Assembly: GCA_037440145.1 (NCBI GenBank)
Contig: JBBIUR010000020.1
Span: forward strand, 1-61,585
Direction of reading: 5' to 3'
DNA length: 61,585 bases
Origin: Myxococcales bacterium
GTDB taxonomy: Bacteria > Desulfobacterota > Binatia > HRBIN30 > BPIQ01
Part shown: one piece after another, positions 1-61,585 of the stretch
How positions within the stretch are numbered: the stretch's first letter is position 1
How the letters are laid out: every line of letters begins with the position of its first letter
Translations under genes and position numbers: made by a program
Notes under the pieces: generated by a model
Told to the model about the DNA's origin: nothing
The model's input: the letters and a program-made list of their open reading frames with translations, nothing else
Database searches by the model: none

Positions 1-656
1 GTTGGCCTCTGACATGTTGGCCTCCCTTCTTCGTGCGCGCAGCCGCGCCCCTACCTGTGTCGTTCGCGCCACCACGACGCCCAGCGGGCGAGCGCCCAGG
101 CCGCGCGCTCCACTGTCGGGAACACCGCGAGGCGGGCGTCGACGAGGTGTGCTTCAACATGGAGGTGTGGGAGGAGCGCTTGTGGGACGAGATCGTCCCC
201 GGCAAGCAACGCCACATCGGCCGCCGCGCCTGGATGGATCGCCTCGCGGCAGCGGCCGAGCGGTTCGGCCGGGGCCGCGCACTGTGCCAGTTCGTCGTCG
301 GCGTGGAAATGGTGTCCGGGGCATTTTCCTCCTTCGCGGAAGGGCTGCGGTCGGTGATCGCCGGCTTCGAATGGTGCGCGCAGAATGGCGTCCAGCCGCG
401 CAGCCACATCTGGTGCAATACGCCGGGCTCTCTGTACGAGCCGCGGCCCGTCCCGCCCACGGAGTATTTCCTCACCCTGGCTCGCGAGCACTACCGGATC
501 ACCGAGAAGTACGGAATGCGCTTTCCCGCCGAGTACCGGCCCCCGTACACCGCTTCGTGTCCTCGCTGCGGCTACCTGAGCGCGGACGCGGACTTCGCAT
601 GGCTCTTGGCCGGCGCGGGCGCCGAGCCCGCGAGTGCGAGCTCGCACCCGCACTGA
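1..656 (+). CDS. radical SAM-like protein, C-terminal part (5' end outside the window); paralogue of the next gene
   Basis: Frame 3 is open from the window edge (first full codon at nt 3) to TGA 654-656. MEVWEERLWDEIVPGKQRHIGRRAWMDRL, FVVGVEM, GFEWCAQNGVQP and PPTEYFL align by eye with MEVWDERLFPVVCPGKARHVGRSRWLEDL, FVAGVEM, GFEWLCRHDVRP and PPATEYYL of the following ORF. Confidence 0.6.
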   Translation, partial: WPLTCWPPFFVRAAAPLPVSFAPPRRPAGERPGRALHCREHREAGVDEVCFNMEVWEERLWDEIVPGKQRHIGRRAWMDRLAAAAERFGRGRALCQFVVGVEMVSGAFSSFAEGLRSVIAGFEWCAQNGVQPRSHIWCNTPGSLYEPRPVPPTEYFLTLAREHYRITEKYGMRFPAEYRPPYTASCPRCGYLSADADFAWLLAGAGAEPASASSHPH

Positions 657-675
657 AGCGATGGGGAGGGACGCC

Positions 676-2019
676 ATGCGCGAGGGGAACGCGAGGTCAG
701 CGGCAGAAGCTGCGGCTCCGGGATGCAGCCGCTTGGCGGCGCTCGAAGACCGCTTTCCCGAGATGCCGCGGAGCATCGTGCTGAAGGCGGACGTGTTGCG
801 CGAGGGCGTCCGCTTCACCCCCGAACTCGCGCAGCTCGGGCGCTGGGCGCTGCCGCAGATTCACTTCATCTTCGAGTGGGACCACGAAGATATCCACCGC
901 CCCGAGGACGTGGCCGAGGGGTGGCTCACGGTACCGCAGGTGTTCTGCCTTCCCGACGGCACCAATGTGCTGATCAAGCTCGATTCGGCGAGCCCGTACG
1001 AGATCCGCTATTTCGGAGACGGGATCTACGGCCTCTGTCGCGACGGGGCGCTCGTCGAGCGGGTGTCTTTCCCGCCGCGGCCACAGTGGTTCACCAAGAG
1101 AACGCGCGACGGCTCGCTCATGTGCAAAGTGGCGGGCGGCAACGGCGAGTGCGTTTTTTCCGTTCTCAATGTCTCTTTCTGCCAGTACTTCACCACCGGC
1201 GAGCAGTGCCGCTTTTGCACCATCGTGCCCACGCAGGACCGCAACCGCGACCTCGGCATGGGGAAGCTCTCGGCCCGCGACCTGGACCGCATTGTGGAGA
1301 CCTTCGACACGGCGGCCGCGGAAGGGGGCATTCAGCATTTTTGCCTGAGCGGCGGCGGCATGCTCGATCGCAGCCAGGAGGCAGCATACTTCGCCCAGCT
1401 CGTGCGCGCTTTGCGAGCTGCCGAGGGGTACGCGGGGCAGCCGTTTTTGATCGCCTCGCAGGCGCTAGACCGCGACGATGCCCTGCGGCTGTGCGAAGCA
1501 GGCGAGGGGGCAATCCAAGTCTCGTATCCCATGGAGGTTTGGGACGAGCGCCTGTTTCCGGTGGTCTGTCCCGGAAAGGCGCGGCACGTGGGGCGCAGCC
1601 GATGGCTGGAGGACCTCTGTCTGGCAGTCGAGATCTTTGGCCGCGGCAACGTCGGTACCAACTTCGTCGCCGGGGTCGAGATGGCGCGGCCCGAGGGGTT
1701 TTCCGACCCCGAACAGGGATTGCGCTCCGTCGTGGAGGGGTTCGAGTGGCTGTGCCGGCACGACGTGCGGCCGTCGTTTAGCCCGTGGACCGTGGCGCCG
1801 GGCTCCGCGTGGGCCGATGCCGAACCCCCGGCCACGGAGTATTACCTGGCTCTCGGCATCGAGCTGTACCGGCTCCAGAAGCGCTACGGTTTGTCGTACG
1901 ACGTGGGCTTGAACGCGGGCTGCTACAAGTGCGGCGTGTACACGATCACGCGCGACTTTCCGCGGCTGCTCGACGGTGCAGAGCAGGACGGCTCTGCAAT
2001 GGTGGGAGAGGCGGGGTGA
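676..2019 (+). CDS. radical SAM-like protein with non-canonical Cys spacing
   Basis: ORF 634-2019. ATG 676 is preferred because GGGGAGGG (663-670) lies 5 nt upstream; ATG 634 and 661 are alternatives. Cys triad SFCQYFTTGEQCRFC (C-x8-C-x2-C), glycine-rich FCLSGGG, and a BioB-like barrel segment (VCPGKARHVG...NFVAGVEM). Confidence 0.55.
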   Translation: MREGNARSAAEAAAPGCSRLAALEDRFPEMPRSIVLKADVLREGVRFTPELAQLGRWALPQIHFIFEWDHEDIHRPEDVAEGWLTVPQVFCLPDGTNVLIKLDSASPYEIRYFGDGIYGLCRDGALVERVSFPPRPQWFTKRTRDGSLMCKVAGGNGECVFSVLNVSFCQYFTTGEQCRFCTIVPTQDRNRDLGMGKLSARDLDRIVETFDTAAAEGGIQHFCLSGGGMLDRSQEAAYFAQLVRALRAAEGYAGQPFLIASQALDRDDALRLCEAGEGAIQVSYPMEVWDERLFPVVCPGKARHVGRSRWLEDLCLAVEIFGRGNVGTNFVAGVEMARPEGFSDPEQGLRSVVEGFEWLCRHDVRPSFSPWTVAPGSAWADAEPPATEYYLALGIELYRLQKRYGLSYDVGLNAGCYKCGVYTITRDFPRLLDGAEQDGSAMVGEAG

Positions 2020-2080
2020 AGGTCGCGTCGGAGCCGATGGCGGGCGCGGGCAACGCGGCGGCAAGCACCTGGGGGCGCGC

Positions 2081-2857
2081 ATGAGCCGGGGCCGGCTAGC
2101 GGGCAAGGTCGCGCTGATCACCGGAGCCGCGTCGGGCATCGGGCGCGCGAGCGCGGAGCTGTTCGCGGCAGAAGGGGCGCGCGTGGTGTGCGTCGACTGG
2201 AACGAGGCGGCGGGACGGGAAGCGGTGGAGGAGGTCCGGGCCGCCGGCGGAGAGGCGGCGTTTTTCTGCGCGAACGTAGCCGTGGAGGCCGAGGTGCGGG
2301 CGATGATCGCGTTCGCCGTTTCCGCGTACGGCGGGCTCGACATCCTGTTCAACAACGCGGGCGTCGCTGCGATCCGCGAGGGGCGCGATAACGTCGTCAC
2401 CGAACTGCCGGCCGAGGATTGGGATTACACCCACGCGATCAACCTGAAGGGCGTCTTTTTCGGCTGCAAGCACGGCATCCCGGAGCTCATCCGGCGCGGT
2501 GGCGGTGCTATTGTCAACACTGCGTCCGCGGCGGCAGTGCGCGGGAGCCCGTTCCCCATCCACGCGTACACCGCGGCAAAGGGCGGCGTCGTGGCGCTCA
2601 CGCGGGCCATTGCCGTGGCCTACGGGCGACAGGGCGTGCGCGCGAACGCGATCGTTGCAGGAGCCATCGCCACGCCGATGTCGAATTACTACCGGGACGA
2701 GTGGGTGCGGAAGATGTACGAGGAAGCGATCCCGCTCGGGCGCGTCGGAGAGGCGCGCGACGTGGCCTATGCGGCTCTGTATCTGGCCTCCGACGAGGCC
2801 CGGTTCGTCACCGGCCACGCCTTGGTGGTCGACGGGGGCAAGAGCATCCGGGGATGA
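2081..2857 (+). CDS. SDR family oxidoreductase
   Basis: ATG 2081 inside ORF 1976-2857. Motifs LITGAASGIGRA (TGxxxGxG), NNAG and YTAAKGG (YxxxK); C-terminal VVDGG. Confidence 0.85.
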   Translation: MSRGRLAGKVALITGAASGIGRASAELFAAEGARVVCVDWNEAAGREAVEEVRAAGGEAAFFCANVAVEAEVRAMIAFAVSAYGGLDILFNNAGVAAIREGRDNVVTELPAEDWDYTHAINLKGVFFGCKHGIPELIRRGGGAIVNTASAAAVRGSPFPIHAYTAAKGGVVALTRAIAVAYGRQGVRANAIVAGAIATPMSNYYRDEWVRKMYEEAIPLGRVGEARDVAYAALYLASDEARFVTGHALVVDGGKSIRG

Positions 2858-2975
2858 GCGGAGCAGTGGCACCTCGGGCCTCGATGGACCCGCTCGCGGG
2901 CCGGTACGGCGCCGCTGTGCCGGCTCGGCGCCGTGCCCCGGGCCGCGTGCCGGCGCGCCGCGGAGGGCTCCGGTA

Positions 2976-5852
2976 GTGGGGATCACGCGGCGCGACTTTC
3001 TCAGAGGCGCAGCGGCGCTGTCGCTCGCCGCGCCGGCGCTCCGCCTCCGCAACCTCGCCGCAGCACCTGCCGCAGGGGCAGCGCCGCCGGGTTCGGAGCT
3101 CCCCGCGTACCGGAGCTGGGAGGACGTGTACCGGCGCCAGTGGCAATGGGACCGCATCGTCCGCGGTACCCACTTGTGGGCCAACTGCGCTTCGGCGTGC
3201 AGCATGATGCTCTACGTGCGCGACGGCGTGGTGTGGCGCGAAGAGCAGGCTGGGGTCTATGAGCAAACCAACCCGCAGCTCCCCGACTTCAACCCGCGCG
3301 GCTGCCAGAAGGGGGCGTGTTACACCGAGCTCATGTATGGCCCGGGACGGCTTCGCTACCCGTTGCGCCGGGTGGGCCCGCGGGGCTCGGGAAGATGGCA
3401 GCGAGTCTCCTGGGACGAGGCGCTGACCGAGATCGCGGATCGCGTGATCGATGTCTTCCTCGAGGACGGGCCCCAGTGCATCACCTGGGACTTCGGCAAC
3501 ATGGATTTCGGGCCGTGCGCGGCGGCACAGATGCGGCTGTTCGGCCTCCTGGGGGTGCCCACTACCGATGCTCTGGCAGGGACGGGCGACCTCCCTCTGG
3601 GAGCGCTGCAGACGTGGGGCTTCGGGGCCGTAGATGGGTCGGCCGACGACTGGTTCCGCTCGGATTGCATCCTCGTGTGGAGCATGAACCCCGCCTACAC
3701 GCGCATCCCCGAGGCGCACTTCCTCTGGGAAGCGCGCTACCGCGGTGCCACGGTCATATCGATCGCGCCGGACTACAACGCGAGTTCGATCCACGCGGAT
3801 CTGTGGCTCAATCCCCGCGTGGGCACCGACACCGCACTCGCGCTCGGCATGGCGCGAGTGATCGTCGAGGAAAAGCTCTACCGCGAGCGGTATGTCCAGG
3901 AGCAGACCGACCTGCCGTTGCTCGTGCGCGACGACACGCGGCGGTTCCTGCGCGCGAGGGACCTGGGGGGAGCCGGAGACGGATTCTTCGTTTGGGACCG
4001 CAAAACTGGCCGGATCGCACGCGCCCCGGGCCCCAGTGGTTGGCGGGGCGGAAGCCTGGAGCTCGGGGAGCTCGATCCAGCCCTCGAAGGCGCGTACCGC
4101 GTGCGCGTGGCCGAGGGCGAAGTGACCGTGCGCCCCGTCTTCGCCCTCCTGCGCGAACAGCTCGCCCCGTACTCGCCGCAGCGGGTCGCCGCGATCACCG
4201 GCGTGGGCGCCGATATCGTGGTCGCCGTGGCGCGCAAGCTAGCGGCCGCGCGGGCCGCGTCGATCCTGGCTTCGTTCGGTTCCTGCAAGCACTATCACGC
4301 CGATCTCCTGCAGCGCAGCATGATCCTCTTGCTCGCGCTCTCGGGCCACCAGGGCAAGCCCGGAGGGGGCCTGCGCCTGAGCGCGATGTGGTCGCTCAGC
4401 GGCTTCGAGTGGCTGGCGGGTGCCTACGAGCCGCCGTTCTGGCAGCGCCTCGCCCTCTCCTGGTACCGACCGCGGCCAGCTACCGTGGAGCGGCATCTGG
4501 CCGCATACGTGCGCGAGAAACACCCGTTCCAGCCCATCCTGCTGTGGCTCTGGTACCACGGCGGCTTGCGAGAGTTACTCGGAGAACGGGATCCCGAGCT
4601 GGCAGTAGCAGTGGACAAAGCGTGCCGGCTCGGGTGGATGCCCATCTTTCCGCGCCCCGAGGCGCGGCCGCGGATTTTCTTTGCCACGGGCGCCAACGCG
4701 CTGCGCCGCTGGCCCGTACCGCAGCTCGTGCGGGAGCACCTGTGGCCCAAGCTCGACCTCGTCGTGGCCGTCGATTTCCGCATGTCGACCACGGCGCTGC
4801 ACGCCGATCTCGTGCTGCCCGCAGCCGGGTACTACGAGAAGCGCGGCATCAAGTACGCGCAGAGCTATCTGCCCTACGTCGTCTTCGGCGACCGCGCCGT
4901 GGCCCCGCCCGGGGAGGCCCGCAGCGAGTGGGAAATCTATGGCGCGCTGGCGCAGCGCATCCAAGAGCGCGCGCGGGAAAGGGGAGCGGGCCGCTATCGC
5001 GACGCGCTCGGCCACGAGCGGGACCTGACGTCGCTCTACGACCGCTGGAGCGGCGGCGGTGCCTTCCCCTGGAGCGACGACCGCCCCGCCCTGGATTTCA
5101 TCGTCGAGCGCTCCTCCCCCTTGGCAGGGGTCTCCTGGGACCAGGGAGCCGCAGCCGGAGCCGTGCGCATTCGAGACATCGGAATGTACGGGCCGGGCAA
5201 CGCGATCTGCAGCGATTTTCGCCCCGGCCAGAGCATCTACCCGTCGCAGTGGTTCGTCGAGCGGAAAATTCCGTGGCCGACAGAGACGGGCCGCCAGCAG
5301 TTCTACATCGACCATCCGTGGTTCCTGCAAGACGGCGAAGCGCTCCCCACCTACAAGGAGCCGCCGGCGGATCCGCGGTATCCGCTGCGGCTCACCGGGG
5401 GCCATACGCGATGGTCGGTCCACGCGATCTGGCGTTCCGATCCTACCATGTTGCGGTTGCAGCGGGGTGAGCCCGTGCTGTACCTCTCGGAGCGAGACGC
5501 GCGAGTGCGGGGCATCCGGGACCACGATCTCGTGCGCGTCTTCAACGCCGTTGGCTCCTTCCGCGCGCGCGCCAAGGTCGCGCCCGCGGTGCAGCCGGGC
5601 CAGGTGGCGATCTACCACGCGTGGGAGCCGTTCCAGTTTCCAGAGTGGCGGAGCAGCCAGGACGTCATCGCCTCGCCCTTCAAGCGCACCCACCTGGTTG
5701 GGAATCACGGCCACATCCGCTATCGGATGTATGCGCTGTCGCCTGGATACACGCCGCGGGGAACCCCGGTCGAAGTGGTCCTGGACACCGGGGCAGCCGA
5801 AGGCGCTGGGTGCCGCCGAATCGCGGGCATCGAAGGGCAGGCGAATCTCTGA
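2976..5852 (+). CDS. Tat-signal molybdopterin (bis-PGD) oxidoreductase catalytic subunit, type II DMSO-reductase family (NarG/EbdA-like), paralogue A1
   Basis: GTG 2976 follows GGAGGG (2963-2968); the longer ORF start at 2499 is rejected. N-terminus GITRRDFLRGAAALSLAAP is a twin-arginine motif. FS0-type motif THLWANCASAC...NPRGCQKGAC, GDLPLGALQTWG, and IPEAHFLWEARYRG...APDYNASSIHADLWL resemble NarG as I remember it. 958 aa. Confidence 0.8.
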   Translation: MGITRRDFLRGAAALSLAAPALRLRNLAAAPAAGAAPPGSELPAYRSWEDVYRRQWQWDRIVRGTHLWANCASACSMMLYVRDGVVWREEQAGVYEQTNPQLPDFNPRGCQKGACYTELMYGPGRLRYPLRRVGPRGSGRWQRVSWDEALTEIADRVIDVFLEDGPQCITWDFGNMDFGPCAAAQMRLFGLLGVPTTDALAGTGDLPLGALQTWGFGAVDGSADDWFRSDCILVWSMNPAYTRIPEAHFLWEARYRGATVISIAPDYNASSIHADLWLNPRVGTDTALALGMARVIVEEKLYRERYVQEQTDLPLLVRDDTRRFLRARDLGGAGDGFFVWDRKTGRIARAPGPSGWRGGSLELGELDPALEGAYRVRVAEGEVTVRPVFALLREQLAPYSPQRVAAITGVGADIVVAVARKLAAARAASILASFGSCKHYHADLLQRSMILLLALSGHQGKPGGGLRLSAMWSLSGFEWLAGAYEPPFWQRLALSWYRPRPATVERHLAAYVREKHPFQPILLWLWYHGGLRELLGERDPELAVAVDKACRLGWMPIFPRPEARPRIFFATGANALRRWPVPQLVREHLWPKLDLVVAVDFRMSTTALHADLVLPAAGYYEKRGIKYAQSYLPYVVFGDRAVAPPGEARSEWEIYGALAQRIQERARERGAGRYRDALGHERDLTSLYDRWSGGGAFPWSDDRPALDFIVERSSPLAGVSWDQGAAAGAVRIRDIGMYGPGNAICSDFRPGQSIYPSQWFVERKIPWPTETGRQQFYIDHPWFLQDGEALPTYKEPPADPRYPLRLTGGHTRWSVHAIWRSDPTMLRLQRGEPVLYLSERDARVRGIRDHDLVRVFNAVGSFRARAKVAPAVQPGQVAIYHAWEPFQFPEWRSSQDVIASPFKRTHLVGNHGHIRYRMYALSPGYTPRGTPVEVVLDTGAAEGAGCRRIAGIEGQANL

Positions 5853-5880
5853 ATTGCCGCGCTAGCGGCGGAGGGAAGAA

Positions 5881-7779
5881 ATGGAAAACCGACTGCAGAC
5901 GAAGAGCCGGCCGGCCGCCGAGCCGTCGCAGGCCACCGAGCGCGACCTCCAAGCGTACGCGGTGCGCCTCCGGGCGCACTGCCTGCGCGCGACCTCCGAA
6001 GCGGGCTCGGGCCACCCGACTACGTGCCTGTCGGCCGCCGATATCGTCGCCGCGCTCTTCTTCCGGGTGATGCGGTATTATCCCGAAGACCCCGCACACC
6101 CCGACAACGACCGCTTCGTTCTCTCGAAGGGCCACGCGGCGCCGCTGTTGTACGCCGCGTGGGCCGAAGCCGGCGCCCTGCCGGAGGAGAAGCTGCTCAA
6201 GCTGCGCCAGTGGGAGAGCGAGCTCGAAGGGCACCCCACGCCGCGGTTTCCAGGAACCGTAGCAGCGACGGGGTCGCTGGGCCAGGGCCTGTCCATTGGC
6301 GCCGGCGTAGCCCTCGCGGCCAAGTTCGACCGCCAGCCGGTGCGCGTGTACGTCTTGCTCGGCGACGGCGAGATGGCCGAGGGAGCGGTGTGGGAAGCTG
6401 TGGGGCTCGCGGCGCATTACCGGCTCGACAACCTGGTGGCGATCGTGGACGTGAACGGCCTGGGCCAGAGCGGCCGGACCATGTACGGGTTCGACCTCGA
6501 GGCGTACCGCGCGCGTTTTGCCGCATTCGGGTGGCATGCGCTCGCCGTCGACGGGCACGACATGCGCCAGATCCTGGACGCGTTCGCAGCTGCCGAGGGC
6601 ATCGCGGGGCGACCCGTGGCGATTATCGCCAAGACCATCAAGGGACGTGGGGTCTCGTTCCTCGAGGATCGCGAGGGATGGCATGGAAAGCCGCTGAAAA
6701 AAGGCGAGGAGCTCGAGCGCGCCTTGCAGGACCTGGGACCTCTGCCCGAACGGCCTGCCCCCATGGCCCCCGTCTCGCGGCCAGTGGCGCGCTGGAAACT
6801 GGAGGCGCCGCTCATCCCGCCACTGCCGCCCCCGGCGTATCGCGAGGGGGAAATGGTAGCGACGCGGGAAGCGTACGGCACGGCCCTGGCGAAACTCGGC
6901 AGCGCGGCGCCGCACGTGGTGGCGCTGGATGCGGACACGAAGAATTCGACCTTCGCCGAGCGCTTCTTGGCCGCGCACCCGGATCGGTTCATCGAGAGCT
7001 ACATCGCCGAGCAGAACATGATCGGCACGGCAGTGGGGCTGGCGGCTTGCGGGAAGATTCCGTTCCTCTCCAGCTTCGCGTGCTTCCTCACTCGGGGCTT
7101 CGACCACCTGCGCATGGCGGCGATCTCGCGCGCAAACATCAAGTGCGCGGGTTCCCACTGCGGCGTTTCCATCGGCGAGGACGGCCCGTCGCAGATGGGG
7201 CTCGAGGACATCGCGATGATGCGGGCTATTCCCGGTGCCGCGGTTCTGTATCCGGCAGATGCCGTCGCTGCGGAGCGGCTCGTGGAGGCGGCGGCGCGCC
7301 ACCGGGGCATGGTGTACCTACGCCTCACCCGGCCCAAGACCCCGGTGCTCTACCCGCCGGAGGAGGAGTTTCCGATCGGCGGGTGCAAGGTGCTGCGCGC
7401 GGGCGAGCGCGACGCGCTCACGGTGGTGGCGGGGGGGATCACGGTTTTCGAGGCGCTCAAGGCCCACGCGGAGCTCGCCGAAGAGGGGATCGGCATTCGC
7501 GTCATCGACGCCTACTCCGTTCGCCCCCTCGACGAGCGCGCCATCGCCAGCGCCGCCCGCGCTACCCGCAACCGCGTCTTGACGGTGGAGGATCACTATT
7601 TCGACGGCGGCCTGGGCGATGCGGTGCTGAACGCGCTGGCGGGCAGTGGCGTGCGCGTGCACAAGCTCGCAGTGCGCGACGTCCCGCGCTCTGCCAAGCC
7701 CGAGGAGTTGCTGGACGCCTTCGGGATCAGCGCGCGGGCGATCGCGGAATTCGCGCGGGAGGTGGTGCGGGAGCGCTGA
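5881..7779 (+). CDS. tkt: transketolase (single-chain, ~630 aa type)
   Basis: RBS GGAGGGAAGAA directly upstream of ATG 5881. Motifs GSGHPTTCLSAADI, SKGHAAPLLYA and the TPP-binding GDGEMAEG; C-terminal pyrimidine-binding and C-terminal domains are present. Confidence 0.85.
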   Translation: MENRLQTKSRPAAEPSQATERDLQAYAVRLRAHCLRATSEAGSGHPTTCLSAADIVAALFFRVMRYYPEDPAHPDNDRFVLSKGHAAPLLYAAWAEAGALPEEKLLKLRQWESELEGHPTPRFPGTVAATGSLGQGLSIGAGVALAAKFDRQPVRVYVLLGDGEMAEGAVWEAVGLAAHYRLDNLVAIVDVNGLGQSGRTMYGFDLEAYRARFAAFGWHALAVDGHDMRQILDAFAAAEGIAGRPVAIIAKTIKGRGVSFLEDREGWHGKPLKKGEELERALQDLGPLPERPAPMAPVSRPVARWKLEAPLIPPLPPPAYREGEMVATREAYGTALAKLGSAAPHVVALDADTKNSTFAERFLAAHPDRFIESYIAEQNMIGTAVGLAACGKIPFLSSFACFLTRGFDHLRMAAISRANIKCAGSHCGVSIGEDGPSQMGLEDIAMMRAIPGAAVLYPADAVAAERLVEAAARHRGMVYLRLTRPKTPVLYPPEEEFPIGGCKVLRAGERDALTVVAGGITVFEALKAHAELAEEGIGIRVIDAYSVRPLDERAIASAARATRNRVLTVEDHYFDGGLGDAVLNALAGSGVRVHKLAVRDVPRSAKPEELLDAFGISARAIAEFAREVVRER

Positions 7780-7826
7780 GCGCGGGGGAGGGAAGGCACG
7801 AACGGGTGTGCAGAAAGGAGGTTGCC

Positions 7827-8771
7827 GTGAAGAAGCCCGATCGCATCCGGTTTGGAATCCAGACGGGACAGCAGTTCGCCTCTTGGGACGAGATCGTTCG
7901 CATCTGGAGGCGCGCGGAAGAGCTCGGCTACCACACCGCGTGGACGTACGACCACTTCGTCGCCGTGATGATGGACCCCTTCGACCCTTGCCTGGAGGCG
8001 TGGAGCTGCCTGGCCGCGCTGGCCGTGTACACGCGCAAGATCCGCATCGGCGCCCTCGTGACCGGGAACACGTACCGCCACCCGGCCATCTTGGCCAAGA
8101 TCGCGACGACGGTCGACGTGATCAGCGGCGGCCGGCTGGAGTTAGGGATCGGCACGGGCTGGTACGAGCCCGAGCACTCCATGTTCGGCATCCCATTCGG
8201 TTCGGCCCGCGAGCGGTGCGAGCGCTTGGACGAAGCGCTCACCGTGATCCGGTCGTTGTGGACCCAGAAGGAAACTACGTTCGAAGGCAAGCACTACCGA
8301 CTGCGGGCGGCGGTTGCCGAACCCAAGCCCGTGCAGAAGCCGCATCCTCCCATCACGGTTGCCGGCGCAGGGGAGAAGCGACTTCTGCCCATCGTGGCGC
8401 GCCACGCGAACACGTGGAGCTCGTTTGGCTCGCCGGAGGTGTACCGCCGCAAGATCGAGATCCTGCGGAGCTATTGCGAGCGCGAGCAGCGCGACTGCGA
8501 CGCAATCGAAAAGCAGGTCCTGGTGCCGACTCTGGTGGGGGACGACCTGTCGATGGCCGGCCCCATGATCCAGGGGTACGCCATGTACCAGCAGATCAGC
8601 GAAGACGAGGCGCGGCGATGGATGTTGCTCGGGACCGCCGATGAGGTCTGCCGCCAGATCGACGCCTTCATCGACGCTGGCGTGAGCCACTTCGTCATCA
8701 CCTTGTCCCCGTACAACATGGATGTCTTCGAGCGTTTCGCGACCGAAGTGATGCCCCGCTACGGGACGTAG
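7827..8771 (+). CDS. LLM-class (luciferase-like) flavin/F420-dependent oxidoreductase
   Basis: GTG 7827 with AAAGGAGG (7814-7821) upstream. Motifs ISGGRLELGIGTGW, KPVQKPHPPI and TADEVCRQIDAFIDAGVSHFV are typical of LLM family proteins. Confidence 0.8.
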   Translation: MKKPDRIRFGIQTGQQFASWDEIVRIWRRAEELGYHTAWTYDHFVAVMMDPFDPCLEAWSCLAALAVYTRKIRIGALVTGNTYRHPAILAKIATTVDVISGGRLELGIGTGWYEPEHSMFGIPFGSARERCERLDEALTVIRSLWTQKETTFEGKHYRLRAAVAEPKPVQKPHPPITVAGAGEKRLLPIVARHANTWSSFGSPEVYRRKIEILRSYCEREQRDCDAIEKQVLVPTLVGDDLSMAGPMIQGYAMYQQISEDEARRWMLLGTADEVCRQIDAFIDAGVSHFVITLSPYNMDVFERFATEVMPRYGT

Positions 8772-8778
8772 TTTCACG

Positions 8779-8796
8779 ATCCGGGGGATATTTTTT
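8779..8796 (+). terminator. weak candidate intrinsic terminator after the LLM gene
   Basis: A 4-bp stem ATCC/GGAT with a GGG loop, followed by A and a T6 run (8791-8796). A T-run is conspicuous in this GC-rich DNA, but the stem is very short. Confidence 0.25.
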
Positions 8797-8885
8797 CGCT
8801 CTTTACCGCTGGGTTGGGAGGCACCGGGGTGGTGTTTCGTCGAGTCGCCCCGGCGTCGCCCGCCGCGGGTTCTCGCGCCGCGGCT

Positions 8886-9902
8886 TTACGCACCGAAGTC
8901 CGTGCCTTCGATCCACCCGCAAATGCGGGTAAAGATTTCTTCGGGCGCGCGGTGGCCGAAGACGAGATCCACGTGCCCGTAGTCCGCGCCGAGTCCCGCC
9001 GCCCGGCCCGCAACCCACAGCTCCTTTGCGCGCGAACCGAGCTTTGCGTGGGCGAGGGCGACGACTTCCGGGGGCGCGAGGCGATCGGCGGCTCCGGCGA
9101 CCAGGAGGGCGGGAACGGGGATGTGTTTCAAGTTCGCGCGGTAGTCGATGGCGCCGTCGCGGGAGCAGAATTGGCCGGTGAGGGCCCATCGGGCAAACTG
9201 CTGGACCTTCTCGCGGGCGACGTTGCAGATGAACTTCGATAGCGCGCGGCCGAAGGCGCGCTGGTCGAGGTTGCTTCGATTCATCCCGATCTCCGGGAAC
9301 CAGGGAGCCACAGCCATCAGGGACCACAGGGCCACCAGGAGGTTGCGCTGCGGCAGGCGCGCAGGGCCCGGCAAGCGGAGGAGGAATTCCCCTGCCCGCC
9401 GCCAGGGGCTCGGGGACGGGGAGGGGAAGGTGACGGGCGAGGCCATGGTCACGAGCGATCGGACCAGGGGCTGGATTTCGCGGTCCCGGCCCAGCGCCGC
9501 GTAGGCGACCAGGCCGCCCATGCTGTGCCCGATCCAGACCGGAGCCCGGCCCGTGCGGCCGCACACGTGCCGCACTGCGGTGGGGAAATCGTGTTGGGCG
9601 AGGTCGTCGAACGTCCACCCGCGGCCCCGGCGGCCAAGCACGGGCTCGCTGCAGCCCCGCCCCCGCAGCTCGAGCACCCAGACCTCGAAGCCCCGGCGGG
9701 CGAGAAAGCGGGCCAGCGAGTAGCGGTCGTCGAAGTCCAGAAAGTAGCGGTTGCACCCGAAGCCGGGGCACAGGATGACGGGCGGGAGGTCATCGCGCTT
9801 GCCCGGGTAGCGGTGCAGTGCGAGGTCCCAGTCGTCAGGGGTTCGCGCGTATTCCACTCGCGCCGATCCCACGGGCGGTGCGGTGCTCGCGGCCGCGCTC
9901 AT
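8886..9902 (-). CDS. alpha/beta hydrolase
   Basis: ATG 9902, TAA 8886-8888. Nucleophile elbow GHSMGG; N-terminal ILCPGFGCN loop typical of the fold. Confidence 0.75.
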   Translation of the reverse strand: MSAAASTAPPVGSARVEYARTPDDWDLALHRYPGKRDDLPPVILCPGFGCNRYFLDFDDRYSLARFLARRGFEVWVLELRGRGCSEPVLGRRGRGWTFDDLAQHDFPTAVRHVCGRTGRAPVWIGHSMGGLVAYAALGRDREIQPLVRSLVTMASPVTFPSPSPSPWRRAGEFLLRLPGPARLPQRNLLVALWSLMAVAPWFPEIGMNRSNLDQRAFGRALSKFICNVAREKVQQFARWALTGQFCSRDGAIDYRANLKHIPVPALLVAGAADRLAPPEVVALAHAKLGSRAKELWVAGRAAGLGADYGHVDLVFGHRAPEEIFTRICGWIEGTDFGA

Positions 9903-9945
9903 GCGCGCCGCTCCGGCCTGCGGGCGCGATCGGGATCGGTCGAAG

Positions 9946-10881
9946 TCATGCGTCGAGCCGCAGGAACTCGATAGCGTTTTCTCTCAGGACCCGCCGCTTC
10001 GTCTCCTCGCGAATCGGCAGCTCCAGGAACTGCTGCAGGCAGGGTTCCAGGCCCAATCCGTTCGTTCCGAAGAGCACCTTGTCGCGGCCGCGCGAGCTGT
10101 CCATGAAGCGGACCTGCCGCTCGTCCAGTGAGCGCGGAAAGTACGCCGAGATATCGCCGTACACGTTAGGATGGCGCCAGAGCATCGAGCACCACTCGTC
10201 GATCCAGGGCCAGCCGGTATGCGAGAGGTTGATCCGGAGGTTGGGGAAGTCGATCGCGACGCAGTCGACGAGCATCGGGCGGCCGACGTCCGAGGGGAGT
10301 ACCTCCGCGGAATGCCCGACCTGCATCCCGACGGCAATCCCGAGCTCGTTGCACTTCGCGTACAGCGGGTAGCAGCGCCGGTCGTTGGGCGGGAGCCCGA
10401 ACGAGAGCGGGTGGAACCATACGTATTTGAACCCGTACTCCTTCACTCCGCGCTCGATCTCCCGCAAGCTCTCCTCGATGCGGAGGGGGTTGTAGCTCGC
10501 CGCGCCGATCAGCCGGCCTTTTCCCTCCGCCACCAGGCGCCCCACGTCGTCGACGGAGTAGTCGAGAATGAGCTTGTGGTGGTAGTAGTACGACCACATC
10601 TTGGTCGCGCAGATCACGATGCGGTCGTAGCCAAGGCGGTCCATGTCGGCGATCAGCTCGGCCACCGAACCGTGCCCGGCCAGCACCCGCGGCCGCCCTT
10701 CGCTGCCGGCCGCCCCCTTCTCCCCTTCGCGGGCCGCGTCGCGAGAGGAGCCGCGGAAGACGGTCTTGAACGTCGTCCGCTTCATGATCTTGAACTCTTC
10801 GTACTGGAACGGGTTCTGGCCCAGGTCGCGCTGGGCTTCGGGCGGATGGTTCATGATGTCGATGGCGCCGATTCGCTCCAT
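9946..10881 (-). CDS. amidohydrolase family 2 (metal-dependent hydrolase/decarboxylase-like)
   Basis: ATG 10881 (MERIGAIDIM) with GGAGG upstream; the 472-aa extended ORF is rejected. Motifs FHPLSFG, LSHTGWPWIDEW and VLFGTN. Confidence 0.7.
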   Translation of the reverse strand: MERIGAIDIMNHPPEAQRDLGQNPFQYEEFKIMKRTTFKTVFRGSSRDAAREGEKGAAGSEGRPRVLAGHGSVAELIADMDRLGYDRIVICATKMWSYYYHHKLILDYSVDDVGRLVAEGKGRLIGAASYNPLRIEESLREIERGVKEYGFKYVWFHPLSFGLPPNDRRCYPLYAKCNELGIAVGMQVGHSAEVLPSDVGRPMLVDCVAIDFPNLRINLSHTGWPWIDEWCSMLWRHPNVYGDISAYFPRSLDERQVRFMDSSRGRDKVLFGTNGLGLEPCLQQFLELPIREETKRRVLRENAIEFLRLDA

Positions 10882-10898
10882 GCTGTCCTTCCTCCCCT

Positions 10899-12059
10899 CT
10901 AGGTGCCTCGCGGCAAGCCGAGCACTTGTTCGGCGATGATGTTGCGCATGACCTCCGACGTGCCGCCGCCGATCGTGTACGCCCGCGCATCCAGGTACAG
11001 CCCCTGCCAGCGGCCGCGGTCGAGCGCCCGCGGGTTGCCCCGCCCGAGGTGGGCATAGACGCCCTCGATTTCCATGGCCACGTCCATCACGCGCTGGCGC
11101 AGCTCGGACGAGAAGAGCTTTCCGATCGCGGCGACGGGCCCCGGCGGCTCGCCGCGCAGTTGCTGCGTGAGGGTCCGGCAGCCCGTATACCGGAGGCTTT
11201 CCATTTCGATATAGACCTGCGCGAGCCGCTGGCGGGTGATCGGATCGCGGATGCGGCCGGTGGCGGCTGCGAGCCGCACGAGCCGCGCGATTTGCTGCTC
11301 CAGAGCGACCACGCCCGCGAGTCCGGAGCGCTCGAAAGAAAGCGTCGCCTTGGCGATCTTCCATCCCTGGTTCTTTTCCCCCACCAAATTCGCCTTCGGG
11401 ACGCGCACCCCGTCGAGGAACAGCTCGCAGAAGTGGCTCTTGCCCGTCATCTGGCGGATGGGCCGCACGTGCACGCCGGGCGACCGCATGTCGAGCAGCA
11501 AATAGCTGATCCCTTCGTGCTTGGGCGCGTCTGGATCACTGCGGGCGAGCAGGAAGCACCAGTCCGCAATCTGAGCGAGGCTGCTCCACACTTTTTGTCC
11601 CGTGACGACGAAGAAGTCGCCATCTTCGACCGCGCGCGTCCGCAGCGACGCCAGATCGGACCCCGCTCCCGGTTCCGAGAAGCCCTGGCACCAGATCTCC
11701 TCCGCCGTCAGGATTTTCGGCAGGAAGCGGCGTTTCTGCTCTTCGGTGCCGTAGACGATCAGGGCGGGGCCGATGATGTCGAGGCCGAGGGCGGTGATCA
11801 GCGGCGGCGCGCCCGCGCGGGCCAGCTCTTCGTTGAGGATCACCTGCCGCGTGAGCGAGGCGTCCTGCCCCCCGTAGGCGCGCGGCCACGCAATGCCCAC
11901 GAGCCCGGCTTCGTACATCTTGCGCTGCCACGCCTTCGCGTCGCTCAGTGCCTCCGCCCGATCCCTCGCCTTCCGGCGCGCCTCGGGCAAGTGCTCCCGG
12001 AGCCAGCGCCGCACATGCGCCCGGAATGCCTCGTCTTCAGGGCCGAAGGTCAGGTCCAT
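10899..12059 (-). CDS. acyl-CoA dehydrogenase
   Basis: Motifs CQGFSEPGAGSDLASLRTRAVEDGDFFVVTGQKVWSS and C-terminal GGGTSEVMRNIIAE. RBS GAGGAAAAGGGGA lies upstream of ATG 12059. Confidence 0.85.
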   Translation of the reverse strand: MDLTFGPEDEAFRAHVRRWLREHLPEARRKARDRAEALSDAKAWQRKMYEAGLVGIAWPRAYGGQDASLTRQVILNEELARAGAPPLITALGLDIIGPALIVYGTEEQKRRFLPKILTAEEIWCQGFSEPGAGSDLASLRTRAVEDGDFFVVTGQKVWSSLAQIADWCFLLARSDPDAPKHEGISYLLLDMRSPGVHVRPIRQMTGKSHFCELFLDGVRVPKANLVGEKNQGWKIAKATLSFERSGLAGVVALEQQIARLVRLAAATGRIRDPITRQRLAQVYIEMESLRYTGCRTLTQQLRGEPPGPVAAIGKLFSSELRQRVMDVAMEIEGVYAHLGRGNPRALDRGRWQGLYLDARAYTIGGGTSEVMRNIIAEQVLGLPRGT

Positions 12060-12087
12060 TGCCGCATCCCCTTTTCCTCTCTCTCGC

Positions 12088-14043
12088 TCAGAGCAGCCGG
12101 CCGACGTTGGCTCCGTGCTGCGTCGCCTCGGCCAGACCGCGCGGCGCGAAGGCCGAGCCCACTACGTAGAGTTCCGCCACCTTCCCGCGCAGGGCGCGGT
12201 AGAGGCGGTCGTCGGGCTGGCTCCCGAGCGAGAGAACGACGTGGTCGATCTCTTCCAGGCGGCGCTCCTCGCCGGTGTGGACGTCGTACACGATTACCGC
12301 GCGGCCGTCGATCGCGCGCACCCGCGTGGAGGGCCAGGTGCGAACTCCTTGCCGGTGGAGCCAGTAAAAGACGACCCCTTCTGTGTAGCGCTCGATGCGG
12401 CTGCCGAACAAGTGCCACTTGTGGGCGATCGCCACCTCTTTTCCCCGTGCCGCGAGGTAGTCCGCAATGCTGGGCGTTTCCATCCCGTCCTCTTCGGAGA
12501 CGACGAGGACGCGCGCACCGACCTCGGCGCGCCCCAGCAGCACGTCGCGCCCCTGCACCACGTTTGGCTGCTCGGCGCCGGGGACTGACAGCGGCCGCGG
12601 CTCCGATCCGGTGGCCACGACCACCGCATCCGGTGCGAGTTCCAAGACCAACTCCGGAGTGGCCTCGACTCCCATCCGCACGTCGACTCCGAGCCGCCGC
12701 ATCTGCACCTCTTGGTACCGGGGCAGATCCAGAAAGCCCTCGCGCCGCGGCGCGCGCGCCGCCGCCAGCAGTTGCCCTCCTAGCTCCGCGTTGCGCTCGA
12801 GCACGATGACCTCGTGCCCGCGCCCGGCGGCGACGCGCGCGGCCTCCAGGCCTGCGGGCCCGCCGCCGATCACGACCACCCGCTTTCGCTTTTTCGCGGG
12901 CTCGACGCGCGCCCAGGCGCGCTCGTGGCCGATGGTGGGATTGACCGCACACACGGGCGTCTTGCGCTCGCCGTGGATGACGCGGCCGATGCAGGTGTTG
13001 CAGCCGATGCACTTGCGGATCTCGTCGAGGCGCCCCTCCCGCGCCTTGCGCGGAAATTCCGGGTCCGCAATCGACGCCCGCGTCATGCCGATCAGGTCCG
13101 CTTGACCCTCGGCGAGCAAGCGCTCCGCGAGCACCGGGTCGTTGACCCTCCCGGCATAGAGCACGGGCACCGCCACCACCTGCCGGATCTCCGCTGCCGC
13201 GTAGGCGAAGGCCGCCAGGGGGTACTGCATGGGCGGCACGTAGCTCGGCATTCCCCAAGGCGCGCCGACGTCGACGCTCACGTAGTCGATCGGCACCGCG
13301 CTGCAGATCAAGCGCAGCATTTCCTTCATATCCTCGAGGGTGTACCCACCGTCCTTGTACTCGTCGGCGCACACCCGTAGCCCAACGTTGAGACTGCGCG
13401 GGACGCGGTCGCGGATGCGGCGCACCGCTTCGACGACGAAGCGGACGCGGTTTTCTGGACTTCCGCCCCAGCGGTCCGCGCGGCGGTTCGTGTAAGGGGA
13501 AAGGAACCACTGGGGCAGCGTCTCGTGCGCGCAGTGAATTTCCACGGCGTCGGCCCCGGCAGCGTGGAACTTTTCCGCCGCTTGCCAGTAGGTGTCGAGC
13601 ATGAACTCGATCTCCTCCTCGGTGAGTTCGTGGGGCACGTGGTCATAGAGCAGGCCGATCGGCACCGGAGAGGGTCCCATCAAGGACTGCAGGTGGGTGA
13701 GCTGCATCACGCAGACTGCGCCGCACCCGTGGATGGCGTCCGTGAACTCCTTCACCCGGGCGACGAAGTCCGGATGGTTGTAGATCGCGAAGCGGATGGC
13801 GGCCGCCCCAGGCGTGAATTCCTCCGGACGCCCGGGCGGCAGCGGCGTCGGCAACACCCACGTCTGGCTTCCGATCCAGCCGACGCCGCCGCGCGCTTTT
13901 TGCAGGTGGTGCTCGAGGAAGGGCTCGTCGGGCAGGCCGTCGAGACGCCCCGCGTTGATGGAATAGGTGGTCTCGGCGATGCGGTTGGGGACGGTCATCG
14001 TGCCAACCGTGATCGGGGTGAACAGGTACTGAAAGTCAGCCAC
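12088..14043 (-). CDS. 2,4-dienoyl-CoA reductase (FadH)-like protein: Old Yellow Enzyme domain, 4Fe-4S site and FAD/NAD(P) domain
   Basis: Candidate GTG 14043 preceded by GGAGG with an 8-nt spacer. Motifs HCAHETLPQWFLSPYTNRRADRWGGSPENRVRF (OYE), CIGCNTCIGRV...C (Fe-S) and VVVIGGGPAGLEAA (dinucleotide fold). No stop codon separates it from the upstream EtfB-like frame. Confidence 0.75.
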   Translation of the reverse strand: MADFQYLFTPITVGTMTVPNRIAETTYSINAGRLDGLPDEPFLEHHLQKARGGVGWIGSQTWVLPTPLPPGRPEEFTPGAAAIRFAIYNHPDFVARVKEFTDAIHGCGAVCVMQLTHLQSLMGPSPVPIGLLYDHVPHELTEEEIEFMLDTYWQAAEKFHAAGADAVEIHCAHETLPQWFLSPYTNRRADRWGGSPENRVRFVVEAVRRIRDRVPRSLNVGLRVCADEYKDGGYTLEDMKEMLRLICSAVPIDYVSVDVGAPWGMPSYVPPMQYPLAAFAYAAAEIRQVVAVPVLYAGRVNDPVLAERLLAEGQADLIGMTRASIADPEFPRKAREGRLDEIRKCIGCNTCIGRVIHGERKTPVCAVNPTIGHERAWARVEPAKKRKRVVVIGGGPAGLEAARVAAGRGHEVIVLERNAELGGQLLAAARAPRREGFLDLPRYQEVQMRRLGVDVRMGVEATPELVLELAPDAVVVATGSEPRPLSVPGAEQPNVVQGRDVLLGRAEVGARVLVVSEEDGMETPSIADYLAARGKEVAIAHKWHLFGSRIERYTEGVVFYWLHRQGVRTWPSTRVRAIDGRAVIVYDVHTGEERRLEEIDHVVLSLGSQPDDRLYRALRGKVAELYVVGSAFAPRGLAEATQHGANVGRLL

Positions 14044-14901
14044 GGTTCGGACCTCCGCTAGGACCCAGGAATCCCCGCTGTTCCAGGAAGCGCAGCTATA
14101 CCCCGCTACGGCGGACGGGTCGCCTACGAGGAAGCTGCTGCCCTGCTTGCGCTGCAAGCCGCCGCGCATCAGATAGGCCACGCGGTCGCGGGCCGAGAGC
14201 CGCGAATCGGGGGCAGCGACGCGCTTGGGCCGTGGTCTGGGCAGCTCGACCGCGAGCACCTTCCACGGGGACTCTCCCGCAGGTGCGCAGCTCGCCTCGT
14301 CCACCGCAGCAGCCGCGGCCCGCCGCAGCGCGCCCGCGGATACGTAGTGCGGCTCGGCGAGGGCGCTGTCCGCGCCCACCACGGCGGGAAGCCTGCAGCG
14401 CACGCGCTCGCGCCCACCGCGGTCCACGCGCCGCTCCGCTTCCAGCCACCCCGCGGCCGGTAGCCGCAGCTCGACTGCTCGAGTCACCAGCGGCCAATCC
14501 ATTTCTTCGGCGAGCCGCGCCGGGAAGAGGCCCGATCCGCCGTCCGCGCTGTACGTCCCGCACAGGACGAGGTCGGCGGGGTCGGCCGAGAGCAGCGCGG
14601 CAACGGCGTGCGCCGCAACCATGGGATCGAGAGGTTCGGGGCAGCGGATGTGAACAGCGCGGTGTGCGCCTGCCGCGAGGGCAAAGCGCAGCGCTGCCGG
14701 GGCCTCCGGCCCCCCGGCGCTGATCGCGGTCACGGCGCCCCCCAGCTCGCGGCAGAGCTGCAGGGCCTTTTCCAGCGCTGCCCGCTCGGCGGGCGGCACG
14801 CACGTGACCGGCCAGGGAGAGTCCTGCTCGATCCTGCCGTTCACGACGCGCAGAGGGACGCTGGGATCCAGGGTGTGCTTGACACAGACCGCGATCTTCA
14901 T
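14044..14901 (-). CDS. etfB: electron transfer flavoprotein beta-subunit-like protein that reads in frame into the FadH-like gene without its own stop codon
   Basis: ATG 14901; N-terminus MKIAVCVKHTLDP is typical of EtfB. About 286 codons precede the internal GGAGG-GTG of the next domain. The whole ORF 12088-14901 is continuous (937 aa). Confidence 0.65.
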
Positions 14902-14950
14902 CGGGCGCCCCCGCTTTCCCGTAAAGCCGCGCAGTGCGATTCGAGGCGGT

Positions 14951-16906
14951 TCACAGACATGCCTCCGCGAGCACCTCGGCCACGTCTCGAACGGTCACGC
15001 GCCCCTCGAGACCTCGTTCCGCCGGCACTGGAGCGAGCATGATCTTGCAAAACGGGCAGGCCGTGGCGATCCCCTCTGCGCCCGTCGCCCGCGCCTCCTC
15101 GAAGCGCAGATCGGGGATCCGCTGGCCCACTCGGATGTCCACGAGCACCTGCCCGCCGCCGCCGCCGCAGCACAGCGCGCGCGCTCCGCTGCGCGGCATC
15201 TCGCGCACCGAGCAACCCGGGACCGCTGCCAGCAGCGCGCGCGGTGCGTCTCCGAGGCCATGGTACCGAGTCAGATAGCAGGGATCGTGGAAGGTGAGCA
15301 CGCGCGCCGCGGGCCGTGCGGGTTGCAGCCTGCCCTCGGCCACCAGTTGCACCAGAAAAGCCGTGTGGTGGACGATTTCGATCTCTCCCAGCTCGTATTC
15401 GCGCCGGAAGGTGTTCAGACAGTGCGGGCAGTGCGTCACGATCCGCCGCGGGCGGTGCGAGAGGAGGGCGCGAGTGTTTGCCGCGGCCAGGTTCTGGAAG
15501 AGCCCTTCGTCGCCCACGCGGCGCGCAAAGTCCCCGCTGCAGCGCTCCCGGGAGCCGAGGACGCCAAAAGACACCCCCGCTTTGCGGAGCAGGCGCAGCG
15601 TCGCCTCGGCGACCCGGCGCGCTTGCTCGTCGCAGGCCGCCGCGCAGCCGATCCAGTAAATGGTTTCGCAGGCCTCGCCCTCGGAAAGGGGGGGCACGCC
15701 AAGCGCTTCCAGCCACTGCCCGCGCTCGCCCGGCGCGTTGCCCCAGAGGTTCCCCTTGCCCGCGAGGCTTTCCATTGCCCGCGCCGCAGCAGCGGGCACG
15801 TCGCCGCGCTCCACCAGATAGCGGCGCAAGTCGACGATGCGGTCGATGTGGTGGATCGCGACCGGGCACACTTCTTCGCACGCGCCACATGTCGTGCAGG
15901 ACCAGAGCTCGTCCGGATCCACCGCCGTGCCGACCAGCGCGGCGTCCGTGCCGTCGCCCGCTTCGCGCAGGTGCTGCAGGAGCCCCATGGGCGAGAGGGG
16001 CCTTTCGGCCAGGGTGGCGGGGCACACGGCGGAGCACCGGCCGCAGCCCGTGCAGGTGTCGAGATCGAGGAGTTGCTTCCAGCTAAAAGCTCCCAGCGTC
16101 CCGGCCGGCGGCAGCTCGGGCGCCGCGGGGCGCAGGCCGCCCAGCGGGCGGGCCCGCAGCAGGATGTTCGCCGGGGCAGCGAGGAGATGGAGCAGCTGGG
16201 AGAATGGGAGCGCGAGGAAAAAAGCCGCCACGGCGACGACATGCGCGGCCCACAGGGCCCGGTGGACCGCGCGCGGATCGGCGCTCCCTTCGAGCGCGGC
16301 GACCGCCAGGCCGAAGAGCCAGCCGCCGACCGATACTCGCTCGTGCGCGGGCCAGTGGTCAGCGGCGATTCGCGCGCCCTCGACCAGAAAGCCCGTGAGG
16401 CCCACGGCGTACAGGGCGAGGAGCGCAATGTTGTCGGCGCGCCGGCGGTAGGTCGGGGCGGCTCCGGGCTGTGGGGCCAACCGCCGGTACAGGAGGATCG
16501 AGAGGCCGGCCAGGAACAGAAGCCCGAAGAAATCCGCCGTAAACGCGAACAGCAGGTAGAAACGCCCGCGGAGCAGGGGCACACCGAGGTCGTGGTCGAT
16601 TGCGGTGAGCACCGTGGCGAGGAAGGCCACCAGGAAGCCCGAGACGACCATTTTGTGGGCGATGCCCGCCGCGCGGTCCGTGGAGCCGATCTGCCGCTGT
16701 GCGACAGCGCGTTGGGCGAAATCTCGCACCCGCTCCCGGAAGGGAAGTTGCTGTGTCTCGGGCTGGCCGCGCGCCCAGCGGCGCGCGCGTGCGGCGACGC
16801 GCAGCCCGGCAATGACCGCGGACCCTAGCGTCGCCGCGTACATGCCGGCCTGCAGCCACGGGGGGATGTTCCCCAGAATTTCCCGGCCCGCGGTCGCGGC
16901 GTTCAT
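14951..16906 (-). CDS. membrane-bound Fe-S oxidoreductase with CCG domains (HdrD/DsrK-like; resembles the ETF-associated EMO type)
   Basis: The N-terminal ~260 aa is hydrophobic with several predicted helices. Then CTGCGRCSAVCP and CTTCGACEEVCP (two 4Fe-4S motifs), then cysteine-rich CCG-type repeats (HCPHC, CCGGGG, CPFC). Its ATG 16906 overlaps the etfA TGA as ATGA. Confidence 0.75.
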   Translation of the reverse strand: MNAATAGREILGNIPPWLQAGMYAATLGSAVIAGLRVAARARRWARGQPETQQLPFRERVRDFAQRAVAQRQIGSTDRAAGIAHKMVVSGFLVAFLATVLTAIDHDLGVPLLRGRFYLLFAFTADFFGLLFLAGLSILLYRRLAPQPGAAPTYRRRADNIALLALYAVGLTGFLVEGARIAADHWPAHERVSVGGWLFGLAVAALEGSADPRAVHRALWAAHVVAVAAFFLALPFSQLLHLLAAPANILLRARPLGGLRPAAPELPPAGTLGAFSWKQLLDLDTCTGCGRCSAVCPATLAERPLSPMGLLQHLREAGDGTDAALVGTAVDPDELWSCTTCGACEEVCPVAIHHIDRIVDLRRYLVERGDVPAAAARAMESLAGKGNLWGNAPGERGQWLEALGVPPLSEGEACETIYWIGCAAACDEQARRVAEATLRLLRKAGVSFGVLGSRERCSGDFARRVGDEGLFQNLAAANTRALLSHRPRRIVTHCPHCLNTFRREYELGEIEIVHHTAFLVQLVAEGRLQPARPAARVLTFHDPCYLTRYHGLGDAPRALLAAVPGCSVREMPRSGARALCCGGGGGQVLVDIRVGQRIPDLRFEEARATGAEGIATACPFCKIMLAPVPAERGLEGRVTVRDVAEVLAEACL

Positions 16907-17895
16907 GCAGCCTGCCTCTGCGCGAGCTGGCGCAACAGCGCCGGCATGAGCTCGCGGAGATCCGCCACCACTTTCAGGTCAGCGAGTTTGAAGATCTCGG
17001 CATTCTTGTCCCGGTTGATCGCCACGATGCACTCCGACCCTCTCATCCCGAGGGTGTGGTGGCTGGCGCCGGAGATTCCCGCTGCAATGTACAAGCGCGG
17101 CGCGACGATCCGCCCCGTCTGACCCACCTGCCGCTCGAACGGCAGCCACTTCGCGTCGACCACGGGGCGCGAGGCGGCCAGCGCCGCTCCGAGGCGATCG
17201 GCAAGCTCTTGGTACAGCTCCAGCGCTTCGCGCGCGCCGACGCCGCGGCCCACCGCCACGATCCGCTCGGCTTCGGTGATGTCGATCGCGCGCGGGTCCG
17301 CGGGGATATGGGCGACGGATTCGACGCGGGCTGGGGCGCTTTCGAGGGGCGCCAATTCCTGCACCTCGACGGCACGGCGGGGTGCCGGCTTCCCGATGCC
17401 CGCCGCCCCGGGGTGCAGGGCCGCCAGCGCGGGCCGGGACTCGAGGCGCATGCGCGCGTAGAGCTTGCCGCCGTAAATCAACCGCGCGGCCTCCACAGTG
17501 CCGTCGGGTCCGAAGCGCACCCAGTTGCAATCGGAGGCGAGCGCCAGGCGGCAGCGGGCCGCAAGCCGGCAAGCAATCTCGCGCCCCAGCGCGGTCGCTG
17601 CGAACAGCAGCAGGCGGGGCGGCTCTGGGTCGAGGGCGCGCTCGAGCACGGCCGCGCAGCGCTCTGCGGAGCGCGCGTGCGCCTCCGAACCCCGGGCGAG
17701 GAGCAGGCGATCCGCGCCGTACTGGCGCGCCGCTTCGACCACGCCCTCGGGGGCGGGCCCGAAGGCGACGAGCGCGACGCGCCCGCCCGGCCCATCGGCC
17801 AGCTCTCGCGCGTCGCACAGTGCCTCGAGGCTCGCGGCGGCGAGCTTCCCGCCGTCGATCTCGCCGACCACCCAGATGTCGTTCCCTTCCGGCAC
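16903..17895 (-). CDS. etfA: electron transfer flavoprotein alpha subunit
   Basis: C-terminal FAD signature PRLYIAAGISGASHHTLGMRGSECIVAINRDKNAEIF. Start GTG 17895 has no clear RBS; the internal GTG at WVVGE is an alternative. Confidence 0.8.
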   Translation of the reverse strand: MPEGNDIWVVGEIDGGKLAAASLEALCDARELADGPGGRVALVAFGPAPEGVVEAARQYGADRLLLARGSEAHARSAERCAAVLERALDPEPPRLLLFAATALGREIACRLAARCRLALASDCNWVRFGPDGTVEAARLIYGGKLYARMRLESRPALAALHPGAAGIGKPAPRRAVEVQELAPLESAPARVESVAHIPADPRAIDITEAERIVAVGRGVGAREALELYQELADRLGAALAASRPVVDAKWLPFERQVGQTGRIVAPRLYIAAGISGASHHTLGMRGSECIVAINRDKNAEIFKLADLKVVADLRELMPALLRQLAQRQAA

Positions 17896-17923
17896 GGCCC
17901 TGCAACCGGGATTGCCGGCGGCC

Positions 17924-18475
17924 CTACGGCCGCCGCACCCCGACGTTCACCCAGCTGATCATCTTCAGGGGGCGCAGTCGGATGGCTACGCGGTTGGGCG
18001 TGAACAGGAGCCGGTGCATCGTGCGCTGGGCAGCTTCATCGGAGTAGTAGCGCCGCGCGTGCTCCCAGCATACCTGCTCGATGGTGTTCCGGTCCTCCAC
18101 GATCTCCGCGTGCGCTTTAATGCACACGCCGCCCCCGAAGGGCAATTTCAGCCCGGTGGTCGAAAGGCACACCGAGCAGCGCGGATCGCGGCGGTAGGCC
18201 CGCTCCTTGGCGCGCCCGCGAACCGTCGTCGTCCAGATCTCGCCATCGCGCACGCAGTACAGGTGCACCGTGACGATGGGAAACCCGTCCCGCGTGAGGT
18301 GCGAGATGAACATCTCGCGCCCCGCCGCGATCAGTTGCTCGATCTGTTCGGGCGAGAGCTGCGTCTCGCCCTTCGGCTTCGCGGGATCTCCCCACTTGTC
18401 GACAAGCTCCGGATCGAGGGTCTGGAGCCGCTCGGTGTGGATGTATGCCTTCTTTTCCGTGCTCTCCTCGGCCAT
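17924..18475 (-). CDS. pyridoxamine 5'-phosphate oxidase family / flavin- or F420-binding split-barrel protein
   Basis: ATG 18475 with GGGAGGAAA upstream. The segment FISHLTRDGFPIVTVHLYCVRDGEIWTTT...RAKERAYRRDPRCSVC looks like the PNPOx-like fold; the call is from general resemblance only. Confidence 0.5.
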   Translation of the reverse strand: MAEESTEKKAYIHTERLQTLDPELVDKWGDPAKPKGETQLSPEQIEQLIAAGREMFISHLTRDGFPIVTVHLYCVRDGEIWTTTVRGRAKERAYRRDPRCSVCLSTTGLKLPFGGGVCIKAHAEIVEDRNTIEQVCWEHARRYYSDEAAQRTMHRLLFTPNRVAIRLRPLKMISWVNVGVRRP

Positions 18476-18487
18476 CGGCTTTCCTCC

Positions 18488-19519
18488 CTAGGGGTTATTC
18501 GTCGCCCGCCGGTCAGCGGAGCGCTTGCGAAAGGCCGGCAGGACCTCGCGCGCGAACAGTTCCTTCTGGCCCGTGGCGACGAACATGGCCTCGACGCCCA
18601 GGCGCTCGTAGCGCTCGATCTCGGCGGCGACCATCTCGGGCGTGCCCGCGAAGATGCTCTCGACGAACTGCGCGTAGAGCGGGTGGGTTCGCGGCGGGTT
18701 GTAGAGGTGGCGCCCCGCTTCGTCGACCAGGTAGCCGAACCCGAGAATGTGCTCGTCGTAGAACGCGTGCAGCACTTTCTCCCGGAGCGCGAGCGCCTGC
18801 TCGCGAGTGGCGGCAATGCAGAAGTCTTTGAACACCGCCACGCGCAAGCGCTCGGGCGGAATTCCGGCCTCGCGCCCCGCGTCCCGGTACGCCTGCACAC
18901 ACTCGGCGGCCCGCTCGTAGGTACAGGTCGCGAGCCAATAGGGTAGCCCGGCCGAGCCGGCGCGCTGGGCGGCGCGCTTCGTGTTCCCCCCGCAAAACCA
19001 TAGCGGCGGGTGGGGCTTCTGCACCGGGCGCGGCCACACCGCGGCGTTCTCGAAGCAGTAGTGCTCGCCGCGGAATGTGAACCGCTCCTGGCTGAGGGCG
19101 AGGCGCAAGAGCTCGATCATCTCGACCAGGCGCTTGCCGCGCGTTTTCTTCTCGCTCGCCAGCCCGTCGAACTCCAGCGGGCGGTATCCCATCCCCAGCC
19201 CCAGGATCAGGCGGCCGCCGGACAGGCGGTCGAGCGTGGCTGCGTCCTCCGCGATCCGCAGCGGATCGTAGAGCGGGAGCAGCAGTGCCCCGGTGACGAG
19301 CTTGATGCGCCGCGTGCTCAGCGCGAGCCCGGCGAGCGCCACGAGCGGCGCGGGGCAGAAGCCGTCGTACGTGAAATGGTGCTCCGAGGCGCTGAACGCG
19401 TCGAAGCCCATTTCCTCGAGCGCCTGGGCGCTGTCAACCAGTTGCGCGTAGTCGAGCGCCAGGCTCCGCGGCGCCGCCCGCGATTTCGCAAGCCCGCCGA
19501 TGCCGCTCCAGAACTCCAT
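18488..19519 (-). CDS. LLM-class flavin/F420-dependent oxidoreductase
   Basis: ATG 19519 (MEFWSG); the extended 400-aa ORF is rejected. Motifs SASEHHF, LSGGRLILGLGMGY and PVQKPHPPLW. Confidence 0.75.
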   Translation of the reverse strand: MEFWSGIGGLAKSRAAPRSLALDYAQLVDSAQALEEMGFDAFSASEHHFTYDGFCPAPLVALAGLALSTRRIKLVTGALLLPLYDPLRIAEDAATLDRLSGGRLILGLGMGYRPLEFDGLASEKKTRGKRLVEMIELLRLALSQERFTFRGEHYCFENAAVWPRPVQKPHPPLWFCGGNTKRAAQRAGSAGLPYWLATCTYERAAECVQAYRDAGREAGIPPERLRVAVFKDFCIAATREQALALREKVLHAFYDEHILGFGYLVDEAGRHLYNPPRTHPLYAQFVESIFAGTPEMVAAEIERYERLGVEAMFVATGQKELFAREVLPAFRKRSADRRATNNP

Positions 19520-19541
19520 CGCTTTCTCCCGCCCACTTTCG

Positions 19542-20453
19542 CTATGCCTGCAAGTGGGGTTGCACCTCGCTCGCCAGGCGCCGCAGAGACGCGGCGATCG
19601 CGGCGTGTGGCGCGCCGGGAAAGGGGATGCGCCACACGATGTGGTTCGCCCCCGTCGCCCCATGTAGCCCGTGCGCGCGCTCGAGCGCATCCGGGGCCAG
19701 CCCCTCGGGGCCCAGTGGTAGGTCGGCGATCACGGCGAGCTCCACCTCGCTGCGCGCGCGCCCGGCTCGCCGCAGCCCTTCTTCGTAGGCATCCGCAGCG
19801 GCTTGCAGAGAGGGAAGGGGCGCCGGCGGCAAGACGAGCGAATAGCCGCGCTCCGCGGCAAGCGGCACGAGCCAGCGCGCGCTGGCGAGAATCCAGATCG
19901 GGGGTCGCGGCTGCTGCAGGGGTTTCGGGGTCACGGTCAGAAAATCGGGCAGTTCAGGGCCCCGCTCCCACTGCGGCCGATATGGCTCGGCGCCGAATCG
20001 CTTGCGCCGCAGGCCGGTGCCGGGCGCCGTGTGTGCCGGAAACCGGTAGTGCGTGCCGCCATAAGAGAACTCGTCGAACGCCCAGGCGGCAGCGATCAGG
20101 TCGAGCGCCTCCTGCAGGTGCTCCCGTACATCTGCCTCGGCGCCATCGGCTTCTAGGGCCGCGCCGAAGTTCAAGCGGCCTCCCGAGAGGAGGTCGACGA
20201 GCGCGAAATCTTCTGCCGTGCGCACGGGGTGTTCGGCGCCAAGTTGTTTGAATGTGCCGAGCCGGATGGCTGCGGTCCGCTTGGCGAGCGCTGCCAGCAC
20301 GATTGCCGGGGAACCCAGGGTGTCGGGCTGCCCGCGCCGGTCGGCGATCCAAACGCTGTCGATGCCGAGCCGGTCTGCCAGGCCGATTTGCTCCACGAGC
20401 TGCGAGAGCTGCTCGGGCGTGCCGCCGCTGCCGTAAAAGATGCCGACGCGCAT
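19542..20453 (-). CDS. LLM-class flavin-dependent oxidoreductase
   Basis: Motifs MRVGIFYG, IDSVWIAD, LSGGRLNFG and PLQQPRPPIW show the luciferase-like layout. Confidence 0.65.
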   Translation of the reverse strand: MRVGIFYGSGGTPEQLSQLVEQIGLADRLGIDSVWIADRRGQPDTLGSPAIVLAALAKRTAAIRLGTFKQLGAEHPVRTAEDFALVDLLSGGRLNFGAALEADGAEADVREHLQEALDLIAAAWAFDEFSYGGTHYRFPAHTAPGTGLRRKRFGAEPYRPQWERGPELPDFLTVTPKPLQQPRPPIWILASARWLVPLAAERGYSLVLPPAPLPSLQAAADAYEEGLRRAGRARSEVELAVIADLPLGPEGLAPDALERAHGLHGATGANHIVWRIPFPGAPHAAIAASLRRLASEVQPHLQA

Positions 20454-20466
20454 GGGCTCTGCGGTC

Positions 20467-21246
20467 TCAGGTGATCAGATACCCGCCATCCACGACGAGC
20501 GTGATGCCGGTGATGTAGCTCGCCGCGGGGCTAGCGAGAAAAAGGATCGCCGCGGCGATGTCCTCCGGCGTGGCCACGCGCCGCAGGGGAATTCTGGGCT
20601 CCAGGGCGGCGCGCACTCCCTGTTCGAACGCGGTGGCCGTGCCTGCGGTCAGCGTGGCTCCCGGGCAGACGGCGTTCACCGTGATCCCGTACCGGGCGAA
20701 TTCCAGCGCCGCGCTCTTCGTGAAGAGGTTCACGCCGCTTTTGGACGCGTTGTAGTGGGCGAGGCCCGGGAAGGCCGGGTGGAAAGACTCGATCGAGGAT
20801 ACGTTCACGATCCGCCCGCCCTTGCCGCCCGCGCGCATGAGGCGCGCGGCTTCGCGCGTGCAGAGGAACGTGCCGCGCAAGTTCACCTCCATCACCTGGT
20901 CCCACTCCGCAGCGGTCATGTCGAGGATCCGCTGCGACGGAAAGATCCCGGCGCTGTGGACGAGGATGTCGAGACGGCCCAGCTCCTGCTGCGTGCGGGC
21001 GAACATCTCCTCCACTTGAGCCTCCTGCGCCACGTCGGCCGAGACGGCCACTGCGCGCCGCCCTCCCCCGGCAATCTCTTCAGCGACGCGCTCCGCGCCG
21101 GCGCGATCCCGATCCCCTACGGCCACGTCCGCGCCGGCTTGCGCCAGGCGCAGCGCGGCGGCGCGCCCGATGCCGGAGGCACCCCCGGTCACCAGCGCCG
21201 CGCAGCCGCTCAAGTCGAAAAGCCGCTGAATTTCCGGATGGAGCAT
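20467..21246 (-). CDS. SDR family oxidoreductase
   Basis: ATG 21246 with AAGGAGG upstream. Motifs VTGGASGIGRA and YNASKSG (YxxxK); C-terminal VVDGGY. Confidence 0.85.
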   Translation of the reverse strand: MLHPEIQRLFDLSGCAALVTGGASGIGRAAALRLAQAGADVAVGDRDRAGAERVAEEIAGGGRRAVAVSADVAQEAQVEEMFARTQQELGRLDILVHSAGIFPSQRILDMTAAEWDQVMEVNLRGTFLCTREAARLMRAGGKGGRIVNVSSIESFHPAFPGLAHYNASKSGVNLFTKSAALEFARYGITVNAVCPGATLTAGTATAFEQGVRAALEPRIPLRRVATPEDIAAAILFLASPAASYITGITLVVDGGYLIT

Positions 21247-21280
21247 AAGCCCTCCTTTCGCAGGTGCCGAGCGCCGCGGG

Positions 21281-22426
21281 TCATCGCCGGTCCTCGCGCG
21301 CGGGGAGCAAGACGATGGCTTCGCCCGTAGTCGTGACGTCGCCGCGCTGGTTGACGGTCCACACTGCGCAGCGCACGGCGTGGCGTTTGGAGTCGATTTC
21401 CCGGTCGAGAACGAGCTTTTCCTCGACCCGCCCGTGGCACCACGTGGTGTCGCCGAGCAGGCTGAAACTCGGAAACCGCTGCGTGAGCCGGTGAAGGAAT
21501 CCGTCGTCCCCCATCCAGTTGGTGAGCATGTGGACGATCCAGCCCGTGCGCTCGTATCCGGCCTCGTACGCGCCCGGCAGGCCGAGGATCCGCTGCGAGC
21601 GCTCGTTGGACCAGTGGATGGCGACCGGCGCTTCCGGGATGCCCTGCTCGTTGATGAACGCGAGCCCCGGGTGCTTCTCGAAGAGCTCGAAGGCCAAGCG
21701 GTGGCCGACAAACCATCCTCCGGCGCCCACCCAGCTCTCGAACGCAAACTTGCTCACTTGGGTCGTCGGTCCCTTGACCACGAACGGAATCTCCTCGCCC
21801 TCGCGCACATCTTCCCACCACAGCGTTTCCGCGCCCCGCCGACGTTCCTTCTTGTAGTCGGCTTTGATCTTCTCGATTTCCTCTGGCGTGTAATGCGCGA
21901 GCTCGCGGTTTGCGTACTTGCTCGCCTGCTTCGCGGCGGCGCGCTCGAACCGGTGCCACGACGTCTTGTAGTTGGCGACGCTTTCCCCGCGCTGGTTCCA
22001 AATCGGGGTTTCGTAGTCCTGAACGACGGCGCGGCCTCCGGCGAACCGGCTCGGGACCACTTCGACCCGGCGCAGGTAGGAGCTCGAGTCGAGCACGTCG
22101 TCCAGCCGCAGGGGCTGGTACCACTCGAGCTCCGCCTCGCGCCAGATCGTATGGCAGCCAGGCAGGCCATCGGTGGCTCCGTTGGCGCGCTCGAGAAAGC
22201 CAATGATACTCGGCGGCGCGATGATCGTTCCGAAGCGGCTGCGGCGCGCGTATTCCGGGTCGAGATAGAGAGGGTTGTCGTCGCCGAGACCCAAAGCAAA
22301 GCGCCGGATCGTCTCCCGGGTCAGCCGGAGCGGGCGCCGGCGGAGCATGCTGCTGCCCTTACGCTCCACCCCGATGCGGGCTCGGAGCCGCTCGATAGCG
22401 TCATCGGTAATCTTGCCGAATTCCAC
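21281..22426 (-). CDS. MaoC-like (R)-hydratase/dehydratase with two hotdog domains
   Basis: GTG 22426 with GAGGAGG upstream. The N-terminal half has RFALGLGDDNPLYLDPEYARRSRFGTIIAPP (MaoC N-terminal type). A second hotdog-like half ends in HGRVEEK...AVWTVNQRGDVTTTGEA. Confidence 0.65.
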   Translation of the reverse strand: MEFGKITDDAIERLRARIGVERKGSSMLRRRPLRLTRETIRRFALGLGDDNPLYLDPEYARRSRFGTIIAPPSIIGFLERANGATDGLPGCHTIWREAELEWYQPLRLDDVLDSSSYLRRVEVVPSRFAGGRAVVQDYETPIWNQRGESVANYKTSWHRFERAAAKQASKYANRELAHYTPEEIEKIKADYKKERRRGAETLWWEDVREGEEIPFVVKGPTTQVSKFAFESWVGAGGWFVGHRLAFELFEKHPGLAFINEQGIPEAPVAIHWSNERSQRILGLPGAYEAGYERTGWIVHMLTNWMGDDGFLHRLTQRFPSFSLLGDTTWCHGRVEEKLVLDREIDSKRHAVRCAVWTVNQRGDVTTTGEAIVLLPAREDRR

Positions 22427-22483
22427 GGTACCTCCTCGCAGCGGATCGAGTCCGAACCAGCTTTTCCCTTGTCTCGCAGCCCC

Positions 22484-24871
22484 TCACCACGCGACTCCTT
22501 GCTCGGCCAGGTGTTGGACCTCCGCGGGGCAGAGCTTCAGCAGCTCGCCGAGCACGGCCTCGGTGTGTTCCCCCACTCGGGGCGACGGGCCCGCCGGGCC
22601 CGCTGCAGAGGCGCTGAACTGCCACGGTGTGCGGCACACCAGGCTTTTTCTGCCTTCGAAGCTCTCGGTCTCGTCCCACAAGCCGCGCGCGCGAAAGTGC
22701 GGGTGGGCGAGCACTTCTTCGATGCCGAGCACGGGCGCCGCGGCCACGCCGGCGCGCTGCAGGCGTTCGGCGAGCAGGTCGCGCGGAAACCCGGCCGTCC
22801 ACTCGGCCAGCCGGGCGTCGATTTCGCCAGCGCGGGCGCAGCGCGCTGGAGCATGGGCGAGGGTCTCGCTGCACGCCCACTCGGGCTTGCCCATCGCTTC
22901 CACCAGCGCCCGCCACTCGGCATCGCTGCCGACGGCGATGGCGATCCACTGCTCCTTGCCGGCCGCTGGGTAAATCCCGTGCGGCGCCATGTGCGGGTGG
23001 CGGTTGCCACGCCGCGCCGGAGGCTCTCCTCGCACCTGGAACTCGCAGAGGGGCTCGGCCACGAGCGCAGCAGCAGCTTCGATCTGCGAGAGGTCGATAA
23101 ACTGGCCCACCCCGGTGTTCTCCCGGTGCCACAGCGCCGCCAGGACGGCGATCACCGCTTGGATCGCCGCGTTTACGTCTCCGATGCCCAGCAGTTGCAG
23201 TCCGGAGGGCCCGGTGTCCGGATATCCCACGAGCGCTTCGAGCCCGGCGAAGCCCGTGGCAATGGTGGCGAACCCGCGCAAGTGCCGCAGCGGTCCCGAC
23301 TGCCCGGCCATGGCCATCGAGAGCGCGATGATGTCGGGCTTCGCGGCGCGCAGCGATTCGTAGTCGAGTCCGTTGCGTGCCATCACGCCGGCGGCGAAGT
23401 TGTCGAAAACGACGTCCGCGCAACTCGCCAGCCGCCGGGCCAGTTCCACGCCTTCCGATTTCTTGACGTTGATGGCCACGCTCCGCTTGCCGCGGTTCGC
23501 GTTGTGGAAAAACCGGCGCGCGTGTACCCAGTGGCGCATGAAGTCCAAGCGCTTGCGCGTCTCGATCTTGATGACGTCCATACCCAGATCCGCCAGGATT
23601 TGGCCCACCAGCGGGCCCGCCCAGTTGAAGCCGAACTCGATGGCGCGGTAGCCTTCCAGAGGGCGGCGCGGGGGAAGAGTCGCTGCGGCGCGCGGTTGCG
23701 GCCTGGGGTCCCAGCGGGGCGGGTCGGGCCGGGTTTCGGGCAGCGGTCCGAGCCGCCAGGGCGTGGCGGACATGGCGTATCCCATTCCGGGGAGCCGCAA
23801 AGTCGCCTTGCCGACGCGATAGGCGGTCCAGTAGCGCCGCGCTTCGAAGTGCGGCTCCTCCAGCAATTCGTCGGGGGTGAGGATCGGGCCCAGAACGAGG
23901 TTGGCGTCGCGTGCCATCTCCACCAGCTCGCGGCGCGTGAACTGGGTGAGCCACGGTATGAAGTACACATCGACCTCGTCGGCTCTCCGCCATCCGATAG
24001 CAACACCGTCCTGCAGTGCCGGGTCCTGTCGCGCCCAATCGGGTTCGCCCATGCAGCGGAGAAAGTTCCGCCACTGCTCGCGCGTCTGACTGGCCAGGAA
24101 GACGTATCCGTCCTTGCACGGATAAAAGCCCGAGGGGTAGATGAAGCCGTGCCGCTCGAGCCCGCGGCGGCGCCACTTGCCGCCGCTGCCGAGAACGAAG
24201 AGCGACATGCCGCCGCAGTAGAACGCCAAAACGTCCGCTTCGGCGATCTCCACTCGCTGCCCGTGGCCCGAGCGCCGCCGCGCCAGCAGCGCGGCCAGCG
24301 CGGCAGCGGCGCCATGCAGTCCCGCCTGGAGCGCGGGAAGGTCGTAGGGGAAGTGAAGTGGGGGCCGGTCTGGCTCGCCCAGGATCACGCTCGCCCCGCT
24401 TAGAGCCGACACGTGGATCTCGTACGCGCGCCAGTCGGCCAGGGGGCCGCTCTCGCCCAGCGAGCTGAGCGCAACGGCGATCAGTGCGGGATATGCCGCG
24501 CACAGGGAGTCGAGGTCGAACCCCCACGCGGCGCGCTCGCGAGGCGGCAGGTTCGTGACGAGCACGTCCGCTCCCGCTGCCAGAGCGGCGATCTGGGGAG
24601 CGTCGGCTGCCGGGTTTCCGCTCAGCTGGACGCACTGCTTTCCGGCGTTCAAGAAGGCGAACAGGGCTCCGTACTCGGCCGGTCCCCCCGGAGGGAAGGG
24701 AACGAAGCCGCGCGCTGGATCGCCGCCGGGCGGCTCGACCTTGACGACCTCTGCCCCGAGGTCGGCGAAGATGCGCGCGCAAAAGGGGGCGGAGACGCCC
24801 AGCCCGCATTCCAGCACGCGGATACCCGCCAGGGCGCTGCCGTTCTGTGACGCAGAGGTCCCAGAGCTCAT
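22484..24871 (-). CDS. tandem-fused family III (CaiB/BaiF) CoA-transferase, two complete repeats
   Basis: ATG 24871 overlaps the TGA of molybdoenzyme A2 as ATGA. The N-terminal signature occurs twice: LAGIRVLECGLGVSAPFCARIFADLGAEVVKVE and PLEGYRAIEFGFNWAGPLVGQILADLGMDVIKIE. 795 aa; the extended 1282-aa ORF is rejected. Confidence 0.75.
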   Translation of the reverse strand: MSSGTSASQNGSALAGIRVLECGLGVSAPFCARIFADLGAEVVKVEPPGGDPARGFVPFPPGGPAEYGALFAFLNAGKQCVQLSGNPAADAPQIAALAAGADVLVTNLPPRERAAWGFDLDSLCAAYPALIAVALSSLGESGPLADWRAYEIHVSALSGASVILGEPDRPPLHFPYDLPALQAGLHGAAAALAALLARRRSGHGQRVEIAEADVLAFYCGGMSLFVLGSGGKWRRRGLERHGFIYPSGFYPCKDGYVFLASQTREQWRNFLRCMGEPDWARQDPALQDGVAIGWRRADEVDVYFIPWLTQFTRRELVEMARDANLVLGPILTPDELLEEPHFEARRYWTAYRVGKATLRLPGMGYAMSATPWRLGPLPETRPDPPRWDPRPQPRAAATLPPRRPLEGYRAIEFGFNWAGPLVGQILADLGMDVIKIETRKRLDFMRHWVHARRFFHNANRGKRSVAINVKKSEGVELARRLASCADVVFDNFAAGVMARNGLDYESLRAAKPDIIALSMAMAGQSGPLRHLRGFATIATGFAGLEALVGYPDTGPSGLQLLGIGDVNAAIQAVIAVLAALWHRENTGVGQFIDLSQIEAAAALVAEPLCEFQVRGEPPARRGNRHPHMAPHGIYPAAGKEQWIAIAVGSDAEWRALVEAMGKPEWACSETLAHAPARCARAGEIDARLAEWTAGFPRDLLAERLQRAGVAAAPVLGIEEVLAHPHFRARGLWDETESFEGRKSLVCRTPWQFSASAAGPAGPSPRVGEHTEAVLGELLKLCPAEVQHLAEQGVAW

Positions 24872-27801
24872 CGGTCCCCCGTCGGATTGCGGGCACCCGA
24901 CGCGGCCGGCGCTGCGGCTATGCCGGTTGTGCCGGGAGCCCGCTCGACTTCCACCGCCACGCAGCGCGGGGTGTACGCCGGTTCCGCATAGTACATCCGG
25001 TGCTGCAAGTGCCCGTAGTCGCCGACAAGGTGCAGGGGTTTGATCGGCGAGGGCACGACCTCCTGGTGGCCCTTCCAGTGGCGAAACTGAAGCGGCTCCC
25101 AGGCGTGGTAGCTGATCACCGTGCCGGGCTGAACTGCGGGGCTGACTTTGAGCACGGCTTCGAACGCGCCGTGATCGTCGAGTCCCCGCGCCCGAGCATC
25201 GCGATCGTTCATGTAGAGGACCGGCTCTCCGCGCTGCAGCCGCAGCATGTACTCCTGATCGCGCCAGATGGCGTGGATAGACCAGCGCGTGTGGCCGCCC
25301 GTCAGGCGCAGCGGGTAGCTCCCGCCCGCTGCCGGTGGCTCCTTGTGGCAGGGTAAGGCCTCGCCCGCTTCGAGGAACCACGGGTGGTCCAGGTAAAACT
25401 GCTGCCGACCGGTCAGCGTGGGCCAGGGCTCCTTGTGCTCGACAAACCACTGCGACGGGTACACCGTGTCGCCCGGGTCGTAGTCGCTGCAGACGGCGTT
25501 GCCCGGACCGTACATACCGATGGACGCAATGCGCACGGCGCCGCGCTCGGCGGCCTCGGACCAGGAGAGGCCCGGGGTCTGAGCGGAATGGCTCAAGATG
25601 TGGTCGAGCGGCGCCCGGTCGTCTCGCCAGTCGAAGCGGCCGTGGAAGCTCCAGCGGTCGTACAGCGTCGCGAGGTCCCGCGCTTCGCCGAAGACACCGG
25701 TATAGCGCCCGACGCCTCGCTGGCGAGCGCGCTTCTGAATTTCCTCCGCGAGGCGGCCATAAATCTCCCACTCGCCCTTGGCTTCCCCGAGCGGCTCCAC
25801 CGCTTGCTCCCCGAACACGAGGTAGGGGAGGTAGCTCTGGCCGTACTTGATGCCCCGCTTTTCGTAGTAGGCCGCGGCGGGCAGTACGACGTCCGACTTC
25901 ATGGCGGTGGTGGACATGCGGAAGTTCACCGTGACGACGAGCTCCAGCTTGGGCCAGAGCACCTGCTCGGCGTGTTGCGGTGCCGCCCAGCGGCGGAGCG
26001 GGTTGGCGGCCGTGGCGAAGAAGATGCGGGGCTTCTTGTCCGCGCCGAGGTATAGCGGCATCCACTTTTTGGCCAGCGCTTCTTCGACGTACGCCGCCGG
26101 AGGCCGCCTCAGAGTCGGGTCGCACCACTCGGCTCGCCCCGCTACCTCGCGCATTCCGGCGTGGTGCCAGAGCCACAGGGCGTAGGGCTGGAACGGCCGC
26201 TCCTCGCGCGCAACTTGCCGCATGCGCTCCTCGATCTGGCGGACGCGCGGGCGGTACACCTTCAGGGCGAGCCGCTGCAGCGCGTTGAGCTCGAAACCAC
26301 TGGCCAGCGATTCGAATCCGAACAAGCCCCACATGGCGCTCAGCCGCAATCCGCCCCCGCGCTTTCCCTGATTTCCCGTCAGGGCCATGAGGAGGATCAT
26401 CGCGCGCTGCAGGAGATCGGTGTGGTAATGCTTGCAGGAGCCGAAGGAGGCGAGCAGGAGGGCCGCGCGCGCGCGCGCGAGAGCGCGCGCCACCCGGCGA
26501 ATGGTTTCGGCCCCGACTCCGGTGATTTCTGCGGCGCGCTCGGGGCGATAGTCCTGGAGCCGGTCGCGCAGGAGTTCGAAGACCGGCCGCACGGTCACCG
26601 TTTGCCCGCCGGCGGTCCGCACGGGGAATCGGCCGCGCAGCGCCGGACGGATCGGCGAGCCGAAGAAGCGGCCTGTGTGCAGCCGCAAGGACTGTGTCGG
26701 GTGGCCGAGCGAACCAGGTGCGGCGACGGGCGCGCGGCGCGCCTCGTCCCAGAAGTAGAACACGTCGTCGCGGCCGCCGTCCTTCAGATCGCTCTCGCGC
26801 AGAAAGCGCGCGGTGTCGTCGCGCACCAGAAGCGGCAAGTCGGTCTGTTCCCGCACGTACTCTTCCTGGAACAGGCCCTCGTGCACGAGCACCTGGGCCA
26901 TGCCCAGCGCCAGCGCCGCGTCCGTGCCGAGGCGGGGATGGAGCCAGAGGTCCGCGTGGATTGCAGTGGCGTTGTAATCAGGGGTCACGACGACGACCTG
27001 TGCGCCCCGGTAGCGCGCTTCCCACAGGAAGTGGGCTTCCGGAATGCGCGAGTAACTGGGATTCATGGACCAGACGAGGATGAAATCCGAGCGAAACCAG
27101 TCGTCCGCCGTGCCGTCGACGTTGACCATACCCCAGGTCTGCACCGCCCCGAGCGGCATGTCGCCCACGCCCGCCAGGGTGTCGAGGGTCGGCACTCCGA
27201 GCAGGGAAAAGAACAGCAGCTCGCCCGAGGTGTTGGGGCCGAAGTCGATGTTGGTTCCGAAGTCGTACGCAATCGCGGCGGGCCCGTCTTCGAGGCACAC
27301 GTCGATGACCTTGTCGGCGATTTTCCGCAGGGCTTCGTCCCACGAGATCCGCCGCCATTTGCCGGAGCCCCGCGGGCCCACGCGCTCGAGCGGGAACTTC
27401 AGGCGTGCGGGATGGTACGAGAGGGCGCTGTAGCAGGCGCCCTTTTGGCAGCCGCGCGGGCCGAAATCCGGCAGCGAGGAATTCGTCTGGTCGTAGACGG
27501 CTGCCTGTTCTTCGCGCCATGCGATGCCGTCTTTGACGTAGACGTCCCAACTGCATGCAGCGGCGCAGTTCGCGCGCAGGTGCGTGGCGCGCACCACGCG
27601 GTCCCACGTCCACTGCTTGCGGTAGAGGTCTTCCCAGGCGCGGTACGAGGCCACGGACGGGAGGCCGGAAGGCGAGGCGGGCTCGCTCGCACGCGCGGGG
27701 GCGGCCAGTCGCAACTGGCGCAGCGAGAGCAAGAGCGCGGCGGTGCCAGTGGTCTGGAGAAAGCGCCGCCGCGAGAGTTGGGGGTTCCAGCGCCCGCTCA
27801 C
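24868..27801 (-). CDS. Tat-signal molybdopterin oxidoreductase catalytic subunit (NarG/EbdA-like), paralogue A2
   Basis: GTG 27801 overlaps the upstream TGA as GTGA. Motifs SRRRFLQTTGTAALLLSL...ARA-SE, THLRANCAAAC...GPRGCQKGAC, GDMPLGAVQTWG, IPEAHFLWEARYRG and TPDYNATAIHADLWL. 977 aa. Confidence 0.8.
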   Translation of the reverse strand: MSGRWNPQLSRRRFLQTTGTAALLLSLRQLRLAAPARASEPASPSGLPSVASYRAWEDLYRKQWTWDRVVRATHLRANCAAACSWDVYVKDGIAWREEQAAVYDQTNSSLPDFGPRGCQKGACYSALSYHPARLKFPLERVGPRGSGKWRRISWDEALRKIADKVIDVCLEDGPAAIAYDFGTNIDFGPNTSGELLFFSLLGVPTLDTLAGVGDMPLGAVQTWGMVNVDGTADDWFRSDFILVWSMNPSYSRIPEAHFLWEARYRGAQVVVVTPDYNATAIHADLWLHPRLGTDAALALGMAQVLVHEGLFQEEYVREQTDLPLLVRDDTARFLRESDLKDGGRDDVFYFWDEARRAPVAAPGSLGHPTQSLRLHTGRFFGSPIRPALRGRFPVRTAGGQTVTVRPVFELLRDRLQDYRPERAAEITGVGAETIRRVARALARARAALLLASFGSCKHYHTDLLQRAMILLMALTGNQGKRGGGLRLSAMWGLFGFESLASGFELNALQRLALKVYRPRVRQIEERMRQVAREERPFQPYALWLWHHAGMREVAGRAEWCDPTLRRPPAAYVEEALAKKWMPLYLGADKKPRIFFATAANPLRRWAAPQHAEQVLWPKLELVVTVNFRMSTTAMKSDVVLPAAAYYEKRGIKYGQSYLPYLVFGEQAVEPLGEAKGEWEIYGRLAEEIQKRARQRGVGRYTGVFGEARDLATLYDRWSFHGRFDWRDDRAPLDHILSHSAQTPGLSWSEAAERGAVRIASIGMYGPGNAVCSDYDPGDTVYPSQWFVEHKEPWPTLTGRQQFYLDHPWFLEAGEALPCHKEPPAAGGSYPLRLTGGHTRWSIHAIWRDQEYMLRLQRGEPVLYMNDRDARARGLDDHGAFEAVLKVSPAVQPGTVISYHAWEPLQFRHWKGHQEVVPSPIKPLHLVGDYGHLQHRMYYAEPAYTPRCVAVEVERAPGTTGIAAAPAASGARNPTGDR

Positions 27802-30344
27802 TGCAAGACCCCCCGCGCCGTGAGCTCGTCGATCTCGTCCCGGGACATGCGGAGGAGTTCGCCGAAGACGTACGCGTTGTCTTCGCCGATGCGGCGGTAC
27901 GGCCCGAACAGGCACGGCGTCTCGGAGAAGACCAGCGGCAGGCGCGCTGCCAAGACGTCTGGGCCGCGCTCCCACTCGATGCCCGGGCGCTTGGGGTCGG
28001 CGACGAAATACGCCGTCGGGCGGTACAGAGCCCGGCTGGCGAGCTGGGGATCGGATGCGAGATCTTCGCCCTTGGCCACGATGCCCGCGGGAACGCCGGC
28101 TCGTTGCAGCGCGTCCATCAATGCGTGCTTTTCCCAGGTGCAGGTTGCGGCCGCGATCGCTCGGTCCAGTTCGCCCTCGTGCGCGCGACGCCGCTCCGCG
28201 GTGCGGAAGCGGTCGTCCTCGGCCCAGTCGGGGTGCCCGAGCACGCGGCACAGGGCGCGCCACTGCGGTTCCGTCCACACGGCCAGCGCGCACCACTCGT
28301 CCTCCCCTTTGCAGGGATAGGCATTGTGGGGCACCGCGATCGGGTCGTGATTGCCCCGCCGCGCGGGCAGCCGCGCGCCCGCCTGGTAGTCGAGGAGCGC
28401 GGTGGCGACGGTGCTGACTCCCGATCGGAAGATCGATCCCTCGATTCCCATTCCCATCCCCGTCTCGCGGCGCCGGTGCAGGGCGACTAGAACGGCCAGC
28501 GCCTGGAAAAGCGGCGTGTGGTAATCGGAATAGGCCGAGTTGAGGCAGCACGGGGGATCTTCGGGCTGGCCGCTCATCGTCGAGACGCCGCAGATGTGCT
28601 GGGCCATGATCCCGTAGAGCTTGTACCGCTCGTACGGGCCGCTGCCGAAGCCGCTCTGGAGCACCACGATGAGCCGCGGGTATTCTCGGCGCAGCTGTTC
28701 CAGATCGAGGCCCCAGCGGGCGAGAGCGTCGCGGCGGAAGTTGGTCAGGAAGACATCGGCAATGCCCAGCAGACGGCGGAGGATCGCGGCGCCTTCGGGT
28801 GTCCGCACGTCGAGAGTGATGCGGCGCTTGAGCGCCTGGTATTCCGGCTGCCCCATACCCCTGCCCCAAGGGGGCACGAAGGCGAGCTGGTCAGGGACCT
28901 TGTTGCTCTCCACCTTGATCACGGTAGCCCCGAGGGCCGCCAGGATTCGCCCCGTGAGCGGCAGGGCGATGAAGGGGCCGAACTCGACCACGCGCACGCC
29001 CTCGAGCAGCGCCACCCACGGCGCGTCGCGGCACGGCGGGGGCTCGGCCAGGTATCCAGCCCCTCGGCGCTGGGCTTGGTAGGGAAGCGCGCGCGCCCCG
29101 TCGCCCGCGCTGCCGGGTGCCGGGCCGATGACGCCGGCGGCGCGCAGGCTCTCGAATTCAGCGGCGGACATGCCCAGCTCGCGGCACAGGATTTCCTCGT
29201 TTGCTTCGCCGAGCTGAGGAGCGGCCCGGCTAGCAGTTGCCACCTCCGGGCCCAGGAGGTTCAGCGGGTAGCGGAGCGGCCCGACCACGGGGTGCTCGAG
29301 CGTCTTCCAGAAATTCGCCTCGGCCAGGGCGGGGTCCGCTAGCAGGTCCGCGATCGTGTTCACGGGCACGACCACCAGGTTGCGCCGCTGCCCCTCGCGG
29401 AACAGCTCCGCACGGGTCTGGCGCAGCGTGAAATCCAGCAGCACCGCCTCGATCAGATCGCGATGCGGGGCGCGCGCGTGAATGCCGCCGCGCAGCTCTT
29501 GGGCGAGGATCTCTTCGCGGCCCGTGACTTCGTAGAGCCACTGCGCGAGGACGTCCCACTCCCGGTCGGTGAAAATGCCAATGCCGACCCAGCCGTCGGC
29601 ACAGGGAAACACGCCGGCAGGGACGGACAGACTCGAGACCGGGCCCACGCGGACCACGTTTTTCTTCCGCACATTCCAGCAGAGCACCGGATGCTGCTCG
29701 AGGTAGAAGCTGAGCAGTGCCTCCTGCATCGAGATGTCGATGTGCTGGCCGCCGATGCCGTGCCAGTCGCGGTAGAACAGCGCCGCCACCGTGCCCAGTG
29801 CGGCGTACAGCGCGCCAGGAAAGCGCGACTGCTCGTTGCCGAGCCGCATGGGAGGGCCGTCCGGATCGCCTGTGACCTGCATGAACCCGCTGGTCGCCAG
29901 CGACACGATATCGCTCGCGAGGTATCCGCTGCGCGGCCCGCTTGCGCCGTACGGCGTGATCGACACCCAGACGAGGTGCGCGTTCGCCTCGTGCAGCGCC
30001 CTCCAGCTCAGGCCTTGGGCCTCGAGTTCGCCCGGCAGGAAATTTTCGACGAGCGCATCGGCAGTGCGGAGCAGGCGGAGGAACCAATCGCGGCCTCGCG
30101 AGTGGGCGATGTCGAGGGAAAGCGAGCGCTTGTTGGTGTTGAACGCGAGAAAGTCGAGACTCGTTTCGGCGCTGGCTTGGTCGCGGAAAAACGGCGGCCG
30201 CCACCGGCTCGGATCGCCCGCGGGCGGCTCGACCTTGATCACCTCGGCACCGAGGTCGGCCAGTAGCTTGCCGGCGAACGCCCCGGTTGCGTCGGTGAGG
30301 TCGAGGATGCGGTACCGCGGCAGGAAGAACTCGCTCGCCGGCAT
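27798..30344 (-). CDS. tandem-fused family III CoA-transferase, two complete repeats
   Basis: Signature twice: RYRILDLTDATGAFAGKLLADLGAEVIKVE and LLEGVRVVEFGPFIALPLTGRILAALGATVIKVE. ATG 30344 lies 11 nt after GGAGGAG. GTG 30356 is the ORF-track start but abuts the RBS. Confidence 0.75.
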   Translation of the reverse strand: MPASEFFLPRYRILDLTDATGAFAGKLLADLGAEVIKVEPPAGDPSRWRPPFFRDQASAETSLDFLAFNTNKRSLSLDIAHSRGRDWFLRLLRTADALVENFLPGELEAQGLSWRALHEANAHLVWVSITPYGASGPRSGYLASDIVSLATSGFMQVTGDPDGPPMRLGNEQSRFPGALYAALGTVAALFYRDWHGIGGQHIDISMQEALLSFYLEQHPVLCWNVRKKNVVRVGPVSSLSVPAGVFPCADGWVGIGIFTDREWDVLAQWLYEVTGREEILAQELRGGIHARAPHRDLIEAVLLDFTLRQTRAELFREGQRRNLVVVPVNTIADLLADPALAEANFWKTLEHPVVGPLRYPLNLLGPEVATASRAAPQLGEANEEILCRELGMSAAEFESLRAAGVIGPAPGSAGDGARALPYQAQRRGAGYLAEPPPCRDAPWVALLEGVRVVEFGPFIALPLTGRILAALGATVIKVESNKVPDQLAFVPPWGRGMGQPEYQALKRRITLDVRTPEGAAILRRLLGIADVFLTNFRRDALARWGLDLEQLRREYPRLIVVLQSGFGSGPYERYKLYGIMAQHICGVSTMSGQPEDPPCCLNSAYSDYHTPLFQALAVLVALHRRRETGMGMGIEGSIFRSGVSTVATALLDYQAGARLPARRGNHDPIAVPHNAYPCKGEDEWCALAVWTEPQWRALCRVLGHPDWAEDDRFRTAERRRAHEGELDRAIAAATCTWEKHALMDALQRAGVPAGIVAKGEDLASDPQLASRALYRPTAYFVADPKRPGIEWERGPDVLAARLPLVFSETPCLFGPYRRIGEDNAYVFGELLRMSRDEIDELTARGVLQ

Positions 30345-30362
30345 CGGCGCCTGCACTCCTCC

Positions 30363-31493
30363 TCAAGCATTTTGCGAGGTTGCCCCTTCGGCCGGCGCTG
30401 GGCTCTCCCCCAGGATCTCGCAAGCCTGCTGGATCATTTCCGCCACCACCTCGGCAGCGGGCCGGAGCTTCTGCAGCATGCCGACGATTTGCCCAGCGGC
30501 GGTGGCACACACGTCCTTCAGGCGCGCCCGCCCGGCGCCGGCCAGCACCGGCGCCGAAAGCAGCATCTGATAGGGCATCGGGAGAGCCTCGAGACCCGAG
30601 GCTTCGAACTCTTCGACCCACTTGTTCTTCAGGACCCGCATGGGCTTCCCGGTGAGCGCGCGGCTGACGACGGTGCCCTCCTCGTCGCTTTCGAGCAACG
30701 CCTCCTTCAGGAACCCCGAAAGCGCCGCTTCGTGCGTGGCGCAAAAGACCGTGCCGCACCACACGCCCGCGGCCCCTAGTGCGAGCGACGCTACCAGCGC
30801 TCGCCCGTCGGCGATGCCGCCGGCTGCGAGCACGGGCGTGCCGCGGGCGGCGTCGACGGCTTGGGGCACCAGTGCCATCGTGCCGATGCGCCCGTTGTGC
30901 CCTCCGGCTTCGGTGCCCTGGGCGACGATGATGTCGACGCCTCCGTCGCGCATGCGCCGCACGTGTTTCACGTTGCCGGCAATGCCGATGACGCGGATGC
31001 CGCGCCCGTGGAACTCGCGGACGAACGGCGACGGGTCGCCGAGTCCTGCGGCGTAAACTGGGACCTTCTGGTCCATGATGACTTCGAGCTGTTTTTCGAA
31101 GAAATCGTGGGTCCAGCCCCACGACAGCTCGTGCGCGAGGCCGTCCCGCGGGGGCTCGGGGATGCCGTACTTTTCCTGGAAGCGGCGCGCGAAGTCGATG
31201 TGGCTCTGAGGGATCTTCTGCTTTAGCTCGCCCTTCGAACCCGAGCGCGGCACGCGGGCGGGAAGGAGCGTGTCGACTCCGAAGGGCGCCGAGGTGAGGC
31301 GGCGCGTCTGTTCGATCCACTGATTGAGGAGATCCGCGGGAAGCGGGGCGCCGCCGAGAATGCCGAGGCCGCCGGCATTCGAGACCGCTGCAGCGAGTTC
31401 GGGGGACGAAATGCGCCCCATCCCCGCAAGGAAGATCGGGTAGCGGATCCCCAGCATGTCGCAGACGGGCGTGTGGAGGGTGAGGCGGTTCAT
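30363..31493 (-). CDS. nitronate monooxygenase / FabK-like FMN-dependent oxidoreductase
   Basis: ATG 31493 overlaps the AOR TGA as ATGA. Motifs IRYPIFLAGMG, IVAQGTEAGGH and PVLAAGGIADGR. Confidence 0.75.
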   Translation of the reverse strand: MNRLTLHTPVCDMLGIRYPIFLAGMGRISSPELAAAVSNAGGLGILGGAPLPADLLNQWIEQTRRLTSAPFGVDTLLPARVPRSGSKGELKQKIPQSHIDFARRFQEKYGIPEPPRDGLAHELSWGWTHDFFEKQLEVIMDQKVPVYAAGLGDPSPFVREFHGRGIRVIGIAGNVKHVRRMRDGGVDIIVAQGTEAGGHNGRIGTMALVPQAVDAARGTPVLAAGGIADGRALVASLALGAAGVWCGTVFCATHEAALSGFLKEALLESDEEGTVVSRALTGKPMRVLKNKWVEEFEASGLEALPMPYQMLLSAPVLAGAGRARLKDVCATAAGQIVGMLQKLRPAAEVVAEMIQQACEILGESPAPAEGATSQNA

Positions 31494-33469
31494 GGGCTGA
31501 TTCCTCCGCGGTCGGGGGCGAGCAGGCCGGCGGCTTCTAGGCGCGCGGCCACGTCGTCCAGTCCCAGGTCTACTAGGCGCGCCCGCGTGGGCCGGCCTTC
31601 CGCATCCCAGCCCCGGAGGCGGTAGAGGTTTTCGAGCTCCCGGGTGTACTCCTCGCGGTCGAGCACGGCGCCTTCGAACCGGCCGTGCTCGACGGGCACG
31701 CCGTAGTAGTTGTCGGGGAAGTAGTCGTGCTCTTTGCGAAAGCCGTGCAGGAGTTGCATGGCCTGCTCGATCTGGCGGATGCGGTCGCCCGCGCGGTGCA
31801 GGTCTTCCCACGAGACGTCGATGCCCGTAGTGGCGCTGAAGCAGTGCGCGAAGTCCTCGAGGCCCATTCGCATTTGCGCCCACGTGGTGAAGCGCTGGCA
31901 GATGCCGAGGCTGTTGCAGACGGTTACGTGGTTGTCGGAGTAGAACTTGGCGAGCGACTTGTCGTCGAAGACCATCGGGTTGCCGATGTACGTATCGGCC
32001 CACTGGCGCGCGATGGGTTCCGGGATTCCGATGCGGCGGAACCGCTCGTAGTCCACGTTGCCCTCGGCCAGCAAGGTGTCCGTGTTCAGGACGTCGCACT
32101 CGCGGATGTCGAGGCCGCGGGAGAACGCGAGGCCCTTCAGGGGCCGGAAATCGGCCGGTACTTCCCTCCGCTTCTTGTTCGCGCGGATCAGCCGCATCAG
32201 TCGTTCGGGTTCCACCCCGCGTCGCCGAGCGAGCTCGCGGGCGGCGTGAAAGATTCCGTCGGCCAGCAGCGCGCCGTATCCGCGGCGCTCGGCGATCTGC
32301 ACGATCAACTCCTCTTGGGCCGCGGCATTGCCCCACTCTAACGGGAGGCCGCCGGTGTCCTCAGGGGTTAGCAGGCCTTCCTGCCACCAGTGCATCGAGG
32401 TGGCCACCGCGGTGCCGATGGCGATGCTGTCGAAGCCGAGGTCGTTGACGAGGTTGGTGAGGTGGAGAATGGTGGCGTAGTCGGAGACGCCGCACGCCGG
32501 GCCGAGGGGGATGATCGTGCCCGCTTCCCCGCCCGAGCCTTGCTCGCCGGCGAACCGGCCCTGGCGGATGTGCCAGTGGTGGTCGCAGTGCTGGAAGCAC
32601 GCGTGGCAGGCCTTGGAGGCAGTGGCGAATTCCTTCCGGAAGCGCTCGACGCTCAAGTTCGCGTAAGGGAAATCGCGCGGCTGGACGTTGTACTGGCAGT
32701 TCAGCACCCCCGAGAGCTCGACCAGCCACTTCGTGCCCTGCTCGCCGAAGCGCCGGAAGCGAGGTTCGGCGCGGTTTTTCTCGAACACAGCCGCGAAGGC
32801 GGCAAAGGCGTCTTGCGGCCGCGCCACCCGCACGCCGCGGGTTCCCTTGACCACAATCGCTTTTAAGTTCTTGGCGCCGAAGACCGCTCCTGTGGAGCCT
32901 GCGGACGGGGCGCGGAAGAGGTCGCACGTGGGCATCGACCCGTGGGCGCGATTTTCCCCGGCGGGCCCGATAATCAGGCGCGCGTACTGCGCCAGCCCCG
33001 CCTCGGCCTGCAGGAGGCGGTCGGTTTCGCGCACGCGCTTGCCCCACAGGTGGCGCGCATCCCGCAGCTCGACCGCGTCGTCGGCGATCCGGAGGTAGAC
33101 CGGGTGCGGCGCGCGGCCCGTGATCACGATCGCATCGTAGTTCGCGTATTTCAGCTCCGCGCCGAACTGGCCTCCCGCGTTGGCGTCGAGGTAGCCGCCG
33201 AGCGATGGGCTCAAGCCCACGGCCACGGTGACGCGCCCCGACCCTGGCGTCAGGGTTCCCGTCAGCGCGCCGGGGGCGATGCAGAGGACGTTTTTCGGGC
33301 TGAAGGGATCGCGCTCGGCGAAGTCGTGCTCGTCGAAGATCAGCCGCTCGGCAAATCCCTGGCCGCCCAGGTACTGCTCGGCAAAGCGCGGGTCGAGGTC
33401 CTGGCACCGAATGGTTCCGGAGCTCAGATCGACGCGCAGGATCCTGCCGGTCCAGCCGCACAGGGCCAT
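31490..33469 (-). CDS. aldehyde:ferredoxin oxidoreductase (AOR) family tungsto/molybdopterin enzyme
   Basis: ATG 33469 (MALCGWTGRILRVDLSSG) with GGAGG upstream; it shares one nt with the ferredoxin TGA (TGATG). Motifs GGQGFAERL, IGPAGEN and GxDS-type segments (DLGFDSIAIG); 659 aa. Confidence 0.8.
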   Translation of the reverse strand: MALCGWTGRILRVDLSSGTIRCQDLDPRFAEQYLGGQGFAERLIFDEHDFAERDPFSPKNVLCIAPGALTGTLTPGSGRVTVAVGLSPSLGGYLDANAGGQFGAELKYANYDAIVITGRAPHPVYLRIADDAVELRDARHLWGKRVRETDRLLQAEAGLAQYARLIIGPAGENRAHGSMPTCDLFRAPSAGSTGAVFGAKNLKAIVVKGTRGVRVARPQDAFAAFAAVFEKNRAEPRFRRFGEQGTKWLVELSGVLNCQYNVQPRDFPYANLSVERFRKEFATASKACHACFQHCDHHWHIRQGRFAGEQGSGGEAGTIIPLGPACGVSDYATILHLTNLVNDLGFDSIAIGTAVATSMHWWQEGLLTPEDTGGLPLEWGNAAAQEELIVQIAERRGYGALLADGIFHAARELARRRGVEPERLMRLIRANKKRREVPADFRPLKGLAFSRGLDIRECDVLNTDTLLAEGNVDYERFRRIGIPEPIARQWADTYIGNPMVFDDKSLAKFYSDNHVTVCNSLGICQRFTTWAQMRMGLEDFAHCFSATTGIDVSWEDLHRAGDRIRQIEQAMQLLHGFRKEHDYFPDNYYGVPVEHGRFEGAVLDREEYTRELENLYRLRGWDAEGRPTRARLVDLGLDDVAARLEAAGLLAPDRGGISP

Positions 33470-33933
33470 CAAGCACCTCCGGATAGAGCGCGCGCGGTGG
33501 CGGCGCGCTTGGCAAAGGCGACTGCTTCGGGCTCGGCATACCGCAGCGCGCCCGTCTCGCAAAAGCGCACGCACTGCGGGTCGCCGCTGCAGAGGTCGCA
33601 CTTGATCACGCGGCGGGTGGCCGGATGGACGGACATCGCGCCGTACGGGCAACCCACCACGCACATGCGGCAGCCGATGCAGAGGGCGGAGTCGACCAGG
33701 AGTGCTCCGGTGCCGGGGTTGCGGTGGATCGCGCGGGGTTGGCACACCGCCTCGCACATGGCCGTGTCGCACTGCTGGCAGACGGCGGGCACGTGCAGCC
33801 CCTCCTCGTCCCAGTGAATCACGGCCAGCCGGGCCGCGGCGGGGTTCGCAACCCCGTCGTGGTGCAGCGAGCAGGCGATCTCGCACAGGCGGCATCCGGT
33901 GCAGCGCGTGTAGTCCACGGCCAACATCTTCAT
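33469..33933 (-). CDS. four-cluster 4Fe-4S ferredoxin-like electron-transfer subunit (DmsB/AorA type, small)
   Basis: Four Cys groups: CTGCRLCEIAC, CQQCDTAMCEAVC, CIGCRMCVVGCP and CDLCSGDPQCVRFC. ATG 33933 overlaps the upstream TGA as ATGA; RBS GGGAGGA. Confidence 0.8.
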   Translation of the reverse strand: MKMLAVDYTRCTGCRLCEIACSLHHDGVANPAAARLAVIHWDEEGLHVPAVCQQCDTAMCEAVCQPRAIHRNPGTGALLVDSALCIGCRMCVVGCPYGAMSVHPATRRVIKCDLCSGDPQCVRFCETGALRYAEPEAVAFAKRAATARALSGGA

Positions 33934-35927
33934 CGCCCAGATCCTCCCATCGCTGCTGCCGCGGGCACTGCCCGGGCGCTCAGCTCTGCCCGCGCCAGGA
34001 TTTCCAGGGGATGGACCACCTGCCGGCCGGTTCCGTGTTCGATCTGGAGCTTGCACGCTCCGCAATCGGTCGCGATCTCGTCCCAGCGCGTGGAGCGCGC
34101 GGCAGCGAAGAGACCGGCGCCGATGGCCATCGACTCGCGGTAGTGCGCGCGCTCGAGGCCGAAGGTTCCCGACAGGCCGCAGCAGCCGCGGTCCAGCGGT
34201 GCGACCTCCACCCCGCGGACCCGCGCCAGCAGTTGCGGCGTCTCGTCGCGCAGCCCGAGCGCGCGGAGGTGGCAAGGGAGATGATAGCCGACTCGCCACG
34301 CGCGCCCGGGCAGCGTTCCCTCGACCCCGCGCTCGAGCAGAAACGGCGAAATGAAGCGCGTGTGGGCAGCGACGCGGTCGGCGGCGCTCGACGGAAACAG
34401 GCGCGGGTAATCCCGGGCGAGCGCGAGCTGGCAGCTCGGGCAGGTGGTGAGGATGGTAAGCCCGCGCTCCGCGTACGCCGCCAACGTGCGGACGTTGAAC
34501 TCCACGAGGCGCCGCGCGGCATCGATCTCGCCCTTCGCGTACAGCGGGATCCCGCAGCACTTCCAGGGCGGCAGGAGGACTTGGTAGCCGAGGTGTTCGA
34601 GGATCCGCACCGCGGTTTCCGCGACCTCGGGGTGGTTGTAGTTGGCAAAGCAGCCGTAGAAGTAGACCACGGGTGGGGTCCCGTTTCCCGCCGGCCGGCG
34701 GGGGCGCGCGTCGAAGCGGTCGCGCCGGAAGCGCGGCAGCTGGCGCTGCGGTGCAATGCCGAACACCTTGTCCATCACGGCCCGCACCGGGGGCAGCCCG
34801 ACCAGGTGGTTGCTGACCGGCGCCGCCCGCGAAAAGGCTCGGCTCAATGCCTCCACGTTACCCTGCACCCGCCGCTGCCAGTCCCCCCAGTTGCGGCCGC
34901 GCGCGCGCAGCGTCTCTTGCCGGCGCGCGGCGATCATGGCGGGAATCGGGATGTCGAGGGGGCAGTCGGCCTCGCAGTTCCCGCACAAGGTGCAAAGGTC
35001 GAGGCTCGGGTTTTCGCCGCGCAGGTGGCTCCACAGGTAATCCTTGGGCGACCACCCCCGCGGCCCCCGGAAAAACGGATAGGTCGGGCAGCGCGCGGAG
35101 CAGGCGCGGCAGCCGATGCAGTCGTAAAGAGCGCGGTGCGGCCCCTCGAGCAGGTCCCGCCGGCCGTTGTCGAGGAGGATCACTTCCACCGCCCGTTCTC
35201 CTTCGGAGAGGCCAGCCAGCGCGGCCAGTGGCTGCGCCGGCGCTGGGGTGCGCCCGAGATCGAGCAGCACTGCCTCGCAGCCGTAGGCGCTGCACGCGGC
35301 CACCTGCCGCTGTGCGGCGGCATCGTCGGCGACGATCTTCTCGCGGCCGACGGCAAACACCAGCGTCTGTGCCGCGGCGAGCAGCTCGCCGATATTCTCG
35401 GAGTGCTGCAGCAGGTAGAGCGAGCCGTTAGCGGCGCTCGCGGCGTTCACGCCCAGCAGGCCGAGCAGTGCGCGCGGCGGGTTCGAAGGCTCCTGCCAGG
35501 GGCGTGTCTGCCAGTTCGCGAGCGCTGGGGGGCGGGGCAACTGCCAGGCGTGCTCGTAGCGCGGCGCGAAGGAGCTGCCCTGGGGCCCGTAGGTCGAGAT
35601 CACCCGCACGCCCAGGTCGAGCAGGGATTCGTACAGCTCCGCCACCACCGCGGCGCGCGAGGCAGCGACGGGGCGCTCTTGGGCAAGGGCGGCAATGCGC
35701 GCCGCGGCTGCTGCGGCCGTGGGCGCCCAGGTTACGCGGACCCCCCGGGCTGCAAGGGCCTCAGCGAAGCGGGCGACCAGGACATCCGCATCGCAGGCGG
35801 CGCGTTGCCGGTCCGCCCGCAGCCGCGAGAGGTCGAGCGGCGCCTCGCTGGCCCTGCGGGCCAGGACTGCGGCCGAGCGCTCCTGCGCGGTGCGATTGCA
35901 TGGTTCGCGGAGGTAGATCGGCACCAT
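33930..35927 (-). CDS. LUD-domain + 2x[4Fe-4S] + two CCG-domain protein (LutB/LutA- or GlcF/HdrD-like fusion)
   Basis: ATG 35927 shares one nt with the hydantoinase B TGA (TGATG). The N-terminal region resembles the LutB/LutC LUD fold (GVNAASAANGSLYLL...FAVGREKIV). Then CIGCRACSARCP and CTLCGNCEADCP, then CCG motifs WKCCGIPL and RGCCGLSG. Confidence 0.65.
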   Translation of the reverse strand: MVPIYLREPCNRTAQERSAAVLARRASEAPLDLSRLRADRQRAACDADVLVARFAEALAARGVRVTWAPTAAAAAARIAALAQERPVAASRAAVVAELYESLLDLGVRVISTYGPQGSSFAPRYEHAWQLPRPPALANWQTRPWQEPSNPPRALLGLLGVNAASAANGSLYLLQHSENIGELLAAAQTLVFAVGREKIVADDAAAQRQVAACSAYGCEAVLLDLGRTPAPAQPLAALAGLSEGERAVEVILLDNGRRDLLEGPHRALYDCIGCRACSARCPTYPFFRGPRGWSPKDYLWSHLRGENPSLDLCTLCGNCEADCPLDIPIPAMIAARRQETLRARGRNWGDWQRRVQGNVEALSRAFSRAAPVSNHLVGLPPVRAVMDKVFGIAPQRQLPRFRRDRFDARPRRPAGNGTPPVVYFYGCFANYNHPEVAETAVRILEHLGYQVLLPPWKCCGIPLYAKGEIDAARRLVEFNVRTLAAYAERGLTILTTCPSCQLALARDYPRLFPSSAADRVAAHTRFISPFLLERGVEGTLPGRAWRVGYHLPCHLRALGLRDETPQLLARVRGVEVAPLDRGCCGLSGTFGLERAHYRESMAIGAGLFAAARSTRWDEIATDCGACKLQIEHGTGRQVVHPLEILARAELSARAVPAAAAMGGSGR

Positions 35928-37681
35928 CAGTGGCCACGGGCGGTCGACCGGGCGCCGCGCGGCGGCCGAGCCGCGGCGCTCGCTTTGCGGGCGTTGCGGC
36001 GGCTGCGAAGCCGCGCCGTCTTGGCCCAGTCGATTTGCCGCGTGCGGGGATCGATCACGACGCGGTAGACCTTTTCCGCTTGTTCGATAGAGACGTAGTC
36101 GTCGAGGACGTCGGCCAGCACTTTCTCGGGATCGCGGCGCCACGGCGGTCCGTACCCCCCGCCGCCGTTGGCGCGGATGCGCACCGTGTCTCCGGGCTGG
36201 AGCAGGTACCCCTTCTTCGGGTGTGGGCGCACCTTGCCGTTGATCAGGATGTCCGCTGGGGCTCCGGGCAGCCCGCCGCGCAACCCGAGCGGCGGGTGCT
36301 TGATTCGCTCCTGCATGCAGAAAAACGTCGCTGGCTTTTGGCTGCGCACCTGCACTTCGATTTCCTGGCCGAGGCCGCCGCGGTATTTTCCCGCGCCCGC
36401 GGAGTCGCGGATCATTTCGCGGCGCCGGACGAAGAGGGGGAACTCGTTTTCGATGACCTCGATCGGGATATCGGCGATCACGAAGGGGAAGAGCGTCGTG
36501 TACGAAAACATTGTAGATCTCGCTCCAATCCCTAACAATAAAAAAAAAATTCCGACCATGGGATCGCCGCGCTCGTTCGTGCCGATCACGCCGAAGTTCG
36601 ACACTGCGGCGGAATCAGCGACCACGCGGTTCGGGATGACCTTGCTCAGCGCGCCGAAGACCGCCGAGGGGATGTAGAAGCCCGTCAGGTGGCGGGCCAT
36701 GACGGGGGCGGGGTACTTCGCGTTCATGATGCTGCCCTCGGGCGCCACGAGAGTGAGCGGCCGGTAGCTGCCCTCGTTGTCGCGGACGTGCGGAAAGATC
36801 GAGCACATCAGGCACTGGTGGGTGAGGGCGAGGGTGTGGTTGTAGACGAGGTTGATTCCGTACATGCTCTGGGGCGAGCTTCCGGAGTAGTCGATCACGA
36901 TTTCCGAGCCTCGGATCGTGAGCGCCAGGGCGATCTTGACGGGATCGGTGGCATCGTAACCGTCGGCGAAGACCGTGTGGCGGTAAGTGCCGTCGGGAAT
37001 TGCCTCGATCGCCTGCCGCGTCGCCTGCTCCGTGGTGCCGATCATGGCCCGCGAAAGCCCCTGGAGGTCTTCCAGGCCGAACTCGTCCATCATCTTCGCG
37101 ATCTTCCTCGCAGCGGCTTCTGCGGCGCCCATTTGCGCTCGGATGTCGGAGACGACGACTTCTGGATGGCGGATGTTGCTCGAGAGGAACTCGAACACCT
37201 CGAAATTCGGCTCCCCTTCGGAATAGAGCTTCACGAACGGAATCAGGATGCCTTCCTCGTAAAGGGAGGTGCTGTCGGCCGAGAAGCCGCGGCCGCCCAT
37301 GTCGATGTGGTGGCCCAGGTACGCCGTGAACCCCACGAGGCGGTCGCGGAAGAAGATGGGAACCACGACCGCCGTGTCGTTGATGTGCCCTCCGACGCGC
37401 CAGGGGTCGTTGGAAATCAACACGTCGCCGGGGCGGAGGTCGTCGGGAGTGAACTTTTCCAGGAAGCACTTGACCGTCTGGCGGATGTGGCACTCGCCCT
37501 CGTCCGCGTGGGTCATGAAATTCCCCTCGCGGTCGTAGAGGCCTGCCGAGCAGTCCTTCGCCTCGCGGATGATCGGCGAAAAAGCCGCGCGAATCAGCCC
37601 GGCGATTTCCTCGTTGAGGATCGCGCGGCAACGATTCCAGAGGATCTCCAGCGTGACCGGATCGAACGCTTCCATCGGCAT
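35927..37681 (-). CDS. hydantoinase B / oxoprolinase family protein
   Basis: N-terminus DPVTLEILWNR; C-terminal NEFPLFVRRREMIRDSAGAGKYRGGLG and GGGGYGPP. The second ATG (37675) has better spacing to AAGGAG than ATG 37681. Confidence 0.8.
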   Translation of the reverse strand: MPMEAFDPVTLEILWNRCRAILNEEIAGLIRAAFSPIIREAKDCSAGLYDREGNFMTHADEGECHIRQTVKCFLEKFTPDDLRPGDVLISNDPWRVGGHINDTAVVVPIFFRDRLVGFTAYLGHHIDMGGRGFSADSTSLYEEGILIPFVKLYSEGEPNFEVFEFLSSNIRHPEVVVSDIRAQMGAAEAAARKIAKMMDEFGLEDLQGLSRAMIGTTEQATRQAIEAIPDGTYRHTVFADGYDATDPVKIALALTIRGSEIVIDYSGSSPQSMYGINLVYNHTLALTHQCLMCSIFPHVRDNEGSYRPLTLVAPEGSIMNAKYPAPVMARHLTGFYIPSAVFGALSKVIPNRVVADSAAVSNFGVIGTNERGDPMVGIFFLLLGIGARSTMFSYTTLFPFVIADIPIEVIENEFPLFVRRREMIRDSAGAGKYRGGLGQEIEVQVRSQKPATFFCMQERIKHPPLGLRGGLPGAPADILINGKVRPHPKKGYLLQPGDTVRIRANGGGGYGPPWRRDPEKVLADVLDDYVSIEQAEKVYRVVIDPRTRQIDWAKTARLRSRRNARKASAAARPPRGARSTARGH

Positions 37682-37696
37682 GCTCCTTCCGCCTGG

Positions 37697-39784
37697 CTAT
37701 TTTCCGGGCACGGAAACGACCAGGTTGCCAAGCTCGTCCACGACGACGCTGCCCCCGGGGCCGACTACGGTGGTGGACTCCCGCTCCTCGATCACCGCCG
37801 GGCCCTCGCAGCGAAACCCGGGCTGGAGGCGATAGCGGTCGTAGACCGGGCACGGCTGCGCGCGGCCGAACTCGGGGAAGTACACGTCGCGTTCGCCTTT
37901 CAAGGGGCTGCCTCCTGCGGCGCCCGCGTCGCTGCGAAATTGCAGCTCCAGGCGGGGCCGGGGCCCGGAGGCCATGACCTTCCAGTTCACGCCCATGACC
38001 TCCAGGTCCGGATGGCTCCAGTTGAACTTCTGCATGTGCACGCTGGCAAAGGCCGCTAGGATCTCCTCGCGATGCTTTGGCTGCAATTCCCCGGCGGGAA
38101 TAGGCACCTCGATCTCCCGGCCCTGCAGCGCGTAACGCATGTCGGCGGTGCGCGTGTACGCGATTTGGTCGGGCCGCACTCCCGCGCGCCCGAGCAGCCG
38201 CCGCCCTTCTTCTTCCATCTCCCGGTAGATTCGGTTGAGAACCGCGCAGTCGAGCTGGTTCATCTTCAGGATATACGTGCGGATGAAATCGAACGAGAGA
38301 GGCGCGACCAGAAAGCCCAGGGCGGAGGCCACCCCCGCCGCGTGCGGCACGACGAAGCGCCGGATGTTCAGCTTGCGGCAGAGGTTGAAAGCGTGCACCG
38401 GGCCGGCGCCGCCGAAGGCGATCATCGTGTAGGGATCGAGCTCGACGCCCTTTTCGACCGCTAGCACTCGCGCGGCGTTGGCCATGTTCTCATCGACCAC
38501 GTTGCACACGCCCCACGCAGCCTCGAGCAGCCCCAAGCGCGCCGGCCGCGCGACGTGCTTTTCGAGCGCTTCTACGGCGGCTCCGACATCGAGCGCCATC
38601 TCCCCGCCGAGAAAGTAGTTGGGGTTCAGCCACCCCAAGACGAGATCCGCGTCGGTCACGGTCGCCGCCTGGCCACCCCGCCCGTAGCATGCCGGCCCTG
38701 GATCGGCACCTGCGCTCATCGGCCCCACAGCAAGGAGGCCCATTTCATCGATGCGCGCGATCGAGCCGCCGCCGGCGCCGATCTCCAACATCTCGATCAC
38801 CGGCAGGTTGATCGGCAGGCCGCTTCCCTTCTTGAAGCGCGCCATCCGCGCGATCTCGAACTCCTTGGTGACCGATGGCTTCGCATTGTCGATCAGGCAG
38901 CTCTTGGCCGTCGTGCCGCCCATGTCGAACGAGAGTACGCGGGGGCACTGCAGGCGCTCGCTCAGGGAGGCAGCCAGCACGGCGCCCGCGGCGGGGCCCG
39001 ATTCGAGGATCCGAATCGGAAAGTCGCGCGCTACCTCTGGCGTCGTGATGCCGCCGTGGGAGAGCATCATGAAGAACTCGCCGCCGAAGCGGAGGTCCTG
39101 CAGGCGCTGGACGAAGCTGGACAGGTAGCGGCGCGTCTCGGGTAGGGCAAACGCGTTCGCCACCGTCGTCGAGGCTCGCTCGTATTCGCGGATCTCGGGA
39201 ATCAACTCCGAGGAGAGCGTCACGCTCGTGCCCGGCGCGATTTTGTGGATGATCTCCCGCATCCGCCGCTCGTGCACGGGGTTGCGGAACGAGTGGAGAA
39301 AGCAAACCGCAAAGGCCTCCACCCCGTCGGCGAGGAGCTCGCGCACCACGCGCGCCGCCTGGCGCTCGTCGAGCTTGGTGTGCACTGCGCCCTGCGCGTC
39401 GATGCGCTCCCGGATGCCCCTGCGCCAGCGCCGGGGCACCAGCGGCTTCGGCATCTCGATGTTGATGTCGTAGTTGTCGTAGCGGCTGCCCCGGCCGACC
39501 TCGAGGAAGTCCCGAAACCCTTCGGTTACCAGCAGCGCTGTCTTCGCGCCCGTGCGCTGGATCAGGGTGTTGATCACCAGCGTGGTGCCGTGGATCAACT
39601 GCTGCACATCGCGCTCGAGCGATACCCCCCGGGCCTTGCACAAGCCCCGCAGCCCCTCGACGGCCGCCCGCGCCGGGTCCACCGGATCGGTCAAAACCTT
39701 CGCGGTGTGCACCTCCTGCCGGGCGGCGTCCACCATCGCCAAATCCGTAAACGTCCCCCCGATGTCGCAACCAATTCGATACAC
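37697..39784 (-). CDS. hydantoinase A / oxoprolinase family protein (ATP-binding subunit)
   Basis: GTG 39784 lies 7 nt after AGGAG; the 751-aa extended ORF is rejected. Motifs YRIGCDIGGTFTD, SFDMGGTTAK and FGGAGPVHA. Confidence 0.8.
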   Translation of the reverse strand: MYRIGCDIGGTFTDLAMVDAARQEVHTAKVLTDPVDPARAAVEGLRGLCKARGVSLERDVQQLIHGTTLVINTLIQRTGAKTALLVTEGFRDFLEVGRGSRYDNYDINIEMPKPLVPRRWRRGIRERIDAQGAVHTKLDERQAARVVRELLADGVEAFAVCFLHSFRNPVHERRMREIIHKIAPGTSVTLSSELIPEIREYERASTTVANAFALPETRRYLSSFVQRLQDLRFGGEFFMMLSHGGITTPEVARDFPIRILESGPAAGAVLAASLSERLQCPRVLSFDMGGTTAKSCLIDNAKPSVTKEFEIARMARFKKGSGLPINLPVIEMLEIGAGGGSIARIDEMGLLAVGPMSAGADPGPACYGRGGQAATVTDADLVLGWLNPNYFLGGEMALDVGAAVEALEKHVARPARLGLLEAAWGVCNVVDENMANAARVLAVEKGVELDPYTMIAFGGAGPVHAFNLCRKLNIRRFVVPHAAGVASALGFLVAPLSFDFIRTYILKMNQLDCAVLNRIYREMEEEGRRLLGRAGVRPDQIAYTRTADMRYALQGREIEVPIPAGELQPKHREEILAAFASVHMQKFNWSHPDLEVMGVNWKVMASGPRPRLELQFRSDAGAAGGSPLKGERDVYFPEFGRAQPCPVYDRYRLQPGFRCEGPAVIEERESTTVVGPGGSVVVDELGNLVVSVPGK

Positions 39785-39794
39785 GCCTGTGCTC

Positions 39795-39807
39795 CTGGTC
39801 TGACCAG
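39795..39807. promoter_or_regulatory. palindromic operator, copy 1 (CTGGTC-T-GACCAG)
   Basis: Perfect 6-1-6 inverted repeat. On the minus strand it sits between the candidate -10 box and the hydantoinase A RBS, which it overlaps by 2 nt. The core TGGTCTGACCA fits the GntR/FadR-type pattern T.GT-N3-AC.A. Confidence 0.6.
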
Positions 39808-39808
39808 C

Positions 39809-39838
39809 TATATACCGGCACAGGCGTGGAAGTGTCAA
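39809..39838 (-). promoter_or_regulatory. candidate sigma70-type promoter of the minus-strand gene train
   Basis: Read on the minus strand: TTGACA (39838-39833), an 18-nt spacer, then TATATA (39814-39809). It lies in the only AT-rich patch upstream of hydantoinase A. Confidence 0.55.
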
Positions 39839-39853
39839 GCAATCAAGCCATAA

Positions 39854-39882
39854 TTGACAATTCCGCCCGGCCGCGATAGACG
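39854..39882 (+). promoter_or_regulatory. candidate promoter of the plus-strand gene train (weak -10)
   Basis: TTGACA (39854-39859), a 17-nt spacer, then TAGACG (39877-39882; 3 of 6 matches to TATAAT). It is arranged back-to-back with the minus-strand -35 box (TGTCAA-N15-TTGACA). Confidence 0.35.
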
Positions 39883-39892
39883 GGGGTGGTTT

Positions 39893-39907
39893 ACTGGTCT
39901 GACCAGT
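39893..39907. promoter_or_regulatory. palindromic operator, copy 2 (ACTGGTC-T-GACCAGT)
   Basis: Perfect 7-1-7 inverted repeat immediately upstream of the RBS AGGAGGGAG (39909-39917) of the first plus-strand gene. It has the same 13-nt core as copy 1. Confidence 0.6.
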
Positions 39908-39921
39908 CAGGAGGGAGAACT

Positions 39922-40770
39922 GTGGAACCGACGGGCGTCGATGTTGCTGCATTGGATCATCCCTTTCGGGAAGGGCTGCTGGCGGGCCGCGTGGCGATCG
40001 TCACCGGAGGCGGCACCGGGTTGGGCAAGGCGATCGCGTCGCTGTATGCGCGGCTCGGGGCGCGCGTGGTGCTGGCGAGCCGATCGATGGACCATCTGCT
40101 GCCGGCGGCCGAGGAGATCCGAGCCGCCGGCGGGGTGGCGTCGGTGGTTTCGGTGGACGTGCGCAAGGTGGAGGACGTCGACCGGATGATCGCGCACACG
40201 CTGGAGACCTTCGGGAAAATGGACATCTTGGTGAACAACGCGGCGGCAAACTTCCTCGTGCAAGCGGAAAACCTTTCGCCGCGCGGCTGGAACGCCTTGG
40301 TGGACATCGTGCTCAACGGCTCGTACTACGCCAGCCGGGCGTTCGGGCGCGCCTTGATCGAGCGCAAGCAGCCCGGCCAGATCTTGAACATAGTGTCCAC
40401 CTATCCCTGGACGGGCTGTCCGGGTGCCGTGCACCACGCTTCCGCCAAAGCGGGTGTGATGGCGCTGACAATGACGCTGGCGGTAGAGTGGGCGCGCTAC
40501 GGGATCCGCGTGAACGCCATTGCGCCCGGCCCCTTCGAAACCCCAGGGCCGATGGAAAAGTTCAACTTCACCGTCGGCGACGAGGTCTACGAGCGGGTGC
40601 GGCAGGACGTGCCCCTCAAGCGCTTCGGCCAGCCGCGCGAGCTGGCATGGCTGGCAGCGTACCTGGTCAGCGATTACGCCGCATTTATCAACGGAGAAAC
40701 CGTGGTCATCGACGGCGGCACGTGGCTGAGCAAGGGGTATTTCCCTTACTTCACGCCCGGCGTGCTCTGA
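39922..40770 (+). CDS. SDR family oxidoreductase, 2,4-dienoyl-CoA-reductase-like subtype
   Basis: GTG 39922 follows AGGAGGGAG. Motifs VTGGGTGLGKA and NNAA. The active-site region VHHASAKAGV lacks the classical Tyr, as in DECR-type SDRs (from memory). Confidence 0.75.
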   Translation: MEPTGVDVAALDHPFREGLLAGRVAIVTGGGTGLGKAIASLYARLGARVVLASRSMDHLLPAAEEIRAAGGVASVVSVDVRKVEDVDRMIAHTLETFGKMDILVNNAAANFLVQAENLSPRGWNALVDIVLNGSYYASRAFGRALIERKQPGQILNIVSTYPWTGCPGAVHHASAKAGVMALTMTLAVEWARYGIRVNAIAPGPFETPGPMEKFNFTVGDEVYERVRQDVPLKRFGQPRELAWLAAYLVSDYAAFINGETVVIDGGTWLSKGYFPYFTPGVL

Positions 40771-40775
40771 ACGCC

Positions 40776-41078
40776 ATGCCCCCGCGCCAGGTTCGGGTTA
40801 CGGTCGAACTCATGGGCCCGTTCGAGTTCGACTTCGGTGCCACCGGCGCCGAGATCGACGTGCCCGAGCCCGCTACCGTAGGCGCCCTCGTCGAGGCGCT
40901 CGCTGCAAAGTGGCCCGCCGCAGTGCGGCTGCGCGAACTGCTCTGCGATCCCTCGCCGCGCGGCCGCTATTGCTGCGTCTCGCTCGACCACGAAGTGCTG
41001 CCCCCCGAGGACGTGCTGGCCACACCGCTGCGCGATGGCGCCCACGTCTGCTTCGCGCTCCCCATGGCCGGGGGCTGA
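40776..41078 (+). CDS. MoaD/ThiS-family ubiquitin-like (beta-grasp) protein with a C-terminal Gly-Gly
   Basis: ATG 40776, 5 nt after the SDR stop; 100 aa. It ends LRDGAHVCFALPMAGG-stop, compared with the MoaD ending L.DGDEVAFFPPVTGG (from memory). Confidence 0.6.
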   Translation: MPPRQVRVTVELMGPFEFDFGATGAEIDVPEPATVGALVEALAAKWPAAVRLRELLCDPSPRGRYCCVSLDHEVLPPEDVLATPLRDGAHVCFALPMAGG

Positions 41079-41174
41079 CAGGTGCGGCACCCGCGCCGCG
41101 AGTTGGCCAAAATCAGCGCTTGCCTAAAAGGCCCGTCATCTGTTAACAAACGTTCGTTTGCTGCTGAGGGGCCA

Positions 41175-43173
41175 ATGGGGAGCCGAGTCGTCCCGGGGGA
41201 CGGAGCCGCGGTTCGGTTTGCGGCGGGCAGTGGGCGGGTGCCGGAGGGCATCAGCCGGCGCGGGTTTCTCTGCAGTGCGGGAGCGGCTGCGGTAGCGCTC
41301 TGTCTGGGCCGCCTGGTGCCTCGGGCGACTGCAAGTGGTGCCGGGGCGGTGGCGGTGAGCCCCGCAGTGCCTGACTACCGGAGCTGGGAGGACGTGTACC
41401 TGAGGCGGTGGACTTGGGATCGCGTGGTCAAAGGCGCCCACCACGTGATCAACTGCGTCTCATCGTGCCCGTTCCTCGTCTTCGTCAAGGACGGCATCGC
41501 TTGGCGCGAGGAACAGAACGCGGTGATGGAGGCGAACGGCCCAGCGCTGCCCGACTTCAATCCCCGCGGCTGCCAGAAGGGCATCTGCACGAGCCAACTC
41601 ATGTACGGCCCGCAGCGCCTGAAGTATCCGCTCGAGCGGGTGGGGCCGCGCGGTTCGGGGAAATGGAGGCGGATTTCGTGGGACGAAGCCCTCACGCCGA
41701 TCGCCGACGCGATCCTCGATGTGGCCGCGCAGGACGGGACGGAGTGCGTGGTGTACGACAGCGGCACGGCGAACGCCGATTACAGCGCTTCGACTGCGGG
41801 CGAGGTGCACTTTTTCGATCTGCTGGGTGCCACCCAGCTCGACGGCTGGGCCGCGGCGGGTGACATGCCGCTCGGCGTCCTCATGACGTGGGGGATCTTC
41901 AATGTCGACGGAACCTCCGACGACTATTTCCACGCCGACCTGATCTACTTGTGGCTCGGCAACCCGACGTACACGCGCATTCCCGATGCGCACTTCATCT
42001 GGGAGGCGCGCTACCGCGGCAGCAAGGTGGTCAGCGTCGCCCCCGACTACAACGCCTCGAGCGTGCACGCGGACCTGTGGGTCCATCCCCGCGTGGGCAC
42101 CGATGCGGCGCTCGCCCTCGGCATGGCGCAGGTGATCGTCGCGGAGCGGCTCTACCGCGCCGACTTCGTAAAGGAGCAGACCGATCTCCCGCTGCTGGTC
42201 CGGGAAGACACGCGGCGCTTTCTGCGCCAGTCAGACCTGCGACAGGGCGGAGCGGAGAACATCTTCTACTTGTGGGATACCCGCAGGGGATCTGCCGTCC
42301 AGGCGCCGGGGTCCGAGGGATTGGATCGCGGCACGACGCTAGAGCTGGGCGCGCTGGATCCAGCCCTGGAGGGGCGCTTCGAAGTGCGCCTGGCCGACGG
42401 GCGGAGTGTCGGCGTGCGCCCGCGAGTTTGCTGCAGCCCGGGCCGTCACGGTCTTCGGATCGTGGGGCATGATGAAGCACCACCACAGCGATCTCGTCCA
42501 GCGCTCGCTCCTCCTGTTGCTGGCGCTCACCGGCAACGTGGGCCGCCGCGGCGCCGGGGTGCGCATCGGCGCCTGGTACATGATGAGCAGCCTCGAGCCC
42601 TTGCTGGCGAAGGTGAAGCCAGCCTGGTGGCAGAAGCTGCTCTTGCGAGTGTACCGCCCCACGGTGCGAGAGCTGATCAGCTACTTCCGCGATTACGAGC
42701 GCGAGCACATGTACATGAACATCCCCGCGCTCCTGTTCCTCTACTACCATGGGGGCCTGAAGGAGCTCGTCGACCGGCCGACCGGCGGCCACACGCGCTG
42801 GTCGATCCACTCGACCTTCCGCGACGAAGTGCACATGCTGCGGTTGCAGCGCGGCGCTCCCGTTGCCTACCTCAACCCGGAGGACGCAGCGGCGCGCGGC
42901 ATCCGCGACCACGACCGAATCCGCGTGTTCAACGACGTCGGATCGTGCGAGCTCGCGGCCAAGATTTCCCCTTCGGTCCAACCCGGCCAGGTGATCGTCT
43001 ACCACGCCTGGGAGCCGTTCCAGTTTCCCGAGTGGCGCAGCCCGCAAGACCCGGTCCCTTCGCCATGGAAGTCGCTCCACTTGGCGAGCTACGGGCAGCT
43101 CCACTACCGCTTCCTGTACGCGGGGCCGCACCACGCGCCGCGGGCGACGGCGGTGGAGGTGGCGAGGGCGTGA
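41175..43173 (+). pseudogene. decayed NarG/EbdA-like molybdoenzyme gene, paralogue A3 (frameshifting deletion plus a large in-frame deletion)
   Basis: The first ~415 codons (frame of ORF 41082-43226) match A4 closely up to ...GVRP (about nt 42420). Homology then resumes in another frame (ORF 42406-43173: REFAAARAVTVFGSWGMMKH...). A second gap joins LKELVDRP directly to TGGHTRWSIHS at nt 42780/42781. The twin-arginine motif SRRGFL is retained. Confidence 0.8.
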
Positions 43174-43207
43174 GGGGTGGCTCCGAGCGAAAGGGGGTTT
43201 CCGAGCC

Positions 43208-46066
43208 ATGCACGAGATGGGAATGACGCGCAGGCAGTTCCTGTGGGGGATCGGCGCGACGGGGTTGAGCTTGTCGCTCGCCCGCCTCGCGTGGCTGCCC
43301 GGGCGGGCACTCGCCCAAGGGGTCCCCGCTCCCCTGCCGCCCTACCGGGAGTGGGAGGACCTCTACCGGCAAAAGTGGCAGTGGGACAAGGTGGTCAAAG
43401 CCGCCCACCATGTCGTCAACTGCGCTTCCTCGTGCCCGTTCGACGTCTTCGTGAAGGACGGGATCGTGTGGCGCGAGGAGCAGAACGCGGTCATGGAGGC
43501 GAATAAGCCCTCGCTGCCCGACTTCAATCCCCGCGGCTGCCAGAAGGGCGTCTGCACGAGCCAGTTGATGTACAGCCCGCAGCGGCTGAAGTATCCCCTC
43601 AAGCGCGTCGGCCCGCGCGGCTCGGGAAAGTGGAAGCGCATCTCTTGGGACGAGGCGCTCACGGAGATCGCCGACAAGATCCTCGACGTCGCGCTCCGGG
43701 ACGGCATCGAGTGCGTCGTCTACGATAGCGGCACCGCGAACGCCGGTTACGACGCGCCGACCGCAGGGGAAACCCATTTCTTTAACCTGCTCGGCTGCAC
43801 GCAGCTCGATGGCTGGGCGGCTGTGGGCGACATGCCGCTCGGTATGATCCTCACGTGGGGCCTGTTCAACGTCGACAGCACGTCCGACGATTACATGAAC
43901 GCAGACTTGATCCTGCTGTGGCTGGGCAACCCGACGTACACGCGCATCCCCGACGCGCACTTCATCTGGGAGGCGCGCTACCACGGCAGCAAGGTGGTCA
44001 GCATTGCCCCGGACTACAATGCGTCGAGCATCCACGCCGACCTATGGTTGAACCCCCGCATCGGCACCGATGCTGCCCTCGCCCTCGGGATGGCCCACGT
44101 GCTGGTCGAGGAACAGCTCTACAACGCCGCCTTCGCGAAAGAGCAAACCGACCTGCCGTTGCTCGTCCGGGAGGATACGGGGCGCTTTCTGCGCGAGTCG
44201 GACCTCCGCCAGGGCGGGGCGGAGAACATCTTCTACCTCTGGGATACCCGCAGCGGCTCCGCCGTGCAGGCCCCGGGCAGCGAGGGGCTCGGGCGCAGCA
44301 CCACGCTCGCACTGGGCGGACTGGACCCCGCGCTGGAGGGACAGTTCGAAGTGCAGCTCGCAAGCGGGCAGAAGGTGCGCGTGCGGCCCGTTTTCGAACG
44401 GCTGCGGAAGCGACTGGCGGATTACCCGCCAGAGAAGGTGGCGCAGATCACCGGCGTGAACGCCAAGCTCGTCGCCGACCTGGCGCGAGAGATGGCCCGC
44501 GCCAAGGCCGTCACGATGTTCGGCTCCTGGGGCATGATGAAGCACTATCACAGCGACCTCTTCCAGAGATCGATCCTGTTGCTGCTGGCGCTTACGGGCA
44601 ACGTGGGCCGCCGCGGCGCGGGGATCCGGGTGGGCGCTTGGTATATGCTCAGCAGCCTCGAGTACATCCTGAGCGCCGTCAAGCCGACCTGGTACCAGAA
44701 GGCCCTGATGGCAGTCTTCAAGCCCACGGTGCGGGAGCTGATCGGGTATTTCCGCGCCTACGAGCGAGAGCACATGTACATGAACGTGCCTGCGCTGATG
44801 TTTCTGTACGAGCACGGCGGACTGAAGGAGGTGGTGGATCGGCCCGAGTACCATGATGCGAACCCCGGCAAGGTGCTGCCCGAAGCGATGAAGGAGTCGA
44901 TCGAGCACGAGTGGGTGCCGCTCTACCCGAAGCCCGGAAAACCGCCGCGCGTCTACATTCACACACGCGTCAACCCCCTGCGGCGCTGGCCGGCCCCGCA
45001 GGTGGTCGAGAAACACCTGTGGCCCAAGCTCGAGCTGATCGTGGCCGTGAACCTCAAGATGTCCACGACGGCGGCGAAGTCGGATATCGTGCTCCCCGCA
45101 TGCGGCCCGTACGAGCGGCGCGGAATCAAGTACGCCCAGAGCTACGTGCCCTATTACGCCGTGGGCGAGAAGGCCGTGGAGCCGCTGGGCGAGTCGAAGA
45201 GCGAGTGGGAAATCGCCGGCCTGCTGGCGCGCAAGATCCAGGAACGGGCGCGCGCCCGAGGCATGCAGCCCATTCGCGATGCCAAGGGCAAGCCCCGCGA
45301 CTTCACCACGCTCTATGACCAGTGGAGTCACCAGGGGCGGTTCCAGCCCGAGGACGATCTGCCTTTTTACGAAGCGGTGACGCGAGAGTCGCCCGAGATC
45401 GGCAAGATCCCGTGGGCGGAGGCCGCGCGGCAGGGGGCGGTGCGCATTCAGGATGTGGGTCCGTTCCGCACGCACACCAACCTCTGCAGCGACTACGAGC
45501 CCGGAGATACGATCTACCCCTGCCAGTGGTTCGTGCAGCACAAGCAGCCGTGGCCGACGCTGACGGGCCGGCAGCAGTTCTACATCGACCACGAGTGGTT
45601 CTTGCGCGCCGGAGAGGAGCTGCCGGTGCACAAGGAGCCCCCCAAGGCCGGGGGGGACTATCCGTTGCGCCTGACCGGCGGCCACACGCGCTGGTCGATC
45701 CACTCCATCTGGCGCGAGGAAAGGCACATGCTGCGGTTGCAACGGGGCGAGCCCGTGATGTACATCTCGCCTGCCGATGCGGCCGCGCGCGGCATCGGCG
45801 ACAACGATCGCGTGCGGATGTTCAACGACGTGGGCGCTTGCGTGCTGCGGGCAAAAATCGCCCCGGCGGTGCAGCCGGGAACGGTGATCGTGTACCACGC
45901 TTGGGAGCCGTTCCAGTTTCCCGGCTGGCGCGGGAGCCAGGAGCCCGTGGCCTCGCCGTGGAAGTCGCTGCACGTCGCGGAATACGGCCAGCTCCACTAC
46001 CGGTTCCTGTTCGCCGGCCCGCACCACGCACCGCGTGCGACCAGCGTGGAGGTCCAGCGTGCCTGA
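43208..46066 (+). CDS. Tat-signal molybdopterin oxidoreductase catalytic subunit (NarG/EbdA-like), paralogue A4
   Basis: Motifs MHEMGMTRRQFLWGIGATGLSLSLARL...ALA-QG, AAHHVVNCASSC...NPRGCQKGVC, GDMPLGMILTWG, IPDAHFIWEARYHG and APDYNASSIHADLWL; 952 aa. The exact start (ATG 43208, or the 2nd or 3rd ATG) is uncertain. Confidence 0.8.
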   Translation: MHEMGMTRRQFLWGIGATGLSLSLARLAWLPGRALAQGVPAPLPPYREWEDLYRQKWQWDKVVKAAHHVVNCASSCPFDVFVKDGIVWREEQNAVMEANKPSLPDFNPRGCQKGVCTSQLMYSPQRLKYPLKRVGPRGSGKWKRISWDEALTEIADKILDVALRDGIECVVYDSGTANAGYDAPTAGETHFFNLLGCTQLDGWAAVGDMPLGMILTWGLFNVDSTSDDYMNADLILLWLGNPTYTRIPDAHFIWEARYHGSKVVSIAPDYNASSIHADLWLNPRIGTDAALALGMAHVLVEEQLYNAAFAKEQTDLPLLVREDTGRFLRESDLRQGGAENIFYLWDTRSGSAVQAPGSEGLGRSTTLALGGLDPALEGQFEVQLASGQKVRVRPVFERLRKRLADYPPEKVAQITGVNAKLVADLAREMARAKAVTMFGSWGMMKHYHSDLFQRSILLLLALTGNVGRRGAGIRVGAWYMLSSLEYILSAVKPTWYQKALMAVFKPTVRELIGYFRAYEREHMYMNVPALMFLYEHGGLKEVVDRPEYHDANPGKVLPEAMKESIEHEWVPLYPKPGKPPRVYIHTRVNPLRRWPAPQVVEKHLWPKLELIVAVNLKMSTTAAKSDIVLPACGPYERRGIKYAQSYVPYYAVGEKAVEPLGESKSEWEIAGLLARKIQERARARGMQPIRDAKGKPRDFTTLYDQWSHQGRFQPEDDLPFYEAVTRESPEIGKIPWAEAARQGAVRIQDVGPFRTHTNLCSDYEPGDTIYPCQWFVQHKQPWPTLTGRQQFYIDHEWFLRAGEELPVHKEPPKAGGDYPLRLTGGHTRWSIHSIWREERHMLRLQRGEPVMYISPADAAARGIGDNDRVRMFNDVGACVLRAKIAPAVQPGTVIVYHAWEPFQFPGWRGSQEPVASPWKSLHVAEYGQLHYRFLFAGPHHAPRATSVEVQRA

Positions 46067-46072
46067 CGGGCG

Positions 46073-48970
46073 GTGGGAAGCCAGAGCGCGCGCGGGGGCG
46101 GGCGATCCGTGACGATCACGCGCCGCGAGTTTCTCCAGGGGACCGGGGCGGCGGTCCTGAGCTTATCGCTCGGGCGGCTCGCGTTCCTCGGCGAAGCGCA
46201 GGCCGCTCGCGCTGTCCCCGGCTCGGGCGTGCCCGACTACCGCAGTTGGGAGGACGTGTACCGGCGCAAGTGGACTTGGGACCGGATCGCAAAAGGCACC
46301 CATTACGTCAATTGCTGGTACCAGCGCGGGTGCAATTGGGATGTCTACGTCAAGGACGGCGTCGTTTTCCGCGAGGAGCAAGCGGCGACCTATCCGCAGA
46401 CGAACCCCGAGGTCCCCGATTTCAACCCCCGCGGCTGCCAAAAAGGGGCCTGCTACAGCTTGCGGATGTACGACCCGGATCGCATCCGCTACCCGCTCAA
46501 GCGAATCGGGCAGCGCGGCGAGGGCAAGTGGAAGCGCGTGAGCTGGGAAGAAGCGCTGCGCGAAATCGCATCGGCGCTGCTCGAGGTCCTCCGCGAGGAA
46601 GGGCCCGGAGCCATTTACTGGGACATGGGCACTGCTGCAACCAACGGCTGCCACGGGCTCGGCCTCTTCCGCACCTCGCAGGTGCTCGACACGCCCTTCC
46701 TCGACATGAACGCGGAGATCGGCGACCACCACCCGGGCGCAGCCGTCTCTTGCGGCAAGATCGTCTTCGCCAGCTCGGGCGACGATCTCTTTTACTCCGA
46801 CCTGATTCTCATCTGGGGCGGAAACCCGCTCTACACCCAAATTCCCAACGCCCATTTTTTCACCGAGGCGCGCTACCGCGGCGCGCGGGTAGTCACCATC
46901 GCGCCCGACTACAGCCCGTCGGCAATCCACGCGGATCTGTGGGTGCCCCTCCAGGTGGGTACGGACGCCGCGCTGGGCCTGGCACTCGCTCACGTGATCG
47001 TCGCCGAAGGGCTCTGCGACCGCAGCTTTGTGGCCGAGCAAACCGACCTGCCCTTGCTCGTGCGCAGGGACAACCGTCGCTTCCTGCGCGCGCGCGATCT
47101 GCAAAAAGGAGGCAGCGAGGAGACGTTCTATCTCTACGACCGCCGCACCGGTCGGGTCCGGGAGGCTCCATCGGCCCGCCTCGACCTGCAAGGGATCGAG
47201 CCTGCGCTCGAAGGGGAGTTCGAGGTCTCGACGCCTTCGGGACCCGTGACCGTCGTTCCGGTCTTCCAGTTGCTGCGTGAGCACCTGGCGGCCTATTCGC
47301 CCGAGGCGGCGGCGAAGATTACGGGTACGCCCCCCGAGGTAATCCGTCGCCTCGCGCGCGACATCGCCCGGGCAAAGGCCGCCACGGTGCTGACGCAGTC
47401 GAATTTCTCGAAGTTCTACCACGGCCTGGAAATGGAGCGCGCGCAGATCCTGGTGCTCGCACTCTGCGGCCACTTCGGGAAAAAGGGCAGCGGCCTGAAC
47501 GCCTTCCCTTGGTTGACGATCGACTCTTCCGAGGCGCTCGGAACCGCTCCGGCCCTGCCGATGCAGTTGGCCCTGATCGCGCTGGGAGCGCAGAACGCGC
47601 CGAAGTGGGCGGCGGCGAAGTGGAAGGGCTGGACTGACGAGATGTTCCTCTACAACGAGGCGCGCGAGATGTACCGCAAAGGGGGGTTCGTCTCCTCGGT
47701 CCTCTTCTATTACCTTCACGGGGGCTTCAAGGAGCAGATGCGCCGTGCCGGCAAGGTGGATCCGAGCTTGCGGCGGGAACTGGACGCGTACGTGGAGGAG
47801 GCCTTGGCCAGGGGCTGGCAGATCGCGCCGACCACGCCCCCGAAAATTCTCTTCGCGGAGGGCGGCAACATCTTCCGTCGGGTGCGCGGCTACCCGGTGC
47901 TGCTGGAGAACCTGCTCCCCAAGCTGCGGCTGCTCGTGACGGTCGACTGGCGCATGAGCACGACAGGTCTGTACAGCGATTACGTGTTGCCCGCGGCCGG
48001 GTATTACGAAAAGGATGACATAACCTGGGCGACGCCGATCGCGCCGTTCGCCCACGTGACCACCAAGGCAGTCGAGCCCCTCGGCGAGGCGAAGCACGAG
48101 TGGCAGTTCCATTGCCTGCTGCTGAAGGAGCTGCAGGCCCAGGCGGTCGCCGCCGGGCAGACCACGTACCGCGATCGCGCCGGCAACGAGCGGCGCCTCG
48201 ATCGCGTGTACGACGAGTTCACGTTCGGCCAGCGCTACACCGAGCGCGATGCGGAGCCGTTCTTGCGCGACATGGTCGCAATGGCGACAAACCTGAAGGG
48301 CACGACCTGGGACGAGCTGAAGGAGAAGGGATTTGCCCGCTACACGGGGCTCGGCATGGGCCTGATCAACATCGGGAACGCGACCGATATCGAACCCGGC
48401 CAGACGGTCACGGCAAACCGCTGGCACGTCGAGAAGAAAATGCCGTGGCCGACTCTTACCCGCCGCATCCAGTTTTACATCGACCACGACCTCTACCTCG
48501 AGCTGGGCGAGGAGCTGCCGGTGCACAAAGACAATCCGCCAATCGGCGGCAACTACCCGCTGCAGATGACCGGCGGGCACGCGCGCTGGTCCATCCATAC
48601 GATGTGGCGGCCCGATCCGCGGCTGCTGCGGTTGCAGCGGGGCGAGCCGGTCTTGTTTCTCAGCACAGCCGACGCGCGCGCTCGCGGCATTGGCGACAAC
48701 GACCGCGTGCGGGTCTACAACGATTTCGGTTCCTTCGAGGTCCGGGCCCGCATCGCCCCCTCGGTGCGCCCCGGCCAGGTGATCATCTACCACGCCTGGG
48801 AGCCGTTCCAGTTTCGGGGGCGGCGGTCCCACCAAGTCGTCACTCCCAGCCCGATCAACCCGATCCAACTGGCGGGCGGGTATTTTCACTTGCAGCCGAT
48901 GCCCATTGCGTGCGAGCCGGGGCAGAACGACCGCGGCACGCGCGTGGAGGTGGAAAAGATCGCGACCTGA
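46073..48970 (+). CDS. Tat-signal molybdopterin oxidoreductase catalytic subunit (NarG/EbdA-like), divergent paralogue A5
   Basis: Motifs ITRREFLQGTGAAVLSLSLGRL...AQA-A, GTHYVNCWYQRGC...NPRGCQKGAC, IGDHHPG, IPNAHFFTEARYRG and APDYSPSAIHADLWV. The start is GTG 46073 or GTG 46109 (giving VTITRREFL). Confidence 0.8.
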   Translation: MGSQSARGGGRSVTITRREFLQGTGAAVLSLSLGRLAFLGEAQAARAVPGSGVPDYRSWEDVYRRKWTWDRIAKGTHYVNCWYQRGCNWDVYVKDGVVFREEQAATYPQTNPEVPDFNPRGCQKGACYSLRMYDPDRIRYPLKRIGQRGEGKWKRVSWEEALREIASALLEVLREEGPGAIYWDMGTAATNGCHGLGLFRTSQVLDTPFLDMNAEIGDHHPGAAVSCGKIVFASSGDDLFYSDLILIWGGNPLYTQIPNAHFFTEARYRGARVVTIAPDYSPSAIHADLWVPLQVGTDAALGLALAHVIVAEGLCDRSFVAEQTDLPLLVRRDNRRFLRARDLQKGGSEETFYLYDRRTGRVREAPSARLDLQGIEPALEGEFEVSTPSGPVTVVPVFQLLREHLAAYSPEAAAKITGTPPEVIRRLARDIARAKAATVLTQSNFSKFYHGLEMERAQILVLALCGHFGKKGSGLNAFPWLTIDSSEALGTAPALPMQLALIALGAQNAPKWAAAKWKGWTDEMFLYNEAREMYRKGGFVSSVLFYYLHGGFKEQMRRAGKVDPSLRRELDAYVEEALARGWQIAPTTPPKILFAEGGNIFRRVRGYPVLLENLLPKLRLLVTVDWRMSTTGLYSDYVLPAAGYYEKDDITWATPIAPFAHVTTKAVEPLGEAKHEWQFHCLLLKELQAQAVAAGQTTYRDRAGNERRLDRVYDEFTFGQRYTERDAEPFLRDMVAMATNLKGTTWDELKEKGFARYTGLGMGLINIGNATDIEPGQTVTANRWHVEKKMPWPTLTRRIQFYIDHDLYLELGEELPVHKDNPPIGGNYPLQMTGGHARWSIHTMWRPDPRLLRLQRGEPVLFLSTADARARGIGDNDRVRVYNDFGSFEVRARIAPSVRPGQVIIYHAWEPFQFRGRRSHQVVTPSPINPIQLAGGYFHLQPMPIACEPGQNDRGTRVEVEKIAT

Positions 48971-48992
48971 GCAGTCGCTCGGGGGTGGAGCC

Positions 48993-50474
48993 ATGCAGGA
49001 CAGCGCTTACGACGCCGTCGTGATCGGCAGCGGGCCCGGCGGCGTGACGTGCGCGGCCTTGCTCGCCAAGGAAGGGCTGCGCACGCTCCTGGTGGAGAAG
49101 AACGCTGCGCTCGGCGGCAAGATGATGACCGTGACGCGCGATGGGTTCACTTACGACCTGTGGCCCCACGGGCAGGTGCCGATGCGCGGCTGTGCCTTCG
49201 AAACCGTCTTCCGCGAGCTCGGCGTCGAGGCGGAGTTCGAGCCCGCTCTCTCGCCCGACGACCCGCGCGAGGTGGTCGGGATCAGTTACCGGGCGCGCGA
49301 CTGGAAGGAGTACCGGACGGTGGCCTTTGCGCAAACCCTGCAAGACGCCACGCCGTTTTTCGACCTGTGGGGCCTGAACGAGTCCGAGCGCGCCAAGGCC
49401 ATGCAGTTTCTCACCGAAATGGTGACCCTGCCACCCGAGCGGCTCGACGAGCTCGACGACGTGTCGATGCACGAGTTCGTCTCGCGCTACGACGTGCCGT
49501 ACCCTCTCTACAGCTACCTGGCCTTTCACGCGAACGCCTCCCTGGCTGAGCCGATCGACCTTGTGGCGGCTTCGGAGCAAATCAAGATCATGCAGCGGAT
49601 CGCGCTCCAGGGCGGCGGGGGATATTACAAGGGGACGTTCGGCCGCCTGATCGACGTGATGGCGCGCGAGTTCCAAGCGCGCGGCGGCACCGTGGTGACC
49701 CGCGCCCGCGTGGAGAAGATCACCGTCGAGGGAGGGCGGGTGACCGGCGTGGTGACAGCGGCCGGGCGCTTCTCGGCGCCGATCGTCGTCAGCAGTGCCG
49801 GCATTCAGCCCACGGTTCTCAAGTTGGTGGGCGAGGAGCATTTCGACCGCAGTTACGTGAACTACATCAAGAGCCTGGCGCCGGGTTGGGGCTTTACCGG
49901 CGTTCGCTATTTCCTGAGCCGGCCGGCGTTGCGCTACCCGATGTACGTGGCGTACTCGGACGAGAGCTGGTGGGATCTGGAGCGGTTCCGCCGCGTGCGC
50001 CAAGGCGAAATCCCCGCCGAAGGGATCTACTTCATGTCCGTTCTCTCGAACTGCGACCCCGACCTAGCCCCGCCGGGAAAGCAAATCGCCGTGGCGGGCA
50101 CGATCTGCTCGCCCAATCCCGACGCCAAGGAAGTCGAGATGCTGTGGCGGAAAACGGACGAGATGATTGCGCGCCTTCTGCCCGAGATGGCAGCCGCGGT
50201 GGAGTTCAAGGAGTACAGCGGCCCGCGCGAGGTCTCTTCGGCCACCCGCGATTCCGTCCTGCCGGGACAGGGCGGTGAGTGCGTGGGCCTGGGCCAGATC
50301 GTGGGCCAGTGTGGGCGCAAGAAGCCTTCGCCGCAAGCGCCGATCTGCGGCCTTTTCTACGTGGGCGCCGATGCGGGCAGCGCGGGGATGGGCACGCACC
50401 AGGCCGCCGATTCCGCCCTTCGCGTGGCGCGCATGGTGGTCCAGCACTACCGCAAGCAGTACTCCTGGTGGTGA
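48993..50474 (+). CDS. CrtI/phytoene-desaturase-family FAD-dependent oxidoreductase, copy 1
   Basis: ATG 48993 follows GGGGGTGGAG. Dinucleotide fold DAVVIGSGPGGVTCAALLAKEGLRTLLVEKNAALGGK; C-terminal GLFYVGADAG. Confidence 0.7.
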   Translation: MQDSAYDAVVIGSGPGGVTCAALLAKEGLRTLLVEKNAALGGKMMTVTRDGFTYDLWPHGQVPMRGCAFETVFRELGVEAEFEPALSPDDPREVVGISYRARDWKEYRTVAFAQTLQDATPFFDLWGLNESERAKAMQFLTEMVTLPPERLDELDDVSMHEFVSRYDVPYPLYSYLAFHANASLAEPIDLVAASEQIKIMQRIALQGGGGYYKGTFGRLIDVMAREFQARGGTVVTRARVEKITVEGGRVTGVVTAAGRFSAPIVVSSAGIQPTVLKLVGEEHFDRSYVNYIKSLAPGWGFTGVRYFLSRPALRYPMYVAYSDESWWDLERFRRVRQGEIPAEGIYFMSVLSNCDPDLAPPGKQIAVAGTICSPNPDAKEVEMLWRKTDEMIARLLPEMAAAVEFKEYSGPREVSSATRDSVLPGQGGECVGLGQIVGQCGRKKPSPQAPICGLFYVGADAGSAGMGTHQAADSALRVARMVVQHYRKQYSWW

Positions 50475-50492
50475 GGCCGCGGGGAGAGAGAC

Positions 50493-52022
50493 GTGCCGCA
50501 GGAGAGTTTCGACGCGATCGTGGTGGGGGCGGGGTTCGGCGGGGCCGCGTGTGCGGCGTTGTTGGCCAAGCGCGGTGCCCGCGTGCTCTTGCTCGAGAAG
50601 AACGCGCGCGCGGGCGGCAAGGCGATGGTGGTTTCGAAGAACGGCTTCACGTACGAGCTGTGGCCGGTCATCCACGCGCCGGCGCAGGAGAGCCGGTGCG
50701 TTGCGGTCCTGCGCGAGCTCGGGATGGAAGGCGAGGTCGATTTGGTCTTCCCGCGCGTGCGGGGTGCGATCTACATCGATTCGAGCGGCGCGCTGCGCCG
50801 CTTTCCGGACGACCCGAGCCCCGACCCGGCAAAGGTTTTTGACGCGATCGGAGTCGCTCCCGAAGAGCGAGAGCGCGCCCTTGCGGTCCTCACCGAGCTC
50901 GTGACGATGAGCGCTGCAGACGCAGCGGCGCTCGACGAGGTCTCGTTCGCGCAGTGGCTGGAGCAGCGGCAGACCCCGCGGCCCGTGGCGACCTATCTCC
51001 ACGCGATCGCCAACGGCGTCTTCATGGTTCCCTCGGATCTGCTGGCCGCTTCGGAGGCGATCCGCACGGTGCAGGAGATCCTCCTGCGCGGGGGTGGGTT
51101 GTACTGCCGCAATGGCGGCATCGGGCGCCTGGCAGAAGTGTACGCTTCGGCCGTGGAGAAGTTCGGAGGGCGCGTCCTGTACCGCACGCGCGTCCGCAAG
51201 ATCGCAGTGCGTGAGGGCCGGGTGACCGGGGTGATCGCGGACAAGGGCGCCTTTGCCGCGCCGGTCGTGGTGAGCAACGCGGGGTTGCAGCCGACGGTGC
51301 TGCGGCTGGCAGGCAAAGAGCACTTCGACCGCAGCTATGTGAACTACGTGCGCGACCTCACCCCGTCTTGGGGAATGATGGGCGTGCGCTACTTCCTGCG
51401 CCCCCGGATGCTCGACGAGCCGTTCTACATGGTCTTTTCGGACGACGCGTACTGGACCACCGAGCGCTGGCTGCGCGCCGCCAACGGCGACGTTCCCGAA
51501 CGGGTGATCCTTTGGGTCCAGGTTCCCTCGGCCTACGACTCTGCTCTCGCCCCACCCGACCGCCAGTGCGTGCTCACCGGAGTGTGGTGCTCGCCCGACC
51601 CGGCGGCGCCGGAAGCGGAGAAGGAAAAGTGGTGGCGGAAAGTGGACGAGATGATGGAGCGCGTATGGCCGGGTTTTCTCGGCCGGGTCTACGATCGCGA
51701 GCCGTATGACGTGCGAGAAGTCTCTGCGCTCTCGCGGGAGCCCGCTTTCCCGGGCGTGGGAGGCGAGTGCATCGGCCTGGGCCAGGTGATCGGCCAGTGC
51801 GGGCGCTTCAAGCCGTCGGCGCGAGCACCGCTGAGTGGCCTCTTCTATGTCGGCGCCGATGCGGAGGGGTACGGCTGCGGCACGCACCTGGCGGTCGAAT
51901 CGGGAATCCGGGTGGCCGAGCAGGTCGAGCGCTTCCTGCGGCTGCGGCGGGCTCTGTTCGGTACCCGGACGGCGCCTGGGGCTCGCCGGGCGCCGGGCGG
52001 CAGGGGCAAAGGCGGCCACTGA
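50493..52022 (+). CDS. CrtI/phytoene-desaturase-family FAD-dependent oxidoreductase, copy 2 (paralogue of the preceding gene)
   Basis: GTG 50493 follows GGGGAGAGAG. DAIVVGAGFGGAACAALLAKRGARVLLLEKNARAGGK. Shared blocks with copy 1 include FDRSYVNY, GGECIGLGQVIGQCGR and GLFYVGADA. Confidence 0.7.
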   Translation: MPQESFDAIVVGAGFGGAACAALLAKRGARVLLLEKNARAGGKAMVVSKNGFTYELWPVIHAPAQESRCVAVLRELGMEGEVDLVFPRVRGAIYIDSSGALRRFPDDPSPDPAKVFDAIGVAPEERERALAVLTELVTMSAADAAALDEVSFAQWLEQRQTPRPVATYLHAIANGVFMVPSDLLAASEAIRTVQEILLRGGGLYCRNGGIGRLAEVYASAVEKFGGRVLYRTRVRKIAVREGRVTGVIADKGAFAAPVVVSNAGLQPTVLRLAGKEHFDRSYVNYVRDLTPSWGMMGVRYFLRPRMLDEPFYMVFSDDAYWTTERWLRAANGDVPERVILWVQVPSAYDSALAPPDRQCVLTGVWCSPDPAAPEAEKEKWWRKVDEMMERVWPGFLGRVYDREPYDVREVSALSREPAFPGVGGECIGLGQVIGQCGRFKPSARAPLSGLFYVGADAEGYGCGTHLAVESGIRVAEQVERFLRLRRALFGTRTAPGARRAPGGRGKGGH

Positions 52023-52033
52023 GGAGCGGCGAG

Positions 52034-53209
52034 ATGTACCTGGACTTCACGCCCGAGCAACAGGCACTGCGCCGCGAGATCCGCGGATACATGCGCGCCC
52101 TGATGACCCCAGAGCTGCGCGCGGAAGTGGAGGCGAGCGAAGGCGGGGGCCCGCTGTACCGGCAGGCACTGCGCAAGATGGGCGCTGACGGGTGGCTCGG
52201 CATCGGCTGGCCGAGGGAATACGGCGGGCAGGGGCGCTCGGCGATCGAACAGTTCATCTTCAGCGACGAGGTGCAGCGGGCAGGGTTTCCGCTGCCGTTC
52301 CTCACCGTGAACTCCGTCGGCCCCACGATCATGAAGTACGGCACCGAGGAGCAAAAGGCGGAGTTTCTGCCGCGCATCCTTCGGGGCGAGGTGCACTTTG
52401 CAATCGGTTACTCGGAGCCGTCCGCGGGGACGGACCTGGCATCGCTGCGCACCCGGGCGGTTCGCGACGGGGACTGGTACGTGATCAACGGCAGCAAGGT
52501 GTTCACGAGCCTGGCGGAGTTCGCCGACTACATCTGGCTGGCAGCGCGCACCGATCCGGATGCCAAGAAGCACCGGGGCATCTCCATATTCATGGTCGAC
52601 ACGCGGTCGCCCGGTTACCGCTGTACCCCGATCTGGACCATGGCGGGCGTGCGCACGAACGCGACGTACTACGAGGACGTGCGCGTCCCGGCCTCGATGC
52701 GTGTGGGCGCGGAGAACGAGGGCTGGAGCTTGATCGTGAACCAGCTCAACCACGAGCGGATTTCGCTCGTCACTCCGGGCCCGGCCGAGCGCGTGTTCGA
52801 AGAACTGTGCGCCTGGGCGCGGCAGGCGCGCTTGCCCGACGGCAGGCGCGTGATCGACCAGGAGTGGGTGCAGCTCAAACTCGCGCGCGTCCGCGCCAAG
52901 CTCGCCGTGCTGCGCCTGCTGAGCTGGCGCCAGGCATGGGCGATCGCGCGCGACGAGCTGAACTTCGCGGAGGCATCCGCTGTGAAGGTCTACGGCACCG
53001 AGACCTGCGTCGAGGTGTGCCGGGATTTGCTCGAGATCGCGGGCCATCGGGGGTTCGTCCGGCGTGGCTCTCCGGAAGCGCTGCTGCGCGGCTTGCTGGA
53101 ACACCTCCACCGGGCCGCGCTGATCTTGACCTTCGGCGGCGGTACGAACGAAATCCAGCGCGATATCATTGCGATGGCAGGGCTCGGAATGCCGCGGGAA
53201 CTCCGGTGA
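52034..53209 (+). CDS. acyl-CoA dehydrogenase
   Basis: ATG 52034 follows GAGGAG. Motifs IGYSEPSAGTDLASLRTRAVRDGDWYVINGSKVFTS and C-terminal GGGTNEIQRDIIA. Confidence 0.85.
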   Translation: MYLDFTPEQQALRREIRGYMRALMTPELRAEVEASEGGGPLYRQALRKMGADGWLGIGWPREYGGQGRSAIEQFIFSDEVQRAGFPLPFLTVNSVGPTIMKYGTEEQKAEFLPRILRGEVHFAIGYSEPSAGTDLASLRTRAVRDGDWYVINGSKVFTSLAEFADYIWLAARTDPDAKKHRGISIFMVDTRSPGYRCTPIWTMAGVRTNATYYEDVRVPASMRVGAENEGWSLIVNQLNHERISLVTPGPAERVFEELCAWARQARLPDGRRVIDQEWVQLKLARVRAKLAVLRLLSWRQAWAIARDELNFAEASAVKVYGTETCVEVCRDLLEIAGHRGFVRRGSPEALLRGLLEHLHRAALILTFGGGTNEIQRDIIAMAGLGMPRELR

Positions 53210-53240
53210 CTGGACGGCGAGAGCCAGCGGGATCGGTGGG

Positions 53241-54344
53241 ATGGACTTCTCGTATACGGAAGAGCAAGCGGCGCTGCGAGAGCTGGCCCTGCGGATCGTT
53301 GGAGACCACGCGGCCCACGAGCGCCTGAAAGCGGTCGAGGCCGACCCGCAGCGGTTCGACCGAGAACTGTGGAGGGCGCTCGCTGAGGCGAGTGTGCTGG
53401 GCGTCGCGATCCCGCAGGAGTTCGGCGGTGCAGGGCTGGGCCTGGTGGAACTGTGCCTGCTCCTCGAAGCCGTCGGGCGCCACTGCGCCCCGATCCCCGC
53501 GTGGCCAAGCCTGGTGCTAGGTGCGCTCCCGATCGCCGAGTTGCCGGCGGTCGCGCGCGGCGATGCCGTGCTGACGGCCGCACTGGTCGATGCTGGGTCG
53601 GAGGACCCTCTGGCCCCCACGGTGGTGGCGCGGCGCGAGGGTTCGAGTTGGCGGCTTCGGGGAGTGAAGATCTGCGTGCCGGTGGTGCATCTGGCGGAAC
53701 GCGTGCTGGTGCCGGCGCGCGCCGACGGGGAAGGTCTCGGGGTGTTTCTGCTCGATCCAGAAGCGGCTGGCGTGGAGGCGGAGCGGCAGGAGACGACCAT
53801 GGGCGAGCCGCACTTCCGGCTCACCCTGCGCGATGTAGCGGTGGGCGGTGAGGATGTGCTGGCGGGCCCCGAGCAGGGCAGAGAGGTCGTCGACTGGATG
53901 CTCGACCGCGCGCTTGCGGGCCTGTGTGCCATCGAGGTGGGCGTCGTGGAACGCGCGCTGCGGATGACCGCCGAGTACACGTCGACCCGAGAGCAGTTCG
54001 GCAAGCCCCTGGCCAAGTTTCAGGCCGTGGCCCAGCGTGCTGCGGATGCCTTCATCGATACGGAAGCGGTGCGGTGGACGGCATGGCACGCGATCTGGCG
54101 CCTCTCGCAGGGTCTACCCGCCAAGGACGAACTGGCAATTGCGAAATTCTGGGTGGGAGAAGGCGGCCACCGCGTGGTGTGCGCCGCGCAGCACCTCCAC
54201 GGGGGCATCGGCCTCGACCTGGACTATCCCCTGTACCGCTCGTACCTGTGGTCGAAGCAGATCGAGTTGACCTTGGGTTCGGCCACGCGCCATCTGGTGG
54301 CGCTGGGCCGCCGGCTGGCCGCTGGCGAGGAGGGTGGCGGGTGA
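53241..54344 (+). CDS. acyl-CoA dehydrogenase family protein (second member of an adjacent pair)
   Basis: ATG 53241. Motifs MDFSYTEEQAALRE, IPQEFGGAGLGLVELCLLLE, REQFGKPLAKFQAV and HGGIGLDLDYPL. It lacks the GGGT.EI tail of its neighbour. Confidence 0.75.
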   Translation: MDFSYTEEQAALRELALRIVGDHAAHERLKAVEADPQRFDRELWRALAEASVLGVAIPQEFGGAGLGLVELCLLLEAVGRHCAPIPAWPSLVLGALPIAELPAVARGDAVLTAALVDAGSEDPLAPTVVARREGSSWRLRGVKICVPVVHLAERVLVPARADGEGLGVFLLDPEAAGVEAERQETTMGEPHFRLTLRDVAVGGEDVLAGPEQGREVVDWMLDRALAGLCAIEVGVVERALRMTAEYTSTREQFGKPLAKFQAVAQRAADAFIDTEAVRWTAWHAIWRLSQGLPAKDELAIAKFWVGEGGHRVVCAAQHLHGGIGLDLDYPLYRSYLWSKQIELTLGSATRHLVALGRRLAAGEEGGG

Positions 54345-54402
54345 GAGCCCCAAAGGGGAGCGGGAGCGGCAGCGCGCCCGCGGTGCCCCGCGCTTTGACG
54401 GC

Positions 54403-55545
54403 ATGAAGGACGAAGTTGCAATCGTCGGCATTGGCGAGACCGCCTTCGCGAAGCGCCTCGAACCGACGGAGCTGGAGCTCGCATGCCAAGCGGTGAAGGC
54501 AGCGCTCGACGATGCCGGGATCGCCCCCGCCGAGGTCGACGCGCTTGGCTCGTACACGATGGAGGAGACACAGGAGTTCGAACTGGCGCGCAACTTGGGC
54601 TTTGGCGACATCGCGTTTTTCAGCCAGGTCGGTTACGGCGGCGGGGCGGGCTGCGCTGCCGTGGGGCATGTGGCAATGGCCATCGCCGCGGGGGTGGCGA
54701 ACGTGGGGGTGGTTTGGCGGGCGCGCAAGCGGGGCGATCCGTCGAAGCGGGTGTGGGCGCAGGTGAGCGAGCGCGTCGCCGACCACTGGAAGTGGTCGCG
54801 CCCGTTCGGCCTGCTGCGCCCGGTGGACGAAGTCGCCTTGCTCACGCGGCGCTACATGCACGAGTACGGGGCGACGCGCGAGCACTTGGCAAACGTGGTC
54901 CTCGCGGTCCGCCGCCACGGCAATCGGAACCCGCGCGCTGCCATGTACGAGCGGTCGCTCACGCGCGAGGAGTACATGAACGCGCGCTGGATCTCCGAGC
55001 CCCTGTGCCTGTACGACAACTGCCTCGAAAGCGATGGGGCCGTCGCCGTCGTGCTGGCGCGCGCCGACCGTGCGCGCGATTGCCGGCACCGCCCGGCATA
55101 CGTGCACGCTTGGTCCCAGGGCCTCTCTCGCGAGCATCAGGTGATGACGAACTACCACTGCGAGAACCCGCTGCGCGGGACTGCAGCGGTGGCAGCCGCT
55201 AACCTGTGGCGGCGCGCGGATTTCGGGCCGCGCGACGTGAAGGTCGCGCAGTTCTACGACGCCTTCAGCCCGCTCATTCTCTTTTCTCTGGAAGCGTACG
55301 GGTTCTGCGGCCAGGGCGAGGCCGCGGCCTTCGCCGAAAGCGGGGCGCTCGAGCTCGGGGGCCGCCTCCCCGTCAATACCGCGGGCGGGAGCCTGTCGGA
55401 GGCGTACGTCCACGGCATGAACTTGATCGCGGAAGGGGTGCGCCAGATCCGCGGCACGTCGACGGCCCAGGTGCCCGACGCGGATACTTGCCTGGTCACG
55501 AGCGCGTACCCGGTGCCGACCAGCGCGCTTTTGTTGCGGAGGTGA
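54403..55545 (+). CDS. thiolase-like lipid-transfer-protein (Ltp / SCP-x type) enzyme
   Basis: ATG 54403 (MKDEVAIVGIGETAF). Motifs DNCLESDGAVAVVL, FYDAFSPLILFSLEAYGF and VNTAGGSLSEAYVHGMN are typical of the non-acetoacetyl thiolase-like group. Confidence 0.7.
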   Translation: MKDEVAIVGIGETAFAKRLEPTELELACQAVKAALDDAGIAPAEVDALGSYTMEETQEFELARNLGFGDIAFFSQVGYGGGAGCAAVGHVAMAIAAGVANVGVVWRARKRGDPSKRVWAQVSERVADHWKWSRPFGLLRPVDEVALLTRRYMHEYGATREHLANVVLAVRRHGNRNPRAAMYERSLTREEYMNARWISEPLCLYDNCLESDGAVAVVLARADRARDCRHRPAYVHAWSQGLSREHQVMTNYHCENPLRGTAAVAAANLWRRADFGPRDVKVAQFYDAFSPLILFSLEAYGFCGQGEAAAFAESGALELGGRLPVNTAGGSLSEAYVHGMNLIAEGVRQIRGTSTAQVPDADTCLVTSAYPVPTSALLLRR

Positions 55546-55550
55546 ACGCC

Positions 55551-56003
55551 GTGATCGAAGGAATCCCGCTCCCCGTTACCGACGACCCTCGCGACCAGCC
55601 CTTCTGGGAAGCAGCTCTGCGCGGAGAACTCGTGCTCCAGCGCTGCGCGCACTGCGGCCGGTGCCGCTTCCCCCCGCGGCCCATGTGCCCCCGTTGCCAG
55701 AGCTTCGAGCACGAGTGGCGCGCCGTTTCGGGCCGCGGCCGCATCTGGTCGTTCGCAGTGCTCCACCCCCCGCTGCTGCCGGCATTTGCCAAGTTCGCGC
55801 CGTACCCGGTGATCCTAGTGGAGCTCGAAGAAGACCCCTCGCTGCGCATGGTGGGCAACTTGGTGCCGGGGCCGGAGGGCGAGATCCATCAGGTGGACCC
55901 CCGCGGCGTGCAGATCGGGGCTCCCGTGCGCGTCGTGTTCCAGAAGGTCGCCGAGGACGTGGCTCTGCCGCGGTGGGTGCTGGTGGAACCGGAAGCTGCA
56001 TAG
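55551..56003 (+). CDS. DUF35-type Zn-ribbon + OB-fold protein
   Basis: GTG 55551 follows GGAGGTGA, which spans the upstream stop. Motif CAHCGRCRFPPRPMCPRC (CxxC...CxxC), followed by an OB-like segment VILVELEE...LRMVGNL. Confidence 0.7.
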   Translation: MIEGIPLPVTDDPRDQPFWEAALRGELVLQRCAHCGRCRFPPRPMCPRCQSFEHEWRAVSGRGRIWSFAVLHPPLLPAFAKFAPYPVILVELEEDPSLRMVGNLVPGPEGEIHQVDPRGVQIGAPVRVVFQKVAEDVALPRWVLVEPEAA

Positions 56004-56031
56004 CCAGACCTCGCGCGCAAAGGAGGGGGCG

Positions 56032-57186
56032 ATGCCCGAAGCATTCATCGCAGATGCCGTCCGCACCCCGGTGGGCAAGCGCGGCGGCGGCTTGAGCCGG
56101 ATCCACCCCGCCGATTTGGGTGCACACGTGATCCGGGCGCTGATCGAGCGCAACGGGCTCGATCCGCTCGCCGTCGAGGACGTGATTTTCGGCTGCGTCG
56201 ATACGATCGGCCCGCAGGCGGGCGACATCGCGCGGACGTGCTGGCTCGCTGCGGGCCTGCCCGAGGAGGTGCCGGGAGTCACGGTCGACCGGCAGTGTGG
56301 CTCTTCCCAGCAGGCGATTCACTTTGCTGCCCAAGCGGTCATGAGCGGCACGAGCGACGTGGTGATCGCTGGCGGGGTGCAGAGCATGAGCGTGATTCCG
56401 ATCGCCTCCGCGATGACCGTTGCGCAGCCCATGGGGTTTCCCGACCCGTTTTCCGGATCGCGCGGGTGGCGGGCTCGCTACGGCGCACAAGAGGTGTCCC
56501 AGTTCCGCGCCGCCGAGATGATCGCGGAGAAGTGGAATATCTCGCGCGCAGAGATGGAGCAGTTCGCTCTGGAAAGCCACCGCCGCGCCGTGCGCGCCAT
56601 CGACGAGGGGAAGTTCGCGGCTGAGATCGTGCCCTGCGACGGCGTCGCAGCGGACGAGGGGCCGCGCCGGGACACGTCGCTCGAAAAGATGGCGGCGCTG
56701 CCGCCGCTGCGCGGGGGAGGGCGGATCACGGCAGTAGTGTCGAGCCAGATTTCGGATGCCGCTGCGGCCCTGCTCATCGCCTCGGAGCGCGGGCTGCGGA
56801 GGTGCGGGTTGCGGCCGCGGGCGCGCATTCACCACCTCAGCGTTCGCGGCGCCGACCCGATCTGGATGCTCACGGCGCCGATCCCGGCGACGCGCTACGC
56901 GCTGGAGCGGACCGGTCTTTCCCCGGCGGATATCGACCTCGTGGAGATCAACGAGGCGTTCGCCTCCGTCGTGCTTGCCTGGCAGCGCGAGACCGGCTGG
57001 GATCTCTCGCGCGTGAACGTGAATGGCGGCGCGATCGCCCTCGGCCACCCGCTGGGAGCGACCGGTGCGCGGCTGATGACCACGCTGCTCTACGAGCTGG
57101 AGCGCCGCGCGGGCCGCTATGGACTGCAGACGATGTGCGAGGGCGGCGGGCAGGCGAACGTCACGATCATCGAGCGCACCGCATGA
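56032..57186 (+). CDS. acetyl-CoA C-acyltransferase (degradative thiolase)
   Basis: Motifs [21 protein letters not shown] (nucleophile Cys), [17 protein letters not shown] and CEGGGQA. Confidence 0.85.
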
Positions 57187-57262
57187 CGGCGGGACGAGGC
57201 CGGCTGTTGGCCCGAACGCAGCAAAGGCGGCAGGTCGCAAGCGAAGGCCGGGGAGGTGGGCG

Positions 57263-58429
57263 GTGAGGTTCGCTTTCACGGAGGAGCAAGAGGCGCTGCG
57301 CGCGACGGCGCGGGCCTTTTTGCGCGACCATTCGTCGCCGGCGCGCGTGCGGCGTGCCATGGCGACGGATGCGGGGTGGGAGCCCGAAGTGTGGCGGCGC
57401 ATAGCGGGCGAGCTGGCCTGGACGGCGATCTTGGTCCCCGAGCGCTAAGGCGGGCTCGGCCTGAGCTACGTGGAGCTCGTGGCGCTGATGGAGGAGATGG
57501 GCGCGGCGCTGCTCTGCGCCCCGTTCTTTTCCACCGTGTGTCTCGGAGCAAACGCGCTGCTGCTCGGCGGCAGCGAGTCGCAAAAAGAGGAGCATCTGCC
57601 GAAGATCGCCGTGGGGGAACGGACCGCCGCGCTCGCGCATGTCGGGCCCGCAGGCCGGTGGGGCGCCGAGGGCATCGAGGTGGTGGCGGAACGAGCGGGC
57701 GATGGGTTCCGGCTTTCCGGCGCTTCCTCGTTCGTAGTCGACGGCCATACGGCAGATCTGCTCGTCGTTGCGGCGCGGCGGCCGGGTTCGCAGGGAAGCG
57801 AGGGGGTGAGCCTGTTCGCAGTGCCCGCAGCGCTGCCCGGAATCGCGCGCCGCCTGTTGCCGACGATGGACCAGACGCGCAAGCTCGCCGAGGTGCAATT
57901 CGCGGGGGTGCGGGTGGCGCGCGCGGCGCTCCTGGGGGAGGAAGGCGAGGGCTGGGGTATCTTGAGCCGCACGCTCGACCTGGCTGCAATCGCGTTGGCT
58001 GCCGAGCAGGTCGGCGGCGCGCAGCGCTGCCTCGACCTGGCGGTGGAGTACGCGAAGCAGCGCGTGCAGTTCGGCCGCCCCATCGGTTCCTTCCAGGCGA
58101 TCCAGCACAAGTGCAGCGACATGCTCGTTCGCGTCGAGTCAGCTCGGTCCGCCGCCTACTACGCGGGCTGGGCAGCGGCGGTGGGGGACCCGGAAGTGCC
58201 AGTGCTGGCGTCGCTGGTGAAGGCGTATTGCTCCGAAGCGTACTTCTTCTGCGCGGCCGAAGCGATCCAGATCCACGGCGGCGTCGGGTTCACGTGGGAG
58301 TACGACATCCACCTGTATTTCAAGCGGGCGCGCGCCTGCGAGGCGCTTCTCGGCTCGCCCAGCTTTCACCGCGAGCGCGTGGCCGGTGCACTCGGCTTGG
58401 GCAGCGCCGCCGGAGGCGGGCCGGGATGA
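57263..58429 (+). pseudogene. acyl-CoA dehydrogenase gene interrupted by one in-frame TAA (57446-57448)
   Basis: GTG 57263 follows GGGGAGGTGGG. ORFs 57119-57448 and 57470-58429 are in the same frame. The translation reads ILVPER-stop-GGLGLSYVELVALMEE, where ACADs normally have PE.YGG.G. The rest is intact (REQ-type QRVQFGRPIGSFQAIQH, HGGVGFTWEYD). Confidence 0.7.
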
Positions 58430-58508
58430 ACCGCGCGCGGTGCTGGCAGCACGCCGGCCGCCGGTTGCCTTGCGACCGCGGCCGGGGGCGCTCGCGGCAG
58501 GCGGGGAG

Positions 58509-59303
58509 ATGAGCGGCGCTCTCGACATGACCGGCAAGGTCGTGATCGTCACCGGCGGAAGCCGGGGCGTGGGCCGGGGAATTGCGCTGCGGTTTCTCGA
58601 GGCGGGCGCAGAGGTGGTGATCTGCGGCCGCACGGAGCCGGCGGCGCCTCCCGCAGCGCGCGATCGGCGCGCGTGGTTCGTCGCCGCCGACGTGCGCGAG
58701 CCGGAGCAGATCGACCGGGTCGTCCGCTTCACCACCGGGCGCTTCGGGCGGCTCGACGTGCTGGTGAACAATGCGGGGGGCTCTCCCGTCGCCGAGGCGG
58801 CGACCGCTTCGTCGCGGTTTTTCGAAGCGATCATTCGCCTCAACTTGATCGCGCCCCTGGTCTTTGCGCAGCGGGCGAACGCCATCATGCAACGGCAGCC
58901 CGACGGCGGCGTGATCGTCAACATCGCAAGCGTGAGCGGCACGCGCCCCTCGCCGGGTGCCGCGGCATACGGCGCTGCGAAGGCGGGCCTGCTCAACCTC
59001 ACGCGGACCTTAGCCGTGGAGTGGGCGCCGAAGGTGCGGGTGAACGCGGTCGCGGCGGGAATGATCCGCACGGAACAGGCGCACCTCCATTACGGAGACG
59101 AGGGCGGGATCGCGGCGGTGGAAGGCACGGTGCCTCTCGGCCGCTTGGGCACGCCGGAGGAGATCGGCGACGTGTGCCTGTTCCTCGCTTCGCCCCTCGC
59201 GCGCTATGTGAGCGGCGCGAGCATCGAGGTCCACGGAGGCGGAGAGAGGCCCGCGTACCTGGTCGCGCTGGCGCTGCGGCAGCGAGGCAGCGGAGGGGCG
59301 TGA
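58509..59303 (+). CDS. SDR family oxidoreductase
   Basis: ATG 58509; motifs VTGGSRGVGRG, NNAG and YGAAKAG. Confidence 0.85.
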   Translation: MSGALDMTGKVVIVTGGSRGVGRGIALRFLEAGAEVVICGRTEPAAPPAARDRRAWFVAADVREPEQIDRVVRFTTGRFGRLDVLVNNAGGSPVAEAATASSRFFEAIIRLNLIAPLVFAQRANAIMQRQPDGGVIVNIASVSGTRPSPGAAAYGAAKAGLLNLTRTLAVEWAPKVRVNAVAAGMIRTEQAHLHYGDEGGIAAVEGTVPLGRLGTPEEIGDVCLFLASPLARYVSGASIEVHGGGERPAYLVALALRQRGSGGA

Positions 59304-59329
59304 GCGACGGATTAAGGAGGGCACCGAGA

Positions 59330-60079
59330 ATGCAGCGATTCGTGGGACGTACGGCGATCGTGACGGGGGCCGCTTCGGGCCTCGGGCGGGCGACCGCACT
59401 GCGGCTGGGCAGCGAGGGCGCAGCGGTTGCGTGCTTGGACGTGGTGCGCGAGGCGGCCGAGGAAACCGCGGCCGAGATCCGCGCGCGGGGAGGCAGGGGC
59501 CGCGCGTACCAGGTCGACGTCGCCGACCCGGCCTCCGTGCGCGCTGCGGTGAGCGCCGCGGTGGCGGATCTCGGCCGCCCCTCGGTCTTGGTGAACTGCG
59601 CGGGCATTGGCAAGTTCGCGCACTCGCACGAGATGGGGTTCGAGGAGTGGTCGCGCATCATCGCGGTGAACTTGACCGGTACGTTTCTCGTCTCGCAGGC
59701 GGTTTTGCCGTACCTGCTCGAAGGAGGCCGAAGCATCGTCAACGTCGCGTCGAGTGCGGGGCTGCGCGGACAACCGTACAGCGCCGCATACTGTGCTTCG
59801 AAAGGCGGTGTCATCCAGCTCACGCGGGCGCTGGCCGACGCGTACCTGCACCGCGGCGTGCGCGTGAACGCCGTTGCGCCCGGTGGGATCGAAACGCCGC
59901 TGCAGAGGGCCTTCCAGTTGCCGGAAGGCGCGGATCCGCGGTCGATCGCGAAGCTGATCTCTCCCTACGGGAACGCGCAGCCCGAGGAGGTCGCGGCGCT
60001 GATCGCCTTCGTGGCCTCCGAGGAAGGGCGGTACATGACCGGCTCAGTGGTGTCGATCGATGGGGGCATCACGCTCTGA
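59330..60079 (+). CDS. SDR family oxidoreductase
   Basis: ATG 59330 follows TAAGGAGGG; motifs VTGAASGLGRA and YCASKGG; C-terminal SIDGG. Confidence 0.85.
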   Translation: MQRFVGRTAIVTGAASGLGRATALRLGSEGAAVACLDVVREAAEETAAEIRARGGRGRAYQVDVADPASVRAAVSAAVADLGRPSVLVNCAGIGKFAHSHEMGFEEWSRIIAVNLTGTFLVSQAVLPYLLEGGRSIVNVASSAGLRGQPYSAAYCASKGGVIQLTRALADAYLHRGVRVNAVAPGGIETPLQRAFQLPEGADPRSIAKLISPYGNAQPEEVAALIAFVASEEGRYMTGSVVSIDGGITL

Positions 60080-60143
60080 GCGCGGCACGGTGGCGGCGCG
60101 GGTCTCGGGGGCAGGCGCCGCGGCCGGCTAGAGGAAGCGGGCG

Positions 60144-61013
60144 ATGCGGTTTTCCTATGCCGAGTCGATGTGCGATCCGAGCCACTACCTGCCGCTTGCC
60201 CGCGCGGCGGAAGAGGCGGGGTGGACGTCCTTCGTCGTTCCGGACAGCATCTTCTATCCCGAGCGCAGCGAAAGCCGGTATCCCTACACGCCAGACGGGG
60301 CGCGCGACTTTCTCGAAGACAAGCCGTTTCTGGATCCGTTTGCCCTGATCCCAGCAATGGCGGCCGTGACCCACCGGCTGCGCTTTACCACGTTCGTGCT
60401 CAAGCTCCCCGTGCGCCATCCCGTGCTCGTCGCCAAAGCGGCTACCTCGGTCGCCGTATTGAGCGGCGGCCGGCTCGCCTTGGGGGTCGGCACGAGCCCT
60501 TGGGTCGAGGACTTCCGCGTCTGCGGGCAGGATTGGCACTCGCGGGGAAAGCGCACCGACGAGGCCATCGAAATCCTGCGCGGCCTGTCCCGCGGAGGGT
60601 ATTTCGAGTATCACGGGCGCTACTATCAGTTCGAGCGCATCAAGATTTGCCCGGTGCCGGCGGAGCCAATTCCCGTCCTGATCGGAGGGCACTCCGAGGC
60701 CGCGCTGCGCCGTGCCGCGCGGCTGGGCGACGGCTGGATGCACGCCGGTAGCGGCGATCTCCAGCAGATGATCCGCCGGCTGCAAGAAATGCGGCGCGCA
60801 TGCGGGCGCGAGCGGGCTCCGTTTGAAATCCACGCCATTTCGCTCGACGCCTTCACCCTCGACGGCGTGCGGAGGCTGGAGGATCTCGGGGTGACGGACG
60901 TGATCGTGGGCTTTCGCAATGTGTACGCAGAGAGGGGGGACTCGATGACGCTGCAGCAGAAGATCGATGCCTTGCGGCGCTACGCGGATGCAGTGATCGC
61001 GAAAGCGGGCTGA
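60144..61013 (+). CDS. LLM-class F420/flavin-dependent oxidoreductase
   Basis: Motifs LSGGRLALGVGTS, PVPAEPIPVLIGG and LGVTDVIVGF. Confidence 0.7.
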   Translation: MRFSYAESMCDPSHYLPLARAAEEAGWTSFVVPDSIFYPERSESRYPYTPDGARDFLEDKPFLDPFALIPAMAAVTHRLRFTTFVLKLPVRHPVLVAKAATSVAVLSGGRLALGVGTSPWVEDFRVCGQDWHSRGKRTDEAIEILRGLSRGGYFEYHGRYYQFERIKICPVPAEPIPVLIGGHSEAALRRAARLGDGWMHAGSGDLQQMIRRLQEMRRACGRERAPFEIHAISLDAFTLDGVRRLEDLGVTDVIVGFRNVYAERGDSMTLQQKIDALRRYADAVIAKAG

Positions 61014-61054
61014 GTTCCGCCGGGCCGGGCTGCGCCCGGGGGGGGGAGACAGCC

Positions 61055-61585
61055 ATGGCGCATGCGGAGAGGCGAGACATCGAGGCGACAGGCCGAAAGC
61101 TGCAGGAATGGTTCGCGCGCACGCTGGGAGAGGCGCGCCGTGTCGAAGTCGACGGCCTGCGCGGCCCTTCGGAGACGGGCTTTTCGAGCGACACGCTGTT
61201 GTTCGATCTGCGCTGGGAGGACGCTCGAGGGCCGCACAGCGAGCCGCTGGTCGTTCGGCTCGAGCCCACGGGGTTCCCGATTTTTCCCCGCTACGACATC
61301 CCGCTGCAGTGCCGGCTGCTGCGGCTTCTGGCTGCCACCGACGTGCCGGTCCCGCGCGTGCGCTGGCTCGAAGAGGACCGCAGCGTGCTGGGCGTGCCGT
61401 TCTACATCATGGAGCGGGTGCCCGGCCGCGTTCCCCCTGACATCCCCCCGTACCACACCGGCGGCTGGATTTCCGAATTGTCGCCCGCCGAGCGCGAGCG
61501 GTTGTGGTGGAACGGCCTGGACGCCATGGCGCGGGTGCACCGGCTGGATTGGCAGAAACTCGGGCTCAGCTTTCTGGACGAGCCG
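61055..61585 (+). CDS. phosphotransferase (APH/ChoK-like kinase fold) family protein, 3' end outside the window
   Basis: Not in the supplied ORF track because it has no stop in the window. ATG 61055 follows a G-rich RBS (GGGGGGGGGAG). The open frame runs to the window edge (177 codons). Motifs GFSSDTLLFDL, LVVRLEP and VPFYIMERVPGRV are typical of the N-lobe of this family. Confidence 0.65.
   Translation, partial: MAHAERRDIEATGRKLQEWFARTLGEARRVEVDGLRGPSETGFSSDTLLFDLRWEDARGPHSEPLVVRLEPTGFPIFPRYDIPLQCRLLRLLAATDVPVPRVRWLEEDRSVLGVPFYIMERVPGRVPPDIPPYHTGGWISELSPAERERLWWNGLDAMARVHRLDWQKLGLSFLDEP

Follow-up and report, generated by a model that had tools for sequence, protein, structure and literature searches.

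Type II DMSO-reductase alpha subunits without local partner genes on a contig probably from Binatia

Closest Described Systems

Eight alphas in the cholesterol-degrading bacterium Sterolibacterium denitrificans share a smaller number of beta-gamma sets (PMC6016249). The enzyme S25DH1 consists of alpha1, beta3 and gamma3 and its chaperone is essential (PMC6016249; PMC6153880). Production of an alpha subunit alone was reported to fail in preliminary experiments (PMC6016249). A molybdenum-dependent C26 hydroxylase acts downstream of a flavin desaturase, and the delta24-SD/CtmAB flavoproteins carry the covalent-FMN consensus GF[LR]x[NS][TL]HA (PMC11061730). The 25-hydroxysteroid kinase (25-HSK) of S. 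denitrificans is a phosphotransferase-family protein (PMC8449060). Among relatives with solved structures, the best is EbdABC(D) of Aromatoleum aromaticum (2IVF).

Here, we compare these systems with a window of 61,585 nucleotides that covers one contig of a fragmented MAG from end to end. Like S. denitrificans, the source of the steroid C25/C26 dehydrogenases (S25DH1-4, S26DH1-3), with its eight Tat-exported alpha paralogues, the window encodes many such copies, four intact (A1, A2, A4 and A5) and one decayed (A3). As beta-gamma can be encoded apart from alpha in S. denitrificans (PMC6016249, PMC6153880), so the window alphas stand without local beta-gamma. Compared by published description rather than by sequence, alphas outnumber beta-gamma sets both in S. 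denitrificans and in the relatives of the window. Gamma precedes beta in S25DH and in these relatives alike, and both S. denitrificans and the window lineage have two deep alpha clades (PMC6208644 among the sources). The company of the alphas is also similar, with genes for side-chain beta-oxidation, a phosphotransferase-type kinase and flavin-desaturase-type proteins (PMC8449060, PMC11061730). An excess of alphas over beta-gamma sets, gamma-beta order and a separate chaperone all occur in relatives, and the window itself holds four intact alphas and no partner. It is a fresh example of an arrangement already documented in a cholesterol-degrading bacterium. The differences are that the host belongs to another phylum and is probably a member of the Binatia rather than a betaproteobacterium, that the window flavoproteins are without the published FMN-attachment motif, and that family-III CoA-transferases and a tungsten AOR probably stand where S. 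denitrificans has an AMP-forming ligase and an aldehyde dehydrogenase.

The ethylbenzene system resembles the window in its SDR and acetophenone-carboxylase-like (hydantoinase) genes. EbdA and A5 have in common an FS0 with H-x3-C-x5-C spacing, which is unusual, as well as Asp223, the Mo ligand, and Lys450. The EBDH operon is ordered alpha-beta-gamma-delta, whereas the relatives of the window have gamma-beta-alpha-alpha and the window no partner genes. PcrA (4YDD) and NarG have the same overall fold as the window alphas and belong to the same Asp-coordinated Mo family, with 37-41% identity between PcrA and the window alphas. An FS0 of the H-x3-C-x3-C type is likewise common to them and to A1, A2 and A4, which have one extra residue after the His. 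The context of the window genes is catabolic and not respiratory.

Alpha Subunits of the Contig

All five alpha ORFs listed by an earlier sequence-only reading of this DNA were located at the positions it gave. A1 (2976-5852, plus strand, 958 aa) and A2 (24868-27801, minus strand, 977 aa, within a long minus-strand gene array) are sister paralogues with 64-65% identity, grouped in 100 of 100 bootstraps. A3 (41172-43173), A4 (43208-46066, 952 aa) and A5 (46073-48970, 965 aa, or 953 aa if the database start codon is used) lie in tandem on the plus strand. A4 belongs to superclade I and A5 to superclade II, the EbdA-side clade; 99 of 100 bootstraps unite A5 with EbdA and leave A4 outside. The intact copies have strong coding statistics and measure 952-977 aa, in line with the 950-980 aa first given, and A2 is identical to database protein P0116.

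In domain profile searches, the four intact proteins each contained PF00384 (E about 1e-38) and PF01568, the molybdopterin oxidoreductase and dinucleotide-binding domains for which the earlier reading had proposed a check, and A3 retained only the N-terminal part. The type II model TIGR03479 (DMSO_red_II_alp) covered the intact alphas end to end (model positions 1-912 or 1-913). Only A4, with 1010.1 bits, exceeded its cutoff of 984.75; A5 (966.5), A1 (963.7) and A2 (941.0) fell 2-4% short. Scores against the EbdA equivalog NF042978 were 608-722 bits, under its cutoff of 2000. Identity to EbdA (2IVF_A) is 36-39%. For A5, which aligns over residues 17-962, EbdA is the best PDB match (709 bits, against 509 bits for PcrA). 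EbdA and PcrA scores are tied for A4 among solved structures, and the identity of A1, A2 and A4 is slightly higher with PcrA (40-41%) than with EbdA (37%). As judged from these profiles and alignments, A1, A2, A4 and A5 are type II DMSO-reductase alphas of the EbdA/S25DH kind and not NarG.

We took NarG membership to mean at least 1084 bits with TIGR01580, a length of about 1240 aa and adjoining narHJI. The window alphas scored 311-343 bits in fragmented stretches, are 952-977 aa long, and have no narH/J/I-type genes in the window, and NarG identity was rejected. Of the family label NarG/EbdA that had been attached to these proteins, the EbdA part thus stands and the NarG part does not.

A twin-arginine motif, (S/T)RRxFL, opens all five copies, as had been noted, and lies within the first 21 residues of the four intact ones (ITRRDFL in A1). 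A5 attains the cutoff of the Tat model TIGR01409. From the motif, Tat export is predicted for A1, A2, A4 and A5. The pattern YR(S/A/E)WED(V/L)Y..W.WD is present, with the YRA variant of A2 falling outside the S/E alternatives first described. The cluster motif His...Cys...Cys...RGCQKG.C was also found, and its reading as the FS0 layout is borne out by alignment to EbdA: A1, A2, A4 and A5 all retain the His and the three Cys. The spacing of these residues is H-x3-C-x5-C, the EbdA type, in A5 (HYVNCWYQRGC, aligned with HLNICWPQGSC of EbdA) and H-x4-C-x3-C in A1, A2 and A4. The segment GD(L/M)PLG in A1-A4 (GDLPLG in A1), or GDHHPG in A5, places its Asp on the EbdA Mo ligand Asp223, in agreement with the region proposed for it. 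The equivalent of EbdA Lys450 is conserved in all four intact alphas. These same residues (FS0 His/Cys3, Mo-ligand Asp and Lys450 equivalent) are likewise kept in clade members clustered with beta and gamma.

A3 is a pseudogene that arose as a redundant tandem copy of A4 and has decayed, as its earlier description had it. In tblastn with A4 (76-77% protein identity), A4 residues 5-394 match in one frame and residues 422-546 and 821-952 in another. The reading frame shifts near 42422, and 274 internal codons (residues 547-820) have been deleted at about 42780. A3 and A4 are separated by a dS of 0.81-0.87, and A3 has no counterpart in the closest relative, L080 (92% identity), where the layout is SDR-ThiS-A4-A5 as in the window. 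Compared with the L080 orthologues, at dS of about 0.7-0.9, A4 has a dN/dS of 0.06 and A5 one of 0.125. Selection on both genes is strongly purifying, and as this holds at such divergence they have long been retained without local beta-gamma.

Partner Genes and Related Loci

We searched the 61-kb window with HMMs built from the beta, gamma (EB_dh) and delta (NarJ-like) subunits of relatives. The beta profile, which scores 520-619 bits in relatives, matched only a 154-aa ferredoxin (33469-33933) at 77 bits in the window. The gamma profile gave no match, and neither did the delta subunit (PF02613), even at E<=10. No CxxCH protein is encoded in the window, and no window protein other than the alphas carries a Tat motif. 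A NarI-like haem-b membrane domain (PF02665) occurs at 14951-16906, fused to HdrD-like CCG domains and situated between ETF genes. The protein is not an EbdC-type gamma.

The reported lack of beta, gamma and chaperone genes in 61 kb is real. As the MAG is fragmented and the window ends where its contig ends, this absence tells little about the genome. No contig of the same population was found in a beta-centred metagenome scan. In seven relatives (L001, L002, L004, L005, L006, L010 and L045) the A4-A5 orthologue pair lies directly behind a beta gene, and in four of the seven (L001, L002, L005 and L006) gamma was also detected upstream; L001 and L002 share the order gamma-beta-A4-A5-CrtI-ACAD. 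Clusters of the form A-G-B-A-A-A-delta in L007 and L031 include members of the A1/A2 clade and have one gamma-beta-delta set each. Across 80 related loci we counted 139 full-length alphas, about 62 betas, 44 gammas and 33 deltas, an alpha:beta ratio of about 2:1. Given the contig boundaries, the A4-A5 loci of relatives and this alpha excess, the absence is less anomalous than it seemed at first. Orphan alphas with full 10-kb flanks were found in L012, L014, L016, L051 and L071, and no gamma-beta was found at the A4-A5 locus in L080, L003 or the window. Alphas from Steroidobacteraceae MAGs (L020, L022) were placed at the base of superclade I. Database protein P0052, within the range of superclade I and 54% identical to A4, is labelled steroid C-25 hydroxylase alpha subunit by IMG.

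Gene Neighbourhood

The alphas were said to sit amid genes for CoA esters and beta-oxidation, and CoA-transferases, ACADs, thiolases and an ETF module do adjoin them. The minus-strand array that contains A2 is headed by a hydantoinase B/A pair of the caprolactamase/acetophenone-carboxylase type (35927-39784; PF02538, and PF01968 with PF05378), with NCBIfam scores of 531 bits for CapA and 300 bits for ApcC, all under cutoffs. A similar pair adjoins the orphan alpha in L012. Further genes in the array encode a tungsten-type AOR (PF02730 and PF01314), the 154-aa ferredoxin (Fer4_11, 16 Cys) and a LUD/Fer4/CCG protein with LUD and CCG matches (31490-35927, minus strand). A2 is flanked by two fused double family-III CoA-transferases of 777 and 852 aa (22484-30356, minus strand), each with two PF02515 stretches. 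The upstream one (27798-30356), which has CaiB/Frc-type NCBIfam matches, overlaps A2 by 4 bp. Elsewhere on the minus strand (10899-17895) lie an ACAD, an ETF-beta/FadH-BaiCD-type flavoenzyme fusion, the NarI-like and HdrD-like Fe-S membrane protein, and ETF-alpha. This set is a cytoplasmic-side electron outlet for beta-oxidation and not a partner of the periplasmic alphas.

On the plus strand, a ThiS/MoaD-like protein of 100 aa (40776-41078; PF02597, E=1.6e-6) is encoded directly upstream of the A4-A5 pair, a position conserved in this lineage. L080 has an 88-aa ThiS-family gene followed by the A4 orthologue in the same position. Behind A5 follow two tandem flavoproteins of the CrtI/phytoene-desaturase family (48993-52022, 493 and 509 aa; PF01593, and TIGR02734 at 82-94 bits, under its cutoff of 238). 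In L001, L002, L006 and L080 the gene behind the alpha pair is again a CrtI-family orthologue, and in L066 a homologue adjoins the alphas. The covalent-FMN consensus (PMC11061730) is absent in that form from both window proteins: at the corresponding site 48993-50474 reads GFTYDLWPHG and 50493-52022 reads GFTYELWPVIHA, with the His displaced by two or four residues. A beta-oxidation set comes next (52034-60079, plus strand). It comprises a pair of ACADs, an SCPx/Ltp2-type thiolase accompanied by a DUF35/ChsH2-type OB protein, a further thiolase, a third ACAD that carries an in-frame stop, and two SDRs; its gene order is syntenic with L001, L002 and L080. The contig end cuts an APH-family phosphotransferase (61055-61585, plus strand; PF01636), homologues of which (34-52% identity) lie beside alphas in L004, L005, L006, L031 and L066. 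These surroundings fit an oxygen-independent pathway for isoprenoid or sterol side chains or hydrocarbons.

Function of the Alphas and Alternative Explanations

With a probability of about 0.78, we consider the intact alphas to be the catalytic subunits of periplasmic, oxygen-independent C-H hydroxylases, from the branch of type II DMSO reductases with ethylbenzene dehydrogenase and steroid C25 dehydrogenase, that share beta, gamma and chaperone encoded elsewhere in the genome, most likely on another contig. This reading is favoured by the A4-A5 loci that include beta, the multi-alpha clusters, the alpha:beta ratio over the related loci and the precedent of S. denitrificans (PMC6016249), the parallel that the sequence-only reading had also drawn. 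Each alpha would bind Mo-bisPGD and one [4Fe-4S] cluster (FS0) and be exported to the periplasm by Tat. Acting on a hydrophobic substrate, it would remove a hydride at an activated C-H bond and put in its place a hydroxyl that comes from water, and the two electrons would pass from FS0 to the four-cluster beta and on to the haem-b gamma. Beta, gamma and the NarJ-like chaperone would be common to alpha paralogues that differ in substrate specificity. The substrates may be isoprenoid or sterol side chains or other hydrocarbons. SDRs could oxidise the hydroxylated product, or the Mo enzyme itself could do so, followed by the tungsten AOR. Phosphorylation and elimination, or desaturation, might involve the APH-type kinase and the CrtI-family flavoproteins, and the product might be carboxylated by the hydantoinase-type enzyme. 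The acid would be activated by the family-III CoA-transferases and enter beta-oxidation by ACADs, MaoC/ChsH-like hydratases, Ltp2/DUF35 proteins and thiolases, and ETF would carry the electrons away to the membrane Fe-S/haem protein; this order of steps is our suggestion from the gene content. A counterpoint is that the window, L080 and L003 all have A4-A5 without gamma-beta, which may reflect a lineage-wide loss. The missing FMN-attachment motif of the CrtI-family proteins and the TIGR03479 scores of A1, A2 and A5, slightly under the cutoff, also count against this reading.

Two more novel readings are, taken together, improbable. In one, the lineage of the window, L080 and perhaps L003 would have lost beta-gamma from the A4-A5 operon, perhaps from the genome, and the alphas would stay functional by means of a non-canonical electron outlet. 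In the other, milder one, the Binatia operon gamma-beta-alpha(I)-alpha(II)-CrtI(-APH) could encode a cascade of two hydroxylases, by analogy with S25DH followed by kinase/desaturase and S26DH. If true, this cascade would extend oxygen-independent oxidation of sterol or isoprenoid side chains to a phylum with no prior description of it.

It is very unlikely that the alphas work alone or with a non-canonical partner, passing electrons from FS0 directly to another periplasmic or membrane acceptor. The missing partners in 61 kb with four intact alphas, the matching gap in L080 and L003, the purifying selection on A4 and A5 despite it, and the orphan alphas of other genomes would all agree with such independence. 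However, the window encodes no c-type cytochrome or other exported redox protein, and its sole ferredoxin is the AOR-linked cytoplasmic type. FS0, which would feed beta, is fully conserved and its surroundings are as in clade members beside beta-gamma. Moreover, shared beta-gamma encoded in trans are experimentally documented, and alpha-only production reportedly failed in preliminary experiments (PMC6016249). The new partner that had been put forward as a second option is thus unsupported.

Equally unlikely is that the alphas are reductases of oxyanions or other respiratory substrates (PcrA/SerA/ClrA/DdhA-like) with beta-oxidation genes beside them by chance, although A1, A2 and A4 are slightly closer in identity to PcrA than to EbdA and A4 scores equally against both. 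In several genomes the alpha pair keeps its synteny with genes for CrtI-family proteins, ACADs, ChsH/Ltp2-like proteins and thiolases, which argues for a catabolic role. The overlap between A2 and the CoA-transferase gene and the IMG name of P0052 also speak against respiration, as does the gamma-beta order, which is that of S25DH constructs (PMC6016249) and unlike pcrABCD. The genes near the alphas include neither a chlorite dismutase nor anything similar.

Least probable of all is that the alphas are remnants on the way to loss after deletion of beta-gamma, with A3 merely the first to decay: the A3 pseudogene, the interrupted ACAD of the island and the gamma-beta present in relatives and missing here would suit it, but four full-length ORFs keep intact cofactor ligands, and A4 and A5 keep their low dN/dS against L080.

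Alpha subunits of the window

The sequence-only reading had placed five alpha-subunit ORFs in the window, and all five are real: four are intact and one, A3, is decayed. The window is a complete contig of 61,585 bp (68% G+C), in which codon-usage gene calling found 44 genes. The intact alphas, A1 (2976–5852, +), A2 (24868–27801, −), A4 (43208–46066, +) and A5 (46073–48970, +), are 952–977 aa long, and each contains the molybdopterin domains PF00384 and PF01568. All four match TIGR03479, the model of type II DMSO-reductase alpha subunits, from end to end at 941–1010 bits (cutoff 984.75). They score 608–722 bits with the equivalog model of the ethylbenzene dehydrogenase alpha EbdA (cutoff 2000) and 311–343 bits with the NarG model (cutoff 1084). 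The decayed A3, a tandem copy of A4 (76–77% protein identity), carries a frameshift near 42422 and has lost 274 codons at ~42780. In a related MAG, the alphas that flank the gamma-beta-A4-A5 core of a 3-Mb contig also look fragmented (L005, 4270–8166 and 21453–22850), and decay of alpha genes as in A3 may be common in this family.

The twin-arginine motif, the FS0 cluster (the N-terminal His/Cys3 [4Fe-4S] cluster) and the Mo-ligand Asp segment that had been recognised in these proteins are all present. All alpha copies start with (S/T)RRxFL, and no other protein of the window carries a Tat motif. In the alignment to EbdA, the Asp of the GD(L/M)PLG or GDHHPG segment coincides with the Mo ligand Asp223 of EbdA, and the equivalent of EbdA Lys450 is also conserved. 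All four intact alphas retain the His and three Cys ligands of FS0. A5 shares the unusual H-x3-C-x5-C spacing of EbdA; A1, A2 and A4 have H-x4-C-x3-C. As this second spacing also occurs in members of the clade that adjoin beta-gamma genes in other genomes, it is no sign of a lost FS0 cluster. The haem-c motif CxxCH is absent from all proteins of the window. The best relative of A5 with a solved structure is EbdA itself (2IVF_A, 709 bits), while A4 matches 2IVF_A at 612 bits, level with the perchlorate reductase PcrA.

An approximate neighbour-joining tree based on a MAFFT alignment, with bootstraps on 41 taxa, separates two deep clades. A1 and A2 are sister paralogues (64–65% identity, 100/100 bootstraps) and form one superclade with A4 that excludes A5 and EbdA (100/100), whereas A5 groups with EbdA and without A4 when PcrA serves as outgroup (99/100). 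This recalls the split of the Sterolibacterium denitrificans steroid C25 dehydrogenase alphas into S25dA1-4 and S25dA5-7 (PMC6208644), to which the two clades may correspond. The database names of A5 homologues are generic and make no distinction between EbdA-like and S25dA-like proteins.

Beta, gamma and chaperone genes

That 61 kb should hold several alphas and no beta (Fe-S), gamma (haem-b EB_dh) or delta (NarJ-like chaperone) gene was borne out by HMMs that were built from relatives and run over all six frames of the window. The beta queries were Fer4_11 genes of 340–356 aa and the gamma queries EB_dh (PF09459) genes, both found upstream of A4 orthologues; the delta queries were Pfam-confirmed in five related loci. 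The gamma and delta HMMs had no match in the six-frame window, even at E<=10. The beta HMM, which scores 520–619 bits in relatives, had a single match, a 154-aa AOR-linked ferredoxin. This ferredoxin cannot be counted as a beta or a miniature beta: it reaches 77 bits versus >520 for true betas, overlaps the start of the AOR gene and, with 16 Cys, fits the usual AOR partner. The NarI-like domain at 14951–16906 was rejected as a gamma: HdrD-type CCG domains form part of the same protein, whose gene has ETF-alpha on one side and the ETF-beta fusion on the other; the protein is an outlet for acyl-CoA dehydrogenases and not an EbdC-type gamma. Two genes without a clear family lie upstream of A1 (147–2019, +), encoding a 169-aa protein (147–656) and a 428–461-aa protein with 14 Cys (634–2019). 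Neither has NarJ or EB_dh similarity that would make it a chaperone or gamma, and the second has only a weak radical-SAM match (E=4e-4).

In several relatives, orthologous alphas do have partners nearby. In seven loci with A4 orthologues of 67–73% identity (L001, L002, L004, L005, L006, L010 and L045), a beta lies directly upstream of the A4-A5 pair. A gamma was additionally detected in L001, L002, L005 and L006; in L045, gamma and beta matches overlap the stop-to-stop frame that also contains the alpha. Downstream of the A4-A5 pair, L001, L002 and L006 carry the same CrtI-family and beta-oxidation genes as the window, and L001 also keeps the ACAD pair. Members of the A1/A2 clade lie inside beta-gamma-containing clusters in L007 and L031, and <=10 kb from a beta in L005 and L030.

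The closest relative, L080 (JGI sample 3300010938), has an A4 that is 92% identical and the layout of the window: SDR, ThiS-like gene, A4, A5, two CrtI-family genes and two ACADs. Its A4-A5 locus contains neither gamma-beta nor A3, and gamma-beta is also missing upstream in L003 (72% identity). Local gamma-beta has therefore been missing from the lineage for some time. Compared with the L080 orthologues, dN/dS is 0.06 for A4 and 0.125 for A5 (dS ~0.7–0.9), so both genes are under strong purifying selection despite the lack of local gamma-beta. A beta-centred scan of JGI metagenomes yielded no beta-gamma contig from the L080 sample, and the alphas it recovered were <=59% identical to those of the window; among GTDB representative genomes, the best match to A4 was 72% identical. 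A small ThiS/MoaD-like ORF lies directly upstream of A4-A5 in the window (40776–41078, +) and in L080 (860–1126), where other relatives carry gamma-beta. A function in molybdopterin synthesis or maturation is possible.

Across 80 related loci, we counted 139 full-length alphas versus ~62 betas, ~44 gammas and 33 deltas. Several alphas can accompany a single partner set, as in L007 and L031 (A-G-B-A-A-A-delta, with A, B and G for alpha, beta and gamma), and partnerless alphas with full 10-kb flanks occur in L012, L014, L016, L051 and L071. Alphas likewise outnumber beta-gamma genes in S. denitrificans, which has eight alpha paralogues and whose beta-gamma subunits are inferred to be shared; its S25DH1 is alpha1-beta3-gamma3, and the chaperone is essential (PMC6016249; PMC6153880). 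The missing partners are thus much less anomalous than they first seemed, and are most likely explained by subunit sharing together with contig fragmentation. Of the two options raised by the sequence-only reading, the better supported is therefore that the alphas are C-H hydroxylases using beta-gamma subunits encoded elsewhere, to which we assign a probability of roughly 0.8. The other, stand-alone alphas with a new electron partner, is very improbable, as nothing in the sequence favours it. The enzyme architecture is not of a new type.

A conserved cluster of four alphas, one beta, two gammas and one delta (A-B-G-A / A / delta-G / A) was found in Chloroflexota/Dehalococcoidia MAGs (L039-L043, L046 and L049). 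Large alpha repertoires therefore also exist in Dehalococcoidia-type genomes.

Gene neighbourhood and possible substrates

The alphas had been described as lying amid CoA-ester and beta-oxidation genes, and CoA-transferases indeed flank A2, with ACADs and thiolases downstream of A4-A5. A2 lies within a minus-strand array of ~31 kb, with overlaps of 1 or 4 bp between several adjoining genes. In order, the array comprises a hydantoinase A/B pair of the caprolactamase/acetophenone-carboxylase type; a LUD/CCG protein, the 16-Cys ferredoxin and a tungsten-type AOR; an NMO-family gene; A2 between two double CoA-transferases; MaoC, SDR, two luciferase-like genes and a PNPOx-family gene; ETF-alpha, a NarI/HdrD-like membrane protein and an ETF-beta/FadH-BaiCD fusion; and an ACAD. 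Downstream of A4-A5 come two CrtI-family flavoproteins and two ACADs, then an Ltp2/SCPx-type thiolase with a DUF35/ChsH2-type protein, and a thiolase. Also part of this island are SDRs, a luciferase-like gene and an APH-type kinase. In relatives, too, alphas repeatedly have APH and CrtI-family genes as neighbours.

In the ethylbenzene route, an SDR acts before an acetophenone-carboxylase-type enzyme, and genes of both types in the window parallel this route. The ingredients of the window also parallel the oxygen-independent sterol side-chain route: Mo hydroxylase, kinase or desaturase, oxidation to the acid, CoA activation and beta-oxidation. In that route, the 25-hydroxysteroid kinase is of the phosphotransferase family (PMC8449060); alternatively, a flavin delta24-desaturase is followed by a Mo-dependent C26 hydroxylase (PMC11061730). 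The tandem CrtI pair (48993–52022, +) is reminiscent of the CtmAB/delta24-desaturase heteromers, but the published FMN-attachment motif is absent from both proteins; the analogy is therefore a lead and not evidence of membership. L080 has such a tandem pair too (7522–10235), the genes of window and L080 being 45–47% identical to each other's orthologues; L001 (15830–17392) and L002 (15797–17326) have a single CrtI-family gene. The substrates would be hydrophobic isoprenoid or sterol side chains, or other hydrocarbons.

To our knowledge, sterol side chains, alkylbenzenes and some terpenes can be attacked at their unactivated C-H bonds without O2 only by water-dependent Mo hydroxylases, enzymes that have been studied almost solely in a few denitrifying Proteobacteria. 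Large, diversified alpha repertoires in beta-oxidation islands, found here in the window and in the 80 loci (MAGs labelled Binatia, Deltaproteobacteria, Chloroflexota and Dehalococcoidia), point to a wider environmental role in the anoxic turnover of sterols, isoprenoids or hydrocarbons. Judging from named homologues, multi-alpha Mo-hydroxylase repertoires probably extend to Binatia, and we found no literature on Binatia together with EBDH or DMSO reductase. The diversity of alphas also points to a reservoir of new substrate specificities that would be of interest for biocatalysis, for which the synthesis of 25-hydroxyvitamin D3 offers a comparison (PMC6016249).

Several neighbours deserve mention in their own right. 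The tungsten-type AOR, the 154-aa ferredoxin and a 665-aa LUD + Fer4 + CCG protein (31490–35927, −) mutually overlap by 4 bp and may form a unit for aldehyde oxidation that has an electron outlet of its own. At 12088–14901 (−), a 937-aa fusion joins ETF-beta, a FadH/BaiCD-type old-yellow-enzyme Fe-S flavoprotein and an NAD/FAD domain; adjoining it are a 651-aa membrane protein with a NarI-like haem-b domain, two [4Fe-4S] motifs and two CCG domains (14951–16906, −) and ETF-alpha (16903–17895, −). An enoyl/dienoyl-CoA reductase hard-wired to ETF and a membrane quinone-side module is unusual. An ACAD gene (57263–58429, +) has an in-frame TAA at 57446–57448, reading PER*GGLG where Tyr is expected, and is either a nonsense pseudogene or affected by a sequencing error. 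Finally, a full-length transketolase (5881–7779, +; NF004559, 904 bits, above cutoff) is encoded 29 bp downstream from A1, where one would not expect it beside the gene of a periplasmic hydroxylase.

What the first reader, a model, noticed from the sequence alone, without database searches (positions are those of the whole stretch)
12088..17895. Split etfA / membrane Fe-S / etfB order, with EtfB reading in frame into a FadH-like reductase
Seen: the gene for a membrane Fe-S/CCG oxidoreductase (16906-14951) sits between etfA and the EtfB-like gene and overlaps etfA as ATGA.
The EtfB-like frame (14901-14044) has no stop codon. It continues into a complete OYE + Fe-S + FAD/NAD(P) reductase, giving one 937-codon ORF.
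However, a GGAGG followed 8 nt later by GTG (14043) sits exactly at the domain boundary (...WVLAEVRT-VADFQYLFTPITVG...). Both a fusion protein and a separately initiated reductase are therefore possible.
Established: in syntrophic fatty-acid oxidisers, etfAB is adjacent to a membrane Fe-S oxidoreductase thought to pass electrons to menaquinone. etfB and etfA are normally adjacent, and EtfB is ~250-265 aa.
Inference: this may be a hard-wired electron path from enoyl/dienoyl-CoA reductase or ACADs through ETF to the quinone pool.
Basis: partly seen in the sequence, partly recalled or inferred. Interest (0 to 1): 0.6.

Follow-up and report, generated by a model that had tools for sequence, protein, structure and literature searches.

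The report
EtfB-reductase fusion is assembly artefact
The apparent fusion of an electron-carrier subunit to a reductase comes from a short garbled stretch in this assembly; what is really there is an ordinary operon of separate genes, with an unusual but conserved gene order, that feeds electrons from breakdown enzymes to the membrane quinone pool.

Summary
The 937-codon ORF (12088-14901, minus strand), the ATGA overlap of etfA with the membrane Fe-S gene, and the GGAGG-8 nt-GTG at 14043 are all present as described. The fusion itself is not supported.

- **Other frame:** it holds the conserved EtfB C-terminus, with a TGA overlapping the GTG.
- **Independent contig:** a contig from a public run adds one base behind 14094 and changes 7 bases in 14093-14166. 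This gives a 288-aa EtfB with its own stop.
- **Orthologs:** 3 of 3 orthologous junctions have separate genes. All 30 aligned EtfB orthologs (281-308 aa) carry the C-terminal motif that the window's in-frame tail lacks.
- **No fused homologs:** none was found.

The gene order is real. In this rare ETF subtype etfA precedes etfB. An EtfD/EMO-type ETF:menaquinone oxidoreductase gene lies between them in 5 of 7 genomes and is absent in 2. The reductase belongs to a FadH/TMADH-family subgroup without the NAD(P)H glycine motif, so it probably exchanges electrons with the ETF; this step is inferred. Interest is low to moderate.

The parts
16903..17895 (-). etfA (330 aa), electron transfer flavoprotein alpha subunit; comes first in this ETF subtype
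   Evidence: Pfam ETF 7-182 and ETF_alpha 205-285. 67% identical to the G010 ortholog. Best NCBIfam models score below their cut-offs.
14951..16906 (-). EtfD/EMO-type membrane ETF:menaquinone oxidoreductase (651 aa), inserted between etfA and etfB; ATGA overlap with etfA
   Evidence: Pfam Nitrate_red_gam 117-252, 4Fe-4S dicluster 280-351, two CCG stretches. Matches M. smegmatis EtfD 9ojn_A at 298 bits, E 1e-87. In that alignment the heme histidines and the Fe-S cysteines/histidine named in PMC13083937 section 8 are all matched.
14036..14901 (-). etfB; true product about 288 aa, ending at TGA 14038-14036 once the base missing behind 14094 is counted
   Evidence: Pfam ETF 36-202. The other frame holds the conserved C-terminus. 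The read-supported version is 288 aa. Orthologs are 281-308 aa.
14093..14166 (.). Stretch where the window disagrees with an independent contig (1 missing base, 7 substitutions); core 14093-14102 causes the frameshift
   Evidence: tables 3, 4 and 8. MAFFT against G010 also places a 1-nt gap in the window here.
14052..14056 (-). GGAGG ribosome-binding site, 8 nt before the reductase GTG
   Evidence: Read directly.
12088..14043 (-). FadH/NCR/TMADH-family Fe-S flavoenzyme (651 aa; OYE barrel, 4Fe-4S motif, FAD-type Rossmann, glycine-less second dinucleotide site), started independently at GTG 14043
   Evidence: Pfam. PDB matches NCR 251 bits, FadH 238, TMADH 201. Homologs of exactly 651 aa. Motif survey.
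10899..12059 (-). Acyl-CoA dehydrogenase (386 aa), 28 nt downstream of the reductase
   Evidence: Three ACAD Pfam domains. Best NCBIfam match is pimC_large at 286 bits, below cut-off. 73% identical to the syntenic G010 gene.
17924..18475 (-). PNPOx-fold protein (183 aa) directly upstream of etfA, syntenic in G010, G650, G658 and G662
   Evidence: Pfam PNPOx_N. TIGR03618 at 53 bits, below cut-off. Synteny.
18488..20453 (-). Two luciferase-like monooxygenase-fold genes upstream (18488-19492 and 19542-20453), syntenic in G010
   Evidence: Pfam Bac_luciferase; synteny.
9946..10800 (-). Amidohydrolase_2-family gene downstream of the ACAD (start approximate), syntenic in G650 and G658
   Evidence: Pfam Amidohydro_2; 79-83% identity in L108 and L109.

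Best explanation
The 937-codon ORF is produced by a short corrupted stretch in this assembly (14093-14166, with one base missing behind 14094). In the organism, etfB is its own gene of about 288 codons. Its TGA overlaps the GTG start of a separately translated 651-aa FadH/TMADH-family Fe-S flavoenzyme, an arrangement that suggests translational coupling. The genes form one minus-strand operon: two luciferase-like genes, a PNPOx-fold gene, etfA, EtfD/EMO, etfB, the reductase, an acyl-CoA dehydrogenase and an amidohydrolase. Proposed mechanism (inferred): the acyl-CoA dehydrogenase, and probably the FadH-like enzyme, pass electrons to the EtfAB heterodimer. The heterodimer docks on the cytoplasmic CCG/Fe-S domain of the EtfD/EMO protein. 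Electrons then run through its Fe-S clusters and heme b to menaquinone.
For: Shown:
- The window's other frame reads LRFLEQRGFLGPSGGPNRG* and ends in GTGGCTGA.
- MAFFT against the G010 ortholog puts a 1-nt gap in the window at this spot.
- An independent contig of run X1 carries the extra base and 7 substitutions, while 4 of 5 X1 pieces equal the window.
- With these differences EtfB is 288 aa, and 5 of the 6 changed residues become identical to G010's.
- 3 of 3 orthologous junctions are separate genes: ATGGCTGA in G010 and G658, and TGA + 4 nt + ATG in G650.
- 30 of 30 aligned orthologs carry the C-terminal motif that the in-frame tail lacks.
- No fused form was seen: 0 EtfB+OYE among the 2 hits of 515-1640 aa; 31 of 33 EtfB orthologs are 281-308 aa; 0 of 120 listed reductase homologs (625-684 aa) have an ETF domain.
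- The membrane protein is homologous to EtfD with all cofactor ligands aligned.

Inferred: ETF as the partner of the reductase. This rests on the glycine-less second dinucleotide site, shared by the window and 27 of 27 sampled homologs and aligned to the equivalent TMADH segment, and on conserved adjacency to etfB in 4 of 4 genomes of the order where the downstream side is visible.
Against: - The correcting contig has low depth (3.1), and the tool warns that a difference in one contig under depth 5 may be an error.
- X1 may be the sample the window was assembled from, so it is an independent assembly but not independent DNA.
- Raw reads could not be inspected; only Logan contigs were available.
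- A real frameshifted allele in part of the population cannot be excluded.
- No direct evidence ties the reductase to ETF; its FAD-type domain could still accept electrons from another donor.
- The window's EtfB is unusually divergent: it departs from 24 of 109 conserved columns, against 0-10 in the orthologs.
Confidence: 0.88

Rival explanations
1. The frameshift is a real mutation carried by this strain or by a subpopulation. EtfB would then lose its conserved C-terminal helix and be read through into the reductase. The reductase would probably still be made on its own from the GGAGG/GTG start.
For: The window's sequence exists in a deposited assembly. The correcting contig is shallow, at depth 3.1. 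The window's EtfB is more divergent than its orthologs, with 24 against 0-10 departures from conserved columns, which could mean relaxed constraint.
Against: Eight differences fall within 74 nt while 867 nt in the four other pieces are identical; this looks like a local error, not strain divergence. The differences are non-synonymous and break the frame. The alternative version restores ortholog residues at 5 of 6 sites. The lost motif is nearly invariant in 30 orthologs. The 19 other departures in EtfB lie where X1 contigs agree with the window and are mostly conservative.
Confidence: 0.08
2. A functional, selected EtfB-reductase fusion protein that hard-wires ETF to a FadH-like enzyme.
For: An uninterrupted 937-codon frame in the window.
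Against: - No fused homolog was found in three protein searches.
- All 3 orthologous junctions have stops.
- The 19-residue linker has no counterpart in any ortholog and replaces a nearly invariant motif.
- An intact ribosome-binding site and start codon sit exactly at the boundary.
Confidence: 0.02
3. Programmed ribosomal frameshifting restores the EtfB C-terminus from the sequence as given.
For: The conserved C-terminus lies in the -1 frame, and a GGGG run lies just upstream.
Against: A -1 slip on the GGGG run leads directly into a TAG in that frame (gta TAG ctg). Any shift would therefore have to occur within the 2-3 nt after that TAG, where there is no slippery sequence. Orthologs encode the protein in one frame.
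Confidence: 0.01

Closest known systems
Mycobacterial EtfD (Rv0338c / M. smegmatis EtfD, PDB 9ojn), the ETF:menaquinone link of beta-oxidation
   Same: Homologous over the membrane and soluble parts (298 bits, E 1e-87). The NarI-like heme b domain, two 4Fe-4S motifs and two CCG domains are present. The residues that PMC13083937 (section 8 read) names as ligands (His78, His241, Cys301/304/307/311, Cys412/415/418/422, Cys503/538/581/584, His583, Cys637/672/673/709/712) are all matched in the alignment, as read by eye.
   Different: 651 aa against 1042 aa: the roughly 265-residue disordered C-terminal region of the mycobacterial protein is absent. Here the gene sits inside the etf operon, between etfA and etfB. 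That etfD is unlinked to etfBA in mycobacteria is recalled, not checked here.
EtfAB plus DUF224/EMO cluster of syntrophic fatty-acid oxidisers (Syntrophomonas wolfei Swol_0696-0698)
   Same: An ETF and a membrane Fe-S/CCG oxidoreductase are encoded together and thought to pass acyl-CoA dehydrogenase electrons to menaquinone (PMC3582634, passages read).
   Different: The order there is etfB, etfA, DUF224. Here it is etfA, EMO, etfB. In a background of 80 generic etfB loci, 69 have etfB followed by etfA, 5 have an EMO-like gene within 4 kb (never upstream of etfB), and none has this order. The EMO biochemistry paper (Agne et al. 2021, PMC8501807) was not held; I saw only its reference entry in PMC13083937.
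Trimethylamine dehydrogenase (TMADH, PDB 1djn/2tmd) and its ETF
   Same: Same three-domain architecture and 4Fe-4S motif (201 bits). The second dinucleotide site lacks the glycine motif, and the window's segment aligns with the TMADH segment. That TMADH hands its electrons to an ETF is textbook knowledge, recalled.
   Different: The cysteine that links FMN covalently in TMADH aligns with a serine here. The role of that cysteine (Cys30) is recalled. The substrate is unlikely to be an amine, given the flanking acyl-CoA dehydrogenase.
2,4-dienoyl-CoA reductase FadH (PDB 1ps9) and 2-naphthoyl-CoA reductase NCR (PDB 6qkg)
   Same: The best structural-sequence matches (238 and 251 bits): OYE barrel, Fe-S motif and FAD-type Rossmann fold.
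   Different: No GxGxxG at the NADPH site: the FadH alignment breaks off there, and NCR is also degenerate there. The active-site string is HCAHE(T/A)LP, in place of the HGAHGYL seen in the two paralog rows and recalled as the classical OYE form. The tyrosine position is therefore not kept.
Mycofactocin-associated EtfA/EtfB and FadH/OYE oxidoreductase 2 (NCBIfam NF038209, TIGR04503, TIGR03997)
   Same: These are the top-scoring NCBIfam models for three of the genes. The mft_etfB model is 290 positions long, like this 288-aa EtfB.
   Different: All three score below their curated cut-offs (152.6/240, 113.6/200, 535/793). The genome has no MftC radical-SAM match over cut-off (best 69 against 265 bits; the genome is 94.9% complete).

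Membership tests
   An independent X1 contig adds a base behind 14094 and yields a stop at 14038-14036.
   0 EtfB+OYE proteins among the hits (each scored about 8000 candidates only). 3 of 3 orthologous junctions have stops.
Electron transfer flavoprotein (EtfA/EtfB) | EtfA with an ETF N-domain and the ETF_alpha FAD-binding domain; EtfB with an ETF domain | tested here: met
   Pfam PF01012 and PF00766 in etfA, PF01012 in etfB, all above the gathering scores.
Electron transfer flavoprotein (EtfA/EtfB) | Conserved EtfB C-terminal segment of this subtype (..EI.RFLE.(R/K)GF..) | tested here: inconclusive
   Absent from the window's in-frame reading. Present in its other frame and in the read-supported version.
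EtfD/EMO ETF:menaquinone oxidoreductase | NarI-like membrane domain with two heme b histidines | tested here: met
   Pfam Nitrate_red_gam 117-252. The histidines aligned to EtfD His78 and His241 are conserved.
EtfD/EMO ETF:menaquinone oxidoreductase | Two cubane 4Fe-4S motifs and two CCG domains with their cysteine and histidine ligands | tested here: met
   Pfam Fer4 and CCG x2. All ligands listed in PMC13083937 section 8 are matched in the alignment.
EtfD/EMO ETF:menaquinone oxidoreductase | ETF-dependent menaquinone reduction | not testable with these tools
   Needs biochemistry.
2,4-dienoyl-CoA reductase (FadH) | OYE FMN barrel, 4Fe-4S cysteine motif and FAD Rossmann fold | tested here: met
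   Pfam Oxidored_FMN and Pyr_redox_2. The C-x2-C-x2-C...C motif and GGGPAG..E motif are conserved.
2,4-dienoyl-CoA reductase (FadH) | NADPH-binding glycine motif in the third domain | tested here: not met
   VVSEEDGMETPS in the window and a glycine-less form in 27 of 27 sampled homologs. The G658 paralog keeps GAGEVG.
2,4-dienoyl-CoA reductase (FadH) | Active-site tyrosine in the ..G-Y-L.. string | tested here: not met
   HCAHETL here; FadH has EGYL at the aligned place.
Trimethylamine dehydrogenase type (ETF-dependent) | Cysteine for the covalent FMN link | tested here: not met
   TMADH ..VPHCIGAG aligns with ..TTYSINAG in the window. The role of the cysteine is recalled.
Trimethylamine dehydrogenase type (ETF-dependent) | ETF as physiological electron acceptor | not testable with these tools
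   Only context and the loss of the NAD(P)H motif speak for it.
Mycofactocin-associated ETF / OYE set | Scores above the NCBIfam curated cut-offs | tested here: not met
   535/793, 113.6/200 and 152.6/240 bits.
Mycofactocin-associated ETF / OYE set | Mycofactocin maturase MftC in the genome | tested here: not met
   Best TIGR03962 match is 69 bits against a cut-off of 265 in G000 (94.9% complete).

The most novel reading that the evidence does not exclude
A lineage-restricted module, found so far only in the window's order and one distant genus of its phylum, combines four things: a divergent etfA-first ETF; an EtfD/EMO gene that is inserted between the two ETF genes in some genomes and absent there in others; an acyl-CoA dehydrogenase; and a distinct FadH/TMADH-family subgroup that has lost its NAD(P)H site and uses ETF as its redox partner. 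This would extend ETF-linked chemistry from acyl-CoA dehydrogenases and amine dehydrogenases to an enoyl/dienoyl-type OYE enzyme. It would connect that enzyme to menaquinone in an organism whose neighbouring operons were earlier read as oxygen-independent steroid degradation.
Probability: 0.45. Interest if true: 0.45.

Novelty: new variant of a known kind. Interest (0 to 1): 0.22.

Why it matters
Practical value:
- It stops a false EtfB-FadH fusion from entering annotation and domain-architecture databases.
- It shows that this low-coverage assembly can carry short garbled stretches that merge neighbouring, translationally coupled genes.

Biological value:
- The operon documents a conserved alternative layout of the ETF-to-quinone route, with etfA first and the EtfD/EMO gene optionally embedded.
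- It points to a well-defined FadH-family subgroup (glycine-less NAD(P)H site, HCAHE(T/A)LP active-site string) whose electron partner is open and could be tested with the co-encoded ETF.

Tried and rejected
- **Complex prediction:** Complex prediction on the reductase plus EtfB residues 1-267, with alignments A3 and A2, gave no verdict (score 0.00). It counts neither for nor against binding.
- **Genome-collection scan:** The search for related loci in genome contigs with the two-sequence EtfB alignment returned only generic EtfB relatives at 28-37% identity. I used them only as a background for gene order.
- **Mycofactocin link:** rejected. All three NCBIfam models score below cut-off, and no MftC match is over cut-off.
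- **Programmed frameshifting:** rejected from the sequence. A -1 slip on the GGGG run meets a TAG at once.
- **Runs X2 and X3:** they gave nothing usable. X2 laid 0 records. X3 laid one 22.9-kb contig of another organism that matched only two stretches of about 20 nt.
- **Literature:** searches for the Steroidobacter homolog's locus tag, for OYE + ETF in Steroidobacter and for ETF group classification gave nothing bearing on this cluster. The EMO paper PMC8501807 is not held.
- **Not done:** no supplementary files were consulted. No structure was predicted, because the fusion to be modelled is not supported.


Full report
**1. Observation.**
The window does contain a 937-codon ORF at 12088-14901 on the minus strand. 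Its Pfam domains are ETF (residues 36-202), Oxidored_FMN (293-626) and Pyr_redox_2 (674-904). The membrane Fe-S gene (14951-16906) has Nitrate_red_gam, 4Fe-4S dicluster and two CCG matches, and overlaps etfA (16903-17895) by ATGA. GGAGG at 14056-14052 is followed 8 nt later by the GTG at 14043. As a description of the window, the finding is accurate.

**2. The frame is broken, not fused.**
- **The in-frame tail looks wrong.** The last in-frame EtfB residues (YSCASWNSGDSWVLAEVRT) do not look like an EtfB end.
- **The other frame holds the real end.** Translating all frames shows that another frame, directly after a TAG, reads LRFLEQRGFLGPSGGPNRG*. It stops at a TGA that overlaps the reductase start as GTGGCTGA.
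- **The closest ortholog has separate genes.** Among 30 relatives, genome G010 has the closest ortholog (51% identity) in a syntenic cluster. Its EtfB is 289 aa and ends ...VAAEIVRFLEERGFSGERRGGGNG*. Its reductase starts MADFDYLF, with an ATGGCTGA overlap.
- **The DNA alignment shows a missing base.** A MAFFT alignment of the two junctions places a single-base gap in the window inside tatagc-tgcgcttcc.

**3. Independent sequence.**
- **Available runs.** One public run (X1, a subsurface metagenome held as Logan contigs) holds 0.59 of the sampled words of 13400-14800. It may be the source sample.
- **What X1 shows.** It gave five pieces. Four are identical to the window (13485-13670, 13693-13915, 14325-14573, 14566-14774).
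- **The differing piece.** The fifth (14010-14235, 227 nt, depth 3.1) has one base put in behind 14094. It also has substitutions at 14093, 14096, 14098, 14100, 14102, 14126 and 14166.
- **Effect of the differences.** Applying them in a script gives a 288-aa EtfB that ends at the TGA overlapping the GTG. Six residues change: 246, 259, 267, 268, 269 and 270. Five become identical to the G010 residue at the aligned place (E, A, E, I, V). The sixth (R to S) meets a T in G010.
- **Why this is not chance.** Random errors in a shallow contig would not recreate conserved ortholog residues. The contig is therefore the biologically sensible version, and the window carries the fault.
- **Other runs.** X2 laid nothing. 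X3 laid only two stretches of about 20 nt from an unrelated 22.9-kb contig.

**4. Wider comparison.**
- **EtfB orthologs.** A protein search with G010's EtfB found 33 proteins at E <= 1e-20. Of these, 31 are 281-308 aa; the other two are a 256-aa partial and a 193-aa fragment.
- **C-terminal motif.** I aligned 30 of them with the window. I dropped P0016 as a near-duplicate, P0032 as partial and P0035 as a fragment. All 30 end with a nearly invariant ..FVEG....VA.EI.RFLE.(R/K)GF.. and then stop. The window's in-frame tail has nothing of this.
- **More junctions.** G658 has the ATGGCTGA overlap, and G650 has TGA, 4 nt, then ATG. With G010, 3 of 3 junctions are separate genes.
- **Search for fusions by the EtfB part.** Scoring residues 1-267 against proteins of 515-1640 aa found only 2 hits, both EtfB-EtfA fusions of 575 and 613 aa.
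- **Search for fusions by the reductase.** Its 120 best-listed homologs are 625-684 aa and none lists an ETF domain. Many of the closest are exactly 651 aa, the length from the GTG.
- **Caveat.** Each of these searches scored only about 8000 candidates.

**5. Gene order.**
- **Rarity.** The ETF subtype is rare. It turned up in 5 of 401 genomes of the class sample at E <= 1e-40 and in 3 of 401 of the phylum sample at E <= 1e-35. Both counts include the window's own genome.
- **EMO between etfA and etfB.** Seven genomes carry the subtype: G000, G010, G650, G658, G662, G044 and G086. In G000, G010 and G044, EMO lies between etfA and etfB. G650 has the same order across a contig break: contig C66 ends with PNPOx, etfA, EMO and the first codons of etfB, and C241 continues with etfB, reductase, ACAD and amidohydrolase. 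G086 shows EMO followed by etfB before its contig ends.
- **No EMO there.** In G658 and G662, etfA is followed directly by etfB. G658's best EMO-like gene is elsewhere, at 36% identity.
- **Summary of the order.** etfA precedes etfB in 6 of 6 genomes where this can be seen. EMO lies directly before etfB in 5 of 7.
- **Background.** Among 80 generic etfB loci, 69 have etfB followed by etfA. Of the other 11, 8 have under 800 nt of downstream sequence. Five have an EMO-like gene within 4 kb, never upstream of etfB. None has an OYE gene within 4 kb.
- **Published order.** In Syntrophomonas wolfei the order is etfB, etfA, DUF224 (PMC3582634, passages read).
- **Position of the reductase.** It follows etfB in 4 of 4 genomes of the window's order where the downstream side is visible (G000, G010, G650, G658). 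In G044 a 32%-identical OYE enzyme lies upstream of etfA instead.

**6. What the parts are.**
- **Membrane protein.** It is a homolog of M. smegmatis EtfD (9ojn_A, 298 bits). PMC13083937 (abstract, section 8 and a term search read) describes EtfD as five transmembrane helices with heme b and a menaquinone site, two cubane 4Fe-4S clusters, and CCG domains holding a linear 3Fe-4S and a noncubane 4Fe-4S cluster. Every ligand named there is matched in the alignment. The window's protein lacks the long disordered C-terminus.
- **Reductase.** It is closest to NCR, FadH, TMADH and histamine dehydrogenase.
- **Lost NAD(P)H motif.** Its second dinucleotide site reads RVLVVSEEDGMETPS. This aligns with the glycine-less TMADH segment.
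- **Motif survey.** I surveyed 30 rows: the window, 27 of the 120 listed homologs spread over 49-90% identity, and two paralogs from loci. The window and all 27 homologs lack GxGxxG there. They also carry HCAHE(T/A)LP-like active-site strings.
- **Paralogs.** The G658 paralog next door keeps GAGEVG and HGAHGYL.
- **NCBIfam.** The best models are the mycofactocin-associated ETF and OYE families, but all score below cut-off. No MftC match is over cut-off in the genome.

**7. Mechanism.**
Shown by homology:
- an EtfAB pair;
- an EtfD-type wire to menaquinone;
- an acyl-CoA dehydrogenase and a FadH-family Fe-S flavoenzyme in one tightly packed operon.

Inferred:
- the ACAD reduces ETF (textbook);
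- the FadH-like enzyme, which lacks an NAD(P)H site, also exchanges electrons with ETF, as TMADH does (recalled);
- ETF is reoxidised by EtfD/EMO.

The direction of the FadH-like reaction and its substrate are open.

**8. Context.**
Earlier notes of this scan (AI notes) read neighbouring parts of the window as oxygen-independent steroid degradation in a Binatia bacterium. I did not test those readings. Source names of orthologous proteins do say Candidatus Binatia. A 50%-identical reductase homolog is from Steroidobacter denitrificans.

**9. Verdict.**
The headline fusion is an assembly-level artefact: confidence 0.88, with 0.08 for a real frameshifted allele. The real feature is a variant layout of a known ETF-to-quinone system, with a FadH-family partner of unknown substrate. 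Interest is 0.22.

Noticed in passing
window 14036-14901: Apart from the corrupted tail, the window's EtfB is unusually divergent. It departs from 24 of 109 columns that are at least 85% conserved in 30 orthologs; the orthologs depart at 0-10. It is only about 48-51% identical to them, while the neighbouring reductase, ACAD, EtfA and EMO are 63-77% identical to G010's. Five of the 24 departures are in the corrupted tail. The other 19 lie where the X1 contigs agree with the window.
   Followed up: partly
L108 5248-7179 (G658): G658 has a second FadH/OYE paralog (34% identical) between the orthologous reductase and the ACAD. It keeps the classical GAGEVG dinucleotide motif and the HGAHGYL active-site string. 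It could be the NAD(P)H-linked counterpart of the glycine-less enzyme.
   Followed up: partly
relatives' genomes, table; also G000:C246:4393-4884: Many EtfB-like matches in relatives and in the window's own genome lie in open frames of 610-810 aa. Two database proteins of 575 and 613 aa combine ETF and ETF_alpha domains. This may indicate genuine EtfB-EtfA fusions in this lineage, or merely long open frames in GC-rich DNA.
   Followed up: no
P0129: A 663-aa homolog of the reductase at 50% identity is annotated from Steroidobacter denitrificans (ACG33_10790), an anaerobic steroid degrader. No paper in the held library mentions this locus tag.
   Followed up: partly
L013 4656-4659 and 6596-6599 (G010) versus window 14902-14950: In G010 the junctions etfA/EMO and EMO/etfB are both 4-nt ATGA overlaps. 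In the window EMO and etfB are separated by a 49-nt spacer.
   Followed up: no
window 17924-20453: Two luciferase-like monooxygenase-fold genes and a PNPOx-fold gene (nearest NCBIfam model: the TIGR03618 F420-dependent family, below cut-off) lie directly upstream of etfA. They are syntenic in G010. This hints at a deazaflavin- or flavin-dependent step in the same pathway.
   Followed up: no

What the first reader, a model, noticed from the sequence alone, without database searches (positions are those of the whole stretch)
22484..30356. Molybdoenzyme A2 is translationally coupled on both sides to fused double CoA-transferases
Seen: on the minus strand the order is CoA-transferase (30344-27798), A2 (27801-24868), CoA-transferase (24871-22484).
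The A2 GTG overlaps the upstream stop as GTGA (27801-27798). The A2 stop overlaps the downstream ATG as ATGA (24871-24868).
A2 carries an apparently complete Tat signal (SRRRFLQTTGTAALLLSLRQLRLAAPARA-SE).
Inference: a cofactor enzyme destined for Tat export is stoichiometrically co-translated with two enzymes that can only work on cytoplasmic CoA thioesters. That is topologically odd.
One reading is that the substrate is hydroxylated outside the cell and activated inside. The other is that the Tat peptide is a retained chaperone-binding remnant (as in NarG) and this is a cytoplasmic EbdA-like enzyme acting on CoA esters. I know of no characterised example of the second case.
Basis: partly seen in the sequence, partly recalled or inferred. 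Interest (0 to 1): 0.8.

Follow-up and report, generated by a model that had tools for sequence, protein, structure and literature searches.

The report
Exported molybdenum hydroxylase beside fused CoA-transferases
An ethylbenzene-dehydrogenase-like molybdenum hydroxylase subunit with a normal export signal sits between two double-length CoA-transferase genes in one long breakdown operon of an uncultured Binatia bacterium. This mix of exported and cytoplasmic enzymes is already known from anaerobic steroid and hydrocarbon degradation, so it is not a topological puzzle.

Summary
On the minus strand lie a fused double family-III CoA-transferase (CoAT1), an EbdA/S25DH-like molybdenum alpha subunit (A2), then a second fused CoA-transferase (CoAT2). 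The junctions are GTGA and ATGA overlaps.

- The twin-arginine leader is intact in A2, in its orthologues, in all five alpha paralogues of the window and in most of 120 homologues.
- The Mo-ligand Asp and the FS0 cluster ligands are conserved.
- Overlaps of 1 or 4 nt occur at 7 of 19 junctions of this operon, so they are not special to A2.
- CoAT1 followed by alpha is conserved in four independent orthologous loci, but with 10-88 nt gaps.
- The A2/CoAT2 ATGA junction recurs in one independent close relative. In a more distant Binatia genome the two modules are convergent.
- No beta, gamma or delta genes lie in the window. Other Binatia genomes carry a gamma-beta set beside other alphas, as in Sterolibacterium, where several alphas share beta/gamma.

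Best reading: hydroxylation in the periplasm, then oxidation, CoA activation and beta-oxidation in the cytoplasm. The substrate is unknown, possibly steroid or isoprenoid. This is a new member of a known kind and of modest interest.

The parts
27798..30356 (-). CoAT1: single-chain double family-III CoA-transferase. The start is GTG 30356 or, fitting orthologues better, ATG 30344.
   Evidence: Two PF02515 domains. The N-half is closest to PDB 9FN0 chain A and the C-half to 9FN0 chain B, the benzylsuccinate CoA-transferase. Orthologues 65-71% identical lie directly upstream of the alpha in L001, L002, L003 and L005. The N-half has a conserved Asn where 9FN0_A has Asp. The C-half keeps the Asp.
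24868..27801 (-). A2: EbdA/S25DH-like Mo-bisMGD hydroxylase alpha subunit (type II DMSO reductase family)
   Evidence: PF00384 + PF01568 and TIGR03479 at 941 bits. Full-length match to EbdA 2IVF_A at 587 bits, with the Mo-ligand Asp aligned (A2 D214). H74, C79, C83, C118 and D214 are invariant across 14 relatives.
27685..27801 (-). Twin-arginine (Tat) leader of A2, residues 1-39, with ARA/SE as the likely cleavage site
   Evidence: SRRRFLQ, then a hydrophobic stretch, then ARA. The motif is conserved in orthologues P0002-P0008 and in most of 120 homologues, and in all five alphas of the window. PF10518 gives 16.6 bits, below the 22.7 cutoff but within the range of its relatives.
27798..27801 (-). 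GTGA stop/start overlap between CoAT1 and A2
   Evidence: It is not conserved: orthologues have gaps of 10-88 nt.
24868..24871 (-). ATGA stop/start overlap between A2 and CoAT2
   Evidence: The same junction occurs in the independent contig L089.
22484..24871 (-). CoAT2: second single-chain double family-III CoA-transferase, about 30% identical to CoAT1
   Evidence: Two PF02515 domains. Both halves keep the Asp. Its conserved partners are the downstream MaoC-SDR-PNPOx-ETF-OYE block (L088, L089). It is 41-42% identical to a protein of Steroidobacter denitrificans that lies next to MaoC, Amidohydro_2 and OYE genes.
30363..39952 (-). Upstream conserved module: hydantoinase A (37697-39952), hydantoinase B (35927-37681), LUD/Fer4/CCG protein (33930-35927), Fer4 protein (33469-33933), tungsten-type AOR (31490-33469), NMO/FabK-like protein (30363-31493)
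   Evidence: Pfam and NCBIfam, PDB, start mapping. The same order precedes CoAT1 and alpha in L001-L005.
8886..22426 (-). Downstream module: MaoC-like hydratase, SDR, two luciferase-like oxidoreductases, PNPOx-like protein, ETF-alpha, NarI/Fer4/CCG membrane protein, ETF-beta fused to an OYE flavoenzyme, acyl-CoA dehydrogenase, Amidohydro_2, alpha/beta hydrolase
   Evidence: Pfam and NCBIfam. The block is conserved behind CoAT2 orthologues.
2973..5852 (+). Paralogous alpha subunit with a TRRDFL leader (start approximate)
   Evidence: 62% identical to A2.
43208..48970 (+). Two tandem paralogous alpha subunits (43208-46066 and 46073-48970), both with RRxFL leaders

Best explanation
The three genes are consecutive cistrons of one roughly 31-kb catabolic operon of an uncultured Binatia bacterium.

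What each part does:
- A2 is the substrate-binding alpha subunit of an EBDH/S25DH-type, water-dependent Mo hydroxylase.
- It is made with a functional twin-arginine leader. In the cytoplasm it is loaded with Mo-bisMGD and the FS0 cluster, and it is joined to beta/gamma subunits encoded elsewhere in the genome. Several alpha paralogues share these subunits.
- The complex is exported by Tat. In the periplasm it hydroxylates a hydrophobic alkyl, isoprenoid or steroid-like substrate.
- The product re-enters the cytoplasmic side. There it is oxidised (SDRs, tungsten AOR) and/or carboxylated (hydantoinase-type ATP enzyme) to a carboxylic acid.
- The single-chain BbsEF-like CoA-transferases convert the acid to a CoA thioester.
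- Beta-oxidation-like enzymes then take over (ACAD/ETF, MaoC hydratase, SDR, thiolases).

The 4-nt overlaps are ordinary operon compaction, not a sign of a physical complex.

Shown here: gene order, overlaps, domains, cofactor ligands, leader conservation and synteny. Inferred: export, sharing of beta/gamma, the order of pathway steps and the substrate class.
For: Identity of A2:
- Full-length EbdA-like alpha with the Mo Asp and FS0 ligands conserved.

Leader:
- Conserved as protein sequence in orthologues 71-75% identical, in most of 120 homologues and in all five paralogues in the window. It is therefore translated and under selection.

Overlaps:
- Present at 7 of 19 junctions of the operon.
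- No promoter or terminator signal above chance inside the operon.

Synteny:
- HydAB-CCG-Fer4-AOR-NMO-CoAT1-alpha is conserved in four independent loci, with variable CoAT1/alpha spacing.
- A2/CoAT2 with the ATGA overlap recurs in L089.
- The two modules are convergent in Binatia GcC5-6.

Beta, gamma and delta genes:
- They flank alphas of this family in 37 of 85 loci. These include Binatia L058 and the Myxococcales locus L007, which also carries Rieske/cytochrome b and multihaem cytochrome c genes.
- The genome of L058 also has an orphan alpha near a BbsE/F-like CoA-transferase pair (L037).

Precedents:
- S. denitrificans has 8 alphas sharing fewer beta/gamma sets, and S25DH1 is alpha1-beta3-gamma3 (PMC6016249).
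- Periplasmic S25DH/S26DH alternate with cytoplasmic steps (PMC7411048).
- Hydroxylation, then ketone formation, then carboxylation is the logic proposed for AhyABC (PMC7803848).

CoA-transferases:
- The two halves match the two chains of benzylsuccinate CoA-transferase.
Against: - No beta, gamma or delta gene lies in the window or within 10 kb of any of the 10 alpha loci that have a CoA-transferase nearby (0 of 10, against 37 of 85 overall). The partners of this particular alpha are therefore assumed, not seen.
- I could not retrieve the rest of this MAG.
- The Tat HMM score is below Pfam's threshold, and no dedicated Tat or signal-peptidase predictor was available.
- The substrate and the order of steps are guesses. 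A2 scores equally on EbdA and perchlorate reductase in PDB (587.5 and 585.1 bits), so its nearest solved relatives say nothing about substrate. Its tblastn identity to the alphas of a Sterolibacterium MAG is 47% (L031).
- The recurrent closeness of alpha and CoA-transferase genes would also fit an enzyme acting on CoA esters.
Confidence: 0.75

Rival explanations
1. Cytoplasmic enzyme. The twin-arginine leader serves only as a chaperone-binding or proofreading handle (as in NarG). A2 stays in the cytoplasm and hydroxylates the CoA thioester made by the adjacent transferases, possibly in a complex with them.
For: - The alpha of this orthogroup always lies directly after a fused CoA-transferase.
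- Alphas near CoA-transferases never have beta, gamma or delta genes nearby (0 of 10).
- A leaderless and therefore probably cytoplasmic clade of the same family exists in MAGs labelled Chloroflexi/Chloroflexota and Microthrixaceae.
- A Mo enzyme acting on a CoA ester is known: PadBCD (PMC4453571, ref. 8).
Against: - The RR pair, the hydrophobic stretch and the AxA-like motif are all intact and conserved, unlike a decayed remnant.
- The leaderless clade has a distinct N-terminus and a His-to-Cys change in FS0 that A2 lacks.
- All five paralogues in the window carry the same kind of leader, whether or not a CoA-transferase is adjacent.
- Overlaps and adjacency are generic operon features.
- FS0 is kept, implying a beta-type electron partner.
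- NarG model score is 315 bits against a cutoff of 1084.
Confidence: 0.05
2. Exported but membrane-tethered. The leader is not cleaved and anchors A2 (with beta/gamma) to the outer face of the cytoplasmic membrane, so that a lipid-embedded substrate is handed directly across the membrane to the cytoplasmic enzymes.
For: - Arg residues follow the short hydrophobic stretch (LSLRQLRL).
- The likely substrates are very hydrophobic. Flip-flop across the membrane is invoked for steroids (PMC7411048).
Against: - Small-residue motifs typical of signal-peptidase sites (ARA, AAA, AHA, ASA) are conserved after the hydrophobic stretch in orthologues.
- EBDH is a soluble periplasmic enzyme (PMC8840923), and recombinant S25DH isoenzymes were produced in a soluble, active form (PMC6016249).
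Confidence: 0.12
3. Adjacency without a shared pathway. Binatia genomes are crowded with CaiB/BaiF-type transferases, so A2 and the transferases are neighbours by rearrangement and serve different substrates.
For: - CoAT2 belongs to a separate conserved module (CoAT2-MaoC-SDR-PNPOx-ETF-OYE).
- That module is convergent to the alpha in GcC5-6 and absent after the alpha in L001, L003 and L005.
- More than 2400 relatives of CoAT2 were found. Most of the 120 listed are about 790-800 aa, the fused length.
Against: - CoAT1-alpha is kept in four independent orthologous loci.
- Alpha and CoA-transferase genes co-occur in further, non-orthologous arrangements (L016, L020, L037, L051, L052, L063).
- The two modules remain neighbours even where they are rearranged.
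Confidence: 0.08

Closest known systems
Steroid C25/C26 dehydrogenases (S25DH1-4, S26DH1-2) of Sterolibacterium denitrificans
   Same: - Type II DMSO-reductase alpha with a Tat leader.
- Many alpha paralogues per genome, several encoded without their own beta/gamma and sharing a common set (PMC6016249).
- Periplasmic hydroxylation alternates with cytoplasmic ATP/CoA steps (PMC7411048).
- Neighbouring genes here include families seen around a CoAT2 homologue in the steroid degrader Steroidobacter denitrificans: MaoC hydratase, OYE flavoenzyme and Amidohydro_2. [quoted passage not shown]
   Different: - Only 47% tblastn identity to the alphas of a Sterolibacterium MAG (L031).
- Host is Binatia, not Proteobacteria.
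- Acid activation is assigned to CoA ligases in S. denitrificans, whereas fused family-III CoA-transferases sit beside the alpha here.
- No 25-hydroxysteroid kinase or 1-testosterone dehydrogenase genes were seen in the window.
- The substrate is untested.
Ethylbenzene dehydrogenase EbdABC(D) of Aromatoleum aromaticum (PDB 2IVF) and the ethylbenzene pathway
   Same: - Full-length alignment at 587 bits, including the leader, the FS0 motif and the Mo Asp.
- Soluble periplasmic enzyme (PMC8840923).
- From my own knowledge of the pathway: Mo hydroxylase, then SDR, then a hydantoinase-family carboxylase, then CoA activation, then thiolase. The window holds a member of each of these classes.
   Different: - ebdA is followed by ebdB, ebdC and ebdD, whereas here beta, gamma and delta are absent from the locus.
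- Activation is by a CoA ligase in the ethylbenzene pathway and by a CoA-transferase here.
- The hydantoinase pair scores best on caprolactamase (530 and 247 bits), well below every curated cutoff.
Benzylsuccinate CoA-transferase BbsEF (PDB 9FN0)
   Same: Family III CoA-transferase built from two different homologous subunits. The N-half of both window proteins matches chain A and the C-half matches chain B.
   Different: - Here the two subunits are fused into one 795-852 aa chain by a linker of variable length.
- The match is distant: about 200 bits for each half of CoAT1, and 201 (C-half) and 114 (N-half) bits for CoAT2.
- No NCBIfam equivalog cutoff is reached.
- The CoAT1 N-half has Asn in place of the chain-A Asp.
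- No fumarate-adding glycyl-radical enzyme is present in the window.
Putative anaerobic alkane hydroxylase AhyABC of Desulfococcus oleovorans Hxd3
   Same: EbdA-like enzyme proposed to hydroxylate an unactivated methylene. This is followed by ketone formation and carboxylation (PMC7803848), which is the logic suggested by the hydantoinase pair in this operon.
   Different: ahyA is described as part of an ahyABC set.
Respiratory nitrate reductase NarGHI (cytoplasm-facing, vestigial Tat motif)
   Same: Same superfamily and FS0/Asp architecture.
   Different: - A2 keeps an intact RR leader.
- NarG model score is 315 bits against a cutoff of 1084.
- No NarH, NarJ or NarI set is adjacent.
- The only NarI-like domain in the operon is fused to Fer4/CCG domains and sits next to ETF-alpha.

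Membership tests
Type II DMSO reductase family alpha subunit, EbdA/S25DH-like hydroxylase branch | Molybdopterin oxidoreductase and MGD-binding domains over the full length | tested here: met
   PF00384 (130 bits) and PF01568. 2IVF_A aligned over residues 10-954.
Type II DMSO reductase family alpha subunit, EbdA/S25DH-like hydroxylase branch | Score above the curated cutoff of the subfamily model TIGR03479 | tested here: not met
   941 bits against a cutoff of 984.75, a narrow miss. It is by far the best model, ahead of EbdA (613) and NarG (315).
Type II DMSO reductase family alpha subunit, EbdA/S25DH-like hydroxylase branch | Aspartate ligand to Mo (EbdA Asp223) | tested here: met
   A2 D214 in GVGDMPLGA aligns with IGD223 of 2IVF_A. 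It is invariant in 14 relatives.
Type II DMSO reductase family alpha subunit, EbdA/S25DH-like hydroxylase branch | N-terminal FS0 [4Fe-4S] motif (His/Cys...Cys-x3-Cys...Cys) | tested here: met
   H74, C79, C83 and C118 are invariant and aligned with EbdA.
Type II DMSO reductase family alpha subunit, EbdA/S25DH-like hydroxylase branch | Twin-arginine export leader | tested here: met
   SRRRFLQ, a hydrophobic stretch and ARA. Conserved in orthologues and paralogues. By HMM it is only sub-threshold: PF10518 at 16.6 bits against 22.7.
Type II DMSO reductase family alpha subunit, EbdA/S25DH-like hydroxylase branch | Beta (4 FeS), gamma (haem b, EB_dh) and delta (NarJ-like) partners encoded in the genome | tested here: inconclusive
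   None in the window or within 10 kb of the orthologues. Present beside paralogous alphas in other Binatia MAGs, for example L058. The rest of this MAG could not be reached.
Type II DMSO reductase family alpha subunit, EbdA/S25DH-like hydroxylase branch | Water-dependent C-H hydroxylation activity and periplasmic location | not testable with these tools
   Needs enzyme assays and localisation experiments.
Family III (CaiB/BaiF) CoA-transferase, heteromeric BbsEF type | CoA_transf_3 fold, two different homologous units per active enzyme | tested here: met
   Two PF02515 hits in each protein. N-half matches 9FN0_A and C-half matches 9FN0_B.
Family III (CaiB/BaiF) CoA-transferase, heteromeric BbsEF type | Catalytic aspartate in the active site | tested here: inconclusive
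   The Asp aligned with that of 9FN0_B is kept in the CoAT1 C-half (SAYSDYH). In the alignment with CoAT1, both CoAT2 halves also have an Asp at this position (YDLPA and GIGDVNA). The CoAT1 N-half has a conserved Asn-Glu where 9FN0_A has Asp. Which Asp is catalytic in BbsEF was not verified.
Family III (CaiB/BaiF) CoA-transferase, heteromeric BbsEF type | Assignment to a characterised specificity (NCBIfam equivalog cutoff) | tested here: not met
   Best models score 367-375 bits against a cutoff of 750 (succinate-glutarate CoA-transferase). All others are also below their cutoffs.
NarG-type cytoplasm-facing enzyme with a vestigial Tat motif | Degenerate leader lacking a functional twin-arginine motif | tested here: not met
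   The RR pair is intact and conserved.
NarG-type cytoplasm-facing enzyme with a vestigial Tat motif | NarG equivalog score and adjacent narHJI genes | tested here: not met
   TIGR01580 at 315 bits against a cutoff of 1084. No narH, narJ or narI genes are adjacent.
Phenylacetyl-CoA:acceptor oxidoreductase PadBCD (Mo enzyme acting on a CoA ester) | Sequence relationship to PadB and adjacent padCD-like genes | not tested
   No PadB reference sequence or model was available. It is known only from the literature (PMC4453571, ref. 8).

The most novel reading that the evidence does not exclude
The A2 orthogroup is always an 'orphan' alpha placed directly after a single-chain BbsEF-like CoA-transferase and never near beta, gamma or delta genes. 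It might not be exported. Its leader would then serve only for chaperone-assisted cofactor loading, and the enzyme would hydroxylate an acyl-CoA made by its neighbours in the cytoplasm, using a non-canonical electron partner. That would be a cytoplasmic EBDH-type hydroxylase acting on CoA thioesters.
Probability: 0.05. Interest if true: 0.85.

Novelty: new member of a known kind. Interest (0 to 1): 0.3.

Why it matters
As a topological paradox it does not matter, because the arrangement follows known logic: an exported Mo hydroxylase and cytoplasmic downstream enzymes in one operon.

What is mildly useful:
- Uncultured Binatia and Myxococcota MAGs carry many EBDH/S25DH-like alpha subunits. Five lie in this 61-kb contig, embedded in large catabolic islands.
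- These islands pair the alphas repeatedly with a widespread but uncharacterised single-chain version of the two-subunit BbsEF-type CoA-transferase.
- If the island degrades sterols or other isoprenoid lipids without oxygen, it would extend this chemistry beyond Proteobacteria. The literature I could search describes it only in Proteobacteria.
- It would also supply new hydroxylases of biotechnological interest, in the way S25DH is used for 25-hydroxyvitamin D3 synthesis.

Tried and rejected
- Looking up the window's own A2 protein to get the assembly accession and the rest of the MAG: not on record.
It returned only relatives at 60% identity or less, so the close orthologues and any beta/gamma genes of their genomes were not captured that way.
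- Beta-subunit homologues carried no taxon names that tie them to the genomes holding A2 orthologues.
- The gamma subunit of Binatia L058 shows no obvious N-terminal hydrophobic signal. I rejected this as a localisation test. As far as I recall, EbdC also lacks its own signal and is exported with EbdA; I did not check this.
- I tested whether the hydantoinase pair could be the ATP-dependent 25-hydroxysteroid kinase. It cannot: that kinase is most similar to putative phosphotransferase-family proteins (PMC8449060).
- I tested whether the two CrtI-like flavoproteins behind the alpha tandem could be the steroid delta-24 desaturase. They cannot: that enzyme has no similarity to phytoene desaturases (PMC11061730).
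- Whether the AOR is a BamB-like benzoyl-CoA reductase: it is closer to classical AOR 1AOR (283 bits) than to BamB 4Z3W (176 bits).
- Supplementary tables of PMC11780191, needed to check SRAH orthology, are not held.
- Rfam found no riboswitch or other RNA family.
- Promoter and terminator scans gave nothing above chance.
- No paper in the library links Binatia with EBDH/S25DH-like enzymes.


Full report
**1. Observation**

- CoAT1 runs from 30356 (GTG), or 30344 (ATG; this fits the N-termini of orthologues better), to 27798.
- A2 runs from 27801 to 24868.
- CoAT2 runs from 24871 to 22484.

The junctions read ttgcaGTGAgc and accgATGAgc, so both 4-nt overlaps are real. Each transferase has two CoA_transf_3 domains.

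A2 has the Molybdopterin and Molydop_binding domains. Its best NCBIfam model is the type II DMSO reductase alpha subfamily (941 bits, cutoff 984.75), followed by EbdA (613) and NarG (315). The leader MSGRWNPQLSRRRFLQTTGTAALLLSLRQLRLAAPARA/SE is present.

**2. What A2 is**

A2 aligns over its full length with ethylbenzene dehydrogenase alpha (2IVF_A, 587 bits), leader included. The Mo-ligand Asp223 of EbdA corresponds to A2 D214. In an alignment of 14 relatives, H74, C79, C83, C118 (the FS0 cluster) and D214 are invariant. A2 is therefore a complete, apparently functional EBDH/S25DH-type hydroxylase alpha subunit. It needs an electron-transfer partner for FS0.

**3. The leader**

- An RRxF/L motif is found in most of the 120 best homologues, including the orthologues P0002-P0008 (71-75% identity). 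It is followed by a hydrophobic stretch and a small-residue motif such as AAA, AHA or ASA.
- All five alpha genes of the window carry such a leader: TRRDFL, SRRGFL, TRRQFL, TRREFL and SRRRFL.
- This segment is conserved as protein. In the orthologues it lies after an intergenic gap. It is therefore translated as part of the alpha. The only start codon upstream of the RR pair in A2 is GTG 27801; the next in-frame candidates are TTG codons inside the hydrophobic stretch.
- Pfam's TAT_signal model gives 16.6 bits (cutoff 22.7). This is within the range of the paralogues and orthologues (11.6-22.3). A leaderless relative gives no hit.
- The same family contains a clearly different, leaderless clade. 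It is named Chloroflexi in one protein record. The loci that lack the leader region are labelled Chloroflexi/Chloroflexota, Thermoflexus, Anaerolineaceae, Dehalococcoidia and Microthrixaceae. Its N-terminus resembles MTEAGL.LSALG, and the first FS0 ligand is Cys rather than His.
- A2 does not look like that clade, nor like a decayed NarG-type remnant.

**4. The overlaps**

I mapped the starts along the minus-strand array from 39952 to 8886. Overlaps of 1 or 4 nt occur at 7 of 19 junctions: HydB/CCG, CCG/Fer4, Fer4/AOR, AOR/NMO, CoAT1/A2, A2/CoAT2 and ETF-alpha/NarI-CCG. From HydB to CoAT2, six of seven consecutive junctions overlap. Some of these join proteins with no reason to be stoichiometric partners. 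No promoter-like or terminator-like sites above chance interrupt the array. The overlaps reflect a compact operon in a high-GC genome. They are not a specific coupling of A2 to the transferases. That stop/start overlap does not enforce 1:1 output is general knowledge, not something tested here.

**5. Synteny**

The nearest relatives are MAGs labelled Candidatus Binatia or 'Deltaproteobacteria bacterium'.

- Four independent orthologous loci (L001, L002, L003 with its duplicate L004, and L005) keep this order: hydantoinase A/B, LUD/Fer4/CCG, Fer4, AOR, NMO, sometimes PNPOx, double CoA-transferase, alpha.
- In these loci the CoAT1/alpha spacing is 10, 12, 88 and 19 nt. After the alpha there is either nothing, an SDR, or genes on the opposite strand.
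- The left pair is therefore conserved. The overlap and the right-hand transferase are not.
- CoAT2 has its own conserved partners: MaoC-like hydratase, SDR, PNPOx, ETF and OYE.
- In Binatia GcC5-6 the CoAT2 module lies on the same contig as the A2 orthologue, but convergent to it.
- In L089, an independent JGI contig whose CoAT2 is 86% identical, the first 165 nt encode an A2-like C-terminus. Its stop overlaps the CoAT2 ATG as ATGA.
- The full triplet is thus a young, lineage-specific arrangement. It is real, not an assembly artefact.

Across 85 non-redundant loci of the family:
- Family-III CoA-transferases lie within 10 kb of the alpha in 10. These include non-orthologous arrangements, such as L052 (alpha followed after 35 nt by a fused double transferase) and L016, L037 and L063.
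- Beta, gamma or delta genes lie nearby in 37 of 85 loci, but in none of those 10.

**6. Where the partners are**

The window holds five alpha genes, one of them disrupted, and no beta, gamma or delta gene. The Myxococcales locus L007 shows the classical set: alpha, cytochrome b, gamma (EB_dh), beta, delta, a Rieske/cytochrome b complex, a multihaem cytochrome c, and two more alphas. Binatia STL-DESB4 has gamma-beta-alpha-alpha on one contig (L058). On another contig (L037) it has an orphan alpha near a BbsE/F-like transferase pair.

This is the pattern described for Sterolibacterium denitrificans. That organism has eight alpha paralogues and fewer beta/gamma sets, and S25DH1 is alpha1-beta3-gamma3 (PMC6016249). 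I could not reach the remainder of this MAG. For A2 itself the partners are therefore inferred.

**7. The transferases**

The N-half of each protein matches chain A of benzylsuccinate CoA-transferase (9FN0) and the C-half matches chain B. They are single-chain versions of a two-subunit family-III enzyme. The linker varies in length; L003 has about 100 extra residues.

In the CoAT1 orthogroup the N-half has a conserved RLGNEQSRF where chain A has Asp. The C-half keeps the Asp (SAYSDYH), so probably only one canonical site per chain is active. At the aligned positions CoAT2 has an Asp in both halves. No characterised specificity can be assigned. More than 2400 relatives of CoAT2 were found at E<=1e-50. 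Most of the 120 listed are about 790-800 aa, the fused length, and they include proteins from Steroidobacter denitrificans and Azoarcus.

**8. Likely function**

Context genes:
- a hydantoinase-family ATP enzyme, closest to caprolactamase and acetophenone carboxylase but far below their cutoffs;
- a classical-type tungsten AOR with its own Fer4 and GlpC-like CCG proteins;
- SDRs;
- acyl-CoA dehydrogenases with ETF and a membrane NarI/CCG oxidoreductase;
- MaoC hydratases and thiolases, including an SCP-x/'lipid-transfer' type;
- OYE/BaiCD-like flavoenzymes;
- an Amidohydro_2 protein.

This fits the following sequence. The substrate is hydroxylated in the periplasm. The product is oxidised to an aldehyde or ketone. 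The AOR oxidises the aldehyde, or the ATP enzyme carboxylates the ketone, to give an acid. A CoA-transferase activates the acid, and beta-oxidation follows. The logic is that of the ethylbenzene, p-cymene and sterol side-chain routes and the proposed Ahy alkane route (PMC7411048, PMC7803848).

There is a steroid or isoprenoid hint. The window's Amidohydro_2, OYE, MaoC and CoAT2 are 62, 50, 46 and 41% identical to a clustered set in Steroidobacter denitrificans. [quoted passage not shown] Orthology to SRAH itself was not tested, and no 1-testosterone dehydrogenase is present in the window. The substrate therefore remains open.

**9. Verdict**

The 'topological oddity' dissolves. The anaerobic cholesterol pathway explicitly alternates between Tat-exported S25DH/S26DH and cytoplasmic steps (PMC7411048), and EBDH is periplasmic (PMC8840923).

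The cytoplasmic-remnant reading is not excluded. It is supported only by the recurrent adjacency and by the absence of local beta/gamma genes. I give it about 5%.

The finding is a new member of a known kind, in an uncultured phylum and in an uncharacterised operon. Interest is modest (0.3).

Noticed in passing
window 2973-5852 (+), 41082-43226 (+), 43208-46066 (+), 46073-48970 (+), 24868-27801 (-): Five EbdA/S25DH-like alpha subunit genes lie in one 61.6-kb contig, all with RRxFL leaders. No beta, gamma or delta subunit gene lies anywhere in the window. This is the 'many alphas, few beta/gamma sets' pattern known from Sterolibacterium denitrificans.
   Followed up: yes
window 41082-43226 (+): The first alpha of the plus-strand tandem looks disrupted. 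The N-terminal part (leader, FS0, start of the Mo domain) is in one frame. The C-terminal part (ORF 42406-43173) is in another frame and has an internal deletion of roughly 250 residues (...YYHGGLKELVDRPTGGHTRWSIHS...). It is a likely pseudogene or an assembly error.
   Followed up: partly
P0085, P0088, P0090-P0095, P0097-P0102; loci L022, L034, L035, L044, L047, L069: A clade about 55% identical to A2 lacks any twin-arginine leader and has Cys instead of His as the first FS0 ligand (GTCNRADCIAAC). P0093 is named Chloroflexi. The loci are labelled Chloroflexi, Thermoflexus, Anaerolineaceae, Dehalococcoidia and Microthrixaceae. L034, L035, L047 and L069 have gamma-beta-delta genes directly downstream. 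These look like cytoplasmic, or otherwise-targeted, EBDH-type enzymes.
   Followed up: partly
window 29150-30356 (-), N-half of CoAT1; L001, L002, L003, L005: In the CoAT1 orthogroup the N-terminal half carries a strictly conserved RLGNEQSRF where benzylsuccinate CoA-transferase chain A has Asp. The C-half keeps the Asp. This suggests a pseudo-heterodimer with one canonical active site. The inter-half linker varies by about 100 residues between orthologues.
   Followed up: partly
window 9946-10881 (-); L090 13426-14343 (Steroidobacter denitrificans CP011971): The Amidohydro_2 gene at the end of the operon is 62% identical to one in the anaerobic steroid degrader Steroidobacter denitrificans. 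That gene lies in a cluster with homologues of CoAT2 (41%), MaoC (46%) and the OYE flavoenzyme (50%). [quoted passage not shown] Orthology to SRAH was not established.
   Followed up: partly
window 12088-14901 (-): ETF-beta is fused in frame to an OYE/2,4-dienoyl-CoA-reductase-like Fe-S flavoenzyme, giving a 937-aa protein. In Binatia GcC5-6 (L088) ETF-beta (292 aa) and the OYE enzyme (651 aa) are separate adjacent genes. This is either a real fusion or a lost stop codon.
   Followed up: no
window 14951-16906 (-): A 651-aa protein combines a NarI-like membrane domain, Fer4 and CCG domains. It overlaps the ETF-alpha stop by 4 nt. It is a probable ETF:quinone oxidoreductase of the DsrMK/HdrD type. 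It is present in L089 but absent from the corresponding block in L088.
   Followed up: no
window 48906-52022 (+): Two adjacent phytoene-desaturase-family (CrtI/CrtD-like) flavoproteins lie directly downstream of the alpha tandem. Behind them come a pimeloyl-CoA-dehydrogenase-like ACAD pair, an SCP-x-type 'lipid-transfer' thiolase and a thiolase. This suggests desaturation and side-chain beta-oxidation of an isoprenoid-like substrate. They are not related to the steroid delta-24 desaturase (PMC11061730).
   Followed up: partly
window 31490-35927 (-): A classical-type tungsten aldehyde:ferredoxin oxidoreductase is preceded by its own 154-aa polyferredoxin and a 665-aa LUD/Fer4/CCG (GlpC-like) protein. 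All three are joined by 1- or 4-nt overlaps, and the arrangement is conserved in every orthologous locus. This is a possible AOR electron-output module.
   Followed up: partly
85 non-redundant loci of the family (L001-L087): Alpha genes with a family-III CoA-transferase within 10 kb never have beta, gamma or delta genes within 10 kb (0 of 10, against 37 of 85 overall). This suggests two classes of alpha loci: 'core' clusters with the electron-transfer subunits, and 'satellite' alphas embedded in substrate-specific catabolic operons.
   Followed up: partly
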